Source: a virus
Taxonomy: Duplodnaviria; Heunggongvirae; Uroviricota; Caudoviricetes
Virus record (IMG/VR): IMGVR_UViG_2029527006_000005
Length of the DNA: 64,000 nt
Strand: one strand, 5' to 3'
Translations under genes and position numbers: made by a program
The notes under the pieces: model-generated
Database searches by the model: none
Told to the model about the DNA's origin: nothing
Seen by the model: only the letters and a program-made list of their open reading frames with translations
Shown here: one piece after another, positions 1 to 64,000 of the stretch
How the letters are laid out: each line of letters begins with the position of its first letter
Numbering within the stretch: position 1 is the stretch's first letter

Positions 1-365
1 ATGAAATTATCAAGGATAAATCCTTTAGTGAGGAATAGCATATACTTATTATCATCTTTTGTCAAGTAAGTATTGCGACGATTTTCTACATTTCGTTGAG
101 CAGTATCTTCTTCCGTATTTCTACAAACACGTTCGTTATATTCCTGATGGGTATACATTGGCATTCCCATTACCCAAGACGATTCTGTACTAATTGTTAC
201 AATAAAAAGATTGCACTTATCCGAGTGGAAGCAATCATGCATAGACTTACTACACAAAAACAAGCATTGTATCACATCACGAAAATTAAACATAATATCG
301 TGAATCTCAAAGGCATCTTGAGTGATAATATCTTGTACGGGACCACTCTCTTTTATTCCGATCAT
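1..365 (-). CDS. Hypothetical protein, runs off window edge (MIGIKESGPVQDIITQDAFEIH...)
   Basis: Read manually: AGGAG RBS, ATG at 365, open frame to base 1; not in ORF track. Confidence 0.7.
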   Translation of the reverse strand, partial: MIGIKESGPVQDIITQDAFEIHDIMFNFRDVIQCLFLCSKSMHDCFHSDKCNLFIVTISTESSWVMGMPMYTHQEYNERVCRNTEEDTAQRNVENRRNTYLTKDDNKYMLFLTKGFILDNF

Positions 366-416
366 AGTTCACTCCTTGAACCTATTCACGAGTACAATCC
401 ATGTACTCTCAATATA

Positions 417-902
417 TCATTTAGCTTCTAGCTTATACGCCTCAACCGCTTCAGATACATTCTCGATAGCTTGATCGATAAATTCTTTACTAACTAAACG
501 CGGGGAGGTCTTCATTTCTTTTAGAAGCTCTAGGTATTTAGTCATTAATTCTGGGATGATTCCAAAGTCGAAATCATGCACAGTGCTGTACTGAAATAGT
601 TCACCACCATCGACATACAAGCGATTGTACGAGGTTTTAAACCCACTTTCGAGTACTGTTAGGGTCAAATCCAAACCACGCTCATACGAGCCTACAGACA
701 CGATAGCAGGGTTGATAGCAATACTAGCATTCTTTGCATTATCACTATAAACTAAACGTAAAGTTCCAGCACCAATAATAACAGTTAGGTCATCTGTATT
801 AAGGGTAGTAATATCCCCAGAAACAGAAACTTTATTATTTAGACGGTCTTTAGTACTGAAAGATTTAGATAGCCGTGCAAATGCATCTTCAAGTTTATTC
901 AT
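417..902 (-). CDS. Hypothetical protein, FQxS-motif paralog family
   Basis: ELFQYSTV motif; abuts neighbour. Confidence 0.8.
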   Translation of the reverse strand: MNKLEDAFARLSKSFSTKDRLNNKVSVSGDITTLNTDDLTVIIGAGTLRLVYSDNAKNASIAINPAIVSVGSYERGLDLTLTVLESGFKTSYNRLYVDGGELFQYSTVHDFDFGIIPELMTKYLELLKEMKTSPRLVSKEFIDQAIENVSEAVEAYKLEAK

Positions 903-1342
903 TATTCGTAATCCTTTAGTAGTTCTACTAGTTTAACAATACTATCATCACTGCAAGTGTACGATAGGTTTAGAAGGGTGTACTGGAAGAAATCAATTTC
1001 ATTAATTCCACCATACGGTACTGGTTGGGCTTTACCTTGTTTGTCTGCCATGTAAACATCTTCTGCATCAAAACGCATAGAAAATGTATCACGTTCTTCT
1101 GGGTTCAAATACACAATAAAACGACCCAAGGATTTAGCAAGTTTTTCAATCCTGATGCTATTAGAACCATAACTGAACTCAGCATCACCGCGATCATTCT
1201 GGAAATGATAGAAGTTGATACCACCAATATTAGTATAGCCCTCTGTGTATAGAAGGTCTTTGTGGTGATACATAACTTGAATCAGTTCATCAAGCGTAGT
1301 CGTCCGAGTCTTATTTTTGGTTAGCGAAAATAAATGAATCAT
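902..1342 (-). CDS. Hypothetical protein, FQxS family
   Basis: EIDFFQYTLL. Confidence 0.8.
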   Translation of the reverse strand: MIHLFSLTKNKTRTTTLDELIQVMYHHKDLLYTEGYTNIGGINFYHFQNDRGDAEFSYGSNSIRIEKLAKSLGRFIVYLNPEERDTFSMRFDAEDVYMADKQGKAQPVPYGGINEIDFFQYTLLNLSYTCSDDSIVKLVELLKDYE

Positions 1343-1772
1343 AAATTCCTCTGCACATGGATAACGTTTTAATCATTGTATCATAGTCGAACTTGACTTG
1401 CAACCCCCAACCACCCACACAATTTTGAGTGAAGAAAACACCCTCCATCTCGTCAAGTGTGAACGCTTCATCAAACAAATTAGTCTGATATAATTCGGTC
1501 TTTGGATTGTATACCATCAAGAATTCAGTACTGTAACGTATTACTAATTTCTTTGGACTAATCATAATCCTGCATAAATCTTGCAAGTACTCAGTGCGAA
1601 TATGTAAGTTAATGTGATTCTTATGACCAGCACAACGAACATCCATCGCGTATCCATCACCGATAACAAAACCATTTCTGGGGGTAAATTCTTTACCCGC
1701 ACTCATTGACAGGCAATCCTGTACAATATAATTGATTGTATCCAAGTTGTCAAGTATATCTACTTTACGCAT
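1311..1772 (-). CDS. Hypothetical protein, FQxS family (divergent)
   Basis: EGVFFTQNCV; start moved to ATG after AGGAG. Confidence 0.75.
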   Translation of the reverse strand: MRKVDILDNLDTINYIVQDCLSMSAGKEFTPRNGFVIGDGYAMDVRCAGHKNHINLHIRTEYLQDLCRIMISPKKLVIRYSTEFLMVYNPKTELYQTNLFDEAFTLDEMEGVFFTQNCVGGWGLQVKFDYDTMIKTLSMCRGIYDSFIFANQK

Positions 1773-1782
1773 ATCTTCTCCT

Positions 1783-2352
1783 TTAAATCCCAACCTTATG
1801 TATCAATGTACGACGAATTTTACGAACATACTGAGTCTTAAATGAAAACGGGATATAAAGATGATAACCCTCTAATTCCGGGCAAGGTGCTGTAAGAATC
1901 TCTTCATAGGCTCTTTTAATTATATTGTACTCTGGTAGTTCTGGGTGGATCAACGATAACTGAAAATGCTCATCTTCAGTACATAACCCTTCCTTAAAGA
2001 ATGTGTCAACATAATCATCAGTATCCAATAAATCTGAATTTTCAGAATTAACAAAAGAATAACCAAAAAATTCATCATCTTTGTTGTAGGCAACACTGCA
2101 ACCTGTATTACAAAATAATGAAATGCCAGTATCTTTGGATAAATGGAATACATGTTCGGAACCGTAACCATCAATGTATGTTCTTATATATATTTTATCT
2201 TTATCAGTCCATACAAATTCTAGTTCATTACCATCGTCCATGCGAGTGTTTTGTTGATAACTATAAGCTACTTTTTGTTTCCTGAAATTCAAACAACGAA
2301 TAGCTAGATCTCTACATAACTCGAAATGCTCTTTAAGTTCTTCATAGTTCAT
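1783..2352 (-). CDS. Hypothetical protein, FQxS family
   Basis: EDEHFQLSLI. Confidence 0.8.
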   Translation of the reverse strand: MNYEELKEHFELCRDLAIRCLNFRKQKVAYSYQQNTRMDDGNELEFVWTDKDKIYIRTYIDGYGSEHVFHLSKDTGISLFCNTGCSVAYNKDDEFFGYSFVNSENSDLLDTDDYVDTFFKEGLCTEDEHFQLSLIHPELPEYNIIKRAYEEILTAPCPELEGYHLYIPFSFKTQYVRKIRRTLIHKVGI

Positions 2353-2355
2353 TGG

Positions 2356-2973
2356 TTAAAATTCCTCAAAGTACAAACAAATGTCATCATAGATAGTGTT
2401 AAGAAGTTCAGTACTAACTTCTGGACAAAGATCCATATAGAAACACATACCTTTCATTTCAGTACAATCCATAGTTAGTGCTTCCATATAACGTGGAAGG
2501 TCTTCGTACTTCAATACCATATCATCACGAATAAGTGATTGTTGAAAGTACTCTTCCTCGCTGATATTAATTACACCACCATCTAGCTTAGAATCCAAGT
2601 ACTCATCTTCGTGATCATTCCCACTATCAAAGAATGTATACTCTTCATTACGTTCATCACCTTCCATGAAGTTACGGCCCCATCCACGATGTGTACGGAG
2701 ATTGATAATATACAAGTGCTCATGATTTCCAATTTCGCAAATCTCGTAACGTTCTTCGTGATCATCCATATCAAATGATACACGAACTAATGCATGTTCG
2801 TCTGCGTACTTAAACCCATACACCCTGCATAAGTATTGTGGCATGTACTTTTCATAAGAGAATACTTTTGGTTTATTCTTATTAAGCAAAGCACCCAATT
2901 CTAGCATAAGTTTGTAACGATAGATATCTTCATCTACTTTGTCTTTAAAGGTTGAACGCATCATAAAAGTCAT
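2356..2973 (-). CDS. Hypothetical protein, FQxS family
   Basis: EEEYFQQSLI; start moved to ATG after GAGGA. Confidence 0.8.
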   Translation of the reverse strand: MTFMMRSTFKDKVDEDIYRYKLMLELGALLNKNKPKVFSYEKYMPQYLCRVYGFKYADEHALVRVSFDMDDHEERYEICEIGNHEHLYIINLRTHRGWGRNFMEGDERNEEYTFFDSGNDHEDEYLDSKLDGGVINISEEEYFQQSLIRDDMVLKYEDLPRYMEALTMDCTEMKGMCFYMDLCPEVSTELLNTIYDDICLYFEEF

Positions 2974-3352
2974 TGACAATATCCTCTGCCTCATCTTGGT
3001 TCATTGGTTCTACTGAAAGTATTTCGATACGTTCAGGTTCCCAGATCATATAAGAATTACATGTATCTGGTTCGAAAAGATTTTTGTACTCAACTGAATT
3101 ATATCCGTCACGAGTACAGGAATTGATTGTATCACGCCATGCTTGACAGTCACCCATGTCATCCATAGCCACTACACGACCTAGATCTACTTCTAAGCGG
3201 TGCACATAGATCTCTAGCTCACCACTACCACAGTAGTTGCGAACCTTGCGTAAGGCCGCCTCAAGAGCACTGTGAATACCTCCCATATGAATCCCACCAT
3301 ATGGAACGTAAAAATCTTTAATTTTAACTGTACTTGCGTGATACAAAATCAT
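2945..3352 (-). CDS. Possible ADP-ribosyltransferase-like small protein
   Basis: N-terminal LYHAS...GIHMG resembles ART strands 1 and 2; lacks FQxS motif. Confidence 0.4.
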   Translation of the reverse strand: MILYHASTVKIKDFYVPYGGIHMGGIHSALEAALRKVRNYCGSGELEIYVHRLEVDLGRVVAMDDMGDCQAWRDTINSCTRDGYNSVEYKNLFEPDTCNSYMIWEPERIEILSVEPMNQDEAEDIVNDFYDAFNL

Positions 3353-3353
3353 T

Positions 3354-3944
3354 TTAATATCCCCATAGTAATTCGTCTAAGCATTTATATGACGGATAGT
3401 AACACATCTGGGGTTCGATTGTCAAGCTATCATTATCATAAAGAGGAAGATTTCTCATACGATTCATGATCTCATTTAATTCTTCAGCAGTGTAAGTGTC
3501 CATGATAGTACTGTGCATGAATAACTCACTCTCTGCTTCAGCATCCAATTGGCTGTCACGACAGTACCAACCAATCTCGTATTCTTTCTCTTCTAGACCA
3601 TATACCCGTACTGGACATGTATCACAACAAGTAGCATTAGAATAAATCTCTATCATGTTCACGGATAATCTGTTAGTTGGGTGTCTGGTAAAACATTGTC
3701 CTAGAGAAAGAATACCATTACGGTAGGAGTACTTATTTTCTTGATAAGAAATACTCATATAGTCAGGCCAGAAGTCTGCTGTTACTGGACCTTTTTGCTG
3801 TGCATGAATATTGAGATTAATACCATCACACGTCTTCTGAAAGTTATGGTAACGCTGAATTAAAGCAAATAAAGAGAAGTACACTTTATCATTTAACATC
3901 ATATCCATAACGGTTTTTAATTTTTGATCTCCAATCATTACCAC
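3354..3944 (-). CDS. Hypothetical protein, FQxS family
   Basis: ESELFMHSTI. Confidence 0.8.
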   Translation of the reverse strand: MVMIGDQKLKTVMDMMLNDKVYFSLFALIQRYHNFQKTCDGINLNIHAQQKGPVTADFWPDYMSISYQENKYSYRNGILSLGQCFTRHPTNRLSVNMIEIYSNATCCDTCPVRVYGLEEKEYEIGWYCRDSQLDAEAESELFMHSTIMDTYTAEELNEIMNRMRNLPLYDNDSLTIEPQMCYYPSYKCLDELLWGY

Positions 3945-4557
3945 ACCTTTCTGCCATTAATTCAATAAGTGCTTTACGTGCTGGAACAAAACGCAACACG
4001 TCTGTTGTACCTAATGCAAGAATTGATTCAGTACTGATATCATCCTTGAACATTTTTAAATGATCATGTACGAAGTGTACTAGATATGCACCATCAATTC
4101 TTTTTTGATCCCCTACCAGTAAAGCCTGAAACTCTGCTTCACGCATCGAATCATTGTCTATCCCCTCAAGAATCATATTATACACTATCGCAAAATCATT
4201 GTCAAAGTTGCGATATAAATTATCAATACAATCCATATGGGATAGTACAAATCTGTACTTTGAATTGTTAGGGGAAGTGAAGTTCTTAATATGATTCTTA
4301 CTACTTGTAATAGTAATTAATCTATCATAACCTTCATCGTATGTAATAGCATTGTGTAAATTTACTTCAGGCCATCCAAAGCTAAAACGGTATGACCGAA
4401 TCTTTTCACCTTTCTCGTGAGGGATATAATGCTGACCACCAATACCACTTCTGTACTTTGCTAAATCTGGGTAATTATCATTGTAGAGTTTAAACATGTA
4501 CATAATATCTAAAATGTACCCAGATAGCTTTTTCATCTTTTCGTATGAAGTCTTCAT
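3889..4557 (-). CDS. Hypothetical protein, FQxS family
   Basis: EAEFQALLV; ATGA overlap with upstream stop. Confidence 0.75.
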   Translation of the reverse strand: MKTSYEKMKKLSGYILDIMYMFKLYNDNYPDLAKYRSGIGGQHYIPHEKGEKIRSYRFSFGWPEVNLHNAITYDEGYDRLITITSSKNHIKNFTSPNNSKYRFVLSHMDCIDNLYRNFDNDFAIVYNMILEGIDNDSMREAEFQALLVGDQKRIDGAYLVHFVHDHLKMFKDDISTESILALGTTDVLRFVPARKALIELMAERCGNDWRSKIKNRYGYDVK

Positions 4558-5132
4558 GCTAAATTTAATAACCCCCATACCTTTTGAGTACAATAATCTT
4601 TGAGTTTAATGTCGTTAAGTTCCTCTTTATTCTCGGCAATTGAAATGGCATAATCAGGTGGACAGAACTCACTAAAGTGATGATAATGTTCCCTCATCAT
4701 TACATAATCCGAATAATCAGGAACCGAAGCCAAAGTACTCAACTGAAATATTTCCTCTTCAGTAATATCAATTGGTACTTGAGATAGTTCTACTGTACTA
4801 TTTCCAATCACAATATCAGTACTGGAAGAATTCATATACATATTCATACGTTTTGAAATCGTATCACCAAAACCACTAAACATCAACCTAGATTCTTTTG
4901 GCATAAGCATATTTGGTGAAGGAGAGACATTGAATATTTTAATTCTAAAGATTGATATATTATCACGGTGTTTAACATCAAATGTAGTTTCATACTCATC
5001 TTTGTATAAACACATCTTCAACAATCCCATACAACCATCATAGCTCATCATTAAGTCTACATAGAAAGAAGGTACATTATTATTGAAATGTATTACTGCT
5101 TTTAATAAGTTTGTGTAATCTTTGAAATCCAT
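4554..5132 (-). CDS. Hypothetical protein, FQxS family
   Basis: EEEIFQLSTL. Confidence 0.8.
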   Translation of the reverse strand: MDFKDYTNLLKAVIHFNNNVPSFYVDLMMSYDGCMGLLKMCLYKDEYETTFDVKHRDNISIFRIKIFNVSPSPNMLMPKESRLMFSGFGDTISKRMNMYMNSSSTDIVIGNSTVELSQVPIDITEEEIFQLSTLASVPDYSDYVMMREHYHHFSEFCPPDYAISIAENKEELNDIKLKDYCTQKVWGLLNLA

Positions 5133-5614
5133 GCCATGCCCTCATCTAGAATTGAATCAATAATCTCAAAGTTTTCATCACTCATGCGGTTGACCATAAT
5201 AGTATTAATATCTGGGTTTAAATTCTTTAGTACTGCTAGAATAGTTAACGCACGTGCATCCGGTACAATCAAATCCGATAGGAAGAAAAGTTCTTCCTCG
5301 TTATTACCATCCCATTCTGGAACTAATACTGTCTTATTATCAACTAGCAATTCATTACCTTGACACCTACGCCAGAACATAAGAATACCATTTACAGTCG
5401 TATCCATTCTATTTTCTAGTACTGGATTCGGATGATTGAAAGTTCCAATTCCAAATACTGGAAGATTGTAATCATTATTCAGGATTTGAAATCCAGAACC
5501 AGCAGTACTATAATTCGTATTGAACTCGAATTTACCTTTAGTAATACGGTTACCAATACAAGAGTAAGGTTGTAATGCGTCAACTTTTTTACAGAAGTTT
5601 AAAATATCAGTCAT
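5102..5614 (-). CDS. Hypothetical protein, FQxS family
   Basis: EEELFFLSDL. Confidence 0.8.
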   Translation of the reverse strand: MTDILNFCKKVDALQPYSCIGNRITKGKFEFNTNYSTAGSGFQILNNDYNLPVFGIGTFNHPNPVLENRMDTTVNGILMFWRRCQGNELLVDNKTVLVPEWDGNNEEELFFLSDLIVPDARALTILAVLKNLNPDINTIMVNRMSDENFEIIDSILDEGMAWISKITQTY

Positions 5615-6125
5615 GGAATGTATCTCTCAATTTAGTAAGTTCTTCAATAATAGTATCAACACAGAATGTATGATTAGAGTACGAAAGAACACTAATTCCA
5701 TTCGGGTTGTTGTACTTATAATGAGACATAATCGCAATCTCATCAATTGCGGTGTTATCATAAATTGTACTCAACTGGAAGATCTCACCTTCACCCTCAC
5801 CAGTTTCAATGTTAACCGGGAATAAATTGATAGAAACACTATCCTTACCACCAATATAATCCATGTGTTTACATTCACTAAGACGAATAGAACTCGCTTG
5901 GTGTTCAGAACCATAACATATAGGAGCCACTTTAGACTCCCTTGTTGAAATGTGATAAAGAGTTGTAATGTTCAAAACAGTATAAAGACTAATACCCATA
6001 TCATCATTGTGGAAAGTAATACCAACATTATCATACAGTGTTTTACAGAAGTTCTTCCCCTCAAATGCATAAAGAGGTAATAGTTCTTCCAAGAGTTTTA
6101 GTACTTTATAATGTTTCTGATACAT
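5607..6125 (-). CDS. Hypothetical protein, FQxS family
   Basis: EGEIFQLSTI. Confidence 0.8.
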   Translation of the reverse strand: MYQKHYKVLKLLEELLPLYAFEGKNFCKTLYDNVGITFHNDDMGISLYTVLNITTLYHISTRESKVAPICYGSEHQASSIRLSECKHMDYIGGKDSVSINLFPVNIETGEGEGEIFQLSTIYDNTAIDEIAIMSHYKYNNPNGISVLSYSNHTFCVDTIIEELTKLRDTFHD

Positions 6126-6769
6126 TAGATATCCTCTTTTAAATTCTGTACAAAAGTAACAATCTTACTTTCTACTTCATCAATGATTGAATCATCAACA
6201 ACAGTAGGAAGGTTTATGTACTGATCATATTTCTTTTCATTCTTCGCTACGTAACCGTCAAACATGTTATCAACGATATTAAGTAAACTGAAGATACAGT
6301 ACAACCCAAATGAATGACCATCAAAGGCAGTAACAGTACTGTGTTGGAATTCCAACTCTTCCATCTCATCACGTACAATCAAAGAACCACCAGCTTCTAC
6401 TGGAAGCGACTCAAGCTCAATAGCTTCGTGTGCATTCTTTTCAGTGAAACGTAATGTAGTCTTTTTACCTGATAGTACTAAAGATTTACCAGTTAAGTAA
6501 TTTTCAGGACTGTAGTAACCGTTATTTTCAGCTAGATGCGTTTTGAGAATAGTATTACCATTATGTGTCTCATTGTTCATAATCATAACAATGAACTCAT
6601 TACTCCCACGTGTATAGAATAAACGCAAGGAATGTGTATCATTAACATCACCCAAATCCCACATCATTCTGTGCTTGATTTCAGTACTGTCAGATTGATC
6701 TAAAAGTACAGTCGCTTGTTGAATGTACTTAATCATACGGTAGTGCTTTAACATGCTATTGTGATTCAT
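6125..6769 (-). CDS. Hypothetical protein, FQxS family
   Basis: EELEFQHSTV. Confidence 0.8.
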   Translation of the reverse strand: MNHNSMLKHYRMIKYIQQATVLLDQSDSTEIKHRMMWDLGDVNDTHSLRLFYTRGSNEFIVMIMNNETHNGNTILKTHLAENNGYYSPENYLTGKSLVLSGKKTTLRFTEKNAHEAIELESLPVEAGGSLIVRDEMEELEFQHSTVTAFDGHSFGLYCIFSLLNIVDNMFDGYVAKNEKKYDQYINLPTVVDDSIIDEVESKIVTFVQNLKEDI

Positions 6770-7362
6770 TATAGTATCCTGTATCTTCTGAATAATGGCC
6801 TACTTGTAAAATAATTATACAGATAATCATTCTCCAAGTCAACCCCTCTGTGGAAATTATATACCACAAAATCGATGTTCTTCAGCCGCAATGCTTGAAA
6901 GTCAATGACGTTGTACATCATATCACGCATAAATTTGTTGTCCACTGTGAAGTCCACTGCTACTTTGCGTTCAGCCGCATCACACGTTTGATCATACGGA
7001 ATATATTCTTCTAGTACATCTCCACTATCTAAGTAACCACTACGCATAGTCAAGCACTGATCACTGAGTGAAGTTAATATAACACTATCAGTGTACATAT
7101 AATAGTTCACGTGAGTATGGCTTGTTATTAACCCTTCGGATGCATAGAATGTTATCACGTCATTGTTTAGTGAAGCTACATTCTTCTTCTCAAGTACAAG
7201 TTTCTTTACTGACTTATTATTACCTAAATCTTCAGTATCAACCCTTAAAGCAAACTCACCCAAGTCAATAAGATCTTTGCGATGGATTAGTCTTTCCCAT
7301 TCTATGTCAAGCATTGAACTGAACTTAATAAGCTCTCTATATATCGTGTCAAGTGTGTTCAT
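6769..7362 (-). CDS. Hypothetical protein
   Basis: Start MNTLD after GGGGG RBS; FQxS motif not obvious. Confidence 0.75.
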   Translation of the reverse strand: MNTLDTIYRELIKFSSMLDIEWERLIHRKDLIDLGEFALRVDTEDLGNNKSVKKLVLEKKNVASLNNDVITFYASEGLITSHTHVNYYMYTDSVILTSLSDQCLTMRSGYLDSGDVLEEYIPYDQTCDAAERKVAVDFTVDNKFMRDMMYNVIDFQALRLKNIDFVVYNFHRGVDLENDYLYNYFTSRPLFRRYRIL

Positions 7363-7374
7363 AAGACCCCCATA

Positions 7375-7414
7375 AAAGAAAAGGCAGTGTATCACGATAC
7401 ACCGCCTGTGTCAA
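7375..7414 (-). promoter_or_regulatory. Sigma70 promoter overlapping a terminator-like hairpin
   Basis: TTGACA-17-TACACT with AGGCGGTGTATC/GATACACTGCCT stem and T tract. Confidence 0.6.
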
Positions 7415-7416
7415 CA

Positions 7417-7971
7417 TCAACATGCCGCTTCTGCTTCAAAAATATCAATCATAGCTTGAACCGCTTCAGTACTGAAGGATAACAAGCGAGTCGCATTTAG
7501 TGCAAAATAATAATCGTTATTCATTGTGTTATGATAACAGTACTCAATGTATGAAGCAAATAGTTCTATTTCATTATCTACAACCATACGCTGGAATAGT
7601 TCATCATCAGTACCATTGACAATTATTTCAATTTCAGCACACTCTGGATTGTTATCAAAATTGATAATCTTACGCTCTAAGCAAGTCTCTAAACTATGCA
7701 TAGTTAGAAGTATATCACCTAGATTGGTTTTTTGTATATGCATAGTACCTTCAGAACTTCTGTCCAAATAAGTATGACACGCAACTAAGAACCAATCATC
7801 TATTGTACTTTTAAGTACTGAACTATGATGTTCGCGATTAATAACATCAGTCCCAACAAAAACAGTCATCTTTGCTAAATCAGTAATATTTCTGCACATG
7901 TGCCGTTTATTGTCATGTATATCCATGATGCAATCAATAAGTTTCTTTATTAGATCGAATTTGGCAAACAT
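7417..7971 (-). CDS. Hypothetical protein, FQxS family
   Basis: DDELFQRMVV. Confidence 0.8.
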   Translation of the reverse strand: MFAKFDLIKKLIDCIMDIHDNKRHMCRNITDLAKMTVFVGTDVINREHHSSVLKSTIDDWFLVACHTYLDRSSEGTMHIQKTNLGDILLTMHSLETCLERKIINFDNNPECAEIEIIVNGTDDELFQRMVVDNEIELFASYIEYCYHNTMNNDYYFALNATRLLSFSTEAVQAMIDIFEAEAAC

Positions 7972-8564
7972 TTCTTTTTCATCTCCTGAAGTTCAGAATG
8001 AGCATCATAGATTTTCTGTACTGAATTAGCAAAACAAATATAAACCTTAGTGTGGTTTTCTTCACAGAGAGTATCTTTCAACATGAAGTTCAATACCATA
8101 GCATTGATTTCATCAGTACTATATACTAGACCCTTCTGGAATAATTCACCCCGTAACTCTTCTTCATTATTAACATGTATTAGAGTAGGAAGATATACCT
8201 CATCACCTTGTATATCCCGCCAGAACCAATTACGATCATTCACTACTAAGATTTCACCACTACCTTCTCGAATGCACATACGCTTCTTGTCTGACTGATA
8301 GCGAGTACTGTATGGTCTGTTGTCATCCATAGGATCAGTATTAGCTGCTACAATAAATGAATTATAATAGTTCACATCTTCAGAATTCAACTGCAATGCA
8401 ATACTATTTTGTATCTTCAGGATTTTGTACTTTGAACTCTCATATAGTACTGCATCCATCTGGGTTACATCATCTAATACCATGTAATCAGCTATGTCAC
8501 GAATCAATAAACAAACTTCTTGTACTGCTAACCACTCCAAATAACTACAATCTGCTAAATTCAT
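7950..8564 (-). CDS. Hypothetical protein, FQxS family
   Basis: GELFQKGLV; start MNLADC after GGAG RBS. Confidence 0.8.
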   Translation of the reverse strand: MNLADCSYLEWLAVQEVCLLIRDIADYMVLDDVTQMDAVLYESSKYKILKIQNSIALQLNSEDVNYYNSFIVAANTDPMDDNRPYSTRYQSDKKRMCIREGSGEILVVNDRNWFWRDIQGDEVYLPTLIHVNNEEELRGELFQKGLVYSTDEINAMVLNFMLKDTLCEENHTKVYICFANSVQKIYDAHSELQEMKKKCLPNSI

Positions 8565-8693
8565 CTTAATCTCCAACTTAAACGCAATCTCATAGCACCG
8601 TCGCCCGGTCGCCCCCCGATTACACTTTATTTGCACTTTGTGAAGCGAAAATTTTTTTACGCCCCGGCACGCATATCCTCCGGGGGGTAACAT

Positions 8694-9329
8694 TTATTTA
8701 TGCTTTGTAATTTCCATCATTTCGGCTAATTTCTTGTTCACATTCATAATAGCTGTATCTAAACGTTTAATCTGTAACAAACTCTGTCCGTAATAAATCA
8801 TTTCACCTAACTTGTACTCCGCATCACGTAAACCCATCCACGTAGCAGCACCATCCGTCAAACGACTATCAATACACATCTGTGTCTGGAATAATGTCTC
8901 ATCTGGTAGCTCCATAATATCTAAACCATCAGGCAATTGTACTGCACTGTTCTCGTACTTAACTTGTGCAAACAAAGGGGTATTACGCATTACGTACTGA
9001 ATGTAATTACTATCTTCTGTACTTTTAATAACTGAATGTGTTGGAATTGGCTTCAATGGGATAATGGGCATGTTACGATTTAAACTAACGTACATTGAAT
9101 TACCTTTACCAACAGATAAATCTATTTCGTCTGATTTTCCCGTTCCTGCACTAAAAAAATACTTCTCTTCTTCAAACAATGCCTGTACTTCATTGTAGGT
9201 CACTCCACGTGCTCTGTGCTCACGAATCAACCACAACCCAGCAGCAATGTGCGGTAAATATTCATTACCGATTATGTACTGATCACGGAACTTCTTACCC
9301 TCTTTACTCACTTTTAATTTTAATGACAT
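8694..9329 (-). CDS. Hypothetical protein, FQxS family
   Basis: DETLFQTQM. Confidence 0.8.
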   Translation of the reverse strand: MSLKLKVSKEGKKFRDQYIIGNEYLPHIAAGLWLIREHRARGVTYNEVQALFEEEKYFFSAGTGKSDEIDLSVGKGNSMYVSLNRNMPIIPLKPIPTHSVIKSTEDSNYIQYVMRNTPLFAQVKYENSAVQLPDGLDIMELPDETLFQTQMCIDSRLTDGAATWMGLRDAEYKLGEMIYYGQSLLQIKRLDTAIMNVNKKLAEMMEITKHK

Positions 9330-9996
9330 ATTCTTCTAATGCCTCAATAATTTCATCGTAAGGAATCACTATAACATTATCCACCGCGATTGTCAATACT
9401 CCCGTAAGGATATCACACGTATTAACTAAATCATCGCCCTTCTCAAAGGTACGCTTGATTTGATCAATACCCATCGAAAAATCACTCAACACCTTATCAG
9501 CATCTAATGCCATATCAGGCTCGCAACTCACATTGTGCTGGAATAACTCGCATTCTAACGCATCGTAACCATCCTCAAAGGGATTCTCTAAACTGAATAC
9601 CCTTGGCCTACCCTTCTGTACTACGGCCCCTGCTGACACCATAGCGATATCCTGAAGCGATTTATAGGAACTCTGCCACGATAACCAATGACCATCTGTA
9701 CTGATAATCGGTACTGCATTCTCGAATTTACTATAATGACACGCTCTGAACTCAGCAATGGGTACAAATAACATACCACTCATTGTCGGTACTTCAATCT
9801 GTAATGAAGCAACCCATACATCATTTGTGTGATCAGGGTGGTAATACTTCTTCGGTACTCGTATACGAAAACCTTGCGGTACTGAACCTACTACTTTACG
9901 ATCAATACAACGTGGCATTGCCTCCATTATCTGTACTAACCTTTGTAATTTAATACTGTTCAAAGCCTGTGTATCCATTGTATCCATTGAATCCAT
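9304..9996 (-). CDS. Hypothetical protein, FQxS family
   Basis: ECELFQHNV. Confidence 0.8.
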   Translation of the reverse strand: MDSMDTMDTQALNSIKLQRLVQIMEAMPRCIDRKVVGSVPQGFRIRVPKKYYHPDHTNDVWVASLQIEVPTMSGMLFVPIAEFRACHYSKFENAVPIISTDGHWLSWQSSYKSLQDIAMVSAGAVVQKGRPRVFSLENPFEDGYDALECELFQHNVSCEPDMALDADKVLSDFSMGIDQIKRTFEKGDDLVNTCDILTGVLTIAVDNVIVIPYDEIIEALEEYVIKIKSE

Positions 9997-10594
9997 ACTG
10001 TTCTCTCATCAATTTGATAATGTTCAATACGCCCTCACAATGGTTCAACGGATCTGCACCTAACCACATTTGAATGTTAGGTAACTTCCGTCTACGCCAC
10101 TCGAACGCAAACATCAAAGCATTAATAACTTCAACCTTCTGTACTAAACTCTCTTGGAACAAAAACATCTCCGTATCTGGATCTGTCATGTCCATCATTT
10201 CGTACTCAAAATATATATCACTAATGATACTTTTACGGAATATAATTCTATCACTATCTTTGTTTAATGATATATGACTCGTTACTGTATCATTTAATAA
10301 TACTACGTTTAACTCTATGTTTGTGGTATAATCCCAATTGTACTTTAAAACCGTTTTATTAACACACGCTATATGAAAAAACTGCTTTTTATCTTTATAA
10401 TTATAATTGAAAAAACCACCATCCCTTTCAAAACCTACAACAACATCATTCTCAAAATTCCATGACTGTACATTGAATACTTTTTGTTGTATGTCTTTAT
10501 TCTTCAGGTACTCATTCGTGATACCAATTAATGCCATCGCTTCCTCTAGGTAATCAATGCATTGACGCACCTCTTGTACTGTTAATATGTTCAT
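9950..10594 (-). CDS. Hypothetical protein, FQxS family
   Basis: EMFLFQESLV. Confidence 0.8.
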   Translation of the reverse strand: MNILTVQEVRQCIDYLEEAMALIGITNEYLKNKDIQQKVFNVQSWNFENDVVVGFERDGGFFNYNYKDKKQFFHIACVNKTVLKYNWDYTTNIELNVVLLNDTVTSHISLNKDSDRIIFRKSIISDIYFEYEMMDMTDPDTEMFLFQESLVQKVEVINALMFAFEWRRRKLPNIQMWLGADPLNHCEGVLNIIKLMREQYGFNGYNGYTGFEQY

Positions 10595-11160
10595 AACTTT
10601 GGCTCCCCAAGCTGTACGTATAATTCATTGAAGCGTTTATTCTGGTAATATTCTATGGTACTCTCCATGCTCTCTATTACACGATCTAATACATTTAAGG
10701 ACCACACGTGTACAAAAGCAAACCTAGGCATCTTTAATTCATGTAATGCGTACATAATACAAAACTCATCGTACAACTTATCATGTATTAAACTCTGCTG
10801 AAATAAAAATGATTCCTTATCGTTGAAATCTAATTCATATTTCGTACCATCTTCATCATCGATATCCCGCACGAATGCTGTACTATTTGGATTGTAAATT
10901 ATTACATTGTGCTGATTACCCTTGATAATTTTCTTATCCGAAATGTAATTGTAATCCCACATATCCCCCCAAGCGATCTTGTGATCGATAACAGGGTCAC
11001 TACCCTGATACCACACGCAATCACCCCTATCATGAAAAGCTGATACCATCAAAGGACTTCTGCATATTGGTGTATCACATGTGTATGTGTACAACTGCTC
11101 CAATAAGGAATCAATCTTGCATATTTTCTGTGCGTACTCTATGTGCCAATCTTGCATCAA
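10591..11160 (-). CDS. Hypothetical protein, FQxS family
   Basis: ESFLFQQSLI. Confidence 0.8.
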   Translation of the reverse strand: MMQDWHIEYAQKICKIDSLLEQLYTYTCDTPICRSPLMVSAFHDRGDCVWYQGSDPVIDHKIAWGDMWDYNYISDKKIIKGNQHNVIIYNPNSTAFVRDIDDEDGTKYELDFNDKESFLFQQSLIHDKLYDEFCIMYALHELKMPRFAFVHVWSLNVLDRVIESMESTIEYYQNKRFNELYVQLGEPKL

Positions 11161-11683
11161 CTTCCCCTATGAATTCTGCTGTACTGTTCTGTACATATTC
11201 TAAAATCTCTAATAAACCCTGTAATGAATATGCATTAAAACGTAATGTGAAATTGTGCTTGAACTCATTCTCTTTAAGATACAACCAAAATCCTACATCA
11301 ATTTCTTGTTCTGTGCTTTGTACTAAACTCTGCTGGAATAGCCATTCCTCGGTCAAATTCTTACGCTCATGGAATGCATGATGTATACGTATTGTATCAC
11401 CTGTATCAAACGAAAAACGTAAAGCTACTCCTTTCGCCCTGTGAGGTTCTCCCATAATGAATGAAACACTATTACACAAGGACTTTGCAAGGACTCTACT
11501 CTCTTCATCGGTGGGATGATTGAAATATTCTAATGCACCTCTGCTTATTGTAAAACATTTTGGTACTTGCATCTTAATATCATTACGCATAGCTTCGCAA
11601 TTCTTAATTACAAATAATGTGTACGTATCATATAATGTCTTTAAGGCTTCCATCGCCTGTCCGTACTCGTGTCTCTCGATCAT
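11111..11683 (-). CDS. Hypothetical protein, FQxS family
   Basis: EEWLFQQSLV; start MIERHE after GGAG. Confidence 0.8.
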   Translation of the reverse strand: MIERHEYGQAMEALKTLYDTYTLFVIKNCEAMRNDIKMQVPKCFTISRGALEYFNHPTDEESRVLAKSLCNSVSFIMGEPHRAKGVALRFSFDTGDTIRIHHAFHERKNLTEEWLFQQSLVQSTEQEIDVGFWLYLKENEFKHNFTLRFNAYSLQGLLEILEYVQNSTAEFIGEVDARLAHRVRTENMQD

Positions 11684-12215
11684 AAATCTTCTCCAAATCA
11701 GCAAGAAATACATCTACATCAAACCATAAATTCTGATGGAAGGTTCCCAATATCCCAGCATTATGCATAGCGGATACAACGTACTGACAATGTACAACCT
11801 CTGGTTTCGCTACGAATTGCAACTGCTCATACATAGCCTCATCCATCTCTTCTGTACTAAGGATATCATGAACTGAAAAGGTATTGCAAGAACTTTCGTA
11901 CAAAAAATCCATCGTGTTTTCAATGTTTACACTACAATACGTACAATTCTGTACATCTCTGTAATTAGCAAAATTCGTATCGTCTGTTGTACTAATCAAT
12001 GTGTATGTATTCAAAAGATTCTTTTTGTTATAATACAACATGTGCTCAAGGTCACCATCTAAATGTAAACTCATCTCGATTTTTATTGTACCACATGAAC
12101 TAAAATATGTACCCTTACCATCGTAATTTACAATAAATGCTTTGTACTTCTCTAACCATTCAAAGCACTTTAGGATTTTATTTGTGTAATTTGTTGTGTA
12201 CTCAAATGTGTACAT
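11628..12215 (-). CDS. Hypothetical protein, FQxS family variant
   Basis: EAMYEQLQFV..PEVVHC, close paralog of 12170..12748. Confidence 0.8.
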   Translation of the reverse strand: MYTFEYTTNYTNKILKCFEWLEKYKAFIVNYDGKGTYFSSCGTIKIEMSLHLDGDLEHMLYYNKKNLLNTYTLISTTDDTNFANYRDVQNCTYCSVNIENTMDFLYESSCNTFSVHDILSTEEMDEAMYEQLQFVAKPEVVHCQYVVSAMHNAGILGTFHQNLWFDVDVFLADLEKIYDRETRVRTGDGSLKDII

Positions 12216-12748
12216 AGCACCTCCTGGAACAACGTAATTAACTCTCTTGGACTGTGTACTAAATTCTCATAATACACCAACTGCCTCTCTTGACTATCCA
12301 AAATACTCATGAGAATAATACAATTCACTACATCTTTAGTGTGTACAAATTCTAATTGATCATACATCTCTTGGGTTATCTCTGTACTTTTAAGATACTG
12401 ATAACATGATAACTCTCTGTGCATTATACCTATGTCAAATGTTGTATTGCACTTCTGATGGAAATTGTAAAAACGATATCCACCTTCTCCATTGTCAACC
12501 CAACTGCCATCAGTAGGATCTAAATTGTAAAAACCAATAGTACAAATTTCGTACTGGTCTTTACTTAAACGCCATGCATTACCCTCAACGCCATGTACTA
12601 AATTCCGTAACTCAAAACCATTTGTTAAACCAATAGGCTTACCCCAGCACGAATATGTTCTAGTACTGTAAACTAAATCCATCAATTCAATTATATCTTG
12701 TGCATATTGCTTTACTTCTTCAAATGTCTCTAACTCAATTAGTTTCAT
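12170..12748 (-). CDS. Hypothetical protein, FQxS family variant
   Basis: QEMYDQLEFV..KDVVNC. Confidence 0.8.
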   Translation of the reverse strand: MKLIELETFEEVKQYAQDIIELMDLVYSTRTYSCWGKPIGLTNGFELRNLVHGVEGNAWRLSKDQYEICTIGFYNLDPTDGSWVDNGEGGYRFYNFHQKCNTTFDIGIMHRELSCYQYLKSTEITQEMYDQLEFVHTKDVVNCIILMSILDSQERQLVYYENLVHSPRELITLFQEVLCTHLSTQQITQIKS

Positions 12749-13262
12749 ATAAAGCTAATCCTTCATCAATATTAATATATTCTAAATTGACTTTAAATGG
12801 CGTAGTACATACCTTCATCAACTCCAAATATAATTCTAATGTATCATATGCATGATTTGGTAGTACTAAACTCTGCTGGAATAATACGTCCTCAGTATAA
12901 ATGCTAGGATCTTTAATTGTAAATTTCGTTTCATCTGTAAAACCTGATATACTTGTAATGTACTCATCTTTTCCACCAGTAGGAGAGAAACAAATAATAT
13001 CTGTCTTTTCAGTCATCCATCTCTCTTGTGAACAAGTATTCCAATAATCACCTGCACAAATAACAAATGCATGATCTTGCATATGACATGATACATTAAG
13101 ACCATCAGGTGTATCGTACTCATCATGTGCATCATCAAACAATTCTGAACTATGTCTGTATCCATAATGATCCATGTAAGTACTAGGATCAGCTAGAAAG
13201 TACTTCACTAATTTTGCTAACTTCCTAGCTAAGATGGTAGTTTCTGATTCCGTATTTTTCAT
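12735..13262 (-). CDS. Hypothetical protein, FQxS family
   Basis: EDVLFQQSLV. Confidence 0.8.
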   Translation of the reverse strand: MKNTESETTILARKLAKLVKYFLADPSTYMDHYGYRHSSELFDDAHDEYDTPDGLNVSCHMQDHAFVICAGDYWNTCSQERWMTEKTDIICFSPTGGKDEYITSISGFTDETKFTIKDPSIYTEDVLFQQSLVLPNHAYDTLELYLELMKVCTTPFKVNLEYINIDEGLALYETN

Positions 13263-13809
13263 CTAATACCTCATATAATTCTTCTATCTTAGGACTGAAC
13301 CACACCCTAAAAGATGTATCGTATTCTTTAAAGTACTGTACAAATTGTACTACATTTAAAATAGTATCGCTATACACAGTACTGAATTGGAATTCTTCAT
13401 CTTCATTGAGTAGGTTGTGTTGTAATGTACTAACTGTCTGACCTTCACCATCAACCTCAATATCTACTTCATCTGCCCTCTTATGATTGATGTAGATAAA
13501 ATCAGTATAGTAATCATCATTGTAAAAAGTTGGTGGTGCACTAACTCTTTCATGTGTATTCTCTAGACAGAACATGTATTGATCTTTCTGTATCTCAAGT
13601 TCATTAGTACTAACAAGATACATCTCTTGATTGTTCTCATGAACATGCATAGAAAAGTCTTTGTTAATGTAATAAATTTCATAATGCTGATAGATAGATA
13701 TGCATTTCATCTTGTGCTTATCTTGCATAAAACTCTTCATGAAAGCAATTACATTTTCTACCTTAAGACATAACTCTTTGTTAGTCCACTTTGACTTGTA
13801 ATAGTTCAT
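13225..13809 (-). CDS. Hypothetical protein, FQxS family
   Basis: EDEEFQFSTV. Confidence 0.8.
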   Translation of the reverse strand: MNYYKSKWTNKELCLKVENVIAFMKSFMQDKHKMKCISIYQHYEIYYINKDFSMHVHENNQEMYLVSTNELEIQKDQYMFCLENTHERVSAPPTFYNDDYYTDFIYINHKRADEVDIEVDGEGQTVSTLQHNLLNEDEEFQFSTVYSDTILNVVQFVQYFKEYDTSFRVWFSPKIEELYEVLDEKYGIRNYHLS

Positions 13810-14325
13810 CTATTCTCCTACTAAGTCTCTGTCCTTGGGGAATGTTAAAGCATGTTTACATTCAGCCATAATCGTTGGTAATAATTCAATATTGTACTCT
13901 AAGCGTGTTATACCATATAACTCATCTTTCCTACTTCTGATATATGAAAGAGTTAACAAGTCCCTATTAAGTACTGGTGTGTACAAAAGAGAGTACTGGA
14001 AGTGTTCAGCTTCAGAATGAAGATCATCGTATAACTCAATACCAGTACATCCATCATCATAATCAAGATGATAAAATTCTGATTGGTCCAAAAACATAAC
14101 CACACGTTGTCCAGTGTTGTAAGACATTTGTAAATCTATAGGTCTAGTACTGTAAGCAAATATACGGGTACGTTCATCACTATTATAATAGAAAAAAGAT
14201 TTACCAGAATCATCTGCATGGAGAGTACTACTAATATAAGGATTACTATTAGCTATTCCTAGATAGAACCATTTGATCATCTTGAAGATATCTTGAGCGT
14301 ACTTTAAATCTTCATCGTAAGTCAT
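13810..14325 (-). CDS. Hypothetical protein, FQxS family
   Basis: YDEDLKYAQDI...EAEHFQYSLL. Confidence 0.8.
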   Translation of the reverse strand: MTYDEDLKYAQDIFKMIKWFYLGIANSNPYISSTLHADDSGKSFFYYNSDERTRIFAYSTRPIDLQMSYNTGQRVVMFLDQSEFYHLDYDDGCTGIELYDDLHSEAEHFQYSLLYTPVLNRDLLTLSYIRSRKDELYGITRLEYNIELLPTIMAECKHALTFPKDRDLVGE

Positions 14326-14792
14326 AGTTTAACCTCATCTAGTCTTTTAAGTACTTCATCAATAAATTCTGTATGTACACTGAAGTACTTGTATGGGGCC
14401 ATTGGAACCGAATTAAGTGTCTTAACAATGACAGCAGCTTTCAATACTTCATCTTGTAGTAATAGTTGTCGTTGGAAGTACCAACCTTCATCGATTGGAT
14501 CATCGCTGACTTCATAGGTGTTGGGATTGTACATTACCTTGAAGTATTTTGTGTGCGGTGCATAGATTATCCGTGAAGATCCAATAAAGGTTGAACCTTC
14601 GTCTTCACGTTCTTCTAAGTATGAGAATACAGGATTAAACCCATCACCTAATTGTATAGTGTATTCATTACAATCTTTATTCATTTTGAAGTTTTGAATG
14701 CCACGTGCTTTTAAAAGGTCACCTGATATTAGTGCTTCACGGATGCGTAGAACCTTGTTTGCGTATTCTAAATCTTCTTCATATTGAGTCAT
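14322..14792 (-). CDS. Hypothetical protein, FQxS family
   Basis: YEEDLEYA...EGWYFQRQLL. Confidence 0.8.
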   Translation of the reverse strand: MTQYEEDLEYANKVLRIREALISGDLLKARGIQNFKMNKDCNEYTIQLGDGFNPVFSYLEEREDEGSTFIGSSRIIYAPHTKYFKVMYNPNTYEVSDDPIDEGWYFQRQLLLQDEVLKAAVIVKTLNSVPMAPYKYFSVHTEFIDEVLKRLDEVKL

Positions 14793-15273
14793 CAGTGCCG
14801 TCCAGTTTAGCTAATAGAATGGGAACATAGCACCAGAAGAGTTTGAAGCGATTAAACTTTGGCATTGCTTCTGTGTGCAAATGGTTCATCACAGTCTTGG
14901 ACCGAACCTGTTCCAAAGAGTACAGCATCGTGTCTTGGAAGTGTTGAGCTTCATCGTATCCGGGGAGTAAATGATAGACGCAATGCTGTTTATCAAATAC
15001 CGTTGTATCTACAACCCTAGAAAGGCTAGTGATGTGAACAAGTGATTTATCAGTAATAATAGAACCAGTATTTTCATAATCATCTTTCTGGGTAATGTCA
15101 CCAATCACCCTGCGAGCACCATCTTTGAAAATATGGAATATCCTTCCCTTCCCGTAGATAGAGTTAGTTAATCCGTAATGCACACCGTGACCTTCATTAA
15201 GTTCCCCGGATAGTAATGCATTACGTATACGCATTATATCTTTTGCATATTGTAAGTCATCGTGGTAGCTCAT
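14779..15273 (-). CDS. Hypothetical protein, FQxS family
   Basis: YHDDLQYA...EAQHFQDTML. Confidence 0.8.
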   Translation of the reverse strand: MSYHDDLQYAKDIMRIRNALLSGELNEGHGVHYGLTNSIYGKGRIFHIFKDGARRVIGDITQKDDYENTGSIITDKSLVHITSLSRVVDTTVFDKQHCVYHLLPGYDEAQHFQDTMLYSLEQVRSKTVMNHLHTEAMPKFNRFKLFWCYVPILLAKLDGTDDSI

Positions 15274-15758
15274 TCAATTTCTCCCAAGAGTTTACGCATG
15301 TTTTGTGCGTTCCTGAAGTATAGCTTGAAGTTATTGTATTTCTCCATTGGGTTCGCGTATAAGAGATTGGCAACCACAATGAAATGCAATTGTCTATCAG
15401 AGTACAACAAACTGTCTTGGAAGTATTGCCCCTCGTCGTAATTCGGGTTTAGCTTGAATGAACGAGTGCCATCCACCGTAAGTATACCATCTGCTGAATC
15501 TTGATGGAAATCAATCGTTTTAGAAGTAATTAATGTTCCAAGTTTGTTTTCTGATTTGTAATGCAAATGTCCCAATGTATATGGCCTTTGACCGAACTCA
15601 GTATAGAACCGTTTACCTTTAATAGTATTGAATTGTGTGCGATCCATATCAATCTTACAAGTAACCTTTTGGGCTTGACCAATGGAACCATCAATTAAAC
15701 CATCCCTAAGACGAAGAATATATTGTGCATATTTTAAAGATTCAAGATATTTGTCCAT
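15270..15758 (-). CDS. Hypothetical protein, FQxS family (first gene of array)
   Basis: YLESLKYA...EGQYFQDSLL; start MDKYL after GGGGG. Confidence 0.8.
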   Translation of the reverse strand: MDKYLESLKYAQYILRLRDGLIDGSIGQAQKVTCKIDMDRTQFNTIKGKRFYTEFGQRPYTLGHLHYKSENKLGTLITSKTIDFHQDSADGILTVDGTRSFKLNPNYDEGQYFQDSLLYSDRQLHFIVVANLLYANPMEKYNNFKLYFRNAQNMRKLLGEIE

Positions 15759-15784
15759 TGTTCCCCCAGAATTTATGTCCAATA

Positions 15785-15813
15785 AGTATAGCACCAAAAA
15801 ACCAATATGTCAA
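15785..15813 (-). promoter_or_regulatory. Sigma70 promoter heading the FQxS array
   Basis: TTGACA-17 bp-TATACT. Confidence 0.75.
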
Positions 15814-15985
15814 ATACACATATCAGTTTTTTAAGGTGGCTAAGGCTGACTGGCCTTAACTAAGCAAAAAAATTTTGCATAGTCCATAAAACTTTTTTAT
15901 AGAAAAGTCTAACAGTTACCTACTCAAATTATAACTAACGTAATTATTTTTCGAATGAGATAAAATTTGACTTAGTACTAAATCC

Positions 15986-16192
15986 TTATTCCACAAATAC
16001 AGTACACCCTGTGCCGCCATAGTCTACGTGGGCGAACTGCCCTACCTGCCGCTTGGCTAGCCTACCTGCTAGCTGGCGTACAGTCTTAGCACTGATAGGT
16101 AACTGCTTAAGTACTAAAGCCGTAGCCTCATCAATGCTATCCACGCTGCCTACAGTGCATCCTAAGCAGCCCTCTACTCTATATGTTGTCAT
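15986..16192 (-). CDS. Small hypothetical early protein
   Basis: GGAGG RBS before MTTYRV. Confidence 0.75.
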   Translation of the reverse strand: MTTYRVEGCLGCTVGSVDSIDEATALVLKQLPISAKTVRQLAGRLAKRQVGQFAHVDYGGTGCTVFVE

Positions 16193-16255
16193 GGTATTAC
16201 CTCCAATAGATAAAGCCACCAGCGTTATGCTAGTGGCCTTACGTTTGATTATGTA

Positions 16256-16654
16256 TTAGAACTTGAATGCTTTTGCTGCTGCGTTACGCAGTGCAATCTC
16301 ATTCAGTACTTTGCCTAACTGCTCGGCGTTGATGATGCCCTTCTCCATTGCCTCACGCACGTCACCGTGGAAGGAACCGAAGCCCACGCGAGAGATACGG
16401 ATCTGGTCAAGGCCAGTAATGTAAAGCCCTGCGATTTTCTCTGACGTGAATACAGCATCTACGCTATACTCTATGTTGCCGTCGTTGACGTTCTCAATGC
16501 TGACGGTTTGATTAGTAGCCCACGCCATACACTCACAGATAGTGCGGGTGGCTCCCGGAGATACGGTTTGATTGTCCATCGCGTATCGCAGAGCGTCGAT
16601 GCCGAAAGTGTTAGCTACTGCAACAACATCAGAGAAATGATTTAATGTGAACAT
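16256..16654 (-). CDS. Hypothetical early protein
   Basis: Follows promoter-hairpin-RBS cassette; start MFTLNH. Confidence 0.8.
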   Translation of the reverse strand: MFTLNHFSDVVAVANTFGIDALRYAMDNQTVSPGATRTICECMAWATNQTVSIENVNDGNIEYSVDAVFTSEKIAGLYITGLDQIRISRVGFGSFHGDVREAMEKGIINAEQLGKVLNEIALRNAAAKAFKF

Positions 16655-16766
16655 GGTGTATCTCCTAGAGACCGGAGGGAGAACCATTTCCCCCTCTCGA
16701 TGTAAAACATTATACAGGAACGGATGTACTATGCAAGTACTTTCTACAATCTTTTTAAAAGAATTT

Positions 16767-16860
16767 AGTACTTAAAAGCTATAGACGGATCTCTGCACCC
16801 TGTGGGTTACGGCTTATCTGCCAATGACCTTAGTATAGGCCACCAGCAGATTATAGTCAA
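16767..16860 (-). promoter_or_regulatory. Promoter-CCCACAGGGTG unit 1 (no ORF; Chi in spacer)
   Basis: TTGACT-17-TATACT, motif 25 bp downstream, then AGTACT. Confidence 0.8.
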
Positions 16861-17123
16861 GAGGCTTTTGGTAATTTCTTCAGTACTTTTTTCAGTACTG
16901 CCAGATCATCACCTTTGTGTAATACCTTGCCACCGAGATCATTTAGCTGGTATGATCCATCCACGAAGTAGCGGAGGAAGTAATCAGGCTCACAGTTATT
17001 CTCTTCATCTGTGTTATGATAGATTGCGAAGTACTCAAGTACTTCATCTTCATCATTCACATCATTCCAATCGTCAACGTTGCCGATACCAAAGATTCGA
17101 TTAAGAGCAATAGATAATTTCAT
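16857..17123 (-). CDS. Acidic hypothetical protein
   Basis: AGGAG RBS, start MKLSIA. Confidence 0.75.
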   Translation of the reverse strand: MKLSIALNRIFGIGNVDDWNDVNDEDEVLEYFAIYHNTDEENNCEPDYFLRYFVDGSYQLNDLGGKVLHKGDDLAVLKKVLKKLPKAS

Positions 17124-17192
17124 TTTGTATCTCCTGTTTAAGTACTGATATAATAGCAAAAGGGATGACTCTCGTCAACCCTTTATTTTGTG

Positions 17193-17360
17193 TTACAGTC
17201 TGGTTACTTTCACCTCGTAGCCGTGTGCGGTGAAGTACTGAGTGTCATCTGTGTGCATCGCTAACAGGTCATCAATGCTCACTCCGTAGTGCTCGTGTAC
17301 ATCACCTGCGGTCAATCGAGCGTTGTCAACCATGAAGAACTGAGTACGATACTTAGACAT
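17193..17360 (-). CDS. Small hypothetical protein (55 aa, MSKYRTQFF...)
   Basis: Read manually; follows cassette A RBS. Confidence 0.7.
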   Translation of the reverse strand: MSKYRTQFFMVDNARLTAGDVHEHYGVSIDDLLAMHTDDTQYFTAHGYEVKVTRL

Positions 17361-17489
17361 AATGTTTTCCTTAATTTAGGGGAGAACCATTTCTCTCCCT
17401 ATGCAAAACATTATACAGTATCTGGGGGAGTATGCAAGTACTTTTATCAATTATTTTTGCTCTTGACAAAGTACTTGCATTGCTATATA

Positions 17490-18023
17490 TTAGCAATCCA
17501 TTTCACGCCAGCTAGCTGGTACATCGTAAGTTTCTACATCGCCACCAGCACTATCCAAATCACCAGCGTTCGGGCAGCAAGGGGAGCATAAGAAGTACTT
17601 CCCTACAGTCTTGCTATCCATCACACAGATTGTATTGTTATCAGTGTTATAGATAACAGTAGTGTCATCGATTGTTGCTACGTGGATATCACCTGTAAAC
17701 TCTTCGTACTGGCGATCATGTTCTTCCACCAGTTCAGTGAGATCATTACCTTCCTCATCTTGCAGATTGTTAAGGAAGTCAAGCATTACATCTTGAATGC
17801 GAGCGAGGTAAGTACTGAATAATTCATTCTCTTCCTGCTCAGGAGTAACGAAACCATGTTTTGCCGCAAACTCGATATCACATTCTAATCTGCGTGAATC
17901 GATGCCATTACAGAAGATATCATGCAGTACATCACCGTTTACGTTGTTCGCGTTGATATAGCCGTAAGCGATACCAGTAACAGGGTTAACGTTGATCATA
18001 TCTCGTACATTGTTGTGAATCAT
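17490..18023 (-). CDS. Hypothetical phage protein (GIAYGYI...CSPCCPNAGDLD)
   Basis: Cassette A upstream; Cys-rich C-terminal motif. Confidence 0.8.
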   Translation of the reverse strand: MIHNNVRDMINVNPVTGIAYGYINANNVNGDVLHDIFCNGIDSRRLECDIEFAAKHGFVTPEQEENELFSTYLARIQDVMLDFLNNLQDEEGNDLTELVEEHDRQYEEFTGDIHVATIDDTTVIYNTDNNTICVMDSKTVGKYFLCSPCCPNAGDLDSAGGDVETYDVPASWREMDC

Positions 18024-18141
18024 GATTTCATTCCTTAACTTGGAGAGAAGAACCATTTCCCCTCTCGATGTAAAACATTATACGATGTTTGGGAGTAGTA
18101 TTCAAGTACTTTTTGAAATTTATTTTATCCGTATTTGATTT

Positions 18142-18246
18142 AGTACTTCGATGAAAAAATATACAATCCTTAAACGGTTTTGTGCACCCTGTGGGTTAGC
18201 TTGTTTCCGTAAACATATAATAGCAAAAAGGGCCGACCGAAGTCAA
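18142..18246 (-). promoter_or_regulatory. Promoter-CCCACAGGGTG unit 2
   Basis: TTGACT-18-TATTAT (cassette B), motif 21 bp downstream, no ORF. Confidence 0.8.
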
Positions 18247-18255
18247 CCCTTTCTT

Positions 18256-18429
18256 TTAAATAATTTCAACGCGATCACTAACACCTTTGGCGTGTGCTTT
18301 CAGTACTTCATTGCGTTGCCAATTGTCAAGAGACTTAAGCTCTTTGTATTCGTTGTCGGTCCACTGGCGATCTGTGTTACCGATCTCGTACCACTTTTGT
18401 TTGAGTGCGTCCAGTTCTACGTGTACCAT
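18256..18429 (-). CDS. Small hypothetical protein (57 aa, MVHVELDALK...)
   Basis: Read manually; GAGGG RBS and own promoter. Confidence 0.7.
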   Translation of the reverse strand: MVHVELDALKQKWYEIGNTDRQWTDNEYKELKSLDNWQRNEVLKAHAKGVSDRVEII

Positions 18430-18650
18430 GTTGTAACCCTCTCTGTTAAGATGTATACATTATATGATAGTGCACCAGCAATGTCAAGGAATATTCAAAT
18501 ATTGTTTCATTTGATTCCAGTACTGAATTGTGCTAGGATCATTAATTGCATTTCCTACGTATAGCACTGTTAGTACTAATAAGATTAAGCCGGGTAGTCT
18601 CATGATTATTCCTAAGCAAAAGGGCTGACATATGTCAACCCTTATTTGTT

Positions 18651-18866
18651 TTATTCGATACCGCCATCAGTAGGCCAGTGATCGCGAATGAATTGCAAGC
18701 TGTTTGGTGTGAAGTTCTTCACCAGTGCTACCCTGTGTGCTTCAGCCAGTTCTTTAGTACTGAAGTCTGCACCGGGTTGATAGTGCTGGTTATTCATCGC
18801 GTAGTCCAAGTATACTACATCGTATGGCTTGGAGTTGGTATCGGACCATTTGCGAACTTTAAACAT
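18651..18866 (-). CDS. Hypothetical protein (MFKVRKWS paralog)
   Basis: Paralog of 18921..19175. Confidence 0.8.
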   Translation of the reverse strand: MFKVRKWSDTNSKPYDVVYLDYAMNNQHYQPGADFSTKELAEAHRVALVKNFTPNSLQFIRDHWPTDGGIE

Positions 18867-18920
18867 TTTGCTTTCCTTCTTGAGTTGATGGATTCATTAT
18901 ATACCCACCAGCTAAGAGAG

Positions 18921-19175
18921 TCAATCTTTTTTCTTTGGTTTCTTATCTTTTTCTTTTGGTTCTTCTTTGGGTTCTTCGGGCCAGTTCTCTCTAACAAACT
19001 CAAATGATCCAGTACTATATGATGCTCTGTCAAGTGTTATCTTGTAACGCTCGGCATCTGTTTTAGTTCTGAATGTAATATGTGGTTGATAGTATACCTT
19101 CTTTAATGCAAAATCTATAAACACCACATCATAAGGTAATGCGTTGCTGGTGGACCACTTACGGACTTTAAACAT
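18921..19175 (-). CDS. Hypothetical protein (MFKVRKWS paralog)
   Basis: GAGG RBS; paralog of 18651..18866. Confidence 0.8.
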   Translation of the reverse strand: MFKVRKWSTSNALPYDVVFIDFALKKVYYQPHITFRTKTDAERYKITLDRASYSTGSFEFVRENWPEEPKEEPKEKDKKPKKKD

Positions 19176-19236
19176 AGTTACTTCCTCTTAGTTGATAGGA
19201 TAATTAGCACCCTATCAACTATTTAAGAAGTACACT

Positions 19237-19824
19237 CTAAATGCAGAGCTTTTCGCGGTTCTTTAGTTTGCCCGACGCAAGACCATTCCAGATGTTAGTA
19301 CTGAATCCGTAATCTAACATCTTCACTACACCACTACGAGACACGCCCATGTTACGTGGTGATATGTCTGCGAAGTTGTTCGTAAATGCGTTGTCGTCCG
19401 TGTTGCTCACGTCTTTGTATAGACGGCGTTCAACGTTACTACGTGCTGTACGCGAGGTACGCCACAACCGCATAGAGTAGCTATTGAATAGATTTTTGTT
19501 TGATAGTTTGTCAAGTCTTTCCATCACAATAAAGAAATCTTTCCAGTGACATGCTTCGATCAGTACTTTAGCAAAGGAACGTTTCATACCAGTGAATGAG
19601 TAATCAACCAAATTCCATACACGGATTTCGTTTTCGTTTTGCTTGACACCAGTCCCGCCTTTGGCTACCTTCACCACCAGCGTATCACTTAATGCAAACA
19701 CTTCGCGGCTACTACCTGCACCCAATCGAGTCAAGTTCTCTTTGCAGTACTTAAGCATCTCAGTATTAGTGCTCAGGTGACCTAGTTCGTGTAAGTGTAG
19801 TTTAGCTGCTTTGGTGAGGTACAT
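19237..19824 (-). CDS. Ser/Thr protein kinase-like protein
   Basis: LGAGSSR Gly loop, VVKVA Lys, NENE helix C, VMERL hinge, DISPRN catalytic loop, LDYG; start MYLTK after AAGGAG. Confidence 0.8.
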   Translation of the reverse strand: MYLTKAAKLHLHELGHLSTNTEMLKYCKENLTRLGAGSSREVFALSDTLVVKVAKGGTGVKQNENEIRVWNLVDYSFTGMKRSFAKVLIEACHWKDFFIVMERLDKLSNKNLFNSYSMRLWRTSRTARSNVERRLYKDVSNTDDNAFTNNFADISPRNMGVSRSGVVKMLDYGFSTNIWNGLASGKLKNREKLCI

Positions 19825-19891
19825 AGTATTACTCCTTCGTTTCGATATAGATATAATAGCAAAAGGGCTGACATGTGTCAACCCTTTTTTA

Positions 19892-20170
19892 TTAATGCGT
19901 TCTAAATGCTTTGTCTGCTGACGGTGGAATATCACCCTTGCGTACACCAAACGTATGTAGTGGTGCTTTCTGGTTCTTTGTGCTATACACTTTACCAGTA
20001 CTTTGTGCAATATTCATCATGTATTGTCCATCTTGTGAAACGAATATACGATGGTCATCAGTACTGAATTTTGGAACAAACTGGAAACCTTGAGATTTCA
20101 ATGTTTGTGGTAGCTGATCCAGTTGAATAGTAGACCACTGCTTTACAGTGTCTAAGTCTGTGCGTATCAT
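19892..20170 (-). CDS. Hypothetical protein
   Basis: AAGGAG RBS. Confidence 0.75.
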   Translation of the reverse strand: MIRTDLDTVKQWSTIQLDQLPQTLKSQGFQFVPKFSTDDHRIFVSQDGQYMMNIAQSTGKVYSTKNQKAPLHTFGVRKGDIPPSADKAFRTH

Positions 20171-20339
20171 AATGATCTCCTTGTAATGTTACAAGGTTAT
20201 TTATTGATACGGCAAACCTCCGCTAAATCTTCGATGCTGGCCCCTTGCTCGTGCAGGTTGACAAGATCAAAGATATGATCATTGCAGTACTGGACCGCTG
20301 CTTTATCACCTCTGATTAGAGCAATTATTTGCTGGTAAA

Positions 20340-20555
20340 TCATTTACGTAAACACCCCATGATAATGCCCTGTAATAACTGACGCTTAACCGGATGATTG
20401 GCTACTGTTGCTTTGATGCGATTAGCTTCACGTAGTATACCATCACACTGTTCCTTTGTCAATTTATCGATGACTAGTTGCGTGTTAGTACTTTGTACTG
20501 TACCCTCTTGCATTTTGAATCGGATACCGTTTAAAATTAATGAATGAGTTGGCAT
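20340..20555 (-). CDS. Hypothetical protein
   Basis: GGAG RBS. Confidence 0.7.
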   Translation of the reverse strand: MPTHSLILNGIRFKMQEGTVQSTNTQLVIDKLTKEQCDGILREANRIKATVANHPVKRQLLQGIIMGCLRK

Positions 20556-20567
20556 GGTAATCTCCCT

Positions 20568-20768
20568 TTAGTTATCGCATGAGATTACCTCTTTGTTCGT
20601 GTACTTCACTTTGTAGTATCCATTTAGTGAACGCCATTCGTAGATGTATGAGAGTATATTACCATCTAGGTCATCGTCTGTCAAGCCTGTAATTTCGGCG
20701 TGATGGGTTTCGTAATTGTCCTCATTGGGTTTAAGTCCCTTCAAGGTTACTCGTACTGTTATTGACAC
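20568..20768 (-). CDS. Hypothetical protein
   Basis: GGAG RBS, GTG start. Confidence 0.65.
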   Translation of the reverse strand: MSITVRVTLKGLKPNEDNYETHHAEITGLTDDDLDGNILSYIYEWRSLNGYYKVKYTNKEVISCDN

Positions 20769-21022
20769 GTGTACTCCTTTGTGATACCATCGAATTGCAT
20801 AATGATATTGTTTCCGTGCAGGATATATGTTACAGTACCGAATCGATCTTTAGCCACGAATAAACCGGGCTTGACTTCTTCGGCAACAACATGTTCGTTT
20901 GTGTCCACCAGCGAAGTGTTATCAATGATAAATCGAGTACTGAAACCATCAGCACTACAGATCAAGTCCTGTGCTAATACTGGAGTACTGAAGAGTGCAG
21001 CGAGTAAGAGTAAATGTTTCAT
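20759..21022 (-). CDS. Small exported protein
   Basis: Signal peptide MKHLLLLAALFSTPVLA; two Cys. Confidence 0.75.
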   Translation of the reverse strand: MKHLLLLAALFSTPVLAQDLICSADGFSTRFIIDNTSLVDTNEHVVAEEVKPGLFVAKDRFGTVTYILHGNNIIMQFDGITKEYTCQ

Positions 21023-21088
21023 CGTTTGGTCCTCTTTGGTTGTACTGATATAATAACAAAAAAGGCTGACATATGTCAACCTCTTTTT

Positions 21089-21607
21089 TTAATCTTCGTA
21101 AGTGAATGGTGTGATTGCATCGCTAATGTATTCAACAATAGCTAATGGATCGTCTTCACGTGCTGTAATCTCTGCTGTAGCTCTGTATGCGGCCTGTAGA
21201 GCGTTTTTAACTTTAGCCGGGGCTACCTCTTTAAGTTCTGCAATTAATCGCTTAGAATGGCGTACATCGCCTTTAAACGCTGCTTTCCAATCATCTTGTA
21301 AAGTACTGATAAGAGTTTTAGAATCTTTTGGCATTGGTTTCTGTACTTCTGGTTCTGGTGTTGGCTTACCACCCATTAAGCCTAGGGATTGGAAGTATCT
21401 TAGTTTCTCGTCTGGTTTCATTCGAGAGGTATCGACTAGTGTATCGGTTACTGTGTTTGCTTTACCTGCTGCCCCTGTTCCTTGATTACGGGAGCCACGC
21501 GATCCCTGTCCTGCGTTATGGCTATTACTGCGGCGGTTCTCATCGCTCCACTTGTCCGAGTGTCCAGCGAGAGTAGCACCTGATTTAGAGCGGAATTGAC
21601 CCGGCAT
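21089..21607 (-). CDS. Hypothetical protein with basic, disordered N-terminus
   Basis: AGGAG RBS before MPGQF. Confidence 0.8.
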   Translation of the reverse strand: MPGQFRSKSGATLAGHSDKWSDENRRSNSHNAGQGSRGSRNQGTGAAGKANTVTDTLVDTSRMKPDEKLRYFQSLGLMGGKPTPEPEVQKPMPKDSKTLISTLQDDWKAAFKGDVRHSKRLIAELKEVAPAKVKNALQAAYRATAEITAREDDPLAIVEYISDAITPFTYED

Positions 21608-21619
21608 AATTAATTCTCC

Positions 21620-21707
21620 TGTGCATGAATTATAGATATATTTATGCACCCTGTGGGTTAGCTTGTTTCTATGCGTATATAATAACAAAAGGGCTGACTC
21701 TCGTCAA
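21620..21707 (-). promoter_or_regulatory. Promoter-CCCACAGGGTG unit 3 (leader of 21089..21607)
   Basis: TTGACG-17-TATTAT, motif 21 bp downstream, overlaps GTGCAT..ATGCAC inverted repeat. Confidence 0.8.
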
Positions 21708-21923
21708 CCCATTTTTTACATGTATTTTAAATATAATCTGTCAAATGATTCTAATGCTACAACAGCGTTTGATGTTACAATTCTTTCCCTTCCACATCTT
21801 ACGGTGAAGTTCTGTCCGTCAAAAGTCATGATTACATCATTGATGTTTCGAATACGTTTCATTTGGTTCTTTCCAATATGTGCTACCCTATGGAAAGTAT
21901 TATACCAAATGATCCAATAGTGA

Positions 21924-22175
21924 TCAACGCTGATTTACAAAATCATTGTACTTTTCGTGAGACATTAAATGTAGTTGCTTTTCTTTGTCAATTACGATAC
22001 GCTCAGTTCGGGAAATATCCAGTACTTGGAATAGTCCGTTACTCAGTTTGCGAGCGTGGAGATCACCACTTATGAAACTGTTAGCTGCTTTGACAGCCTT
22101 CTCTACAATCTTCTTTTGCGGCTTGTAGTGCAGTTTCATGAAATTACCGTTGACTAATTCGACTTGCTTTTTCAT
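21924..22175 (-). CDS. ParE/RelE-like small protein
   Basis: 83 aa, LDISRTERIV...LMSHEKYN C-terminal pattern of a ParE-like family. Confidence 0.55.
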   Translation of the reverse strand: MKKQVELVNGNFMKLHYKPQKKIVEKAVKAANSFISGDLHARKLSNGLFQVLDISRTERIVIDKEKQLHLMSHEKYNDFVNQR

Positions 22176-22218
22176 TTTGGTTTCTCTTAAAGGTGGGGGA
22201 TTTCTCCCCCTGTGTTGG

Positions 22219-22590
22219 TTAGCTACGGGCGAGACTAGCAGCCAGTAGTGCGGCGGTGCGTGAGCGGCGAACAAGTACATTCACGTTATTACCCTTGCGA
22301 TCTTTCAGGGTGTAGCTGTGATTGTGCACTTGACGTGAGTCCACCAGCGGCAAACCCATAATATCACGCGGTTCTACTGGCTCAAGTGCTACGTCCATCA
22401 CTTCAGCCTGAAGCATTGCAGCAAGCTGTGCGACGGCCTCAGACTTAGGAGCTTCTACCGTGTATTGTACTTCCCAACGCTTACCAGCAGGAGCATCAGC
22501 ACCGTTATCAATGATCTTGCCGTCATAATCTACTTTAGCGTGTCGTGCATCGTTACGGGTTTTGCAGAACACAGATTTGATAGTAGCCAT
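22219..22590 (-). CDS. Hypothetical early protein
   Basis: GAGG RBS, own promoter. Confidence 0.8.
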   Translation of the reverse strand: MATIKSVFCKTRNDARHAKVDYDGKIIDNGADAPAGKRWEVQYTVEAPKSEAVAQLAAMLQAEVMDVALEPVEPRDIMGLPLVDSRQVHNHSYTLKDRKGNNVNVLVRRSRTAALLAASLARS

Positions 22591-22798
22591 TTTTGTACTT
22601 CCTCTTTGTGGTTGATGTAAGTATTATACTTTAATGTCGATTCGGTGTCTAGTACTTTTTACTTCTTTTTGATGCTCTTTTACTTCTTTGACAATCCTTT
22701 CTTGTTGGGGAATACTGTAAGTATTATACACTGTCCGGTAGATTGGTGCAACTGGTGTAATCATCTTTAAGTACTCCCCTTGTGTTTAAAGTATTATA

Positions 22799-23116
22799 TC
22801 ACAGTGAAGCGAGGGAACCAAGGAAAATCTCTGCTTCTTCCATCGTTACAACCCTTGCGTTCTGTCCGTTCAAAAAGATAGTAGCAATGTCTTTTTCTGC
22901 TCTGTGGCGGGTGATGTAACGTTTTATATCATTACGCCCTGATGCTGGTAAGTGGTTACCTTCCAAGTAGTAACCGCTGTAAATGCAATCTTTGCCTGTC
23001 CACGGATTCTTTACCATAATGGCAAAGTTACGATCAGAGCTACCCAGAGTACTATACATAGTATGACCAACTGGAGAGGTGTCGATTGTTTTTCGCATTG
23101 CTGAATGTAAAGCCAT
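22799..23116 (-). CDS. Hypothetical protein
   Basis: GAGG RBS. Confidence 0.75.
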   Translation of the reverse strand: MALHSAMRKTIDTSPVGHTMYSTLGSSDRNFAIMVKNPWTGKDCIYSGYYLEGNHLPASGRNDIKRYITRHRAEKDIATIFLNGQNARVVTMEEAEIFLGSLASL

Positions 23117-23217
23117 TTTTTAAATCCTCGTTTGTTTAAAGGTTCTTTCTCGTCTTGATGTAAGTATTATACAGTACTGTAAGAGGGAGTCAACAACTAT
23201 TTTCAAAATAAAAGTAC

Positions 23218-23340
23218 TTGACACCGCGATCTGTTTTTGGTATTATATATCCCATAGAGACAACTAACCCACAGGGTGGGATAATCTATCCAAATTTTAT
23301 AGTACTGTACAAATAAACAGGGGAGTGGTTAGCTCCCCAT
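23218..23340 (+). promoter_or_regulatory. Promoter-CCCACAGGGTG-LexA box-hairpin unit 4
   Basis: TTGACA-17-TATTAT; motif 23268; CTGTACAAATAAACAG 23305-23320; GGGGAG..CTCCCC hairpin. Confidence 0.85.
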
Positions 23341-23989
23341 TGTGTTACATTTTGCGGATTGCTTTCACGGTATCTTTTACAGATTTACCCGCTAACAAAA
23401 GTTCTTCAATCTTCGCGTACTGCTCAGTTGTCAGGTCTTCGCCCGTCTGTGCCAGTACTGCTTCGTATTGAGATTCTTTCATTTTCATTTCCTCGGTTGT
23501 TTGCTGTTGATGTAAGTATTATAAAGTACTCGCTCAGTAAATGCAAGTACTTTTAATCATTACGCCTCTCTTACACTACGATATGATCCTTTAATATCTT
23601 GCAGCTTTTTGACACGTTGCCACGCATCACCAGCCGAATAACCCCATTCACGCACGAGGGTTACACCACCAGATTTAAGAATCACTTCAAATACAAATTC
23701 TTTTTTCATAGTATCTTGATCCCCTCATAACCACCAGCGATGGCAGAATGGAAATCAATCTTTGTTTCGTGTGAGATCCATTTAGCCTTTAATACAGTAC
23801 CTACCGGATAGAAACTAGTAGCCCAATCCATTACTTCGGCGTGTTGTTCTTCTCGCTCTTTACGCTCAGTACTAACCAGCATTTTAGTAGTGAAGTTCGA
23901 AGTACTTACATCCAGAGAGTAGATAGACTATTTTTTTAATTCCTTGTTTGCTTAAGATGGGACTATTATATAATAGCCCCTGTGTACTG

Positions 23990-24529
23990 TCAAGCCTTAT
24001 CTTTTAGATAATCAGGTAAATCTGTATTCTGATAATCTAACTCTTTAAGTACTTGCTTATCCTTAGTACTGTTTGAGATAATATCAAAATCGTAGATTCT
24101 GATAAGTTTCCCGCCGTAGTTCCCTGCATCGCTGTTATGCGTTACACCTTGAGCAGTAAAGAAAGCGGCTAACTCTTTAGCAATCTTATGTAAGCCTTTA
24201 ACATTCCAGTACAGCCACAATTCAAAGCGATGTGCGGTCATTGTTTCGCGTTGGCTAAACTCTTTCTTAAACAGTTTCGCCAGCTTTTGAGTACAATACA
24301 CATTACACCAGTATTGCAGGTTCGGGATTGTTATCTCTACGTTGCTTGCGTGTTGTTCCTCTTTGAGTTCCACTGTCAAGGCGTACACTGATCGCCCGTA
24401 ATGCTCGGCCCACAGATAAGAGTTCGTACAGTAGAGACCAACACCATACTGCGTACTATGGATTTTTGCACCCAGATAACCCGGACGATGATCAAACTTG
24501 CTGGAGCCGTGATAAAGGGTAGTAATCAT
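23990..24529 (-). CDS. ADP-ribosyltransferase-like protein
   Basis: LYHGS...YGVGLYCT...AEHYG is the H-G-S / G-x-Y-x-T / A-x-x-Y pattern of PARP/ART folds. Confidence 0.55.
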   Translation of the reverse strand: MITTLYHGSSKFDHRPGYLGAKIHSTQYGVGLYCTNSYLWAEHYGRSVYALTVELKEEQHASNVEITIPNLQYWCNVYCTQKLAKLFKKEFSQRETMTAHRFELWLYWNVKGLHKIAKELAAFFTAQGVTHNSDAGNYGGKLIRIYDFDIISNSTKDKQVLKELDYQNTDLPDYLKDKA

Positions 24530-24585
24530 TTTGTGTATCTCGTTTCGTTTCAATGAATACATTATGCCAGTACTTGCAAAGTATG

Positions 24586-25074
24586 TCAACTGCTTTTGGA
24601 ATATTTCTTTTTCCATGTAAAGGCGGTTGCATATGATACATTTAATTCATTAGCTAGCCTTTGTATACCATAACCATTATAATAGGTTGTCTGAATGTAG
24701 TCTATGATTTCCGGTGTTAATTTACTACTGAAATTATTCATTCCCCATTGTTCACGCAATAAACCATTATCAGCCGCATGTTTTGTATTTTCTTGAACCG
24801 TCGCCCATTCAAGATTAGAATAATGATTATTTTGTTTATTTCCATCTTTATGATTGACAACGGTTTGATTTGGTGCTGCTGGTGGGAGAAAATTCAATGC
24901 TACCAAACGGTGTGCTTTGCAATTCTTTCCTTGACCTTCAAACCAAAGTTGTAGTATACTATAACCATCTTTATCGGTTGCTTGCTTACGTATGCGTCCT
25001 GTCTTGCGTGTTCGCACGTCGCCAAACTCTGACACCTCATAATTGCTATTCTCTTTAAGTACTTTCCATTCCAT
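24586..25074 (-). CDS. NUMOD4-HNH homing endonuclease
   Basis: YEVSEFGDVR (NUMOD4), HRLVA, VNHKDGNKQNNHYSNLEW (HNH), C-terminal HTH. Confidence 0.9.
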   Translation of the reverse strand: MEWKVLKENSNYEVSEFGDVRTRKTGRIRKQATDKDGYSILQLWFEGQGKNCKAHRLVALNFLPPAAPNQTVVNHKDGNKQNNHYSNLEWATVQENTKHAADNGLLREQWGMNNFSSKLTPEIIDYIQTTYYNGYGIQRLANELNVSYATAFTWKKKYSKSS

Positions 25075-25148
25075 AAAATATCCTTTTGTCAATCCCTTAT
25101 TAAGAATATTATATCACAAAAATAATCGATTGTCCCAAAAATAAATGC

Positions 25149-25270
25149 TTGACAGCCCACCAGCATTTTGGTATTCTATATCCCATAGAAACAATTAGCC
25201 CACAGGGTGCGGAAATGTATCTATAGGTTATAGTACTGTACAAATAAACAGGGGAGTCATTGCTCCCCTT
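25149..25270 (+). promoter_or_regulatory. Promoter-CCCACAGGGTG-LexA box-hairpin unit 5 (Chi in spacer)
   Basis: TTGACA-17-TATTCT; motif 25199; LexA box 25236-25251. Confidence 0.85.
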
Positions 25271-25274
25271 TGTG

Positions 25275-25604
25275 TTATTCTTCTGCGTCTAAATCCAGAT
25301 CCCCGTAGGCACTTTCCAGTAGTTCCCCTGTGTGATCATCAGCAAGGAAATTGTCTTCATAGTTAACGTCAACGCCGACAATGTAGAACTGGCGATCATC
25401 GGGATCATTAAAGTTAATTGATTGGATGTTAGCCATTACTGTATTGATACCCAATACGCCGCCGTCATCAGTAACAAAGTACTGATATTTTTCATAGCCG
25501 CCAGAGTTGAAACCGTAGTTAATATTTGCTACGCCGTCATCCAGTCGAATCGCCTGAGAGATAAATTCATTTTCGAAGTTGGCTTGAACGTTGGAGATAG
25601 TCAT
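25275..25604 (-). CDS. Acidic hypothetical protein
   Basis: Cassette A upstream. Confidence 0.8.
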   Translation of the reverse strand: MTISNVQANFENEFISQAIRLDDGVANINYGFNSGGYEKYQYFVTDDGGVLGINTVMANIQSINFNDPDDRQFYIVGVDVNYEDNFLADDHTGELLESAYGDLDLDAEE

Positions 25605-25695
25605 TGTACTTTCCTTAATTAGTGGGGGAAGATGTTTTCCCCCTATGCAAATCATTATACGCTTATCAGGGAGTAATGCAAGTACTTTTTAGTAC

Positions 25696-26031
25696 TTAAT
25701 TACGCCGGGATTCTGCCAGGAAATCATTCTGCCACTCGCAGAGTTCTTCCATGTTTTCTTTGTCGTGTAAATCACTTGCCGCTTGCAATATGATCAATTT
25801 AATCATATCATTGATTGTCAGGTCGTCAGTGTTTACGTCATAACCTTTGAGTACTTCACGCATATCATCTAACTGATATGATCCAACCTGTCCGAGTAAC
25901 TGACACAACGCTTTACTGCTAGCTTCTGCCTTTTCGCGGGTAGTTGCTAACTCATACACCATATCGTATGATGGGAACACCAGCACCAGCTTATTACAAT
26001 CTGACTGCCATTCTAAATCAGGTTCACGCAT
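25696..26031 (-). CDS. Acidic hypothetical protein
   Basis: Cassette A upstream. Confidence 0.8.
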   Translation of the reverse strand: MREPDLEWQSDCNKLVLVFPSYDMVYELATTREKAEASSKALCQLLGQVGSYQLDDMREVLKGYDVNTDDLTINDMIKLIILQAASDLHDKENMEELCEWQNDFLAESRRN

Positions 26032-26110
26032 GACCTTTTCCTTAATTAGTGGGGGAAGTTGTTTCCCCCTATGCAAATCATTATACGCTTATCAGGGAGT
26101 AATGCAAGTA

Positions 26111-26341
26111 CTATTTGAATGAATTTACGATATAATTTACAGCGTCATCATTCAGTTCTGCCATAGCATTTTTGATCACTTCACGCAGTTTTTCATCTGC
26201 GGCTAACTGGCTGCTGTTGCTGCCGTTCAACGCTTCACGCCATGTATCTTCATGTGCCTGTGAAATGTTGCGTACCTGTGAGAGTCGAGAAGACAGTAAG
26301 ATACGAGTCAGTACTTGAGCGATGATTTCACGTTGTTCCAT
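26111..26341 (-). CDS. Hypothetical protein
   Basis: GAGG RBS. Confidence 0.75.
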   Translation of the reverse strand: MEQREIIAQVLTRILLSSRLSQVRNISQAHEDTWREALNGSNSSQLAADEKLREVIKNAMAELNDDAVNYIVNSFK

Positions 26342-26404
26342 TTGGTAGTTCCTCTTTGCTTAAGATGGGACTATTATATAATAGTCCCGTTTAGTTGTCC
26401 AGTA

Positions 26405-26872
26405 CTATTTCACATTAATTTCCAGATATTCAGGCTTAATGCGATCTTGATTGTAAAGCTCATTTGCTTCTGCTAATGTCTGCACTTGGACACCAGCCGC
26501 TTTAAAATAGCGTGTAAGCGTTTCTAAGAGCTTTTCCGGTGTATTGGTAGTTTTACGTGTCTTAATCTTGTCATGACCCATAGCATAGTACTGCTTGCGT
26601 GGAATCGTGCTAATCGCTGAGTAGTACGGTTCCATTTCCAGCTTATCAGTGATATTATCATCACTGCCAAACTTCATGCCGTGGATTGCAAAAGTCATAC
26701 GCATAGTGTCATTTTCGCGAATATTTGAACTGCAATCTTTTTGATCACGAGTCATACCAAACGCCAGACAAACATCGCCACCCAATGGCAGACGTCCAAC
26801 GTGTACCCAACCGTTAGGGAATACTGCGAGGAAAGCGGCTGATACTTTTGCGGTGAACTCTTTGCTATTCAT
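26405..26872 (-). CDS. Hypothetical protein
   Basis: Cassette A upstream. Confidence 0.8.
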   Translation of the reverse strand: MNSKEFTAKVSAAFLAVFPNGWVHVGRLPLGGDVCLAFGMTRDQKDCSSNIRENDTMRMTFAIHGMKFGSDDNITDKLEMEPYYSAISTIPRKQYYAMGHDKIKTRKTTNTPEKLLETLTRYFKAAGVQVQTLAEANELYNQDRIKPEYLEINVK

Positions 26873-26956
26873 AATCTCTTTCTCTTAATTAGTGGGGGAA
26901 GATGTTTCCCCCATGCAAAACATTATACAGTACTGAAAAAGTAATGCAAGTACTTT

Positions 26957-27127
26957 TTAGATATTAAAGGAGTCAGCATAACGTTGCAATGACTGCCAAC
27001 TAATGTTATAATGCTTTGCTGCTCGCATGATTGATTCGGTTTCTGTGCACTGCGTTTTCTGCTCAATATGGAAAGCATAATCAAGAGCACCTTCGTAATC
27101 GCTTGAATCAAATTCTTTCTCATCCAT
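26957..27127 (-). CDS. Small hypothetical protein (56 aa, MDEKEFDSS...)
   Basis: Read manually; GAGG RBS; preferred over track ORF 26923..27177. Confidence 0.65.
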   Translation of the reverse strand: MDEKEFDSSDYEGALDYAFHIEQKTQCTETESIMRAAKHYNISWQSLQRYADSFNI

Positions 27128-27194
27128 TGCTTTGTCCTCTTTGTTAAGTTAGAAGTATTATAACACAGTAAACACATAAAGCAAGAACTATTTC

Positions 27195-27289
27195 AGTACT
27201 ATAATATAACAGACAGACCATCGCACCCTGTGGGTTAGTAGCTTATCTGCCAATGACTATATAATACCGCATTGGCAGTTTGGTGTCAA
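27195..27289 (-). promoter_or_regulatory. Promoter-CCCACAGGGTG unit 6
   Basis: TTGACA-17-TATTAT, motif 26 bp downstream, then AGTACT; leader resembles unit 1. Confidence 0.8.
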
Positions 27290-27438
27290 TCCTTTTTATC
27301 ATCTTTTTTATCAGATAAGAAATCAGGTAATTTAGTACTTGGATTATCCCAATCAATTTCGTTATAATGATTAGTGCCGTTAATTTCATCCAGTACTCGA
27401 ATTGTTTCTTTTACCGTTTCGATTGTAACCTTTGCCAT
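27286..27438 (-). CDS. Small hypothetical protein
   Basis: Start MAKVT after GGGGG; cassette B upstream. Confidence 0.65.
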   Translation of the reverse strand: MAKVTIETVKETIRVLDEINGTNHYNEIDWDNPSTKLPDFLSDKKDDKKD

Positions 27439-27506
27439 GTTGCCCCCTGTTTGCTGTACTGATATAATAACAAAAGGGCTGACATTAGTCAACCCCTTTT
27501 AAAACT

Positions 27507-27932
27507 TTATTGATTTGACAAACGGGCATCCAGTGCAATGCGTACCTCGTTTAATGAGTCGATGATGCTTCCAGTAGTTTGTCCTAACTGGTTATACATC
27601 CAGTCCTCAGAAGTAACAAGACGATCCATTTCTGAAAGTACTTTCTCAGCCGCTTTCAGTTTGTCATGCCATTCATTCATTTGATTGTACTGGCGTACTG
27701 TGTAAGAATCACCAGCCAGATCTACAGGTACTTTAAACACCAGAATCTGACGGGCTTGCTTATCCATATCTTTGAACAGATCGGATGACTCTCTGAAAGT
27801 ACTGTCAACAATAGTACCAGTAAGTTTATCGTAATCGATAAACACTTGCGTTTCACCGATCAGCCCTTCCGCACGAATGGTAGGGGAGTTAGCGTCGTTC
27901 GCGAAACCGGTCATGTTAACTTTGTTGCTCAT
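27507..27932 (-). CDS. Hypothetical protein
   Basis: Cassette A upstream. Confidence 0.8.
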   Translation of the reverse strand: MSNKVNMTGFANDANSPTIRAEGLIGETQVFIDYDKLTGTIVDSTFRESSDLFKDMDKQARQILVFKVPVDLAGDSYTVRQYNQMNEWHDKLKAAEKVLSEMDRLVTSEDWMYNQLGQTTGSIIDSLNEVRIALDARLSNQ

Positions 27933-28015
27933 GGGACTTTCCTTAATTAGTGGGGGAGGTTATCTCCCCCTATGCAAAACATTATACGCTATTCAGAGAG
28001 TAATGCAAGTACTTT

Positions 28016-28321
28016 TTACAAGAAAGATACCAGCGAGGATTTAACAATAACCTCCGCTGTTACTTCGTCGTCTACTTCGGTCACGCACTTAAGAGTAACG
28101 CACCAATCGCCACCAGCAAAGTACCACGTATGGGGCTGATCACCTTCCTGATATGAGTTCTTATCTTTCAGGTCGGAACCGTCAAACGTTGGCATACCTT
28201 CCTCAAAGGCGTACAATTCAGCCTCTGCCAGATCCTTAGCCAGAATCAAACGCTTAAGGTTGGTTTCATATTCACCAATACGCTGCGTGATGTGAGCTAC
28301 GAACAGTTTGGATTTTAACAT
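28016..28321 (-). CDS. Hypothetical protein
   Basis: Own sigma70 promoter. Confidence 0.75.
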   Translation of the reverse strand: MLKSKLFVAHITQRIGEYETNLKRLILAKDLAEAELYAFEEGMPTFDGSDLKDKNSYQEGDQPHTWYFAGGDWCVTLKCVTEVDDEVTAEVIVKSSLVSFL

Positions 28322-28393
28322 TTTGTTTCTCTTTGCTTAAGTGATGTAAGTATTATAAAGTACTCGCAAAGTATATGCAAGTACTTTTATTAC

Positions 28394-28630
28394 TTACTCC
28401 ACGTTATCCCCGATCATGTTTGCAGAAAAACGAATGATCTCATATACTGCACGTAATGATTGACCACCGATACAAGTATCGACCAGATCCCCCGCTGAGT
28501 TGTACTTTTCCAGTGTATAACCACCAGCAACAGGTTGCACTTTATAACGATACTTTGCACCCATCGCAGACAGCTTGTTATTCAGTACTGACAGGTAATG
28601 ATCAACTTCGGTACGGGTTACTTTAGCCAT
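28394..28630 (-). CDS. Hypothetical protein
   Basis: Cassette A upstream. Confidence 0.75.
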   Translation of the reverse strand: MAKVTRTEVDHYLSVLNNKLSAMGAKYRYKVQPVAGGYTLEKYNSAGDLVDTCIGGQSLRAVYEIIRFSANMIGDNVE

Positions 28631-28721
28631 GATTCTATTCTCTTAATTAGGAGGGGAACCATTTCCCCTCTCTATGTAAAACATTATACGCTCTTTGGAA
28701 TACTTTGCAAGTACTTTTTAC

Positions 28722-29084
28722 TTAATGTTTAACTTCGTTATATACTTTAACACTACGGGCATCAATTACTAACTGACTATAATTTGAAACTATATTTTTA
28801 AAGAATGGAACGTTTTTATACATGATTTGCACACGTTCCTGTGTCAAGCGACGAATTAATAAAATCAATTCATATTTCTTTTGGGTATAATATGCCTGTA
28901 ATACAGTGTCAAGATACGCCGATTGTTCTGGAGTACTTTGTCCAAGTTCAACACAACGCTTGACAACAGTCTCGATTGAGTCTAGTATCTCACTTCTTAC
29001 CATACGGTTATCACCAATTAAGATATGGTGTACTGCCCACATTTCAACATCTGTGTGTTTGGTTGTATATGCTGGCTGGTGCAT
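28722..29084 (-). CDS. Hypothetical protein
   Basis: Own sigma70 promoter. Confidence 0.75.
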   Translation of the reverse strand: MHQPAYTTKHTDVEMWAVHHILIGDNRMVRSEILDSIETVVKRCVELGQSTPEQSAYLDTVLQAYYTQKKYELILLIRRLTQERVQIMYKNVPFFKNIVSNYSQLVIDARSVKVYNEVKH

Positions 29085-29164
29085 GATAGTATCTCTCTTC
29101 GCTTAATTGATGTAAGTATTATAAAGTACTCTCACACTATTTGCAAGAGTACTTTTGATAATAA

Positions 29165-29539
29165 TTAATTCAAGTAACGAATGAATCCTTGCGAGTCCAG
29201 AGCAGAGAAACCATTCTCTACAAAGATATTGCCGCGTATACCTTTGGCTACTGCGTTATAACTGGCAGACTTGAACACGTTCCCCTCAAAGTCTACACTA
29301 CCGCAGGAGCTACGCCCGTATTGCATGATCTGCCCCGTTTCGTTACTCAGTTCGACGCGATCAATCTTCCAGTACTTCGGAGACTTGCGAACTTCAAAGG
29401 CGATTGCATACGGCATCTTATCAGGGCTAAACTGTACATCTTTGCGACGGATCATTTCTTCCAACATCGCCACCAGTTCAACAGGTACAGTCTCAGCACT
29501 TGCACCACGTCCGAACAATACACGCTTAAAAGTAACCAT
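29165..29539 (-). CDS. Hypothetical phage protein (C-terminal GNVFKSASYNAVAKGIRGNI)
   Basis: GAGG RBS; motif typical of a small phage family. Confidence 0.8.
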   Translation of the reverse strand: MVTFKRVLFGRGASAETVPVELVAMLEEMIRRKDVQFSPDKMPYAIAFEVRKSPKYWKIDRVELSNETGQIMQYGRSSCGSVDFEGNVFKSASYNAVAKGIRGNIFVENGFSALDSQGFIRYLN

Positions 29540-29814
29540 CTTTATATCCTCTGTTTGGTTGATGTAAGTATTATATTAGAGTACTAAAACGAATGCAAGT
29601 ACTTTTGATAATAAAATCCCAGCTATTACAATAAGCAGTACCGCACCCATTGCACCGAAACCGATCCACATTGCCGCCAATAAAGAACCAACAGGATTTT
29701 GTCGAATTTCATTAATCATTTTGTGTTACCCTTCGTTTGGTTGATATAGGTATTATACTCTATTCCCAAAGTACTGCAAGCATTATTTTCAAATTATTTT
29801 CATTAAAAAAGTAC

Positions 29815-29998
29815 TTGACAATATCGCAGTACTTTGGCATAATACAGTCATTGAAACAAATAGCCCACAGGGTGGGGGAATCCGTCTGTTGATGTAAATG
29901 ATTATCATTCTCAAGTACTGAATACTTCTCCGCACCCTATGGGTCACGCCTTTGTTCTGGCTTAAAAGTATTATCTCATTAAGCCAGTACTTTGTCAA
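29815..29998. promoter_or_regulatory. Convergent pair of promoter-CCCAYAGGGTG units 7 and 8 around a Fur box
   Basis: Plus TTGACA-17-CATAAT, minus TTGACA-17-GATAAT; Fur-like 29894-29912 (16/19 to GATAATGATAATCATTATC). Confidence 0.85.
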
Positions 29999-30357
29999 CG
30001 TTTTATTTCTTCGTAAGGATTTGGGCGTAACGTTGGCGGCATCTCTAAATGTGAGAAGTTAAACGAGTTCCCACGGTTCGCACGTCCGATCATTTGGATC
30101 TGATTAGGGTAGAATCCTGTTAGCCAATCATCTACCCAGATGATCCCCACGCCTTCATTGATGCGTTCTACCAGTACTTTACGCTTTTGTTTACGCTTCT
30201 TTATTCTCCGCTGATGGGCGTTCGTTATCCCATTGTGGTGCGGTGTAGTGTAACGATTTTTCACAACCTTCTCCCAACACTTTTTCAACCCGTTCTCTTT
30301 CGAATTGATTTGCCTCAGTTCTGGATAATAGTTTATCATACTTTGGAGGCGTGTCAA
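29995..30357 (-). CDS. Basic hypothetical protein (start uncertain)
   Basis: ORF track; overlaps alternative 30191..30397. Confidence 0.5.
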   Translation of the reverse strand: MTRLQSMINYYPELRQINSKENGLKKCWEKVVKNRYTTPHHNGITNAHQRRIKKRKQKRKVLVERINEGVGIIWVDDWLTGFYPNQIQMIGRANRGNSFNFSHLEMPPTLRPNPYEEIKR

Positions 30358-30442
30358 CTACTTTTTCAATCTCATTCAGTACTTGACATTGATTCATTTT
30401 AAAGCTCCTGTAAGCCCCTATGCGGGGCTTTAACTTAAAGGG

Positions 30443-30685
30443 TTAGCAGTACAAGGATTCTTTATTCCAAGCCCCTGCAATGGGTTTTAGAGCGGTAGGA
30501 TCGAGTGCTATCACCTCTTTGCGGAAAACAATATAATTGATTTCCTTGTGATATACTACCCGCTCATACATTTTCCCGCCTACAATGAAACATACATACC
30601 CGCTCCAGTGTGGTTTATCACCTACTGTTACCATAGAGCGACGGGCGGTAGTGTTTGGGTCGATGAGTTGGTCAATAGTTCGCAT
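30443..30685 (-). CDS. Hypothetical protein
   Basis: Start MRTID after GAGG. Confidence 0.75.
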   Translation of the reverse strand: MRTIDQLIDPNTTARRSMVTVGDKPHWSGYVCFIVGGKMYERVVYHKEINYIVFRKEVIALDPTALKPIAGAWNKESLYC

Positions 30686-30750
30686 TGCTTTTCCTCTTTG
30701 CTTAATGTAGGGATATGATACCATATCCCCGTAATGTGTCAAGTACTTTT

Positions 30751-31131
30751 TTATACTGCTACAGATGTAACAATACGGCAATCATCACCAAGTACTTCTA
30801 CAATTTCTTTCAAAGTCAAGGTAAATTTTACCTTCCCGTTCGCTTTCAGTACTTGCACCTCATTAGGCCAGATGCCACCGCAACGGAAATAGTAGTCACG
30901 GCAAAACTTCAAAAGAGCTTGACAAAGAAACGCATCTTTGTTAAGTTCACGGCGATTAACTACGCGGGTAGTGATCCCCTCCGCTTTGTAGTCTGCCATT
31001 GTTTCTTTTGCGTCTTTGCTGCTAGTCGCTTCGCCAACGTCAGCCCATCCATAAGTAGGCACGTATTCCTGTACCATCTTAACAGTACTGAATTTGTTAA
31101 AGGTCTGTGCTGGAGTGATTTGATTAGGCAT
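30751..31131 (-). CDS. Hypothetical protein
   Basis: Own promoter; strand consistent with neighbours. Confidence 0.75.
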   Translation of the reverse strand: MPNQITPAQTFNKFSTVKMVQEYVPTYGWADVGEATSSKDAKETMADYKAEGITTRVVNRRELNKDAFLCQALLKFCRDYYFRCGGIWPNEVQVLKANGKVKFTLTLKEIVEVLGDDCRIVTSVAV

Positions 31132-31215
31132 AGTAATATTCTCTTAATAGTGTTTCGTTTCGATAAAGTCATTATGCCAGTACTCGATCAGTATGTCAAG
31201 TACTGGAGTAAAACT

Positions 31216-31419
31216 TTATACGCCGTAGATCAAATTACTTGCTTTCCACTTCCCATCTACTTTACGATGAGTCTCGATAAACATGTTATTGATTGGTGAA
31301 CGATACCCGATCAAGTCACAACCGTTTCGTGTTGCGGAGATCTTAGCACCTTTCTCAGTCAGACCAGTTTCATTGAATACTGACATGTAAACAAAACCCC
31401 ATACCTTTTGCATCTTCAT
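31216..31419 (-). CDS. Hypothetical protein
   Basis: Cassette A upstream. Confidence 0.75.
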   Translation of the reverse strand: MKMQKVWGFVYMSVFNETGLTEKGAKISATRNGCDLIGYRSPINNMFIETHRKVDGKWKASNLIYGV

Positions 31420-31522
31420 TTCCTTAATTAATGGGGGAAGATGTTTCCCCCTATGCAAAACATTATACAGTACTGCAAAAGTAATGCAAGTACGTTCTTC
31501 AAATAATATTCAGAAAAAGATG

Positions 31523-31646
31523 TTGACAAGCTGGTGGAGTACTGGCATAATACACGCATAGACAAAAACTAACCCACAGGGTGCAGCAGTCCGTCTGTAT
31601 GATTTAGTACTGTACAAATAAACAGGGGAAGCAATTGCCTCCCCTT
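31523..31646 (+). promoter_or_regulatory. Promoter-CCCACAGGGTG-LexA box-hairpin unit 9 (Chi in spacer)
   Basis: TTGACA-17-CATAAT; motif 31573; LexA box 31610-31625. Confidence 0.85.
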
Positions 31647-31650
31647 CGTG

Positions 31651-31884
31651 TTATTCTTTCAGAAGTTCAAAGTCGCCGTGGGTCAAATCTTCTGGTTCCC
31701 AATCGATCACGTTCCCGATCACGTTCCCGCTTTGAATGTCAACCACTTCACGGGAGGACTCAAAAATTTCGTATTGCCCAGTAGTTAAACCTTCTAGTAC
31801 TTGTTGTTCTGTCAGTGATGAATCCACCAGCTTGATTGACACGGAAACCATTTCTTTACGCACGAAACCAATTGAGATTGCCAT
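31651..31884 (-). CDS. Hypothetical protein
   Basis: Cassette A upstream. Confidence 0.75.
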   Translation of the reverse strand: MAISIGFVRKEMVSVSIKLVDSSLTEQQVLEGLTTGQYEIFESSREVVDIQSGNVIGNVIDWEPEDLTHGDFELLKE

Positions 31885-31966
31885 GATTCTTTTCCTTAAT
31901 AGTGGGAGAGAACTATTTCCCTCCCTATGCAAAACATTATACAGTACTGAATGAGTAATGCAAGTA

Positions 31967-32227
31967 TTATCTCATAGATCTATGCCAACAATTTCTAGGA
32001 TCTCTTTTGAAAGTACTATCATGATCCGCTTGACATTCTACGCAGTACTTGCAACCCTTAACAGCTTCACGCCTACGCTCAGGAATAGCCCTAGAACAGT
32101 CTAGGCAGTGCGTTCTACTTTCGGTAGTACTATCCCCTAGCTGTTTCCTTGCGTGGCGTATGGCGGCGTTTAGAACGGCCTGAATCTCTTCTTGCTCTGC
32201 ACCATCTTTTGCAAAACCTACTGCCAT
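31967..32227 (-). CDS. DksA/TraR family C4 zinc-finger protein (YbiI-like)
   Basis: MAVGFAKDGAEQEEI; CLDC...IPERRREAVKGCKYCVECQ. Confidence 0.9.
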   Translation of the reverse strand: MAVGFAKDGAEQEEIQAVLNAAIRHARKQLGDSTTESRTHCLDCSRAIPERRREAVKGCKYCVECQADHDSTFKRDPRNCWHRSMR

Positions 32228-32283
32228 AAATCCCCCAATAAAAAAGGCTACCAAGTGGTAGCCTTTTGTGTTAAGCTGTTAAG

Positions 32284-32907
32284 TTATTCAGCGAAAGCGG
32301 CTGCTGCTGCTTCTTTATCCACTGCGTGAGCAAGGATAAAATCTTTATGGGTAGTGTACCCGCCAGCGGTCATAGCGTCTTTGAGTACCTGCACCATGTT
32401 ACCAGAAGTTGGCATGTTGTACTGTTTGCCGTCAACCGTTACAGGGATGCGGGTAAAGGTGTATTTTGGCTCTTTGTTAACATCGCCGTACTTCTTAGCG
32501 ATTGCCGCCGTTGCTGCCGCTTCTGCCGCTTCGAGGTCAAGACCCATGCCGTTTACAGTGTCCATGAGGAACTTGAGCATGTTTTCTTTTTCTACTTTGA
32601 TTTCTTCGTCACGTTTGGCGATTTCAGCGAGGCGATCCGCTTTCTTCGCTTCACGGCGTTGTGCTGCTTCTTCTGCCGCCTGTGCCGCCGCTTTTGCGTT
32701 CTCTTTGAGTACTTCTTTCGCGTCTTTAACTGCGAGGGAGAAAGTCATACCCAATTTAGATACGCCGTCTTTGTCGCCGCCAATCTTCGCGAGGATAATC
32801 GCGAGTGCTTTGTGATCACCAGCTTCGAGAGCGGATTTAAGGGTTACACGTGATGCTGCTTCTGCGTTGTTGGTAGCGGTGTTTGCGTTAGTGTTGATAG
32901 TAGTCAT
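32284..32907 (-). CDS. Ala/Lys-rich coiled-coil protein, possible H-NS-like nucleoid protein
   Basis: Coiled coil plus a C-terminus that aligns by eye to the H-NS DNA-binding domain; strong promoter and terminator. Confidence 0.5.
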   Translation of the reverse strand: MTTINTNANTATNNAEAASRVTLKSALEAGDHKALAIILAKIGGDKDGVSKLGMTFSLAVKDAKEVLKENAKAAAQAAEEAAQRREAKKADRLAEIAKRDEEIKVEKENMLKFLMDTVNGMGLDLEAAEAAATAAIAKKYGDVNKEPKYTFTRIPVTVDGKQYNMPTSGNMVQVLKDAMTAGGYTTHKDFILAHAVDKEAAAAAFAE

Positions 32908-33305
32908 TTGTATTTCCTCTTAAAGTTTAGTTAGGTTGTTTGCTGTCTACGTGGTCATTATCTCAATTTCCCACCAGCTTGTCAAGTACTTTTTAAAACT
33001 CTTTTCAATCTTTCTTTCCGAGTCAGCACCAGATATTCATACGACTTACTGGCTGTCTACTTAGGGAAGTTAATCTGTCCCGCCGCTCTATGTGATACAG
33101 TATGCCTGTTTCCGTTCCATCCGTCAAGTACTTTTTAAGAGATTGACAATCTTTTTTTCATTTTCCTTATATTTCAGTACTAAAGCATAACGCCACCAGC
33201 AAGCCTATAACGCGTTTAAAGTACTGCCCTAATATGTTTGCTTGCATTATTCGTTGAACGGCTTATAGAGCGATACAGAGCGTTTAAATTCATTTGAAAA
33301 AGATG

Positions 33306-33430
33306 TTGACAGTACTGATCAAATCCTGTATTATGTATCTCATGAAAACAAGCTAACCCATAGGGTGCAGCAGTCCGTCTATAGGATTTAGTACTGTACA
33401 AAATAACAGGGGAAGCAATTGCCTCCCCTT
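33306..33430 (+). promoter_or_regulatory. Promoter-CCCATAGGGTG-LexA box-hairpin unit 10
   Basis: TTGACA-17-TATTAT; motif 33357; CTGTACAAAATAACAG 33394-33409. Confidence 0.85.
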
Positions 33431-33439
33431 GTGTTATCA

Positions 33440-33886
33440 TTACGCCCAGATATCACCGCCGATCTTCTGGCAAATGCTAGTACTGACATAGTTGCAATTC
33501 ATAAGCTCATTGGTTGTGAACAATCCACTGTAGGAGTCTGCCCCGATCTTGATACGCTTTTCAACGTGAATACGGGAACAGAAAAATACTTGCTTACTGG
33601 TAGTAACCCAAATGCTAGTGCCTAATTCAAAGTGCTGTTGTTCTTCTGGTAGTTGGCGAGTCTCTATCTCGATATGATACCAGTCTTGCAACGGACGGCC
33701 TTTGTAAAAATTGAAGTGATCAATGACCGTTTCCAGATTCGTTTCAGTATCTACTACCGACACGATCACGGCCTCTTTCTCTTCCATTTGCAGTACTGCC
33801 ATTGCTTCATGTACAGTGTTTGCGGTTACGTTAGCATCGGTTACGTTGCCGTCTGGAGTCTTGAAAGTCAGGTAGTAGATAGTCAT
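33440..33886 (-). CDS. Hypothetical protein
   Basis: Cassette A upstream. Confidence 0.8.
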   Translation of the reverse strand: MTIYYLTFKTPDGNVTDANVTANTVHEAMAVLQMEEKEAVIVSVVDTETNLETVIDHFNFYKGRPLQDWYHIEIETRQLPEEQQHFELGTSIWVTTSKQVFFCSRIHVEKRIKIGADSYSGLFTTNELMNCNYVSTSICQKIGGDIWA

Positions 33887-33969
33887 TTTCGTTTCTCTTA
33901 ATAGTGGGGGAAGATGTTCCCCCTATGCAAATCATTATACGCTTATCAGGGAGTAATGCAAGTACTTTC

Positions 33970-34587
33970 TTATGCAATTCCCAAAACTTCGCCCGCCTGA
34001 TTTACTTTAAAATCGTATTCATTAGCTTCGATAGTAGACCAAAGTGCTTCATCACTTGATTGATAATCATTCTCATCATCAAGCTCTTTATAAACTTTGC
34101 TTGACAAGTCGCGAATTGTATCAGTCAAAAACTCTTCCAGTACTTCACTCGCTAAAACTTGTTTGTGTGTAAAGTCGATATTATAATCAAGCTCTACGCT
34201 ACCGCTTACAGTGTTTTCGTGACTGTAGCGGGAAGATCCACGGTTTACTTTCGCGTGAATCTCTTCATCGGCAATGATACGATGCAAGCGACGGAATTTA
34301 GACCACGCTTTAACCTTGCGTAAAAACTTCTCAAGATTGATATAGTAGTCAGTACTGATAGATGCACCGTCGCCCTGTGAGCAAAAACCAGACCATTCGA
34401 TCTCTGCATTATAAATGCCGTATTCAGTGTCTAAATCCGCTTTCCACTGATCAGTAATATCTACAGACCAATAAGGGGTAGAGTCCTGATTCTCTAACGC
34501 TCGCATAATCTCAATTGCCTGTGCTTTCTGTGCTTCATTCAGTGCGTCATAAGATACTGCTTTGATAACGTCGATGATGTTTTCCAT
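33970..34587 (-). CDS. Acidic hypothetical protein with WSGFCSQGDGAS motif
   Basis: Motif shared with a widespread phage/plasmid family of unclear function. Confidence 0.75.
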   Translation of the reverse strand: MENIIDVIKAVSYDALNEAQKAQAIEIMRALENQDSTPYWSVDITDQWKADLDTEYGIYNAEIEWSGFCSQGDGASISTDYYINLEKFLRKVKAWSKFRRLHRIIADEEIHAKVNRGSSRYSHENTVSGSVELDYNIDFTHKQVLASEVLEEFLTDTIRDLSSKVYKELDDENDYQSSDEALWSTIEANEYDFKVNQAGEVLGIA

Positions 34588-34671
34588 AATGCTTTCCTTA
34601 ATGAGTTGTTTCGTTTGTATGTAAGTATTATAAAGTACTCGCAGAATAAAGCAAGTACTTTTAATACTAAC

Positions 34672-34914
34672 TTACAAAGTACCGTTAGCGATCATTTCGT
34701 CGGCATTCATAAAGGCCGTTACTTTGTATTCTGAAATATCCACACAAGGGCAAACAAAACGCTCAAGGTATACAATAGTGCAGTACTGATAACCCTCACG
34801 CTCAAAGAAGCGACTAAGCAGATCGTGCAAGTGGTTGGCGTTATCTTCTGATACTACAACCGCATAAACAATCGCCTTACCTACTGTTGGAGTCATTTTA
34901 ACAATGCGTAACAT
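34672..34914 (-). CDS. Hypothetical protein
   Basis: AAGGA RBS, own promoter. Confidence 0.75.
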   Translation of the reverse strand: MLRIVKMTPTVGKAIVYAVVVSEDNANHLHDLLSRFFEREGYQYCTIVYLERFVCPCVDISEYKVTAFMNADEMIANGTL

Positions 34915-35065
34915 GTTATTTCCTTAATGTGTTTGTGTGTCTCGTTTCGATGTAGCTATTATGCAATAGGTAGAAATAGAATGCAAGTACTTTCTCAATT
35001 CTTTTTTTATCCTTCCTTATATACATATAGTACTAAATTATTTTCGATTTTCTTTTAAAAAGATG

Positions 35066-35264
35066 TTGACTCCAGCACAGGAAACCCGTATAATGTTTTA
35101 CATGGAGGCGAAACTCCCGAACCCACAGGGTGCGGAAATGTATCATATGAGCGAAATGATAATCATTCGCATTTAAAAAATTAAGGACAGACCCCCGCAC
35201 CCTGTGGGCTTGAGCATTGTTCTTGCTATGTGTATATAATATCAAAGTACTGGCAACGTGTCAA
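35066..35264. promoter_or_regulatory. Convergent pair of promoter-CCCACAGGGTG units 11 and 12 around a Fur box
   Basis: Plus TTGACT-17-TATAAT, minus TTGACA-17-TATTAT; AATGATAATCATT core at 35155-35167. Confidence 0.85.
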
Positions 35265-35406
35265 CAACTTTTTTGCAAAAATAAATGCTTGACATTCCCC
35301 CCAGATATTGAGACAATAGCCGTGAACAAAAAAAGCTGATTTGCGATACTGCCGGGAATTATATCTCGACGCGGTAGGCTAGCCAATGGAAAAAACAGGC
35401 CAGTAC

Positions 35407-35526
35407 TGCAAACGATAATCATTATCATTCTCATCAGCAAATGAGAATCAATATCATTCGCAAATGCAAATGAGAACTATTCGCACCTGAGAACCATTCT
35501 CAAAAGGAGAACGCTTATCATTCGCA
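35407..35526. promoter_or_regulatory. Cluster of Fur-box-like sites
   Basis: 35414-35432 matches 17/19 on the minus strand; further AATGAGAATC/ATCATTCGC repeats. Confidence 0.7.
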
Positions 35527-35779
35527 CAAACGCAACTAGCACAACTACGCCCAAAATCCGTCCAGAGTACAGGACAAGTACACCCAAAATCCATCCAACA
35601 TTTCTCACCCTAAAAAGTAACCAGTACTACAATAGTCTTCTCATTCTTGTGGAGTAACTGTTGCAGTACTGGAAAGCGAATATAGTTCATTTCTTACAGT
35701 GGGGATTCTCCCTTCTTATTATTCTTACCTTTACTGTCCTCTATACACTAGAGGCTCATTTGAATTCACTTAATATCAG

Positions 35780-36363
35780 TACTGAATACGTGCACAGTAA
35801 GCAGTACTGTTTAGCCTTTTATCTTACAAGAGGTCAGGAGTGTCCGACTTCACCATCGCCCTATGACAACTATTATGCCTAAAACCCACCAGCATGTCAA
35901 CAACTATTTTTCAGTACTGATACTGTTAATTCATCCAGTACTGGTATTATGTACATACACGTACACGCAGGGTGGATTCCCAGCTATGACATGTTACCAT
36001 AGTTCCGCTAACGTGTCAAGTACTTTTGGAGGATCGGCTAACGCGTTGGTGAGTACTCGAACATTGGGCTGAAGGTTGGTAGGTACTCCAAAATTTCTAG
36101 GATCGAGATTTAGGATGGAGTACTTTCCAGATTTTAGCTGAAGGGTGGATGGTACTTTCCCTGAAAGGTGAAAGGGCTTTTACAAAACAAGGTACAAGTA
36201 CTTTTCAGTACTTTATACTTCTCTTTAAAGAGAAGATATAGCGGAAGGGGTCAGTACTGAAGGGTGTGACGCGTGAGTGCTATACTGTAGCTCTCTATGA
36301 TAGTTGCATCTGTAACTAATCCCCTGAGCTTTTTAAAAATAAAAATACTGTACACCTTAACAG
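35780..36363. promoter_or_regulatory. Three further LexA (SOS)-box-like sites
   Basis: TACTG-N10-CAGTA at 35780-35799 and 35921-35940; CTGT-N8-ACAG at 36348-36363. Confidence 0.65.
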
Positions 36364-36559
36364 TTGGGTATTTTTACAGGTGTTGAATCCTTTCGATAAG
36401 CTCCTGTGAGTCGCAATCTACAGGAGCGACACCTGTACTATGTAGTACTGAAGTCTTGTCTACGGGCTTCCTATGCGTTCTGGTGTGGTATGGTATAGGA
36501 TGTTCTTTGTGGTGTCTATAGGGTAAATATGTTATAATGATAATTATATAGGGGGATAT

Positions 36560-37678
36560 ATGATACCTTTTGCGAGGATAGTTACTTACGGGAATGTAGT
36601 ACAAAGAGTTCAGATAGTTAAGGTTATCTGTTCATATTCCAACGTATACGTTTTGTACGGTGATGGTGAGTTATATGGATGTGGGGCTAATAACACGTTA
36701 CAATTAAACGTAGCTGGTACACAAACACGTAAGGATTGGGTATTAGTTGCTAGTGGTGTACAAGATGCTTGGTGTGGTGCATATAGTGTAGTATATTATA
36801 ATGGTAGTACCTACCGTATGCATGGTAGTATTTTGCCACTTGGAAGTACTTCAGGATCTACGACAATAGCGTTGGGTGGTATAGATGTAACTAGTACGTT
36901 CCCTGCATATAATGTTGTACGGGATATAACGGTGGGTCAAGAGACTATGCACTACCTTCACTCTAATGGATATGTCATATATGGTCGTGGAAACAATGCT
37001 ACTTTATATACATTAGGAGGTGGTATTACTAGTGCACAGAATACATTTACTAGTGTAATGACGCTTGGTGGTGCTACTATAGTTGATATGTATGAAACAC
37101 AAGATGATACTGTATTTTTAACTAGTACAGGAGATGTACGGGCATGTGGTAAGAGTACTTATGGTGCGATTGGATTACCTGCTGGGGGTTATGCGACGAT
37201 GTTAGTAAGGACGAGTTCTGCTTCATTGATTGGTGGTAACTCTATGAGTACTATAGTTTATAAAGGTGGTGGTATTATAGATTATGCGGGTTGGCAGTAC
37301 AATGGTCAATTGGGTAATGGATTAGCTACTAACGTACAGGTAACTTCTTTTACGAGGAATAGTACTGGTGTTGACACTGATATTCATAAAATAGGGAAGT
37401 CACAAACTGGATCATATATTAATATGTTTGCTACTACTGGTGGTGATATATATACAACGGGTATATTTGGTCGAAATGGGACGAATTCGGCATTAAGTTC
37501 ATGGACGAAGACATTAACGGTTCCGAATTACGATCCTGAAAAGTCTGCGTTATATATGTGTTCTAACTTCACGTTAGTATACGATGGTGTTAGTAAGATT
37601 TATGTTACTGGTAGTCCTGTGTATTTGCCGGGAAGTATATCATCGGTGCAGTGGGATGAGCTTCAAATGCCGAGATAA
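36560..37678 (+). CDS. MIPF-family RCC1/BLIP-II-like beta-propeller protein
   Basis: MIPFARIVTYGN; GELYGCGANN, GQLG repeats. Confidence 0.8.
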   Translation: MIPFARIVTYGNVVQRVQIVKVICSYSNVYVLYGDGELYGCGANNTLQLNVAGTQTRKDWVLVASGVQDAWCGAYSVVYYNGSTYRMHGSILPLGSTSGSTTIALGGIDVTSTFPAYNVVRDITVGQETMHYLHSNGYVIYGRGNNATLYTLGGGITSAQNTFTSVMTLGGATIVDMYETQDDTVFLTSTGDVRACGKSTYGAIGLPAGGYATMLVRTSSASLIGGNSMSTIVYKGGGIIDYAGWQYNGQLGNGLATNVQVTSFTRNSTGVDTDIHKIGKSQTGSYINMFATTGGDIYTTGIFGRNGTNSALSSWTKTLTVPNYDPEKSALYMCSNFTLVYDGVSKIYVTGSPVYLPGSISSVQWDELQMPR

Positions 37679-37682
37679 TAAT

Positions 37683-37713
37683 AGGTCAGTACAGGAGTGT
37701 ACTGGCCTTTTTT
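37683..37713 (+). terminator. Intrinsic terminator (repeated at 42172-42204 and 44532-44563)
   Basis: GGYCAGTAC...GTACTGGCC followed by T tract. Confidence 0.85.
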
Positions 37714-37751
37714 GGTTAAATATGATATAATGATTAATTATGGGGGATTAT

Positions 37752-38930
37752 ATGATACCATTTGCGAGAATAATGAAATATGGTAATAAATTACAGACGA
37801 GGAAGGTAATCAAAATATCTGCGGGTTTAACTGGATGGGTTATGCTCATGGATAATGGTGATCTGTACTGTTATGGTAATGGGCCGATGGGTGATGGAAA
37901 GAATGAGTTCAGATCTGAATGGACATTCATTAATTCGAATGTAAGAAACTTTTGGGTAGATCCTATAAATGTTTTTATAGTAGTACAGAAGGATGATAAT
38001 ACGGTTGAGTACTGTGGTGATCAGAGATATATTACTGGTCTTACGAATCAGCCTATTATATTAAATTTTACTGTTGACAGTATGTTCGCGTCCAAGACTA
38101 CTAGAGTGAAAGATATTAAGTTCAACACAACCCAATATAGTGTTGGATTAATTACAAGTACTGGAGTATTTTATCTACGTGGTTCACAGCGTGCATTAAA
38201 TGGTGGTACTTCTCCACTTTCATCGTGGACACAGTTTAACACTGGTATAATTGCATTAGCGAGTAGTAGTACGAACTGGTGGACTATTAATTCGGTGGGT
38301 AACGTAATGGGTGGTGGGCAAAATATTTCACAAATATTCAATAACTCAGCCGAGAACACATTTGTTTCTTACCCAACGAGTATTGGTACTACTGCTAACG
38401 TAGATGATACAAATTTATTAAGTGGTCAGTATTGGGTATCTTTTAATAGCTCCGCGAACAAGAATAGTTATTACGGAAGAGGTTTCAATTCCAATGGACA
38501 GTTTGGTAATGGTACTACAACTACATTAAGGGCAACAACTATTATTTCATCATCTTGGCCTAATTTGGGTTCTATGAAGAATACTGGTGCATCGAATTAT
38601 GACACTATTACTTGCATTATGTATTATACTACGGGTGGTTTGATATACTACAGTGGTTACAGTGCATATCGTGTTCCGGGTGTTGCTGCGGGGAAAAATA
38701 CGATGACTGCATTTACTGTTCCTTTTGATGTTAACTTAATTGAGTACTTATATCTTGATAGGCAGAGTACATATGCTTTCTTATCTGATGGTAGAATTTT
38801 CATGATTGGTCGTTATTTTAATAGTGCTGGTTTACAAGAGAACACGGATTACACTGATGTTACTTCTATGTTTGGTGCATTTGAAAAAGCATATACAAGG
38901 GAAACGATGATTAATGGGAGGAATGTATGA
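37752..38930 (+). CDS. MIPF-family RCC1-like beta-propeller protein
   Basis: MIPFARIMKYGN; GDLYCYG, GFNSNGQFG. Confidence 0.8.
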   Translation: MIPFARIMKYGNKLQTRKVIKISAGLTGWVMLMDNGDLYCYGNGPMGDGKNEFRSEWTFINSNVRNFWVDPINVFIVVQKDDNTVEYCGDQRYITGLTNQPIILNFTVDSMFASKTTRVKDIKFNTTQYSVGLITSTGVFYLRGSQRALNGGTSPLSSWTQFNTGIIALASSSTNWWTINSVGNVMGGGQNISQIFNNSAENTFVSYPTSIGTTANVDDTNLLSGQYWVSFNSSANKNSYYGRGFNSNGQFGNGTTTTLRATTIISSSWPNLGSMKNTGASNYDTITCIMYYTTGGLIYYSGYSAYRVPGVAAGKNTMTAFTVPFDVNLIEYLYLDRQSTYAFLSDGRIFMIGRYFNSAGLQENTDYTDVTSMFGAFEKAYTRETMINGRNV

Positions 38931-39850
38931 TACCATTTGCTAGGATACTTGAATATGGTAATAAAGCGAAAGTACTATTCAAGGGAATAATACAGCAATT
39001 AACACCGGGAGCGGGATATCAGCCTGTGGGTCGTAATAACACGTGTAGTGCCTTATGTACTACAAATAACAGGATATATTTCTTTGGTGGATTGAATGCT
39101 GGTGGGACATTTTTAAATGATTTGTTTTATTATGATATGTTATTGAATAGGTACACACAATTATCTAGTACTGGATTGGGTGCATACAGGAGTGCGGCGA
39201 TGAGTTATTGTGCTGCTGATGGATATGTATATTGTTTTGGTGGTGCGAATGCGGCTAACCAAGGGCAGACGCAATTCTTTAGGATAAATGTTAGTACTGG
39301 AGCGATGGCATTAGTTACTGGAGATACTAATAGGCCAGCGGGGAAATTTTCTCAAACTGTGATATGTAAGAATAATGAGTTATTCTTTTTTGGTGGTGGA
39401 AGTACTGCGGATCGACAAGTAATTACTAAGTACAATGTTACTACTAAGGTATGGACGGTAGTACGTACAGGAGTGACTTCTCCTGATTTAATAGGTGGTC
39501 CGAATTGTGCTATAGTATATAATGATAAGATGTATGTAGCGGCTAATGATGGTTTATATGAGTTTAATACGACGAGTTATATATTAACGAAGATGCCTAA
39601 TCAGCCAGCGTCTTTTACGAGCGGTGGTTATAGTTTTGTTATACGAGGTGATTGGTACTTTATGAATAATTACGGTACTAATGCGTTATCGAAGTACAAT
39701 TCTGCTGATGGAACATGGTCGGTTGTTGGTACAATTAATCACGGTACTGAGCTTTTTAGTGGTTGGAATGGATATACGGATGAGAATGGTTTTGTATTGT
39801 TTGGCGGTGCAGCCAATGAGAGAAGTACAAGAATAAGAAAGATAAGTTAA
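38927..39850 (+). CDS. MIPF-family Kelch-repeat protein
   Basis: MIPFARILEYGN; repeated YFFGG/YCFGG/FFFGG...W. Confidence 0.85.
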   Translation: MIPFARILEYGNKAKVLFKGIIQQLTPGAGYQPVGRNNTCSALCTTNNRIYFFGGLNAGGTFLNDLFYYDMLLNRYTQLSSTGLGAYRSAAMSYCAADGYVYCFGGANAANQGQTQFFRINVSTGAMALVTGDTNRPAGKFSQTVICKNNELFFFGGGSTADRQVITKYNVTTKVWTVVRTGVTSPDLIGGPNCAIVYNDKMYVAANDGLYEFNTTSYILTKMPNQPASFTSGGYSFVIRGDWYFMNNYGTNALSKYNSADGTWSVVGTINHGTELFSGWNGYTDENGFVLFGGAANERSTRIRKIS

Positions 39851-39860
39851 GGAGAGGATT

Positions 39861-41009
39861 ATGATACCTTTTGCGAGGATAGTTAAGTACGGAAATATTA
39901 TAGAGCCGGTGCCTGTGATAAAAAAGATTTTGGCGTCTGCTAACTGGTGTATGATTTTATATGAAAATGGGGATTTATACGTTCGAGGTCAAAACTCTGG
40001 AAGTACATTTGGTGATGGTTCTGCACAAAATACGATATACACTGGTGATTGGAGATTAAGCACAACCGGGATAAAAGATATATGGTCTGGTGCAGGTACA
40101 ACTTTCTGTACTACAATGGATAATAGGGTATTGAGTTCAGGTGCGATACGTGGATTAACTGGAGGAACGGCGAGTAGTACTAATATTTTCACGGACAGGA
40201 GTAGTACATTTATATCAGCGGGATTACAACCAAGTGATATAGTAGATATGTCAGTTGGGGCGTATGATATATTTGTATTAACGGTTACTGGAGAGGTGTA
40301 CAGTGGTGGTACTAATTTTTCTGGACAACATGGAGTTGGTAATACGACTGCCAGAGCATTTGGATTGAACACAAGTTTTGTTAATGTGAAGAAAATAAGT
40401 TCAAGTACAGGGCAAGCTGGCACATGTTGGCATTTGGACACATCGGGAAATTTTTATGGTGCGGGTGATGGTTCAGTGGGTCAAATATTAGGTACAGCCA
40501 GTACTAGTGCACAGAAGTTGATTAGTACTGGTGTTATTGATTATACAGCTAGTACAAATTGTTTTTTCATTACCAAGAATGATGGTTTATATTGTGCTGG
40601 TTCACAATTCAATGGACAATTAGGTGATGGTGTAATGAGTTCTAATATAGGAAACGTTGGTAGAACATCCTTATATAAGTTAACACAATTTACAAGTCCC
40701 CCATCTTATATCAGGAATGATTTATATATGACGGTGCTACGTTATAATGATACTTGGTATGTAACGGGTAATATTACTAAAAGCGGAGCGGGTTCCAATT
40801 CTATGAGTTCAGTATTTGTAGTGAACAATACTGATATACCGGATACTAATACACCCAAATGGGTATGTGGTGGTAATAATTCTTATGTAGTATCTGGTGC
40901 GGGAGTATTGTATGGTACGGGTACATATTCAGCTAGTACTGATTTATTGCCGGGATATACGACAGCCCAATATACATTTGTACCCCTGTCATTACGTGGT
41001 ATAGAATAA
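39861..41009 (+). CDS. MIPF-family RCC1-like beta-propeller protein
   Basis: MIPFARIVKYGN; GEVYSGGTNFSGQHG, GQLG. Confidence 0.8.
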   Translation: MIPFARIVKYGNIIEPVPVIKKILASANWCMILYENGDLYVRGQNSGSTFGDGSAQNTIYTGDWRLSTTGIKDIWSGAGTTFCTTMDNRVLSSGAIRGLTGGTASSTNIFTDRSSTFISAGLQPSDIVDMSVGAYDIFVLTVTGEVYSGGTNFSGQHGVGNTTARAFGLNTSFVNVKKISSSTGQAGTCWHLDTSGNFYGAGDGSVGQILGTASTSAQKLISTGVIDYTASTNCFFITKNDGLYCAGSQFNGQLGDGVMSSNIGNVGRTSLYKLTQFTSPPSYIRNDLYMTVLRYNDTWYVTGNITKSGAGSNSMSSVFVVNNTDIPDTNTPKWVCGGNNSYVVSGAGVLYGTGTYSASTDLLPGYTTAQYTFVPLSLRGIE

Positions 41010-41019
41010 GGAGAGAGAA

Positions 41020-42168
41020 ATGATACCATTTGTTAGAATATTGGGTTATGGAAATACTGCACCCAAGCCGAAGGAGTTTCCAAAAGCGATCCAAAACATA
41101 TTATCAGTGACGATGTATTTGGACACGACAACATCTAAATTGTATGCATTAGGAACTAATGCTTCGGGTCAGCTTGGTACTGGTGATAGAAATGATACTA
41201 CTGGTGGTACATTCATGGAAGTACTATCAGGAGTTGAGAGTTATTATTTGGGTAATAGTGGGACCGTATGTATTATGTTGAATGGTACGATTATGTTTAG
41301 TGGGAGTAGTAATTACTATTCGAATCCTAATGGTAATTTGTATGCATGGACGGACATTACGGCATCGTTTACTGCTATAGGTTTAGTTGCTTCGGACATT
41401 AAAGACGCGGTATTAAGTACTGGTATGTTCTTTTTATTGAATGATGGTTCGTATGCGTGTGTTGGTTCAGTTACTTATTCTCAATGGGGTATAGGTTCAC
41501 CAGTAGTTGTGCGTAATTTAACTCGATATACTTCTAGTTTTGGGGCGATAGATGAGGTATGTGGGACATATGAAAGTACTATAATACGTATAGGTGGTAA
41601 AGTTTACCGTTCTGGATATTCTGTTAGTTCTACTGGTACTACTGTACAAAACCCGCAATGGACTGCTATACCGGGTTTAGATAATGTAGTGACGATGGGA
41701 ACTGTTTATCAGGCAGAATATTATTTTCTATCCAGTGGTGCGATATATACATGTGGTTTTAATCAGTTATCATCATTAAAGTTATCTCAAACGACTTCTG
41801 GATATTATGCTAATCCCGTGCAATCATTATCTACATTCAATCCGTTAACGGAATTGCGATGTATATCTAGTGTTGCAAGTAGTGGTACACAGTCACCTAT
41901 TATGTACAATGATGGTAAGTACTATATATGTGGTCAGAACTCTAATGGTAAATTGGGTGTTGGATTAACTAATAATCCGGTATCACCGTTGCATGAGATG
42001 GATATGTCTAACTTAGATGCTGCTGTTAAATACGTGGCATCGGATTCTGTTAACAGAACATGGGTAATGGATACTAATAAGAAATTGTATGCATGTGGTA
42101 CGGTGAATATTACTGGATTTGGGAGTTACAATAAGCCGACGATAGTAACTAATATGCCGTGGTATTAA
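41020..42168 (+). CDS. MIPF-family RCC1-like beta-propeller protein
   Basis: MIPFVRILGYGN; LYALGTNASGQLG, CGQNSNGKLG. Confidence 0.8.
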   Translation: MIPFVRILGYGNTAPKPKEFPKAIQNILSVTMYLDTTTSKLYALGTNASGQLGTGDRNDTTGGTFMEVLSGVESYYLGNSGTVCIMLNGTIMFSGSSNYYSNPNGNLYAWTDITASFTAIGLVASDIKDAVLSTGMFFLLNDGSYACVGSVTYSQWGIGSPVVVRNLTRYTSSFGAIDEVCGTYESTIIRIGGKVYRSGYSVSSTGTTVQNPQWTAIPGLDNVVTMGTVYQAEYYFLSSGAIYTCGFNQLSSLKLSQTTSGYYANPVQSLSTFNPLTELRCISSVASSGTQSPIMYNDGKYYICGQNSNGKLGVGLTNNPVSPLHEMDMSNLDAAVKYVASDSVNRTWVMDTNKKLYACGTVNITGFGSYNKPTIVTNMPWY

Positions 42169-42242
42169 ATATAGGCCAGTACAGTTGTAGTACTGGCCTT
42201 TTTTCGTTAAATATGGTATAATGATAAATTATGGAGGGAACT

Positions 42243-43406
42243 ATGATTCCATTTGCAAGGATATTGAGTTATGGTAATAAAGTTGCGGGGTTATCTAAAA
42301 TAAAAGATTTACAGGCTAATGACACGCATTTAATGTTATTAACGACTGATGGTGATATGTGGGCGTATGGTTATAGTAATAGTGGTTCTATGGGAATTGG
42401 TACTACTGTACCTCAAGCGAATCAAGGTTGGTACAAGAGTAATATAAGTAATGTTAGATTATTCAGTTCTAACAGATTGACGAGTACAATAGCTGTTACT
42501 ACCGACAATAAGGTATATGTATGTGGAAGTATTGTGGCTGCGAAATTCAGTACTCCAAACTTGCCAACATCGAATCTGTCATGGTTGGATGTAACGGATC
42601 ATATACCACAAGAGATTTTAGATGCAGGGATTAAGCAGATATATAACCAGACGAACTATGTTGCTATATTAACTAATAACAATGTAGTGTACAGTGTTGC
42701 ATTTACGTTAGGTGATTCGAGTGTTGTGGTTGAACGTACATGGCGACGTAATACTGCTACATCAATAGTACCTGATAAGATTGTAGGTTTTGAGCAGACA
42801 GCTAGTGGGTTTGTTTTTATAGTACAGGATAGTTCTGGGTATCTTTATGGTTTAGGTTATAATGGTAACCGAATAATAAGTTCTGCGGCTACAAGTACAT
42901 TTACTACATATACACAATTAGGGACATTGGCGTACCTTGATTATCAGATTGCTAATGGTGGTACATTCAGTACTGGTATATTGAGTGATGGTCGTGCGGT
43001 ACATTGTGGTTCATTAACTGGAGTTGCGAGTTTTAACAACACATTAACTGCTGCGAGTAACGTTCCATTAAAAGTTGCTGCATTTGCAGGATGTGGTATA
43101 GGGGTAATACAATCTAACAGAATGCTTGGTGCTTATACGTCGAACCAGTTGCCGATTGCTAGTGCAGGTAATACTAATAGTGGAAGTGTTGTTATTATAC
43201 GTAACATGCCGGGTAGTATGTCCAGTGCAGATATAAAGTTCATGTGTGGTAATGGTAGTACTAGTACAGGGAATAAGAACATGTATGTATTGTATCAGGA
43301 TGTTAATGGTAAAAGTACAATATTTGGATTAGGATTTTGTGTAGGACAAGGTGCTTCAGTGAACCAGCCATTTGTTAAGATAGATTTACCGGGAGGGTTA
43401 GAATGA
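42243..43406 (+). CDS. MIPF-family RCC1-like beta-propeller protein
   Basis: MIPFARILSYGN; GDMWAYGYSNSGSMG. Confidence 0.8.
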   Translation: MIPFARILSYGNKVAGLSKIKDLQANDTHLMLLTTDGDMWAYGYSNSGSMGIGTTVPQANQGWYKSNISNVRLFSSNRLTSTIAVTTDNKVYVCGSIVAAKFSTPNLPTSNLSWLDVTDHIPQEILDAGIKQIYNQTNYVAILTNNNVVYSVAFTLGDSSVVVERTWRRNTATSIVPDKIVGFEQTASGFVFIVQDSSGYLYGLGYNGNRIISSAATSTFTTYTQLGTLAYLDYQIANGGTFSTGILSDGRAVHCGSLTGVASFNNTLTAASNVPLKVAAFAGCGIGVIQSNRMLGAYTSNQLPIASAGNTNSGSVVIIRNMPGSMSSADIKFMCGNGSTSTGNKNMYVLYQDVNGKSTIFGLGFCVGQGASVNQPFVKIDLPGGLE

Positions 43407-44527
43407 TACCATTTGCTAGAGTGTTAGATTATGGGAATAGAGCACCAGTACCGGGGATTAATTACAGAATATATAGTACTATAAATTCTTTTTTATTTCA
43501 CGATGTTGGTAAATCAAAATTATATGGGATGGCTGATGATGGTGGAATGATCGGGTTTCCTAATACCACGGCCTATGGTACATTTACATTATGCTTATCC
43601 GATGTACAGACAGTATTGACTAAGAATCAAGCTGGTAGTTCATTTAGTGCTGTGCGTAAAAATGACGGCACTATATGGTTTTGTGGTACATCCGGGTCAG
43701 TACTAGGTGGTAGTGCTAGATACAGTCAATGGGAAAATCATACTGCATTGTTTACAGCATCTGGATTAGATCCATTAAATGTAAAGGAGATTAATTCTTA
43801 TAATAATTTGAAATTAAATGTAGTAATGAATAATGGTGATTTATGGTGTTGTGGAAAGAATAACGTCACGGCAAAATCATCGTTTGGAACTGGAACTAAC
43901 AATGATAGTTTCGGTGCATTTGTTAAAGTACCGCTTAGTGGTGTTGTCACTGCACATGGAAACTGTTATATCAGTGGTAGTACGTTGTATCAGACCGGTA
44001 CGAATTCTTTATATCAGTACGGGAATGGTACAACAAATGGTGGTCCGGGATTAACCCAAATAGCAACTGATGTAGTAGATGTGAGAACTGCTTGGCAGGG
44101 AACTTATTATCTTTCAAGTACAGGTGATGCTTATGGTGCAGGTACTCCTTTTAACGTATCATCTTATGGTAATGAGTTTGCTCAAGGTGCATCATCTTCG
44201 GCAATTCCTTTTTTTAAAGTTCTGAGTTCTAATGTAGATAGTATTGAATCCTGTATGGGTAATATGAGTTTCCATGTACTTAATGATAGAATGTATAGTA
44301 CTGGATTAAATCGCAGTTCAGTATTCGGTACTGGTGGTGGTAGTAATAGTACAACCTTTGTTGCGGCTGCACCTGCAACCATTAATACTACTGGTGGTAG
44401 ATTTGTTCGTGGTAATAACAATGGTTTATTATTAGTAAAGGACAAGTTATACAAAACAGGTTCTAACTTTGGTGGTGGAGCAGCCAATAGTGTTTTAACA
44501 GAAATACCGTTGACATTTTTACAATAA
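43403..44527 (+). CDS. MIPF-family RCC1-like beta-propeller protein
   Basis: MIPFARVLDYGN; GDLWCCGKN, GTIWFCG. Confidence 0.8.
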   Translation: MIPFARVLDYGNRAPVPGINYRIYSTINSFLFHDVGKSKLYGMADDGGMIGFPNTTAYGTFTLCLSDVQTVLTKNQAGSSFSAVRKNDGTIWFCGTSGSVLGGSARYSQWENHTALFTASGLDPLNVKEINSYNNLKLNVVMNNGDLWCCGKNNVTAKSSFGTGTNNDSFGAFVKVPLSGVVTAHGNCYISGSTLYQTGTNSLYQYGNGTTNGGPGLTQIATDVVDVRTAWQGTYYLSSTGDAYGAGTPFNVSSYGNEFAQGASSSAIPFFKVLSSNVDSIESCMGNMSFHVLNDRMYSTGLNRSSVFGTGGGSNSTTFVAAAPATINTTGGRFVRGNNNGLLLVKDKLYKTGSNFGGGAANSVLTEIPLTFLQ

Positions 44528-44596
44528 GGCTAGGTCAGTACAGTCAATGTACTGGCCTTTTTTGGTTAAATACAGTATAATAAATGGGAGAATAAC

Positions 44597-45730
44597 ATGA
44601 TACCTTTTGCAAGAATAATGACCTATGGAAATAAAGCTCGTGGTCGAGAAATTAAAAAAATGGAATTTGGCTCAACACATTATGTATTATTAGATAGTTA
44701 CGGGAGTTTATATGGTGCTGGGACAAATACAAACAAGCAGTATTATCCGGGAAATGTTAGTACTACATATGAATGGGTACATATTGCAGATGAAGTAGAT
44801 GATGTTTGGTGCGGGGCTAGATGGACGTGTTATAAAAAAGGAGGGAAGATATATTTCATTGGTACTAATGGATTAACTTCAGCCACTTTTAACGTATACA
44901 CAGAGATTACTTCCCAACAATTAGGTTCGGTTCTTGTTGAAAACATAGTTGGTATATATGGCACTGAAGGTATGATGCACATAGCCTTGAATAATGGTCA
45001 ATTATATGCGATTGGTGCAAATACTAATGCGAATAGTGGTTTAAATACTGCGAGTACTGCGATAACATCTATGACACTGGTTAGTGGTTTAAATGGGACT
45101 GCATTAAACACTGTTGATTATATAAGATATGCTCAGGATGGCTCTGCACTCTTAAAAATGAAGGGTGGCTATCTATATGGGTGGGGAAAGAACACGTCTG
45201 GTTTATTAGCTAATGCTAATCAAACTGCTATTGGTACACCGAAAACAATTTCATTTGCTGCTGTTGGTGTAACAGTAGGATATAGTGCTATGACGTATAT
45301 GGTTTCAAGCGGAGTATGGTCCTGTGGGGATCAGGTATACGGACAAACAGGGACAGGATACATAGCAGGAAGTAGTAATTATATTACCAGCATAGTAAAG
45401 ACTAATTATGCATCATCTCTAGTTGCTCCATTTATATCTCCGAAGGGTACAAAATCATGGCAGAACTGTTTTATTAGTTCTACTGGTTTATGGATTACTG
45501 GTTTAAATCCAACGCATATGGGTGCTACAAGTACTGGTACATTGGGTGCATATACTAATTATCCAATTCCAGTATCTGTTGGAGATATAGCAGATTATGG
45601 ATTTATGGCTGGTACAAGTACAATCTGTACTAAAAACGACATATATCAATGTGGTTCTGGTGCAAGAATAATAGGTAATGGTACTGGTACTGTTATCGGT
45701 TTTACCAAAGTACGGTTACCGTGGGAATAA
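44597..45730 (+). CDS. MIPF-family RCC1-like beta-propeller protein
   Basis: MIPFARIMTYGN; GSLYGAGTN, LYGWGKN. Confidence 0.8.
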   Translation: MIPFARIMTYGNKARGREIKKMEFGSTHYVLLDSYGSLYGAGTNTNKQYYPGNVSTTYEWVHIADEVDDVWCGARWTCYKKGGKIYFIGTNGLTSATFNVYTEITSQQLGSVLVENIVGIYGTEGMMHIALNNGQLYAIGANTNANSGLNTASTAITSMTLVSGLNGTALNTVDYIRYAQDGSALLKMKGGYLYGWGKNTSGLLANANQTAIGTPKTISFAAVGVTVGYSAMTYMVSSGVWSCGDQVYGQTGTGYIAGSSNYITSIVKTNYASSLVAPFISPKGTKSWQNCFISSTGLWITGLNPTHMGATSTGTLGAYTNYPIPVSVGDIADYGFMAGTSTICTKNDIYQCGSGARIIGNGTGTVIGFTKVRLPWE

Positions 45731-45739
45731 GGAGAGAAT

Positions 45740-46447
45740 ATGATACCTTTTGCAAGAATATTCAATTATGGGAATAAAACAGATCCGTGGTATAAAGACA
45801 CTTTAATTGCATTTGACAGTACTAGAATTGTTGGAACAAGTGGGTGGACGGATTACAATGGTATACCGTTACTTAAGGGTAATGGTGGTGCAGCAACTAG
45901 TACAATAGAGAATTACCCTGATTCACCGTTCGGTACTGGATTGATGATGAAGAGTGGTGGTATATACTGGAACATTGGAGCCAGTACATTTCCTATTGCA
46001 AATTATATAGATAATGATTGGACGATAGATTATTATACTAAACAGCTTGATGCGTATGTATATCCTGCTATTGTGCATTTATATCCATTAGCTATTAACA
46101 CACCGTTTTCTGCTGTTGCTGCTGCGTCTAGAATACTACTAGCTTATAGTGGTGGGAATCAGCCCGGATACGTACATCTATGGAATAACAGTGGTGCACC
46201 AGTTGTATATAGTTCTTGGCCTACTACTGCGTATTATGGTCAAGGTGTATGGCAGCATCATGCTATTACCTATGAACGTTCAACTGGATTGTTGAAGTTT
46301 TATGTCAATGAAGTATATCAGGGTTCAGTTACGAGAACATTAACATCACCGGGTGCGACTACAACAGCTAGTATAAGGACACCGGACAATGCTAGTTTTT
46401 CGGCAGCGATTGACCGATATAGAATGAGAGCGGGAATACATTATTAA
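45740..46447 (+). CDS. MIPF-family LamG/concanavalin-like lectin domain protein
   Basis: MIPFARIFNYGN; DWTIDYY, WQHHAITY...LKFYVN, IDRYR. Confidence 0.75.
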   Translation: MIPFARIFNYGNKTDPWYKDTLIAFDSTRIVGTSGWTDYNGIPLLKGNGGAATSTIENYPDSPFGTGLMMKSGGIYWNIGASTFPIANYIDNDWTIDYYTKQLDAYVYPAIVHLYPLAINTPFSAVAAASRILLAYSGGNQPGYVHLWNNSGAPVVYSSWPTTAYYGQGVWQHHAITYERSTGLLKFYVNEVYQGSVTRTLTSPGATTTASIRTPDNASFSAAIDRYRMRAGIHY

Positions 46448-46456
46448 GGAGAGAAT

Positions 46457-47377
46457 ATGATACCTTTTGTAAGAATATTAAGTTATGGTAATGTTGTCCT
46501 ACCTAATACTGCTTTTGATGGAAATTATGAGCCAGTATCTTATACGGCCATGAGTGCAAGGGCTGAGATGGGTTATTGTAGTACTGATAGTGGTGAAATA
46601 TATGCTATGGGTGGAGTACTAAGTAGTACGTATTACCGTGACTTTTGGAAGTACAATCCAGTTAGTGATTCATGGTCACAACTGGCTCAATTTGGAACAA
46701 CCCGAAGTGCACCAGCAATGGCGTATGACAGTACTAATAACATAGTATACAGTTTTGGTGGTAGTACTTCTGTACCTGCTGCTGGTTCAATGCGTAATGA
46801 TTTGTTTTCTTATAACCCGACAACAAACGCATGGACACAAGTTACGGGTATTTTAGGTACAGTACCAGCGGCACGTTTACATGCGTCCTTAGAATATTAT
46901 GATTCTAAGTTATGGTTATTTGGATCATACACTACACTAGCTGCTGCTAACACTGCATCAGTCTTTGATATAAGTACTAAAACATGGACGGCATTACCAA
47001 CATCCCCGTATCCTATGGCATTAGGAACGCGTATGGTGCGTATTGGTAGCGATATGTATGTTATGGGTGCTAGTGGTAGTACTGAATATTTGATGCGTTT
47101 TGATACATTGAATAGTACTTGGAGTACAACATTAAGTACTACTGAGAAGATTGGTCGATTAGCTGCCTATAAGGGAATTATTGTCATGTTTGGTTATGAC
47201 ACTGGTAATATGTTTACCTTTGTTCCGGGGAATTCATTTATTGAATCAGTTGGTACTATTCCAAACTATGGAATTGATTGTAATATATTTGCTAATGTTG
47301 GTGACAACTTCATATTGACATTGGGTGGGAAGAACAGTTCTGGTTCCGTGACCAGTGCTGCATATAAATTAACATAA
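46457..47377 (+). CDS. MIPF-family Kelch-repeat protein
   Basis: MIPFVRILSYGN; IYAMGG, YNPVSDSW, VYSFGG, YNPTTNAW. Confidence 0.85.
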   Translation: MIPFVRILSYGNVVLPNTAFDGNYEPVSYTAMSARAEMGYCSTDSGEIYAMGGVLSSTYYRDFWKYNPVSDSWSQLAQFGTTRSAPAMAYDSTNNIVYSFGGSTSVPAAGSMRNDLFSYNPTTNAWTQVTGILGTVPAARLHASLEYYDSKLWLFGSYTTLAAANTASVFDISTKTWTALPTSPYPMALGTRMVRIGSDMYVMGASGSTEYLMRFDTLNSTWSTTLSTTEKIGRLAAYKGIIVMFGYDTGNMFTFVPGNSFIESVGTIPNYGIDCNIFANVGDNFILTLGGKNSSGSVTSAAYKLT

Positions 47378-47387
47378 GGAAAAAAAT

Positions 47388-48563
47388 ATGATACCATTTG
47401 CAAGAATAATAAGTTATGGTAATAAAGTAATAGCCCCTGTGGTTAAAGATTTTAAAGCCAGAGTTGGTACACACTATTTTGTACTTTACGAAGATGGCTC
47501 ACTATATGGACGGGGTTCTCAAATAGGATATCTATTTGGTGACGGAATAAATCACAGTACTGCAATTACTGAGTGGTATAAAATCAGAGATGATGTAGAT
47601 AGTTTCACAATTAGTCCTAACTTTCTTTTTGTTAAAACAAAGAGTGGGGATTATTTCATAAGTGCAGGTCGTGCTACATCAGTATTCTTTGGATCAGGGT
47701 TGAGTAATGCTAATACTTGGGTGAATTGTAATTCAGTTATGGCGTTATCTCCGGGTGGTTATCCATTTAAAGCAGTATATAGTACTAGTACGTCATCACC
47801 CGATGCGTTATTTTGTATTGATGAGAATAATGATCTTTACAGTACGGGATTTACAAACTCAAACTACATTACTGGTACAGGAACTACTACGGCTAAAGGT
47901 TTGACTAAGATTTTAGCTAATGTTAAATACGTATCAATTCCGGGTGATGTGGCTGCGTGGGCGATAACCAATGACAACCGTTTGTACAGATGGGGTGGTA
48001 ATGCCACTAGATTGCTCGCTAACGGCACAGGAACCAATACCCTTAACGTCCCTACAGAGTATGTTAACGCAAGCGGTGTGAAGTTTACAGACGTGTTTGT
48101 GAAGACCTCTATGGTATATCTAAGAGCAACGGATGGATCATTATGGGTAAACGGGGCGATGACCACTGGACAAGCTGGTGGTGGTGTGGCTACAGCAACA
48201 TATGGAACGCCAACACAAATTGCGGGTGTTACTTTTAATCAAGTGTTTGATGCACCACCTCAAAACGCCGCTGGAACATTTATGTTACAAGGTAGTACTA
48301 TAAAGTACGCTGGTAACAGTGCACAATATGGTGGTATTGGAAGCAGTGCGGGTACTAACGTGCTAACATGGACTGCTGTAGTAGGTATACCTACGATTGA
48401 TTTTAGTAAGCCATTATCAGCAATTTCAGGACCATCAAACAGTATGATATTTGCTAATGGTAAATTGTACGGTACTGGTTATGTGCCGAACCTATTTGGA
48501 TATGTAAATCCGGGTGGTGGTCAGTACGTATATACATTTGTTGAATTAGAATTACCACAATAA
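47388..48563 (+). CDS. MIPF-family RCC1-like beta-propeller protein
   Basis: MIPFARIISYGN; GSLYGRG, LYRWGGN, GSLWVNG. Confidence 0.8.
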   Translation: MIPFARIISYGNKVIAPVVKDFKARVGTHYFVLYEDGSLYGRGSQIGYLFGDGINHSTAITEWYKIRDDVDSFTISPNFLFVKTKSGDYFISAGRATSVFFGSGLSNANTWVNCNSVMALSPGGYPFKAVYSTSTSSPDALFCIDENNDLYSTGFTNSNYITGTGTTTAKGLTKILANVKYVSIPGDVAAWAITNDNRLYRWGGNATRLLANGTGTNTLNVPTEYVNASGVKFTDVFVKTSMVYLRATDGSLWVNGAMTTGQAGGGVATATYGTPTQIAGVTFNQVFDAPPQNAAGTFMLQGSTIKYAGNSAQYGGIGSSAGTNVLTWTAVVGIPTIDFSKPLSAISGPSNSMIFANGKLYGTGYVPNLFGYVNPGGGQYVYTFVELELPQ

Positions 48564-48588
48564 AAAAAGCCCCTTAACGGGGCTTTTT
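48562..48588. terminator. Bidirectional terminator between convergent blocks
   Basis: AAAAAAAGCCCC TTAAC GGGGCTTTTT. Confidence 0.85.
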
Positions 48589-48912
48589 GCGTTGTTGAAT
48601 ATTAGCTGCACGTAGATTTGTTATTGCTTTGAAAATGAAACTACACACATGACACCCTGTTACAATAAACACAACAGCTAGTACATAGAACGTTCCTAAA
48701 TCGTATAGAGTATCGGCATCAAAGATAACACCTGATACTTTAAATGCAACCCCGACGAAACCCCATAATACGGCGGCGTAGTAAATGCTATGTCTGTTAA
48801 GCCAATCAGTAATAAAGCGTAGCTTGTCAGTACCGAAGACGTAATCCATGAAGTACATCACAAGAACACTCAGACTTAGGATAGAAATTATATCGGCAAC
48901 AATTCCAAACAT
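48574..48912 (-). CDS. Membrane protein
   Basis: Three hydrophobic segments. Confidence 0.75.
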   Translation of the reverse strand: MFGIVADIISILSLSVLVMYFMDYVFGTDKLRFITDWLNRHSIYYAAVLWGFVGVAFKVSGVIFDADTLYDLGTFYVLAVVFIVTGCHVCSFIFKAITNLRAANIQQRKKPR

Positions 48913-49033
48913 ATCTTATTCCTTCTCGTTTAGTACTTTAACGTACCATAATAATAGTTCAAGGTAGGACTCTTCAATTAGAGTCCGTTCTTTAGTTTGA
49001 CGCATACGGCGTATATCTTCAATAATCCACGTT

Positions 49034-49354
49034 TCAGGTTTCATTATGTTTAGCCTTGATAATATACTTTTCTCTGTACCAGTGAGCAAACGATGCAGAA
49101 TAGAGAATTATAATTGCAATGAAACCATATGCTAAGAATGAATTAGCAAAGGCCACTGCATCTGGCTTAGGATCAAAATAATTCATTCCCACCACGATAA
49201 TACCGTAACCACTATACAACTGGTGCATTACAAATGCCAGCCAAGCAGAATCTCTCATCTTTGCAAAGGTATCAATATTAAAATACCACTGCACTAGAAA
49301 GACAATTGAAAATAAAAACAAAAATGCATAACCTACTATACCGATGTAATACAT
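49034..49354 (-). CDS. Membrane protein
   Basis: Start MYYIG after GAGG; 3 TM-like segments. Confidence 0.75.
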   Translation of the reverse strand: MYYIGIVGYAFLFLFSIVFLVQWYFNIDTFAKMRDSAWLAFVMHQLYSGYGIIVVGMNYFDPKPDAVAFANSFLAYGFIAIIILYSASFAHWYREKYIIKAKHNET

Positions 49355-49356
49355 AA

Positions 49357-49716
49357 TTACCTCATGTTCTTTTTCTGTTTCAATTTGTTGTGGTATTTGG
49401 TTAACCCACGCGATGAAACAATTATCAAACCAACTATGCTTAGTACAATGCATATTAGTATTACAATGCATATAACAAACATACTTATTAGTATTAGTGG
49501 TTTAAATTGGATGTAGTAGAATAATAATGCAAGTGCTTCTAAAATAATACCTGCAATCATCCAAACAACTAATGTTCCCTCAGACGCTTCATCAATCTCA
49601 TCATACCAATCGTAAAGGATCTTGACGCAGAAGAACTTACCTAGTCCTAATATTGCGAAAAGACCCACAATGGCTGTATAGATTGAGAGAACAAGACGGA
49701 CTCTCTCATAATCCAT
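49357..49716 (-). CDS. Membrane protein
   Basis: 3 TM-like segments. Confidence 0.75.
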   Translation of the reverse strand: MDYERVRLVLSIYTAIVGLFAILGLGKFFCVKILYDWYDEIDEASEGTLVVWMIAGIILEALALLFYYIQFKPLILISMFVICIVILICIVLSIVGLIIVSSRGLTKYHNKLKQKKNMR

Positions 49717-49719
49717 AGT

Positions 49720-50019
49720 TTACCCCTTCTGTTCTTTTAGGAAGGACACACCACAACCAATGATCATGAGTACTGATAGTACTAAGAAGATGGTTAGTAG
49801 AATAGCACTACCAAACATCGCAGTAAAGGTTGGTGCGAATGCAAATAGAATGAGTAGTAATACTGTGTGCATAGTCTGTAGTACTACAGCACTACGACTA
49901 TTCTTTTCTAGGTAGAACTCAAAGAAGTCAGTAAAGAACGTGTCTTTAGCGATTGAGTACCAACCGAGTACGAGTACAACTGCTGTAATTAGAACTAAGA
50001 TTACATTTAGTACAAACAT
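49720..50019 (-). CDS. Membrane protein
   Basis: Start MFVLN after GGAG; 3 TM-like segments. Confidence 0.75.
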   Translation of the reverse strand: MFVLNVILVLITAVVLVLGWYSIAKDTFFTDFFEFYLEKNSRSAVVLQTMHTVLLLILFAFAPTFTAMFGSAILLTIFLVLSVLMIIGCGVSFLKEQKG

Positions 50020-50029
50020 AGTATCTCCA

Positions 50030-50797
50030 TTATTTTTCAAGGAACATATTTTCACACTTCTCTTCCCAATCGAACGGGAATTTATTGTACATACCACTGA
50101 TTAGTACTGGCATACGCAATGAAGGTGAGCGTAGTTTAGATTCATGTTTAAGCATCCAGTTCAGGATCATATCAGATCCCTGCTTATTGATGCCATGTTT
50201 AGCCAGCATGTTATGCTTGCTCATTAGGTTTTCGATATGTATCATTACTTCTTCATTGGTAAACAATTGCAGGTCAATGAAGATACTACGGGTAAGCAGT
50301 GCATCAACGTGTGGTGATAAAGCGTTCTCTGCTTTAGCCATACGAGCCAAGTTCTTATTCGTAATGAAGATAACCTTCCCACGGAAATCAAACTGCTGTG
50401 GGATACCGGATTCTGCCAGTACTTTCGAGCTTGTGATGTATGATACTACACGAGTGTCGGTAGTGTCAAGTACTGCTTTAAGCAAATCGATGGTTGTTTC
50501 GTTTGCGAATACATCAACGTCATCGAGCAGGAGAATGTCAGTACTGTGACGGCTTTCGTACAGTGCTTTGAACAGACCCATTGTGGTAATTTTACCACTA
50601 ATGCTTTTGTACGTACATTCTAAGTTGTCATGAGCTTTGAGCAGACGCTGTTCGATGTTATAGGTCTTACCGACACCACCCTTCCCACTAACGATCATGC
50701 TGTTAACGGTGCTCTCAGGAGCGATAAGGCATTCGAGAGCATCCATCATGCTATTGAAGTTCTTCTCAATTTGGATTGCTTTCTCTTCGCGTGTCAT
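50030..50797 (-). CDS. AAA+ family ATPase
   Basis: Walker A GKGGVGKT, Walker B LLLDDVD, VIFITN sensor 1; start MTREE after AAGGAG. Confidence 0.85.
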   Translation of the reverse strand: MTREEKAIQIEKNFNSMMDALECLIAPESTVNSMIVSGKGGVGKTYNIEQRLLKAHDNLECTYKSISGKITTMGLFKALYESRHSTDILLLDDVDVFANETTIDLLKAVLDTTDTRVVSYITSSKVLAESGIPQQFDFRGKVIFITNKNLARMAKAENALSPHVDALLTRSIFIDLQLFTNEEVMIHIENLMSKHNMLAKHGINKQGSDMILNWMLKHESKLRSPSLRMPVLISGMYNKFPFDWEEKCENMFLEK

Positions 50798-50961
50798 GGT
50801 AAGTCTCCTTCGTTTCGATGCAGATATAATAACAAAAGGGCTGACATGTGTCAACCCTTTATTTTAGAAATACTCACCATGACAGGCACAAAGATAGTTC
50901 GGTAATCCACAACCTTTGCATTCTTCAAATTCGTTGTATACAAATATAACTTTCATTTTAA

Positions 50962-51138
50962 CTACCTTAACAAATAAATTGCAGCTTCAATTAGGAATGT
51001 AAGTACTAAAGATACACAAGAAAGTGCTAATACCGCGATTCCGATTCCACCAACTAGTGGTGAAATAAAACCACCAATTAATAGGACAACTCCGATGACA
51101 ATACCTACAATGCTGTATCCAAAGATTTTCTCACCCAT
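50962..51138 (-). CDS. Small membrane protein
   Basis: 2 TM-like segments. Confidence 0.7.
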   Translation of the reverse strand: MGEKIFGYSIVGIVIGVVLLIGGFISPLVGGIGIAVLALSCVSLVLTFLIEAAIYLLR

Positions 51139-51140
51139 AA

Positions 51141-51401
51141 TTAGTACTCCCGTAATGAATCTTTCCAATCCATTTCTTCAAGGTCAACTTGACCCATGTC
51201 ATATTCGATTACTTCACCACACCAATCAGATACATTGAAATGGTATAGTTTGACGTATGGCTTCACAACGTCCATCCACAGGATGATCTCACCATCTTGA
51301 TCTACCGAGATGTACTTAGTATCTTCTGGTACAGTGAGAGTAAGATTAAAGTACTGAACGGTTTTCATCTTCTGACGTTTTGGTTCGCGAATTAGTTTCA
51401 T
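51141..51401 (-). CDS. Hypothetical protein
   Basis: ORF track; coupled to neighbours. Confidence 0.7.
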   Translation of the reverse strand: MKLIREPKRQKMKTVQYFNLTLTVPEDTKYISVDQDGEIILWMDVVKPYVKLYHFNVSDWCGEVIEYDMGQVDLEEMDWKDSLREY

Positions 51402-51661
51402 TTAAAGAAGTCCTCGTAGCATTTACATTCGTACTTATATTCCCCGCACTTACATTTATCACTTTCGCTGGGTTCATCATCTTGCATACACAACGATGCA
51501 AGAAGTACTAGTAGTGATAATACCATAAGAGGGATTCCCATGCAAGCAAAAACAAACGCGGCTGATTTGAATCCTACTACTGCACATGCCATACATACCA
51601 TAAGAAGTATGAGTGCTGACATAAAGAATGTACACCCAAAAGCTGATACTTTCTCTTTCAT
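51398..51661 (-). CDS. Membrane protein with Cys-rich tail
   Basis: 2 TM plus CKC..CKC. Confidence 0.7.
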   Translation of the reverse strand: MKEKVSAFGCTFFMSALILLMVCMACAVVGFKSAAFVFACMGIPLMVLSLLVLLASLCMQDDEPSESDKCKCGEYKYECKCYEDFFK

Positions 51662-51670
51662 ATTTTTACC

Positions 51671-52006
51671 TTATGCTAAATCGTTTTCATCATATGAAAT
51701 GCCATGATCAATGAAAGGCCAACCACCAGCACCAGTCATGATACCATCGACCTTAATGGCTCCAAACTCCCCACGGAAAGCTACAGTGATGTAGTCATTT
51801 TCATTACGAGTTACGTGAACGTTAGTAACTTTGCTGTAGTCCAGTGGGAACTTACCCAGACGTTTTACAGCGTATGATACACAACGTTTTACCAGACCTT
51901 TAGACAGTACTGAGTCGGGTACATCACGAATCCAGTACGTGGTCTTTTGATTTAAGAAATTCCATTCTGAATAGGATTCGGTTTTAGTACTGGTTACGTT
52001 CTTCAT
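51671..52006 (-). CDS. Hypothetical protein
   Basis: GGGG RBS. Confidence 0.75.
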   Translation of the reverse strand: MKNVTSTKTESYSEWNFLNQKTTYWIRDVPDSVLSKGLVKRCVSYAVKRLGKFPLDYSKVTNVHVTRNENDYITVAFRGEFGAIKVDGIMTGAGGWPFIDHGISYDENDLA

Positions 52007-52079
52007 GACTTCCCCTTATACCATAAATGAAATTCAACAAAAGAATACACAAAGAAGATGCACCACAGAATGTAAGCAA

Positions 52080-52307
52080 TCATGCGGTCACCACGAGGTA
52101 TTGTACCAAAGTTTTAGCTGCGTCGTCAAGGATAATGTTAGCTCCTTCATGCAACGTCATACCATTGGGGAAGTGTGTATTCTCACGCAGTAAGGCTTCT
52201 TTAGCCCACGTCGCACTGGTAATTATATCACTTGATTCCTCAGTTTTGCGGTACAAGCGACCATCAAATTCTAAGTACTCTACGTTGTTAATTAATGTGG
52301 TTTTCAT
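52080..52307 (-). CDS. Hypothetical protein
   Basis: GAGG RBS, cassette B upstream. Confidence 0.7.
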   Translation of the reverse strand: MKTTLINNVEYLEFDGRLYRKTEESSDIITSATWAKEALLRENTHFPNGMTLHEGANIILDDAAKTLVQYLVVTA

Positions 52308-52374
52308 TACTTAATCCTCTCGTTTCGATGTACATATAATACCAAAAGGGCTGACCGAAGTCAACCCTTCAATT

Positions 52375-52911
52375 TTAAAAATTATCGATTACACGCTGTA
52401 ATAGTTCAATGCGTTTTAAACCAAATTTAGTATCTTTATCCCACTTCTTAGGGTTATTTAAGTAACCAACTTTCTTGAGATCAGTACTACCAGTTTCCAT
52501 TTTACCTTCTACTGGATACGCCGCCTTGTTACCAAACCATTCTTCGAATAATGATATGAGTACATCAGAAGCATCGAAAACACCACCACAGGCTTTATCC
52601 ATGTTGTAGCAAATACCCTTGTCAGGGAATGGTACATTGGGGATAGCGTCTTTTAGCTGAACCAATTTAGAATAGAAGATGTAGTTCTTATCTACTTCTT
52701 GGAATTGGAAAGCATAGATCACCCCTGATACTTGGATGATGGAAGAAGATACGTGTTTGTCTTCTTCCTGATTTGCTTTGTGGATAATATCTCCCCACTC
52801 TTTCACGCTCATTTGGTATTTGGATTCTTTGAGATCACAGAAAGAGATTTCAGTTCCATCCAATACCCACTGCAAATATCCACGCTTTAGTGTATAGGTT
52901 AAAGTACTCAT
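52375..52911 (-). CDS. Hypothetical protein, GIC..YPVEG..W family
   Basis: C-terminal half paralogous to 62456 and 63603 genes. Confidence 0.8.
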   Translation of the reverse strand: MSTLTYTLKRGYLQWVLDGTEISFCDLKESKYQMSVKEWGDIIHKANQEEDKHVSSSIIQVSGVIYAFQFQEVDKNYIFYSKLVQLKDAIPNVPFPDKGICYNMDKACGGVFDASDVLISLFEEWFGNKAAYPVEGKMETGSTDLKKVGYLNNPKKWDKDTKFGLKRIELLQRVIDNF

Positions 52912-53219
52912 TTCTTCTCTACCTCTTTATGTTCTGATACTTCTGGAACAGCAGTTACATAGTACTGTGATGCGTCACCAGTTGCATAAGGGCTACGCAT
53001 TGCAATCTTACGTGCAGCCTTTTCACACGCTTCAATAGCTTCATCTAAGTCATTGAAGGTAGTCTTCTCTGGACCTTTAAAAGCATCTACGCACTTAATG
53101 AATACACGCTCGTAAGCAGTCTGATCCATTTTCACTTCGTACTTAGTATTAGGCAGACGGTTATCCGCTTGAGAGAAGAACGGCACTACCAGAAGTGCAA
53201 TAGCAATAATATTTTTCAT
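52908..53219 (-). CDS. Exported protein
   Basis: Signal peptide MKNIIAIALLVVPFFSQA. Confidence 0.75.
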   Translation of the reverse strand: MKNIIAIALLVVPFFSQADNRLPNTKYEVKMDQTAYERVFIKCVDAFKGPEKTTFNDLDEAIEACEKAARKIAMRSPYATGDASQYYVTAVPEVSEHKEVEKK

Positions 53220-53476
53220 TCAAATAACTCCGTAACTATAAAGAAAATCATGAAAAGAATCATACCGAATGCCATTCCTACTACAAATGAACTGATGGTT
53301 AGTTTGGCCCAATCACCGATGTTTTGCAATAGGTCTTGTGAAATTCCAATACCTGAACCAATTAGGAAGATCACTATCATTGATAATCCCATTAGTTTGA
53401 ACAATCCCATTTCGGAATCTTCAATGTTGAGGAACCACAATTGGCATACTTTAGACTTTTGGTGTACCCCACGCAT
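53216..53476 (-). CDS. Membrane protein (start uncertain)
   Basis: 2 TM-like segments. Confidence 0.6.
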   Translation of the reverse strand: MRGVHQKSKVCQLWFLNIEDSEMGLFKLMGLSMIVIFLIGSGIGISQDLLQNIGDWAKLTISSFVVGMAFGMILFMIFFIVTELFE

Positions 53477-53726
53477 AGATTTTACATCCTTCTGGAAGAT
53501 TACATTTACGGTCTAGTAGTTTCTGGTACTCTTCTTTGGAGTCTATTTTATCCGACTCATCGAGTACAACTACATAACCTGTTTCTGAGGCCCACTTGAT
53601 TGCAGCGGCATCAGTACTGAAGTGCATCACATAACCGTCTGCATCTCCCATTAGATTACCTTTGCGATAACCAGATTCAATCTTCAATGCGGTACGGTTG
53701 TCATGTTTACTTAATGATACTTGCAT
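53451..53726 (-). CDS. Hypothetical protein
   Basis: AGGAGG RBS. Confidence 0.75.
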   Translation of the reverse strand: MQVSLSKHDNRTALKIESGYRKGNLMGDADGYVMHFSTDAAAIKWASETGYVVVLDESDKIDSKEEYQKLLDRKCNLPEGCKIYAWGTPKV

Positions 53727-53792
53727 GGTTCCTCCTTTGTTTCTGTACAGCTATAATAACAAAAGGGCTGACTAGTGTCAACCCTTTCTTTA

Positions 53793-53975
53793 TTAATAAA
53801 CGTCAGAGTTCCAGTACTCAATACCTTCCTTCAGTAGTTCAACTGCCATACGTTTGGCCTTACGTGCTGGCTGGCGGTAACCCAGAACGAAGTGGGCTTT
53901 TACATCTTTGATGCTGGTTTCTTCACGGTACAGTGAATCCATAATGCGATTGCGATCATAGCGTTTGAGTTTCAT
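53793..53975 (-). CDS. Hypothetical protein
   Basis: ORF track. Confidence 0.65.
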   Translation of the reverse strand: MKLKRYDRNRIMDSLYREETSIKDVKAHFVLGYRQPARKAKRMAVELLKEGIEYWNSDVY

Positions 53976-54179
53976 TTATTCACCTTTCTTTTCTTCGGGT
54001 TTGTGTTTAGCCGTACACCATGCGTTAACATAGGTAATCGGACCAATCTTACCATTACGAACAAATGCACGTGCAGATTCTTGACAGTCGTCATACACCG
54101 GGAAGTCAGACGTTGTTACACCACCACCACCATTAGAAGTGGTAAACATCATTGTGAGCATGAATACTTTAATCATCAC
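53976..54179 (-). CDS. Small exported protein
   Basis: Hydrophobic N-terminus, two Cys. Confidence 0.65.
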   Translation of the reverse strand: MMIKVFMLTMMFTTSNGGGGVTTSDFPVYDDCQESARAFVRNGKIGPITYVNAWCTAKHKPEEKKGE

Positions 54180-54186
54180 TTAATCC

Positions 54187-54444
54187 TCAGTATTGTAAAA
54201 ATTCGATTACACAATCATATTCATCGAATGTTATGACTGCATTGTACGTTTGACAAAACACATTTAATTCCGCGAACGTAGTGAATGGCAATTCCAGTAC
54301 TGTATCAGCTTTAATGCTAATATCATCGTATGGAATACTATATTCAATACCATGTTCTTCTAAGCACTGAACTGCTTTAGTACCACGTGTAATGATAATG
54401 TAATCATCACAACGACGAATGCTTTCAAACTTTAATTTAATCAT
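54187..54444 (-). CDS. Hypothetical protein
   Basis: GAGG RBS; similar to 61391..61732. Confidence 0.7.
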   Translation of the reverse strand: MIKLKFESIRRCDDYIIITRGTKAVQCLEEHGIEYSIPYDDISIKADTVLELPFTTFAELNVFCQTYNAVITFDEYDCVIEFLQY

Positions 54445-54512
54445 TACTTAATCCTCATTCGTTTCGATAGAGCTATAATAGCAAAAGGGCTGACTCTCGT
54501 CAACCCTTTATT

Positions 54513-55091
54513 TTAAACCGGACACATATTATCTGGTGTTGGCATCTTTGACTTCGGTTTAGGCTTCTTGTCCTTGTCAAATGGATTTTTAGGCTTCTGT
54601 GGCTTCTTCACCGCAGGTTTCTTATCCTTTGGTGGCACTGGCTCGCCTATCTTCTTAGGCTCTGTAGCGGGGCATACAGCGGGTTCTGGAAGGGGTACAT
54701 CACATGCCTCTTCCTCTTCTTCTGCTGGAGGTTGTTCAAACTCTTCGCAGTTATAGAAGTTTACGCTATCACCACTAACAGTATTTTGGAATTGGAATTC
54801 CTTATTACCTAAGTTGTCTTCAGTAGCAGTAGTTGCTACGTTAGTACAGTAAGCTACGTTATCCATTTCTTTACTTTTTAGACGAATAGAGTTCGTCTTC
54901 AATGCAAACAATGAACCACTGGTGTAGCTATCCTTATTGTCGAAGGTAGTGAATGATACACTATCACCATTATCGGTGATGACACCTTTAGTGAACGTAC
55001 CATTACTTCTGGCTACACTGCACTGGTACTGTGTTGCTAGTACTGGAGTACAGAAGAGTGACAGTACTACTGTCATCAAGAGTTTCTTCAT
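54513..55091 (-). CDS. Exported protein with Pro/Lys-rich tail
   Basis: Signal peptide MKKLLMTVVLSLFCTPVLA. Confidence 0.8.
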   Translation of the reverse strand: MKKLLMTVVLSLFCTPVLATQYQCSVARSNGTFTKGVITDNGDSVSFTTFDNKDSYTSGSLFALKTNSIRLKSKEMDNVAYCTNVATTATEDNLGNKEFQFQNTVSGDSVNFYNCEEFEQPPAEEEEEACDVPLPEPAVCPATEPKKIGEPVPPKDKKPAVKKPQKPKNPFDKDKKPKPKSKMPTPDNMCPV

Positions 55092-55312
55092 ATAAAACCC
55101 CGTTCCTCTTCGAACAATTTGTCGATGTGGTTATCCAATTGGATATCCATTAAGCGATCATATGCTTTCCCACGTGGGAATAGTTTGCGAGTGTGCTTAT
55201 CCGCTCCCCATGAACCGTAGTGTGATTTACGGTATGCGTGATTGTAGAAATTGGCGGTTAAATTACTGTTATCACCGCATGGATCTTCTTTAGAAAAATA
55301 ATAGTTTTTCAT
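55088..55312 (-). CDS. Hypothetical protein
   Basis: ATGA overlaps. Confidence 0.7.
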   Translation of the reverse strand: MKNYYFSKEDPCGDNSNLTANFYNHAYRKSHYGSWGADKHTRKLFPRGKAYDRLMDIQLDNHIDKLFEEERGFI

Positions 55313-55548
55313 TCCTCTTCTTCCTCTTCGTCTTCATCCCAACAAGTAATGATTAGATCACCACGTTCTTCTTGTGGTTCATGTTCACGATAGTGGTCTT
55401 TGGCACAAGTAGCTTCATCAATGCCATAGCCATTGGACTCAAAGAGTACGCGAGCTAACTCACCATCTGGACGTGTATCAGGCCAGTCTTTGATTAGTTC
55501 TTTCAAGTCACGTACTGTCATACCTTCATCGAAAATGAATTTCATCAA
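55309..55548 (-). CDS. Hypothetical protein (GMTVRxLKELIKDWP paralog)
   Basis: Paralog of 56770..56973. Confidence 0.75.
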   Translation of the reverse strand: MMKFIFDEGMTVRDLKELIKDWPDTRPDGELARVLFESNGYGIDEATCAKDHYREHEPQEERGDLIITCWDEDEEEEEE

Positions 55549-55887
55549 TTAACCCTCTTTACTTTCGTAAAATTGGAGTAGTGTGTTAATACCGGAATTA
55601 TCTTTATCGATCCGCATTTGAATTTTTTTTGCTTCAATGTGTTCATTAGCCCACTTTACCATATTACTCATGGTTGGGTGTGAGATGAACATAATACATT
55701 CACCTACGCTTGTATCAGTAGCTTTCAGTACATTGTTAAATGCATCAATATTAACTGATACGGCACGAAACTTATTACGAATTGTATAGATATAATGATC
55801 ACGACCATTATCGATTTGTGCTTCAAAATCGTCCGGGTGGCTTTTCATTAATTCAAAGAATTGTTCACCTGCTTCATATTTTTTCAT
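55549..55887 (-). CDS. Hypothetical protein
   Basis: GAGG RBS. Confidence 0.75.
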   Translation of the reverse strand: MKKYEAGEQFFELMKSHPDDFEAQIDNGRDHYIYTIRNKFRAVSVNIDAFNNVLKATDTSVGECIMFISHPTMSNMVKWANEHIEAKKIQMRIDKDNSGINTLLQFYESKEG

Positions 55888-56114
55888 GCTGTGACCTCTT
55901 CAATAAGTTTGTTCACGTATGCTTCTTGTTTAGAAATCTCTACATCCAATTGCGTATTGTCTTTCCCTTCGTAAAGGTTACGCATATACAGACAACGCAT
56001 AGTACACAGATCACTAACACCTTTCTTCAGAAGATGACGAGTCATGTTCATATAATACCTCTTAATCGAATATAGGATCTTCTTCGGTGATCGGAATCTC
56101 ACGACGCAAATCAC
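55884..56114 (-). CDS. Hypothetical protein (true start probably the later ATG after GAGG)
   Basis: ORF track. Confidence 0.5.
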   Translation of the reverse strand: MICVVRFRSPKKILYSIKRYYMNMTRHLLKKGVSDLCTMRCLYMRNLYEGKDNTQLDVEISKQEAYVNKLIEEVTA

Positions 56115-56703
56115 CGCCTAATGGATCAGTAATGAAAACATCACCGTTTCCATCTACCATTATATTACCAGTGTGAATGTCCAATGTAAAGCGTTTTCCA
56201 AAGGTATTTGCAATCTCTCGTGCTAACTGATAAATGGCAATCTGTTCATCTGTACCCTGTGGAAACTCACCAGAATCGCTGTACTGACCTGCATGAGCAT
56301 AGCTATACATGTCCTCACCCTTGATGCTAACAAACGCCTCATAGCCGTTACAGGGCATTACAATAGGGTAGTACTTATCCATTTCATACCAAGCGAAGTT
56401 ACCTTTCTCTTGAGCACTATGGATAACTGGAATGTACTCTTTATCTGCGTTCTCGATGCAGTACTGTGCATATTGACGGAACCCATCCCAACGCGAAGTA
56501 GTTACCTTGAACGCACGACCGGGATACAAAGAATGCTCTACTACAATAGCATACATACCCATACCAAGTACTGTTAAGCCTTGAGCTTGTACTCTAGGAT
56601 AGATGTACTCTTGTGCATCATTAATGTTGAACTCCATCATGCGACGTACATTCTCAGGACGTAGGATTGTAATTAATGTTTTAAAGATTTCATTCTTAGT
56701 CAT
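56062..56703 (-). CDS. Protein kinase, T7 gp0.7 kinase-like
   Basis: LGMGMYAIV, AFKV, DIHTGNIMVD, ITDP; start MTKNE. Confidence 0.75.
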   Translation of the reverse strand: MTKNEIFKTLITILRPENVRRMMEFNINDAQEYIYPRVQAQGLTVLGMGMYAIVVEHSLYPGRAFKVTTSRWDGFRQYAQYCIENADKEYIPVIHSAQEKGNFAWYEMDKYYPIVMPCNGYEAFVSIKGEDMYSYAHAGQYSDSGEFPQGTDEQIAIYQLAREIANTFGKRFTLDIHTGNIMVDGNGDVFITDPLGGDLRREIPITEEDPIFD

Positions 56704-56769
56704 AATGTTCCCCGGTCTAGTTGTGTAATAATTATAACAAAAAGGGCTGACCGAAGTCAACCCTTTTTC

Positions 56770-56973
56770 TTACCAACCGTGACTGATTAAAACATCACTG
56801 CAATCATTTTCATCTAAATTGAGAGTACTAATCTCAATAGCAGCATTGCTATACCCAGCGGCATCACCCAACCATACTTCAGTTGGTGTACCATCTGCAC
56901 GTTCTTCAGGCCAATCTTTGATTAACTCTTTCAGTTCGCGTACTGTCATACCGTTCTCAAATTCTTTAATCAT
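56770..56973 (-). CDS. Hypothetical protein (GMTVRxLKELIKDWP paralog)
   Basis: Paralog of 55309..55548. Confidence 0.75.
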   Translation of the reverse strand: MIKEFENGMTVRELKELIKDWPEERADGTPTEVWLGDAAGYSNAAIEISTLNLDENDCSDVLISHGW

Positions 56974-57197
56974 ATATCCAACTCCATTATAGCTGTTGCG
57001 AAACCAGTAGCCATTGCTGCTGCACCAAATGCACCAAGTAATCTTGCTACTACGTCAGATTGTTGCCATGAATCCCACATTATACCTAGTGAGTCCCACT
57101 GCTGATAGAAGGGTATACCAAATGCTAGCAACAAACATATACCAAATGAAATGTTAAACCCTAACATAATTCTAATTTCTTTCATACCAACTTCCAT
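56970..57197 (-). CDS. Small membrane protein
   Basis: 2 TM-like segments. Confidence 0.7.
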   Translation of the reverse strand: MEVGMKEIRIMLGFNISFGICLLLAFGIPFYQQWDSLGIMWDSWQQSDVVARLLGAFGAAAMATGFATAIMELDI

Positions 57198-57504
57198 TAC
57201 GAGTACATTTCAATTCGAAATGATCCGCACAACCATCTAGGTATGCCATACTAATAACCAACTCTGAATACTCAGGATGTTTATCTTTAACACTCAGTAC
57301 AGTATCATAAGAACTGTTTGCAACTACCATAAAGGCTAATGGTAAATGTTCATTGAATTTCTGTACAGTAATACCTTGTGAACTAAACTTCTTATTGAAG
57401 CGTTCGATGATATTGTGCTCTACTTCAGGAACATTTAGTACTTTAGTAGGGTCTTTCTTTGCGTACTGAATTACCCCAGACTTCGTTGTAGTACTGAAAT
57501 TCAT
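57172..57504 (-). CDS. Hypothetical protein
   Basis: Start MNFST after AGGAG. Confidence 0.7.
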   Translation of the reverse strand: MNFSTTTKSGVIQYAKKDPTKVLNVPEVEHNIIERFNKKFSSQGITVQKFNEHLPLAFMVVANSSYDTVLSVKDKHPEYSELVISMAYLDGCADHFELKCTRNGSWYERN

Positions 57505-57842
57505 TTCTTCTCCTTGAAACAAGTAACATGGCTTTTCCGCTTCTCTTCTAGTGAATCGTTATGTTCACTACCGAATACAAATTCAACTGAATTACGGGAA
57601 AGGTCAACACTTGTTACTAGGTATCCGCGATACTCATCGCTTATGTCAACACTTTCTAATTCCTTGCGTGTAGTACTGAATTGTTCAGTTTCACTGTACC
57701 CTACTTTTGGGTACGCAAAGAAATAGCAACTGTACTGTGCAGTTTTCTTCTTCTGCATGGCTTCATTATACACGTAATAGAAACCAGATGAAATAGTCAA
57801 AAGGATCACGAGCATCAATAAATTTTGGAAAAAGAGTTTCAT
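57501..57842 (-). CDS. Membrane-anchored protein
   Basis: N-terminal TM. Confidence 0.7.
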   Translation of the reverse strand: MKLFFQNLLMLVILLTISSGFYYVYNEAMQKKKTAQYSCYFFAYPKVGYSETEQFSTTRKELESVDISDEYRGYLVTSVDLSRNSVEFVFGSEHNDSLEEKRKSHVTCFKEKK

Positions 57843-58177
57843 TAAATCTCCTTGAAATTTTTACGCCAATCACCAATTTTATCAAATAAGTACAAGATAA
57901 TTGCACCACACAGTAGTAGTCCTAGCATAATTGTTCCTAGACTATACCCATTAAAATGCTGGTAGTCAACAACAAATGTGGTCCAGAATACCATCATACC
58001 AATAACGAATGTAAACACGCTACACATGATTGTATCAACATTGCAAGTACAACCAATGGTCTTCAACATAGTTGTGCGTTTAAAGAATGCTAACATCCAA
58101 ATAACAATTGCATACAAAACTGCTAAAAATGATACTACTCTGGTTAAACCATTTAGTACTTCAGGTAATATTTCCAT
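57842..58177 (-). CDS. Membrane protein
   Basis: 3 TM; paralog of 58179..58505. Confidence 0.75.
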   Translation of the reverse strand: MEILPEVLNGLTRVVSFLAVLYAIVIWMLAFFKRTTMLKTIGCTCNVDTIMCSVFTFVIGMMVFWTTFVVDYQHFNGYSLGTIMLGLLLCGAIILYLFDKIGDWRKNFKEI

Positions 58178-58178
58178 C

Positions 58179-58505
58179 TTAGGACTCCGGTATTTTATCA
58201 CGCCAAGAGGATATTTTCACCAAAGACAAATATACCAAATAGCAAAGTGTTAGTACTACTAGAATAATAAAACCAACAGAGAAACCACCACTTGCTGGTT
58301 TAATTAAACATCCAATAGAAAATATAATACCCATGAAGAGAACAATAAAACTCCAAAACCCTTCCATACCATCATGTGGTGTTATTTTTCTAAGCCATGT
58401 TTTCTTTTTAAAAAAGAGAAGCATGTAGACTAGTACTGAATAAAGAACCATACCAACGGAAGACAATACTGCAATGTCATTGGCAATGACATAAACAAGT
58501 TCCAT
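58179..58505 (-). CDS. Membrane protein
   Basis: 3 TM; paralog of 57842..58177. Confidence 0.75.
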   Translation of the reverse strand: MELVYVIANDIAVLSSVGMVLYSVLVYMLLFFKKKTWLRKITPHDGMEGFWSFIVLFMGIIFSIGCLIKPASGGFSVGFIILVVLTLCYLVYLSLVKISSWRDKIPES

Positions 58506-58514
58506 ACTAACTCC

Positions 58515-58748
58515 TTAACAGTTAGGTGGGATAGTAATACCACCGGAAGAACGACAGCGAGAAAGATAGTCAGCACTGTTACGATCATAACGCTTTTGAA
58601 GTTCAATCTGTTTCTCTTGTACTTCCGCGAGATTTAGAAGGAGGCTCTTAGCTAGTTCGCGTAGCTCTTTCTTTCCCATTGAATCAATTTGTTCTAGTGT
58701 TTCTTTCAGTACTGGAGGATAGTCATTGTAATTCATTTCTTCGAACAT
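58515..58748 (-). CDS. Hypothetical protein
   Basis: GAGG RBS, own promoter. Confidence 0.7.
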   Translation of the reverse strand: MFEEMNYNDYPPVLKETLEQIDSMGKKELRELAKSLLLNLAEVQEKQIELQKRYDRNSADYLSRCRSSGGITIPPNC

Positions 58749-58805
58749 CGTGTAGTCCTCTTAATTAATATGCAGGTATTATATCATACCTGCTAACGCT
58801 GTCAA

Positions 58806-59210
58806 CTAGAAGTTCATATTAAGTTTCTTTTGGTCGGTGGGTTTGATGTAGGTGATCTTACCAAACGCATCTTTGAGGTCAGACTTGTACACAAACACTG
58901 TGTATGGTCTGTTCCCCAGCGTTGCACCTAACCACATCGTCATACTACCTTTAAAGGAAGAAGGACCGAGGCGTGGCATGTAGTACTGACCATCGTATTC
59001 ATCAAACGCTATATTGAATACACACTTAGAATCAAGTGCTTCACCATTATCTAAGATCACATGACCAGTATCTTTGAGTTTCTGGATTTCCACAGCAGCA
59101 TCGAATCCAATCAAGAAGTACTCGTATGCTTTTTTAGTTTCGAACATATCACGATGGATAAGTTCTCTGTCGAATTCAGTTACTTTGAATGTTACACGCG
59201 ATGACAACAT
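58806..59210 (-). CDS. Hypothetical protein
   Basis: Cassette B upstream. Confidence 0.75.
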   Translation of the reverse strand: MLSSRVTFKVTEFDRELIHRDMFETKKAYEYFLIGFDAAVEIQKLKDTGHVILDNGEALDSKCVFNIAFDEYDGQYYMPRLGPSSFKGSMTMWLGATLGNRPYTVFVYKSDLKDAFGKITYIKPTDQKKLNMNF

Positions 59211-59286
59211 GGTATGTTCCTTAGTTCGTTTCGATGTAGATATAATACCAAAAAGGGCTGACTTGCGTCAACCCTTTTTTAAAAAA

Positions 59287-59619
59287 TTATTTGTTAATTT
59301 TTTCTTTAATCTCTGCCACCCACTTGGTGATAAAACCGTTCTGGTAAGATTCGTATACCCAATACCAAGCTAGTACATAAGAGGCTAGTTTGATGAATGG
59401 GATTAGTACTACGAGAGGTACAAGTACAAAAGATAGTACGACAACACCGAGCCAAACATACAAAGACCACATAAAGAGTTTGAATGCATGACTATTGTCT
59501 GTGCCAAGGTTTAGTTGTTTTCCAACTGTTTCAAAATCTTCGTTGTTGAACCATACACGTAGCATAGTAATGATCAGTAGAACACAGATTACGTTTGAAG
59601 CTAGACCGATAATAAACAT
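59287..59619 (-). CDS. Membrane protein
   Basis: 3 TM-like segments. Confidence 0.75.
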   Translation of the reverse strand: MFIIGLASNVICVLLIITMLRVWFNNEDFETVGKQLNLGTDNSHAFKLFMWSLYVWLGVVVLSFVLVPLVVLIPFIKLASYVLAWYWVYESYQNGFITKWVAEIKEKINK

Positions 59620-59628
59620 TTAGATTCC

Positions 59629-60006
59629 TTATTTGAAGTTAATTAGTACTGGTGGTTGTTCTTCTACAATTGCGTGTTTGTTATCACACAAAGCATGGAA
59701 CATTAATCCTGCTGGATCATTCTTTTTCTGTGGTAATGCAATTTTGAAAAGTTGGAACCAATCCCGGTTGTTCGGATCAATAACAAATTTCATTACTGTA
59801 TTACCATTTTCATACGTCACAAGTTTACCGTCTGGTTCCTCGCTCTTGTATGTATATTCTACCCCATCTACGTACACAAAGTCAAGTGTATCTGCAATAA
59901 ATTCTACGTGATGAGCTTTGTGTTTAGTATCGACACATAGAACTTTTTCAGCTAAAGCTGAAGTACTGAATCCTACTAAACATAATGCTAACATTAATTT
60001 TTTCAT
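59629..60006 (-). CDS. Exported protein
   Basis: Signal peptide MKKLMLALCLVGFSTSALA. Confidence 0.8.
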   Translation of the reverse strand: MKKLMLALCLVGFSTSALAEKVLCVDTKHKAHHVEFIADTLDFVYVDGVEYTYKSEEPDGKLVTYENGNTVMKFVIDPNNRDWFQLFKIALPQKKNDPAGLMFHALCDNKHAIVEEQPPVLINFK

Positions 60007-60212
60007 TAGTCAACCACCATTACACCAATTATAAGTGAAACCAATCCACCGAGGGCTGCTAATAAGGTGATGATGAAAATATCTTCACCTTTAACCAAAT
60101 CCCACGATGGGACTAAGGACGCCCATTCGTTGTACATAAACGTCCCACCAAACCCTGCAAGTACTATAACAAATCCAATGAGAAATGCAACAACACCTTG
60201 AATCTTTTCCAC
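60006..60212 (-). CDS. Small membrane protein
   Basis: GTG start after GAGG; 2 TM. Confidence 0.7.
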   Translation of the reverse strand: MEKIQGVVAFLIGFVIVLAGFGGTFMYNEWASLVPSWDLVKGEDIFIITLLAALGGLVSLIIGVMVVD

Positions 60213-60877
60213 TCTACCTCACTTAAGTACATAGAAGTGGAATTGTAACATACTGTCAATCCCCTCTTCATCACTGATATATTCATGTTCTTTTTATGAC
60301 GGCCTAAGTACTGGCCTTGTTTATGCCAACGCATACCACCCAAATCGTCTTTGCTGTGATGACGAAGATGTAATACAACATCGTACTCAGAATGTGTCAC
60401 TACACGCACGTAGTGCTTCAGGATTTGCGTAACGTTATCAGCTAACCCATACCCACGTGCAAGATGATTAAACCTCGCAGGAGGCTTCCCAGAGCTTAAT
60501 GGCTCACTGCTGTTAATATCTTCCCGACCGTATTGCTCATGCGTTTCGTCCCAACTATACCACATACCAGTATTAAGATCGAAGTCACAGTTTCCACCGT
60601 TATTAAAGTCGGTTGGTGACATGTCAAGAGCATCATCCATTGGGAATCCAAAATAGATTCCCTCTGCGTGACGTGCTTCACAGAACAGACGAACTGGACC
60701 TTTCTCGCTCGTCATCTTTTCTTTCCAGAAAGGATGGGAAAGATCCGTATAACCACAGACTGCTTCCATATTACTACCAGTAATTGGATTAGTAATATGT
60801 TTAGTACTGAAGTATAACCCTTTATCTTTGTTGTACTCGTACAGATCATACAGATTAAAGTTCGGATCTCTCAGCAT
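60164..60877 (-). CDS. Hypothetical phage protein (RWHKQGQYLG motif), probably frameshifted near its 3' end
   Basis: Alternative frame after the A run at 60291-60295 ends at 60219. Confidence 0.7.
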   Translation of the reverse strand: MLRDPNFNLYDLYEYNKDKGLYFSTKHITNPITGSNMEAVCGYTDLSHPFWKEKMTSEKGPVRLFCEARHAEGIYFGFPMDDALDMSPTDFNNGGNCDFDLNTGMWYSWDETHEQYGREDINSSEPLSSGKPPARFNHLARGYGLADNVTQILKHYVRVVTHSEYDVVLHLRHHSKDDLGGMRWHKQGQYLGRHKKNMNISVMKRGLTVCYNSTSMYLSEVEWKRFKVLLHFSLDLL

Positions 60878-61031
60878 TACTTAGCCCTTTGCGTTAGGAA
60901 GAAGTTTGTATTCAGGTTTACGCTTACATGCTTTGCACGTAATGTCTTCACGACAATAAGGAGTACGATAGAAGTCATTGTATGGTGCACCACACGCAGC
61001 GAGTTTAGCATCACTACTTGGGACGTGTACC

Positions 61032-61373
61032 TTAGTCTTCTGCATTGAGTGCCCCAAACGCTAACTTACGAGCGAGCTTCTTCATGACGATCTGGACTGC
61101 ATGTTGTGCAGCTTCATCAGCGGCTTGGGACATGAGAGTACTGATCTTCTTCGCGAACTCTTCAGAGATAATGTAATCCTCTGCGTTGCGTTTAATCATC
61201 TCATACGCAAGACCCGGCTTCTTCTGCCATTCACCCGGACGGCGAAAGTGTTCAGATACTACATCACTGACGATACGGATAGTCTGACGTTCCGCTTCAG
61301 CCATCGCTTTAGCTTCAGCTTCCTGTGCAATCTTAGTGAGGTCAATCTTCAGTTCGTTCATAATGTTCTCCAT
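61032..61373 (-). CDS. Hypothetical helical protein
   Basis: ORF track. Confidence 0.75.
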   Translation of the reverse strand: MENIMNELKIDLTKIAQEAEAKAMAEAERQTIRIVSDVVSEHFRRPGEWQKKPGLAYEMIKRNAEDYIISEEFAKKISTLMSQAADEAAQHAVQIVMKKLARKLAFGALNAED

Positions 61374-61390
61374 TTGATTAAGTACGTGTA

Positions 61391-61732
61391 TTATACACGT
61401 TTCTTTTTAATGTGCAACACTGTTGGTTCAACATTCATGCGTTCAGCCACAAAATCAATGCTGCATTTGGATTTATTCATAATAATACGAGCACCGTAGC
61501 GTTCTGCAAACTCACGCAATTCATCTACCGAGTCAACATCTACACTAATTGTACCATAATCCTGAGAGTACTCAATCCAATTTTTCGTGAAAGGTGCACT
61601 ATCACAAGGTCTGGAATCAATTGTGTAAGGGATCTCCATCTCTTCAAAGAACAATAAAGTTCTTGGTGTTGACACTACAGCTTCAGTGTCAGCACTTAGG
61701 TTAAAAGATGTGTACTGAATCTCTATATTCAT
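61391..61732 (-). CDS. Hypothetical protein
   Basis: Similar to 54187..54444. Confidence 0.7.
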   Translation of the reverse strand: MNIEIQYTSFNLSADTEAVVSTPRTLLFFEEMEIPYTIDSRPCDSAPFTKNWIEYSQDYGTISVDVDSVDELREFAERYGARIIMNKSKCSIDFVAERMNVEPTVLHIKKKRV

Positions 61733-61884
61733 AGAGAAGTACTTGCAACGTAGTAAGGAAGTCTTTTGATTAAATCTTCGGGACAGTTAGTACTGACCCA
61801 TTGATCATCACAGAGGTTGAAACCCTTACCATTAACAAACTTACGGATTAAGCCAGTGAATTGATTAGTGTAATAAGTTGTCAT
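61729..61884 (-). CDS. Small hypothetical protein
   Basis: Start MTTYY after GGAG. Confidence 0.65.
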   Translation of the reverse strand: MTTYYTNQFTGLIRKFVNGKGFNLCDDQWVSTNCPEDLIKRLPYYVASTSL

Positions 61885-62138
61885 TTGTGTGTCTCCACGC
61901 GATATACCCAATCATCCGAAAGAAAATCATAATCATCTTTCGTGTACAAGTAAACGAATCCAGTTTCATCTAAGGATTTAAGGATTTGTTCAGTACTTAA
62001 CTCTTCACCTGAGCGTGAATAGTATGTGTCGAGGTTTAGTAACTTCCTTTTTATTTCATCAGGAGTCAAGTAAACCATTACGTTATAACCTTCGTCAACT
62101 GAGGTAAGGATTTTATCTTTCAATGATTTCATAAGCAC
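61881..62138 (-). CDS. Hypothetical protein
   Basis: GAGG RBS, own promoter. Confidence 0.7.
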   Translation of the reverse strand: MLMKSLKDKILTSVDEGYNVMVYLTPDEIKRKLLNLDTYYSRSGEELSTEQILKSLDETGFVYLYTKDDYDFLSDDWVYRVETHK

Positions 62139-62183
62139 CTCTTCAATTAATATGCAGGTATTATATCATACCTGCTTTATGTG

Positions 62184-62459
62184 TCAATCAACTTTTTCAA
62201 GTTTAAGCCAAAATTCTGATAACGTCTTTTGGTTTCCGGGTGGACACTCATAGACGTAGTACTTTCTTGTTACGTCTTTAAATTGTACCATACGCCCAAC
62301 GTTCTGTGATTCACGTTTAGTCTCTTCAAACGCATAGCCAGTGAACTTGCAATCATTACGGGCTAAGAACTGTGCATCAATAACAGGTTTGTCATCATCA
62401 CAGCCTGTTAAGATAATAGCCAGTGCAATGATGAAAATTAAGCACCAAATTTTGGTCAT
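62184..62459 (-). CDS. Putative lipoprotein
   Basis: Lipobox LTGC after hydrophobic stretch. Confidence 0.8.
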   Translation of the reverse strand: MTKIWCLIFIIALAIILTGCDDDKPVIDAQFLARNDCKFTGYAFEETKRESQNVGRMVQFKDVTRKYYVYECPPGNQKTLSEFWLKLEKVD

Positions 62460-62767
62460 TGTACACCTCTACTTGTGCAGTACTCAATCATAGAATCAAG
62501 TAATGCTAAACGTAGTTTACCATAATCAGTGTATGGATTCCATTTACATTTGCTTTGTTGGTGCAAAAAGCGATCACCTTCAATTGGATATAGTACTTCA
62601 GGATCGCCATACACCTCTTCAAAGACTAACGAAATGAATTCTTCAACGGCATCCGTACTATCAACTTTAGTGTACAGATTAATACAGATACCGTTCTTTT
62701 CATTACGTTCACCAGCTTTGATTTCAAGCAGTGCTGCATGAATCTTTACTAGCTGCTTTTTCTTCAT
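62456..62767 (-). CDS. Hypothetical protein, GIC..YPIEG..W family
   Basis: Paralog of 52375 and 63603 genes. Confidence 0.8.
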   Translation of the reverse strand: MKKKQLVKIHAALLEIKAGERNEKNGICINLYTKVDSTDAVEEFISLVFEEVYGDPEVLYPIEGDRFLHQQSKCKWNPYTDYGKLRLALLDSMIEYCTSRGVQ

Positions 62768-62979
62768 GGAAGAGTCCACTCATGCTTAGGTGGTGTTAGG
62801 CCAGCACCGAGGAAAGCAATACCTTCATTGTAGTCATCGGTGTAGAACTCATACCCTTCTGCATCGACACAGCGGAATTGTGCAACCTGTTCCGGGTTAT
62901 CATAACCGCGATCTTCAATAAAACCAACAGCTAAGAAAGTTTTCTTTCCTTCACTGAAGGTAGTAAGTTTAGTACTCAT
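62764..62979 (-). CDS. Hypothetical protein
   Basis: GGAG RBS. Confidence 0.7.
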   Translation of the reverse strand: MSTKLTTFSEGKKTFLAVGFIEDRGYDNPEQVAQFRCVDAEGYEFYTDDYNEGIAFLGAGLTPPKHEWTLP

Positions 62980-63139
62980 AGTTTAATCTCCAGTAGTTCC
63001 ATCAAACGTTGTTTAGTTTGGAAGTACTCAACCAAAATATCTTTTCTTTGGTCTTCTGGGTACTCTTTGATATCGGACAGTTTTAACGCAGCCAATTCAA
63101 ACTTGTCAATGGCTGCGATCTTATCAGTGTTACGCACCA

Positions 63140-63433
63140 TTACTTCAACCCTAGAAGTTCACGTTCGGCTGGAGTTAGTTTAGCTAGTGCTGCTGCACGT
63201 GCTTTAGCAGTTGGATCATATGGTCCAGTCAATACATTGACAGTTTGGATATCCCAATCACCAGCATACTTCTCTTCAGTCCACTTCACGCGACGACCCA
63301 TTACACCCGGCTGGGAGTTGATGTAGTCTGCTGCGTCTTTGTAGTTAGAGAACGCAAGGTCATTAATCATATGACCACGGCCTTCGGTCATGTCAGAGAT
63401 GCGGCGAGTTTGGAAGTACTGAATAGTTGACAT
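63140..63433 (-). CDS. Hypothetical protein ending ALAKLTPAERELLGL
   Basis: C-terminal motif common in small phage proteins. Confidence 0.75.
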   Translation of the reverse strand: MSTIQYFQTRRISDMTEGRGHMINDLAFSNYKDAADYINSQPGVMGRRVKWTEEKYAGDWDIQTVNVLTGPYDPTAKARAAALAKLTPAERELLGLK

Positions 63434-63602
63434 ATCTTACCCCTTAATGTTGCTAATGAAGTTGTCGATACTCTGACCTACGCTTTGTGTAGCTGCGTCC
63501 AGACATTGCCCCGGAGTGAGTTTCACCTGATAAGCGGCCTTACCAATCCAGAACCCTGCTCCAAATCCTACTACAAGTGCCAGTACAATTAATAGTTTCA
63601 TG

Positions 63603-63911
63603 TTATGCTACCTCTTCAGCTAGTTTAAGTTCTGCGTATGCAATCATTTTATCAAGTAATGCGTAACGACGCAAGCCCAAATCTGTTTCTTTATCCCATT
63701 TGCGTTTGTTTTTCACATAGGAAATAATATCACCTTCTACTGGTGAACAAATAACCTTACCGAAAATTGAGGTGAAGGATTCCTGAACAAACTCTAAACC
63801 CATATCAAAATCCATATGCCAAATCAAGTTTGCACAAATGCCTTTACTTCTGTCATGGATGTTTCCAGCTTTAATGCCGTTCAGGATTTCTAGTACTAAA
63901 CCGTAATTCAT
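63603..63911 (-). CDS. Hypothetical protein, GIC..PVEG..W family
   Basis: Start MNYGL after GAGG; paralog of 52375 and 62456 genes. Confidence 0.8.
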   Translation of the reverse strand: MNYGLVLEILNGIKAGNIHDRSKGICANLIWHMDFDMGLEFVQESFTSIFGKVICSPVEGDIISYVKNKRKWDKETDLGLRRYALLDKMIAYAELKLAEEVA

Positions 63912-64000
63912 GTTACGCCTCTTTAATGGAATTAACTTCTGCCAGTACTTGCATGATTGCATCTTCAACGCTTCCACGAACAATGAAAGTGGAAGTATCT

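Follow-up and report, generated by a model that had tools for sequence, protein, structure and literature searches.

The window, i.e. the whole stretch of 64,000 nucleotides that was analyzed, is derived from a Rak2-like jumbo phage and contains a direct terminal repeat (Table 1), whose ends were placed by blastn against the 19,736-bp PhageTerm repeat of fENko-Kae01; by the same approximate mapping, the left end of the genome lies near 36210. The 11-mer CCCAYAGGGTG occurs in 12 exact copies exactly where the earlier note had located them, all inside the repeat, compared with 0.04 expected copies and none among 100 shuffles reaching 12. A covariance model of the element returned the same 12 copies and no others in the window, and a thirteenth match with one mismatch at 39030 lacks a promoter. 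Every copy is situated on the non-template strand, 20-22 or 25-27 bp past a promoter of the type TTGAC-17/18-nATnnT; six of the 12 continue with TCYGTC, and six run antisense to the genes.

Table 1. Terminal repeat and motif-bearing units in the window, with predicted features.
Feature	Position	Strand	Details
Direct terminal repeat (pre-early region)	15830..36210		about 20 kb; genes on - strand; boundaries approximate
Pair 1 antisense unit	35066..35141	+	promoter; P1 GGAG/CTCC; P2 35121-35131; predicted pause 3' end 35139/35141
Predicted Fur-box array, central in pair 1	35152..35177	.	47 bp between predicted pause ends
Pair 1 sense unit	35189..35264	-	promoter; P1 AGCA/TGCT; P2; predicted pause end 35189
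Lone antisense unit	33306..33428	+	promoter; P2; predicted pause end 33376; AGTACT; LexA box 33392-33411; sense-strand terminator stem 33409-33428
Lone antisense unit	31523..31644	+	predicted pause end 31592; LexA box 31608-31627; terminator stem 31625-31644
Pair 2 antisense unit	29815..29883	+	predicted pause end 29883
Predicted Fur box (15-16/19), central in pair 2	29894..29913	.	40 bp between predicted pause ends
Pair 2 sense unit	29924..29998	-	P1 GCC/GGC; P2; predicted pause end 29924; no G+1
Lone sense unit	27195..27289	-	P1 TGGC/GCTA; P2; predicted pause end 27215; AGTACT at position 35; then promoter of next gene
Lone antisense unit	25149..25270	+	predicted pause end 25216/25218; LexA box 25234-25253; terminator stem from 25251
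Lone antisense unit	23218..23338	+	predicted pause end 23287; LexA box 23303-23322; terminator stem 23320-23338
Sense unit as gene leader (copy 21657)	21638..21707	-	no obstacle site; no Y-G pause step
Virion protein gene, 172 aa, PHROG 16530	21089..21607	-	behind the 21657 unit
Lone sense unit	18154..18246	-	promoter overlaps UUCG terminator hairpin; predicted pause end 18176; AGTACT only at position 49
Lone sense unit	16767..16860	-	P1 TGGC/GCCG; P2; predicted pause end 16787; AGTACT at position 35; then promoter of next gene

The claim that eleven of the promoters lack a gene holds for the units proper. Only the 21657 unit ends with a Shine-Dalgarno sequence and an ATG, the other 11 being without start codon, and the antisense promoters drive no gene in the window. 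The copies at 16806, 18195 and 27234, however, point at a gene starting approximately 90-155 bp past the motif; these genes have their own promoters, and no terminator hairpin was found directly downstream of the three copies. Several sense copies overlap an upstream terminator. The virion protein encoded behind the 21657 unit, for which fold and Atlas searches were blank, is 75% identical to gp37 of fENko-Kae01, a protein detected by MS. As cognate factor of the element the protein of the window was rejected, since the link does not extend to all genera and is missing in GAP32 and CBB. The unit is carried by 22 of 32 strong antisense promoters compared with 22 of 149 sense ones, and the units are more regularly spaced than random in the repeat of the window (CV 0.29, P=0.0014) as well as, at P<0.05, in seven of ten related repeats.

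The earlier note had proposed scanning relatives for positional conservation and covariation, and both were found. The element is located in the terminal repeat of every relative checked, with 109 distinct copies in total; its restriction to the repeat at whole-genome scale was judged on the genomes of these relatives. Contigs from four sequencing runs yielded DNA of related phages only. The 109 copies share descent, hence the counts and P values given here overstate independence. All 11 viral matches are genomes of 345-378 kb, whereas the covariance model found no copy in BF23, one phi92-like phage and one Seunavirus. A host origin was rejected, since seven matches in 596 Gb of bacterial and archaeal genomes do not exceed chance for 18 fixed bases.

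The alignment identified the 11-mer as part of a larger unit composed of a σ70 promoter, a 5' RNA hairpin (P1), a mini-hairpin (P2) and a match to the E. coli consensus pause. P1 covaries strongly, with 32 different stems, G-U pairs included, and 49 two-sided changes versus 18 in shuffles; it is weak or missing in the short class. Its loops are purine-rich and boxB-like. P2 represents the invariant R-CCC-N3/4-GGG-U with 4 bp (three G-C pairs and one R-U pair), in which the spacer comprises 3 or 4 nt and the CCC run shifts such that pairing is kept; its sequence is constant in every copy, without covariation, and folding of the extruded RNA into P2 is predicted for 109/109. The stems of 3-5 bp are usually about 4 nt apart. 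An alternative third hairpin between positions 7-11 (GGGUG; counted from the motif start) and 20-24 (YRUCY) is compatible with 96% of the copies, mostly via G-U pairs and without covariation; the P2 fold is preferred in 76 of the 109 copies and the third-hairpin fold in 13. Searches with Rfam 15 covariance models gave no match at gathering score and one chance match elsewhere (E=0.85), and ARAGORN was blank.

The pause consensus has been described as g-11 G-10 t-3 g-2 Y-1 G+1, with pause hairpins acting when their stem reaches -11 to -13 (PMC11077087). When position 20 is taken as -1, a choice made post hoc with the alignment already seen, G-10 is present in 108/109, T-3 in 98/109, Y-1 in 109/109 and a purine at +1 in 109/109 copies (G-10, Y-1 and purine +1 together in 108/109), and the P2 stem ends at -11/-12. 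Both the core bases and the reach of the stem thus correspond in sequence to a hairpin-stabilized consensus pause. The pause score peaks at positions 18 and 20, and the full G-10/Y-1/G+1 core is found at one of them in 84 of 109 copies but almost never at both (Fisher p=3e-7 on distinct strings), compared with a background of 4-5%, or about 20% given the upstream Gs. The remaining 25 copies are without the full Y-G step, and 66/109 have an A as +1 base for position 20. The predicted pause is 35-43 nt away from the inferred transcription start. A further promoter, made up of an activator box at -30 and TATAAT at positions 24-29, was rejected as a general feature, because the last T occurs in only 48%.

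Downstream of the predicted pause, other features occur at fixed distances. A LexA box at offset 37 in four of the 12 window copies and Fur matches (13-16 of 19) faced by four copies at offsets 30, 31, 30 and 38 agree with the earlier observations. The reported AGTACT at 33-34 was recovered in six of 12 copies; however, the hexamer is abundant throughout the window (2.4-3.6 per kb outside and 6.2 per kb inside the repeat), so that only its position is special, and it starts at positions 31-37 in 34 of 72 non-pair copies. Predicted LexA boxes start 16-18 bp ahead of the pause, with the LexA CTG at position 37-38 in 15 of 16, while predicted Fur cores start 14-15 bp ahead with the core edge at position 34-35. 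At +14 to +18, roughly one in two lone sense copies shows no recognizable obstacle. Positions 25-34 consist of 83% A+T. Sigma32, CsrA, MetJ, DnaA, KOPS and SlmA were rejected as other motif identities on key bases.

Facing pairs with Fur arrays leave gaps of 40, 47 or 51 bp, and those without central array are separated by 29 bp in all 11 cases from six phages, the AT-rich spacer having a mean identity of 52% and no indel, whereas eight different values occur for the distance between -10 and motif. For comparison, RNAP was halted 14 nt upstream of an EcoRI* roadblock, and head-on E. coli RNAPs were found by cryo-EM 26, 29 and 31 bp apart, where a nascent hairpin raised the half-life of the complex from 6 to 150 min (PMC13082048). 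In 21 lone copies with a hairpin downstream its stem starts at positions 49-55, exactly at 53 in 15 of them, with or without a LexA box, whereas no sense-assigned copy has a downstream terminator hairpin. This places the predicted release point of the sense-strand terminator 24-25 bp from position 20 of lone antisense copies. These downstream distances are fixed and equal RNAP dimensions, which supports the pause-plus-roadblock reading among the options of the earlier note, as do the consensus pause and the hairpin at pause-hairpin distance.

We therefore propose, judging from sequence features and with about even confidence, that the units act in cis and hold host RNAP in place against obstacles that can replace each other, probably as dams to read-through spaced ~2 kb apart. 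The strong σ70 promoter would fire and RNAP would pause once the 3' end of its RNA has reached motif position 18 or 20, where P2 may fold in the RNAP exit channel and prevent backtracking. The front edge of the paused enzyme would then contact a Fur array, LexA, a putative AGTACT-binding protein, a parked RNAP coming from the facing unit or a sense RNAP that has stopped at its own terminator. Presumably the nascent RNA would not be long enough for Rho, and the next holoenzyme might partly cover the upstream DNA and thereby hinder Mfd. Dams approximately every 2 kb could block read-through among about 50 strong co-oriented promoters, using host proteins already present ahead of any phage protein. 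This dam function is the likeliest purpose yet the least certain step; insulation fits poorly with pair 1, which lies upstream of all repeat genes. Further points against the parking reading are the A at +1 and the incomplete Y-G step in the copies counted above, the short P2 stem with a sequence constancy beyond what folding needs, the alternative pairing of positions 7-11 and the lone sense copies lacking an obstacle. The units may also act as bulky stops on entering DNA; two-step injection in Rak2-like phages is not known to us. In contrast, the suggested gating by SOS or iron state appears doubtful, because Fur, LexA, AGTACT or nothing at all replace each other at equivalent units across genera, and a sink for RNAP would be numerically small at the start of infection.

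If right, sacrificial promoters make host RNAP a positioned, long-lived obstacle, host repressors serve as bricks rather than sensors, and the repeat represents a natural multi-copy programmed polymerase collision with predictions exact to the nucleotide, possibly also a compact insulator part. It would also hint at the reason for the Fur and LexA boxes in the terminal repeats of T5-like and other phages. In phi92-like and Seunavirus repeats, gene-less promoters are aimed at Fur arrays. It is conceivable, though rather unlikely in this breadth, that phages with long terminal repeats spend promoters on stable structures of parked RNAP and host repressors (dams, anchors, entry checkpoints), with the Rak2-like cassette as clearest form and the strategy also present in phi92-like phages and Seunavirus, perhaps T5.

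The main rival is a trans-acting small RNA, the first option of the earlier note, which the P1 covariation supports at the level of RNA structure and which we regard as possible but unlikely. An RNA of 35-46 nt with two hairpins, set free by pausing or collision, or one of ~85-100 nt ended by a bidirectional terminator, would carry P1 as guard of its 5' end and P2 as an aptamer for, or decoy of, a protein of host or phage, while pause and obstacle would serve only to form the 3' end. Besides the covarying stems, the invariant P2 sequence and the ~10-12 copies behind very strong promoters argue for it; however, it does not predict the exact 29-bp AT-rich pair spacer, the constant distances to Fur/LexA edges and terminator or the even spacing, the structure is not followed by a U-tract in most copies, and the short class has little or no P1. 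Even under this explanation, the element would be an undescribed one kept across several genera of enterobacterial jumbo phages. The promoter-proximal two-hairpin arrangement with its boxB-like loops would also suit a station for RNAP modification, at which the RNA binds RNAP like HK022 put, or a phage factor is loaded at the pause as in the case of lambda Q/N or RfaH at ops, altering downstream termination. The 11-mer is indeed ops-like, with a terminal TG step and a possible C:G mini-hairpin (PMC5995543). We consider this improbable: every second copy is directed away from genes and towards an obstacle or terminator, there is nothing to antiterminate at facing pairs, no NusG/RfaH paralogue (PF02357) was found in five related genomes, and the central ops bases contacted by RfaH are not kept, the -10 base of that register being C in every copy.

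Still less probable is a double-stranded operator at which a phage protein represses or organizes the pre-early region. The invariant near-palindromic core RCCC-N3-GGGT, in some copies a perfect palindrome, is consistent with it, but not the single orientation at fixed distance behind a promoter, the pairing-preserving shift of the CCC run around a 3- or 4-nt spacer or the RNA-type covarying hairpin alongside, and a repressor is not needed where a promoter serves no gene. Replication origins of the T4 kind, working by R-loops or primer handoff and with the convergent pairs as bidirectional origins, are the least probable explanation, and no positive evidence was obtained for the R-loop primers of the earlier note. 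T4 origins use middle promoters; here twelve copies lie behind σ70 promoters, the hairpinned RNA disfavors a persistent hybrid, and repressor boxes occupy the expected start of unwinding. The A+T-rich DNA behind a promoter, the convergent geometry and the relationship of the phage to T4 (PMC5259590) would fit such origins.

We could not find the parked-polymerase arrangement described in the literature, and the impression that no described element matches was borne out by the Rfam and literature searches, the latter covering the terminal repeats and promoters of Rak2-like phages, AGTACT in connection with jumbo phages, and non-coding RNAs of jumbo phages; only promoters are reported in the CBB paper, and the fENko-Kae01 paper does not mention such promoters. 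Several known systems share single features. The injection-stop region of T5 (bioRxiv 10.1101/866236) resembles the repeat in carrying host-protein boxes on terminal-repeat DNA, and the corresponding region of BF23 contains Fur-like arrays, a LexA box and DnaA boxes but, according to the covariance model, no copy of the element. From ops/RfaH-type sites, which have a GGCGGTAG core, G at -11/-10 and a cognate NusG paralogue, the motif differs by C at -10 and A/Y centrally. The put RNA of HK022 (PMC9378689) is likewise a promoter-proximal nascent RNA with two hairpins, and the RNA predicted here may, like it, contact RNAP in cis; however, put consists of two long adjacent bulged stems gripping the beta' zinc-binding domain, suppresses pausing and precedes operons, whereas here stems of 3-5 bp some 4 nt apart are followed by a pause consensus and often by no gene. 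PeSL of T4-like phages (PMC4122927, PMC2839356) are also repeated σ70 cassettes of a variable early region, with similar terminator overlap upstream, but their stem-loop is placed upstream of the promoter and the cassette ends with Shine-Dalgarno and start codon, whereas the conserved hairpins here are transcribed, downstream of the start. With the class I hairpin-stabilized pause of the his leader and the consensus elemental pause the unit shares G-10, t-3, Y-1, purine +1 and the hairpin end at -11/-12; P2, however, has just 4 bp, fewer than the classic hairpins of this kind, and never varies in sequence, neither an attenuator nor a leader peptide is present, and an obstacle downstream is coupled to the pause. 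Finally, convergent σ70 transcription links the units to bidirectional terminators of E. coli (bioRxiv 10.1101/2022.10.23.513370; PMC13082048), in which a nascent hairpin sets and stabilizes programmed collisions with 26-31 bp between the active sites (PMC13082048). Predicted ends alone reach this range here, with 29 bp in the array-free pairs of relatives and 24-27 bp between antisense copies and terminators in the window. In E. coli, real genes supply both RNAPs and the site is fixed by a single hairpin common to the two, whereas in the phage repeat the opposing promoter is gene-less and thus not placed between two convergent genes, lies 35-43 nt from its own stop and has its own hairpin and pause, in an arrangement that is repeated about 12 times and often has a repressor in place of the second RNAP.

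The twelve exact copies of the 11-mer motif CCCAYAGGGTG that the earlier note had located were recovered at the same positions, with 0.04 expected in the window, and its promoter-to-motif distances and box counts were all reproduced. A covariance model of the element returned the identical twelve and none extra, in agreement with the claim that the window holds no other copies. Judged by its sequence, the window stems from a Rak2-like jumbo phage; Klebsiella phage fENko-Kae01 and Salmonella phage Munch share ~78% identity with it over alignable parts. The 19.7-kb direct terminal repeat maps to window ~15,830-36,210 (boundaries approximate), with the left genome end placed near 36,210, and nearly every small gene of the repeat has its own σ70 promoter. 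The exact motif is confined to the repeat region in five whole related genomes, a comparison proposed earlier, and matches of the covariance model are likewise confined in two further ones. The model found no copy in the T5-like, phi92-like and Seunavirus genomes examined (one of each), matches in prokaryotic genomes stayed at chance level, and an Rfam search gave no match to the element. The units, each a σ70 promoter with its motif region, are spread more evenly than random, about every 2 kb.

The anatomy of the unit was derived from 109 distinct copies, collected across roughly a dozen phages and contigs; these sequences share descent, so that counts overstate independence. The transcript opens with a hairpin, P1, whose loops are purine-rich and for which 32 different stems were counted; it covaries clearly when checked as the earlier note had suggested, and is weak or absent in a short class of copies. 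A linker of usually 4 nt leads to the mini-hairpin P2 (R-CCC-loop-GGG-U), which is paired in 109/109 copies. Counted from the first C of the motif, G11 occurs in 108/109 and T18 in 98/109 copies, while a pyrimidine at position 20 and a purine at position 21 are found in all 109. Positions 7-11 could also pair with 20-24, but neither covariation nor folding energy supports this alternative. With position 20 as RNA 3' end, the element fits the consensus pause of E. coli (g-11 G-10 t-3 g-2 Y-1 G+1), and the end of P2 falls at -11/-12, where the stem end of acting pause hairpins lies (PMC11077087). A second register is seen at position 18; the full pause core is present in one of the two registers in 84 of the 109 copies and in both in only 3. 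The pause position was chosen after inspecting the alignment, and two published distances agreed with it afterwards.

Past the predicted pause, the elements are unrelated in sequence and fixed in distance. Array-free pairs of facing units (from GAP32, CBB, fHe-Yen9-04, a 357-kb relative, EC.P1 and phAPEC6) show diverged spacers, and their predicted ends are exactly 29 bp apart in 11/11 cases, in contrast to the variable length of the upstream leader. For E. coli RNA polymerases that have collided head-on, separations of 26, 29 and 31 bp have been resolved, and the collided complexes last for hours when a nascent hairpin is present (PMC13082048). Where a Fur array lies between the units, as in both pairs of the window, the gap is 40, 47 or 51 bp, and the array core starts at position 34-35, i.e. 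14-15 bp beyond the predicted pause, the same distance at which EcoRI* halts RNA polymerase. Predicted LexA boxes begin at position 36 (CTG at 37-38 in 15/16); since they are present also in copies without terminator or without AGTACT, they are no by-product of either. Lone antisense copies are followed, LexA box present or not, by a sense-gene terminator whose stem lies at position 53 in 15/21, which would bring a terminating sense polymerase to ~25 bp from a parked one. AGTACT starts at positions 31-37 in 34 of the 72 non-pair copies.

From these features and distances we infer pausing, parking and purpose. RNA polymerase is the simplest candidate for something that a promoter delivers, that has a front edge of 14 bp and that encounters its twin at a distance of 29 bp; host polymerase would pause and then park against the obstacle ahead at a fixed distance. 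Among many strong co-oriented promoters, such units would dam read-through, in the manner outlined for collision-driven termination, which is their likeliest use. Since the first pair lies ahead of every gene, the units may instead play a part while the DNA enters the cell. In the main rival reading, the short RNA that is released would be the active product, and the distance geometry could hold under it too. The motif as an operator fits worse, because the CCC run of P2 moves along with a loop of 3 or 4 nt, as suits a single-strand hairpin better; modification of the polymerase by the unit and a function as replication origin also fit worse than parking.

Coordinates of further features in the window and in BF23
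Feature	Position	Strand	Basis or setting
Gene-less antisense promoter, ~100-nt predicted RNA into larger Fur array	35289-35520	+	sequence
Two gene-less sense promoters	36019, 35900	sense	within ~430 bp of predicted genome end
LexA-like box	35782		within ~430 bp of predicted genome end
Tandem ~28 ORFs of 135-250 aa	417-15797		
Run of mostly ~300-395-aa ORFs	36560-47377		
BF23 box regions	8955-9250; 5370-5490		

Several other features of the window were recorded. Chi sites (GCTGGTGG) number 15 on the gene strand vs 3 on the other at 16216-35893, several inside promoter spacers, and only 4 in the remaining 44 kb; oriented in this way, they would act on RecBCD that enters at the right end of the genome and might favour end protection or recombination between repeats. 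AGTACT occurs 262 times in the whole window, ~20-fold over a dinucleotide model within the repeat, frequently paired at a distance of 20-22 bp around the -35 and -10 boxes, and GTAC density is 9-13 per kb throughout the window. About ten ordinary gene promoters (16700-34000) have a distinct leader with a 5' GGGGGAA...TTCCCCC hairpin ahead of the ribosome site, and at many promoters there a folded terminator hairpin covers the -35 box. The predicted RNA of the additional antisense promoter is possibly structured, and its Fur array shows 16/19 matches at 35408 and at 35414; phAPEC6 (~18340-18620) has a similar predicted RNA followed by Met-box-like repeats of 8-bp period in place of the Fur array. 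Positional counterparts of the longer ORFs are annotated RCC1-like in relatives.

Host-protein boxes were also seen in other phages. By sequence, DnaA boxes accompany a Fur-like array and a nearly perfect LexA box in the injection-stop region of T5-like BF23, and the second repeat region has LexA and DnaA boxes; the Davison preprint, searched by word, showed neither Fur nor LexA boxes. A phi92-like phage (8716-9090) and a Seunavirus (8975-9290) have in common two σ70 promoters that lack a gene and point at a Fur array, neither unit matched by the covariance model; the first has a conserved ~100-nt GC-rich predicted RNA that may form a pseudoknot, and in KE22 the predicted transcript of the second ends in a hairpin followed by GGGTGC.

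The unit lacks features by which PeSL, put, ops and intergenic collision terminators are defined. Regarding the pause-plus-roadblock option of the earlier note, gating by SOS or iron state is doubtful: obstacles are interchangeable between genera at equivalent units, hence Fur and LexA are read as handy host proteins, available at time zero, and not as sensors. The pause and roadblock themselves agree with the sequence, by which the unit would act as a hairpin-stabilised pause combined with a roadblock or a head-on collision.

Follow-up and report, generated by a model that had tools for sequence, protein, structure and literature searches.

Putative LexA-type operators in the terminal-repeat-like DNA of a relative of lytic jumbo phages

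The window, i.e. the complete stretch of 64,000 nucleotides of viral DNA that was analysed, contains several boxes which we lean towards regarding as genuine operators of the enterobacterial LexA (SOS box) type, serving as roadblocks or occupancy sites. Through these predicted sites the virus may read the stress state of its host.

Boxes and orphan cassettes in the window

A previous sequence-only reading had listed seven CTG-N10-CAG sequences, and all of them are present at the positions it gave. Searching the window returned exact copies of CTGTACAAATAAACAG at 23305, 25236 and 31610 as well as CTGTACAAAATAACAG at 33394, together four matches compared to 0.14 expected. All seven boxes show the CTG-N10-CAG pattern and five have CTGT...ACAG arms, the exceptions being the boxes at 35921 (CTGT...CCAG) and 35780 (CTGA...ACAG). 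For the heterology index (HI) we built our own matrix from 18 E. coli operators (PMC3009722, Table 4), which is not the original Lewis matrix. The seven boxes reached HI values of 5.5-11.4, and leave-one-out scoring of the 18 E. coli operators gave 0.6-12.6. The claimed fit to the enterobacterial SOS box was thus confirmed quantitatively, including the box of the cassettes described below, whose HI of 8.5 falls among those of proven operators and whose 16-mer is identical to the tisB/istR-2 operator at 15 of 16 positions. Nevertheless, the seven sites are not equal: four belong to one paralogous family, and those at 35780 and 36348 are not conserved.

The first four boxes are located in paralogous copies of one cassette of ~135 bp and therefore count as one event. 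Each cassette consists of a strong sigma-70 promoter, a leader with the motif CCCAYAGGGTG, AGTACT, the box and a bidirectional terminator. Cassette 1 (23218..23348, plus strand) has its -35 element at 23218-23223, the -10 element at 23241-23246, the leader motif CCCACAGGGTG at 23268-23278, AGTACT at 23301-23306, the box 20-mer at 23303-23322 and the hairpin at 23320-23338, followed by a T-tract to 23348; a converging minus-strand ORF of 47 aa ends at 23345. In cassette 2 (25149..25279, plus strand) the -35 element starts at 25149, the -10 element is found at 25172-25177, the leader motif at 25199-25209, the box at 25234-25253 and the hairpin at 25250-25269, and the minus-strand ORF 25275..25655 stops 6 nt from this hairpin. 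The corresponding elements of cassette 3 (31523..31655, plus strand) are located at 31523, 31546-31551, 31573-31583, 31608-31627 and 31624-31645, and the minus-strand ORF 31651..31932 terminates at the hairpin. Cassette 4 (33306..33439, plus strand; -35 element at 33306, -10 element at 33329-33334, leader motif at 33357-33367) carries the box variant TACTGTACAAAATAACAGGG at 33392-33411 and a hairpin at 33408-33429, at which the minus-strand ORF 33440..33886 (DUF7300) terminates.

Relative to the start site predicted for its TTGACA-17-TATTAT-type promoter, each cassette box begins at +53 or +54, and the boxes span +53 to +72, with the final two bases forming the first two of the terminator stem. 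For these four, the earlier description of boxes about 50 bp past the start sites of orphan antisense promoters and overlapping a terminator hairpin was accurate. Terminators were called on both strands in all four cassettes, with G+C-rich hairpins and U-tracts, and the stop codons of the converging genes lie 6-10 nt from them. Hairpin changes are compensatory across 12 copies and the hairpins are located at gene 3' ends, as is typical of bidirectional intrinsic terminators. No similarity to the cassette was detected in 5,426 E. coli genomes, which argues against a host origin. Pfam searches with ten flanking proteins returned only DUF7300, a weak match to DUF4298 and an HNH/NUMOD4 endonuclease, while a tRNA scan and Rfam at gathering thresholds returned nothing in the window.

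The box TACTGTTAATTCATCCAGTA (35921..35940, no strand assigned, as for the following boxes) is the best LexA-type box of the window (HI 5.5). A plus-strand promoter of the extended -10 type (TGgTATTAT, 35942-35950) is predicted here, of which the box occupies positions -36 to -17. The first sense promoter, on the minus strand (35900-35872), has its -35 element 21 bp downstream of the box. Overlap with a promoter, as expected for LexA operators, is seen for this box but not for the four cassette boxes. The phages fENko-Kae01 and Munch and the related contig G001 keep it, and in these three and in CBB a second box overlaps its homologue. In the window the second box of this pair, near the outer end of the repeat, has decayed (HI 12.2). 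The weakly LexA-like box TACTGAATACGTGCACAGTA (35780..35799, HI 11.4) is destroyed by an indel in fENko-Kae01 and Munch and probably arose by chance. The box TACTGTACACCTTAACAGTT (36346..36365, HI 8.1), listed earlier as CTGTACACCTTAACAG at 36348, is found just beyond the inferred boundary of the terminal repeat (~36210) and upstream of a plus-strand gene cluster starting at 36560; fENko-Kae01 reads CAA instead of CAG here, and G001 retains a box at the homologous site (AACTGTTGTGTTGTACAGTA, HI 7.9). One box absent from the earlier list, AACTGGTTATACATCCAGTC (27586..27605, HI 6.7), is located inside the minus-strand ORF 27507..27932 and is identical in the related contig G001 (L002 7802).

RaK2-like lytic jumbo phages have a direct terminal repeat of ~20 kb, to which 16.4-36.2 kb of the window corresponds by homology, and we infer that this stretch is the terminal repeat, or the first-entering DNA, of the present phage. 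It is packed with small genes behind strong sigma-70 promoters. A module recurs here, in which a strong promoter is followed by a leader of ~50 nt containing CCCAYAGGGTG as well as AGTACT and, past this leader, by an 'operator slot' at a fixed position. In the four antisense (orphan) modules the slot holds TACTGTACAAATAAACAGGG, followed by the bidirectional terminator, which also ends the converging sense gene. In other modules a Fur-like box occupies the same slot. In each convergent pair the plus-strand member has it 23 nt past the leader motif, compared to 25 nt for the LexA-type box. AGTACT itself occurs 262 times in the window compared to 22 expected. SlmA (GTGAGTACTCAC) was considered as a reader of this word and rejected, since G/C is disfavoured at the flanking positions concerned. 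Chi sites are dense and polar in the same repeat, and one of them (31530-31537) lies in the promoter spacer of cassette 3.

Enrichment, spacing and conservation in related phages

With 16 occurrences vs. 10.3 ± 3.1 expected, the window shows no enrichment of CTG-N10-CAG as such. Heterology scoring against shuffles preserving AGTACT, a check suggested by the sequence-only reading, supported the boxes: seven sites, or five after collapsing the paralogs, have an HI ≤ 8.5, compared to 0.38 expected; an order-5 Markov model expects 0.52. A spacing control based on half-sites was suggestive in the window alone, where the spacing-specific signal is weak, and the decisive enrichment is that from the relatives. 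Compared to an order-4 Markov model, unique sites numbered eight vs. 0.69 in the Erwinia phage Hallingskeid, three vs. 0.4 in the repeat of fENko-Kae01, four vs. 0.38 in the repeat of the window and zero vs. 0.66 in the Asteriusvirus G17, which has an equal AGTACT density. Controls on real sequence revealed an excess restricted to the LexA spacing in the terminal repeats of the clade, with nine unique CTGT-N8-ACAG sites vs. one to three for other gaps (six for gap 15) and 12 ACTG-N10-CAGT sites vs. 0-4 for other gaps. In a de novo ranking of gapped palindromes terminator stems and ACCC-N3-GGGT came out on top, and CTGT-N8-ACAG ranked fifth, solely in Hallingskeid. Grouping the unique boxes by single linkage gave no information, since the fixed arms chain all of them together.

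Clusters of TACTGT-N9-CAG are present in terminal or early regions of Hallingskeid, fENko-Kae01, Munch, G001, fHe-Yen9-04 and CBB. Both fENko-Kae01, which grows on Klebsiella aerogenes, and Munch, which grows on Salmonella, are cultured, and the former is strictly lytic (PMC11218385). The cassette box is kept in fENko-Kae01, Munch, G001 and Hallingskeid, the box at 35921 in the first three only. Hallingskeid has 10 sites with HI ≤ 9.5 within 22 kb; the leader precedes six of them, which represent five distinct 20-mers, and the boxes are followed by a terminator or a second promoter or overlap a -35 element. In the Yersinia phage fHe-Yen9-04 an overlapping pair of boxes (HI 2.7 and 5.4) follows the leader. 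Overlapping pairs are also located ~220-290 bp from the outer end of the repeat in fENko-Kae01, Munch and CBB, and G001 has a homologous pair near its contig end. A search for LexA_DNA_bind or Peptidase_S24 homologues in four related genomes found none, which points to host LexA as the natural ligand.

The sequence-only reading had cautioned that the box derives from the AGTACT word and a terminator U-tract, and this accounts for the construction of the box but not for its persistence. We regard it as unlikely that the box is just a by-product of the AGTACTG word, an A/U-tract and the stem base of a bidirectional terminator, kept identical by paralogy or gene conversion. In favour of a by-product, the tail of the sense terminator, GTTTATTTGT, reads as the reverse complement of the box spacer, the terminal AG falls within the stem, the four window copies are paralogous and a hairpin adjoins most exact copies of the 16-mer. 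However, five related genomes contain the exact 16-mer, which there adjoins five different hairpins, and one cassette copy keeps the box although AGTACT is gone. Among 12 orphan cassettes of five genomes, no invariant run is longer than the box with its GGGG, and the hairpin varies with compensating substitutions. Hallingskeid carries two one-base variants of the 16-mer without a hairpin, and in relatives including this phage the same slot is filled by boxes with different spacers. The tandem pairs and the spacing-specific enrichment likewise argue against a by-product. No such boxes were found in the E. coli-infecting Asteriusviruses, one of which, G17, retains AGTACTG, the A-tract and the terminator and lacks CAG. 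This speaks for a by-product, and a relative losing the spacing while keeping the terminator had been named in advance as evidence against LexA. As G17 is without any such boxes, we take it for a lineage difference rather than a refutation; having none at the same AGTACT load, it also speaks against a by-product.

Alternative ligands and the LexA model

The cassettes could also be genes for small RNAs of ~95 nt, in which the invariant unpaired UACUGUACAAAUAAACAG ahead of the terminator serves as a seed or Hfq-binding region. They consist of a promoter and a terminator without an ORF in between, the invariant spacer is compatible with a seed, and the box is unpaired between leader hairpin and terminator in three of four centroid folds; in the copy at 33394 its last bases are paired at the hairpin base. 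We nevertheless consider this quite improbable, as folding was not clearly better than that of shuffled sequences (z -0.6 to -2.3), no Rfam family was matched, and palindromic arms with variable spacers, tandem overlaps and boxes overlapping -35 elements or lying upstream of promoters are features of DNA sites. Among the listed sequencing runs containing this DNA, none is recorded as RNA; the DNA runs are metagenomes of ant fungus gardens, the probable source. Another dimeric DNA-binding protein with LexA-like half-site geometry, encoded by the phage or the host, would leave the SOS response uninvolved. Boxes specific to a lineage would be expected of a phage-encoded factor, and most genes of the terminal repeat are without an assigned function. 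The full LexA consensus is matched, however, including the TACTGTAT/ATACAGTA arms and the AT-rich spacer, no LexA-like domain was found in the relatives, and near-consensus boxes are likewise present in the DNA that the unrelated lytic phage T5 injects first, so that such a ligand has in our estimation a small chance. Equally doubtful is a function as LexA sponge, in which replicating phage DNA would titrate LexA without local regulation and derepress the SOS regulon independently of RecA. Sites are numerous, and several lie within genes or at non-operator positions. About 6-7 sites per repeat and two repeats per genome would face ~1,300 LexA molecules per cell (PMC6590174). The fixed slot after the leader suggests local control instead, as do the pairs that overlap promoters close to the end of the repeat, and the sites are concentrated in the repeat rather than spread over the genome.

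LexA binding and roadblock action at the boxes are predictions from sequence. According to the LexA model, host LexA would sit on the slot in the unstressed cell, halt polymerase ~35-40 nt into the orphan transcript and also occupy the U-tract side of the sense terminator. Cleavage of LexA would then allow the full terminated RNA of ~95 nt and any read-through, in either direction, to be formed. The box at 35921, close to the inferred end of the genome, would represent an operator of the classical kind that overlaps its promoter. SOS-gated antisense read-through, as proposed earlier, is not implied by the anatomy of the window, because the box precedes a bidirectional terminator and loss of LexA would only let polymerase reach it. 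The homologous orphan unit of fHe-Yen9-04, in which no hairpin separates the two overlapping boxes from the 3' end of the converging g010, fits the read-through model exactly.

The position of the four cassette boxes downstream of the start site is unusual for LexA, and we know of no roadblock action of LexA at natural sites. Little would seem to be gained by a roadblock immediately ahead of a terminator, and transcription from strong promoters often overrides roadblocks. Moreover, the main 16-mer does not vary in its spacer, which LexA alone would not demand. Thus, a second constraint is at work, for which the sense terminator's U-tract, a role of the RNA or gene conversion are candidates.

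Comparison with known systems and significance

The boxes share the TACTGT-N8-ACAG geometry and the AT-rich spacer with E. coli SOS boxes (tisB/istR-2, sulA), and the sulA operator has CTGTAC in common with the cassette box. Unlike these, the boxes of the cassettes are found at +53 to +72 and not over the promoter, and their CAGGG ending is fused to the terminator stem. Colicin operons are known for tandem overlapping LexA operators. Similarly, the paired boxes share flanking bases (junction CAGTACTG in fENko-Kae01, Munch, G001, CBB and fHe-Yen9-04) and lie beside or over promoter elements, but the setting is a lytic phage repeat instead of a plasmid toxin operon. Repression by a DNA-bound roadblock is established for LacI, PurR and CodY/CcpA-type repressors, whose operators also lie tens of bases past the start site; here, the predicted block is located directly ahead of an intrinsic terminator. 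Promoter P1 of the temperate phage GIL01 is directly repressed by host LexA together with phage gp7 (PMC4551915). The use of host LexA on phage promoters in place of a CI-type repressor is predicted here as well, but GIL01, unlike the strictly lytic phages considered here, is temperate, infects a Gram-positive host, has a Bacillus-type box and needs a co-repressor. T5 resembles the phages studied here in being lytic, with a long direct terminal repeat, pre-early genes driven by sigma-70 and near-consensus LexA boxes. The latter are found in non-coding control regions at 9409 (HI 0.74, within the annotated injection stop signal) and 6211 (HI 6.1), and the T5 record annotates the terminal repeat as the DNA entering the host first. 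T5 belongs to an unrelated family and has neither the AGTACT load nor CCCAYAGGGTG units. A search of the available literature collection found no paper connecting T5 and LexA.

LexA control is textbook knowledge for temperate phages, colicins and integrons; to our knowledge it is not for strictly lytic phages. If the LexA reading is true, jumbo phages would tune their first minutes of expression to the DNA-damage state of the host, or damage inflicted on the host by the phage would serve as a timer. Tentatively, and with a low but real probability, transcription of the repeat may be tied to global repressors of the host in long-repeat lytic phages, an arrangement that T5 and the RaK2-like phages would have reached independently; in the jumbo phages, LexA and Fur slots would turn strong promoters into roadblock-based sensors of DNA damage and iron. 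RecBCD attack on the incoming end would lead to RecA loading and LexA cleavage, the units would switch, and the phage would sense the attack on its own genome. Fur-like boxes in the same slot and the LexA-type sites of T5 make a general design of such repeat DNA possible. The finding would also bear on the pairing of such phages with SOS-inducing antibiotics.

A terminal-repeat homologue with orphan cassettes

In a similarity search the records closest to the window were RaK2-like jumbo myoviruses. The nearest relative is Klebsiella phage fENko-Kae01 (~76% identity across part of the query), followed by the Salmonella phages Munch, 7t3 and SE_PL and Erwinia phage Hallingskeid. fENko-Kae01 has been described as strictly lytic and has a direct terminal repeat of 19,736 bp with 50 small genes (PMC11218385). 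Its positions 83-960 align to 35250-36127 of the window in reverse orientation, which puts the outer end of the repeat at ~36,210, and the repeat homologue would extend from ~16.4 to 36.2 kb. As the window DNA probably stems from an ant fungus-garden metagenome, this boundary is drawn from homology only. The homologue is composed of small minus-strand genes and has a G+C content of 0.40-0.42, compared to 0.34-0.37 to its left. Just within the boundary, four to five imperfect tandem motif copies (36020-36160), each ending in GG(T/A)(G/A)GTACT, may constitute a packaging or end-recognition array.

All seven LexA (SOS) box sequences listed by the sequence-only reading were found at their reported positions. 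The first four (23305, 25236, 31610, 33394) belong to four paralogous plus-strand cassettes of ~135 bp (23218, 25149, 31523, 33306), which are antisense to genes. Each cassette opens with an A/T-rich upstream element followed by a TTGACA-17-TATTAT/CATAAT promoter. Then come a leader that contains CCCAYAGGGTG, the word AGTACT, and a LexA-type box that begins at +53/+54 relative to the predicted transcription start. The cassette closes with a G+C-rich hairpin, which shares its first two bases with the end of the box. These hairpins are predicted to be terminators on both strands, and minus-strand ORF stops lie 6-10 nt from them. Eight more units in the repeat share promoter and leader with the cassettes and carry a different sequence after the leader. 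A minus-strand HNH/NUMOD4 homing-endonuclease gene with a C-terminal HTH (24589-25092) adjoins the second cassette.

Chi (GCTGGTGG; noted at 16216-35893) has 22 copies in the window (0.84 expected); 18 copies lie in the repeat homologue, 15 of these on the minus strand, and several are located inside promoter spacers (e.g. 31530, 25157, 35886). RecBCD entering from the inner-boundary side would encounter the repeat Chi sites in active orientation. Minus-strand terminator/promoter hybrids (18254-18225, 27499-27472, 19888-19861, 21087-21058, 21710-21691) have the -35 TTGAC within a terminator-like hairpin (GGGTTGAC-loop-GTCAGCCC), and the T-tract extends into the spacer before TATTAT. Thus, a single element would terminate one transcript and start the next.

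Scores and enrichment of LexA-type sites

Sites were scored by a heterology index (HI; lower values are closer to E. coli operators) with a matrix built from 18 E. coli operators (PMC3009722), which themselves scored 0.6-12.6 (median 6.2) in a leave-one-out analysis. The cassette box (23305, 25236, 31610) has an HI of 8.5 and the variant at 33394 one of 10.2. The best box, at 35921 (HI 5.5), is conserved in relatives and spans -36 to -17 of a predicted extended -10 promoter (TGgTATTAT, 35942-35950); relatives add a second box, which overlaps the homologue of the first and covers the -10. This promoter faces the inferred end of the repeat. An eleven-gene plus-strand cluster would lie ahead of it in a concatemer or at the right-hand copy of the repeat. 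Of the other two listed boxes, 35780 (HI 11.4) has been removed by an indel in fENko-Kae01 and Munch; 36348 (20-mer from 36346, HI 8.1) shows CAA for CAG in fENko-Kae01 but is kept in the related contig G001. A box at 27586 (HI 6.7) inside a gene, which the sequence-only reading had not listed, is identical in G001.

The window contains seven sites with HI ≤8.5, or five once paralogs are collapsed. Shuffles preserving AGTACT, the background proposed with the original observation, gave an expectation of 0.38, and an order-5 Markov model reproducing the AGTACT count gave 0.52. Regional enrichment was calculated for unique sites with HI ≤9.5 against an order-4 Markov model, revealing eight sites in 22 kb of Hallingskeid (0.69 expected), three in the fENko-Kae01 repeat (0.40), four in the window repeat (0.38) and none in the repeat region of Asteriusvirus G17 (0.66). 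In a spacing control using only unique instances in the real sequence of the clade's repeats, CTGT-N8-ACAG was found nine times versus one to three times at other gaps from 0 to 16, except for gap 15 with six instances, whose G+C-containing spacers look random. ACTG-N10-CAGT was found 12 times versus zero to four times at other gaps. Furthermore, genome-wide counts placed TACTGT-N9-CAG preferentially in regions that are terminal or early: of the distinct sites in Hallingskeid, ten lie within the first 17.5 kb and eight in the remaining 348 kb, CBB has six in its 22.4-kb repeat and five in 333 kb of unique sequence, and every match in fHe-Yen9-04 lies ≤36 kb from an end. G17, 121Q and EJP2 showed scattered matches only. 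The signal loses strength when the window is considered by itself; bare CTG-N10-CAG was not enriched there, and the half-site spacing control was no more than suggestive.

The box beyond AGTACT and U-tract

It had been cautioned that one half of each box derives from the abundant AGTACTG word and the other from a terminator U-tract. The latter holds for the spacer: its 10 bp are the complement of the sense terminator U-tract (GTTTATTTGT). Nevertheless, five lines of evidence indicate that word and U-tract are not the whole account. When 12 orphan cassettes from five genomes are aligned, TACTGTACAAATAAACAGGGG forms the longest invariant run, and five hairpin versions with compensating changes are seen. 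One cassette copy has lost AGTACT by a 2-bp difference and kept the box. In Hallingskeid, which has ten sites with HI ≤9.5 within 22 kb, the 16-mer or one-base variants of it appear in three settings: one copy follows a leader and precedes a second promoter (TACTGTACAAATGAACAGTA), another overlaps a -35 (TACTGTACAAATAACCAGTT), and a third lies upstream of a terminator/promoter hybrid. Different boxes (TACTGTACATATGTACAGGA and TACTGTATAAAAGAACAGGT) occupy the same slot after leaders. An orphan antisense unit of fHe-Yen9-04 (6351-6388) carries two overlapping near-consensus boxes (HI 2.7 and 5.4) with no hairpin or terminator, 18 nt from the stop codon of the converging g010. fENko-Kae01, Munch and CBB likewise have overlapping pairs, located ~220-290 bp from the outer end of the repeat and just ahead of the first sense promoter, and a homologous pair lies close to the contig end of G001. 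G17 serves as a natural control, having equal AGTACT density (6.4 per kb) and promoter style: no LexA-type site of this kind was found in its 25-kb repeat region, where the orphan unit reads AGTACTGAAAAAGTAACGGGG.

AGTACT itself is present 262 times in the whole window (~22 expected), and a load of 4-7 per kb is common to relatives. It occurs in all three codon phases (73/29/42). Of 133 Ser-Thr pairs, 73 are encoded as AGT-ACT where 21 would be expected, and among 114 Val-Leu pairs 58 read GTA-CTn, compared to an expected 23; the load therefore reflects selection on DNA. GGTACC and CGTACG are absent from the window, and sampled CCWGG-containing hexamers are very rare. AGTACT pairs 18-22 bp apart belong to the promoter architecture (e.g. 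29810-29843, 26929-26954, 31179-31204), one member adjoining or overlapping the -35 (AGTAC-TTGACA) and the other providing the TG of the extended -10 (cAGTACTGnTATAAT).

Candidate ligand and possible function

Four related phage genomes were searched for a LexA DNA-binding domain or an S24 peptidase, and neither was found. Host LexA appears to be the natural candidate ligand, given that the boxes have the full enterobacterial consensus and that relatives are known to infect Klebsiella, Salmonella, Erwinia, Yersinia and Pectobacterium. Convergent promoter pairs (29864, 35122) carry a Fur-like AATGATAATCATT 23 nt past the leader motif of the plus-strand member, in the same slot as the LexA-type box of the orphan cassettes (25 nt past the motif). 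The Fur-like boxes (29897-29909, 35155-35167) are located between the two face-to-face promoter pairs. That a single slot accommodates distinct motifs for two host repressors favours protein-binding DNA over an RNA signal. An array of Fur-like boxes is also present in a gene-free stretch by the repeat end (35411-35522).

LexA bound at +53 to +72 would halt polymerase at ~+35 to +40, past the leader; with respect to sense transcription, its position would be on the U-tract side of the terminator. Once LexA is cleaved, a ~95-nt terminated RNA could be produced, plus any read-through. The proposal that SOS-gated antisense read-through reaches the converging early genes suits the hairpin-free unit of fHe-Yen9-04 better than the window, where it fits less well. 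Titration of LexA by replicating phage DNA is another possibility. The invariant spacer implies a second constraint on the box, for which the sense terminator U-tract is the most economical candidate.

The most similar known systems include E. coli SOS boxes (the tisB/istR-2 box is identical to the cassette core at 15 of 16 positions), the tandem operators of colicin operons, which resemble the box pairs, GIL01 promoter P1 with LexA and gp7 (PMC4551915), and roadblock repressors, e.g. LacI or PurR. In the literature searched we found no description of LexA boxes in strictly lytic phages, whether RaK2-like or not. Scoring phage T5 (AY543070) with our own matrix revealed TACTGTATAAATATACAGTA at 9409 (HI 0.74), within the annotated injection stop signal, and CACTGTATAAATATACAGGG at 6211 (HI 6.1), between divergent promoters. 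Both are located in first-step-transfer DNA, and each adjoins a sequence resembling a DnaA box. According to these scores, the LexA-box theme recurs in two unrelated groups of lytic phages, and its reading is testable in cultured relatives.
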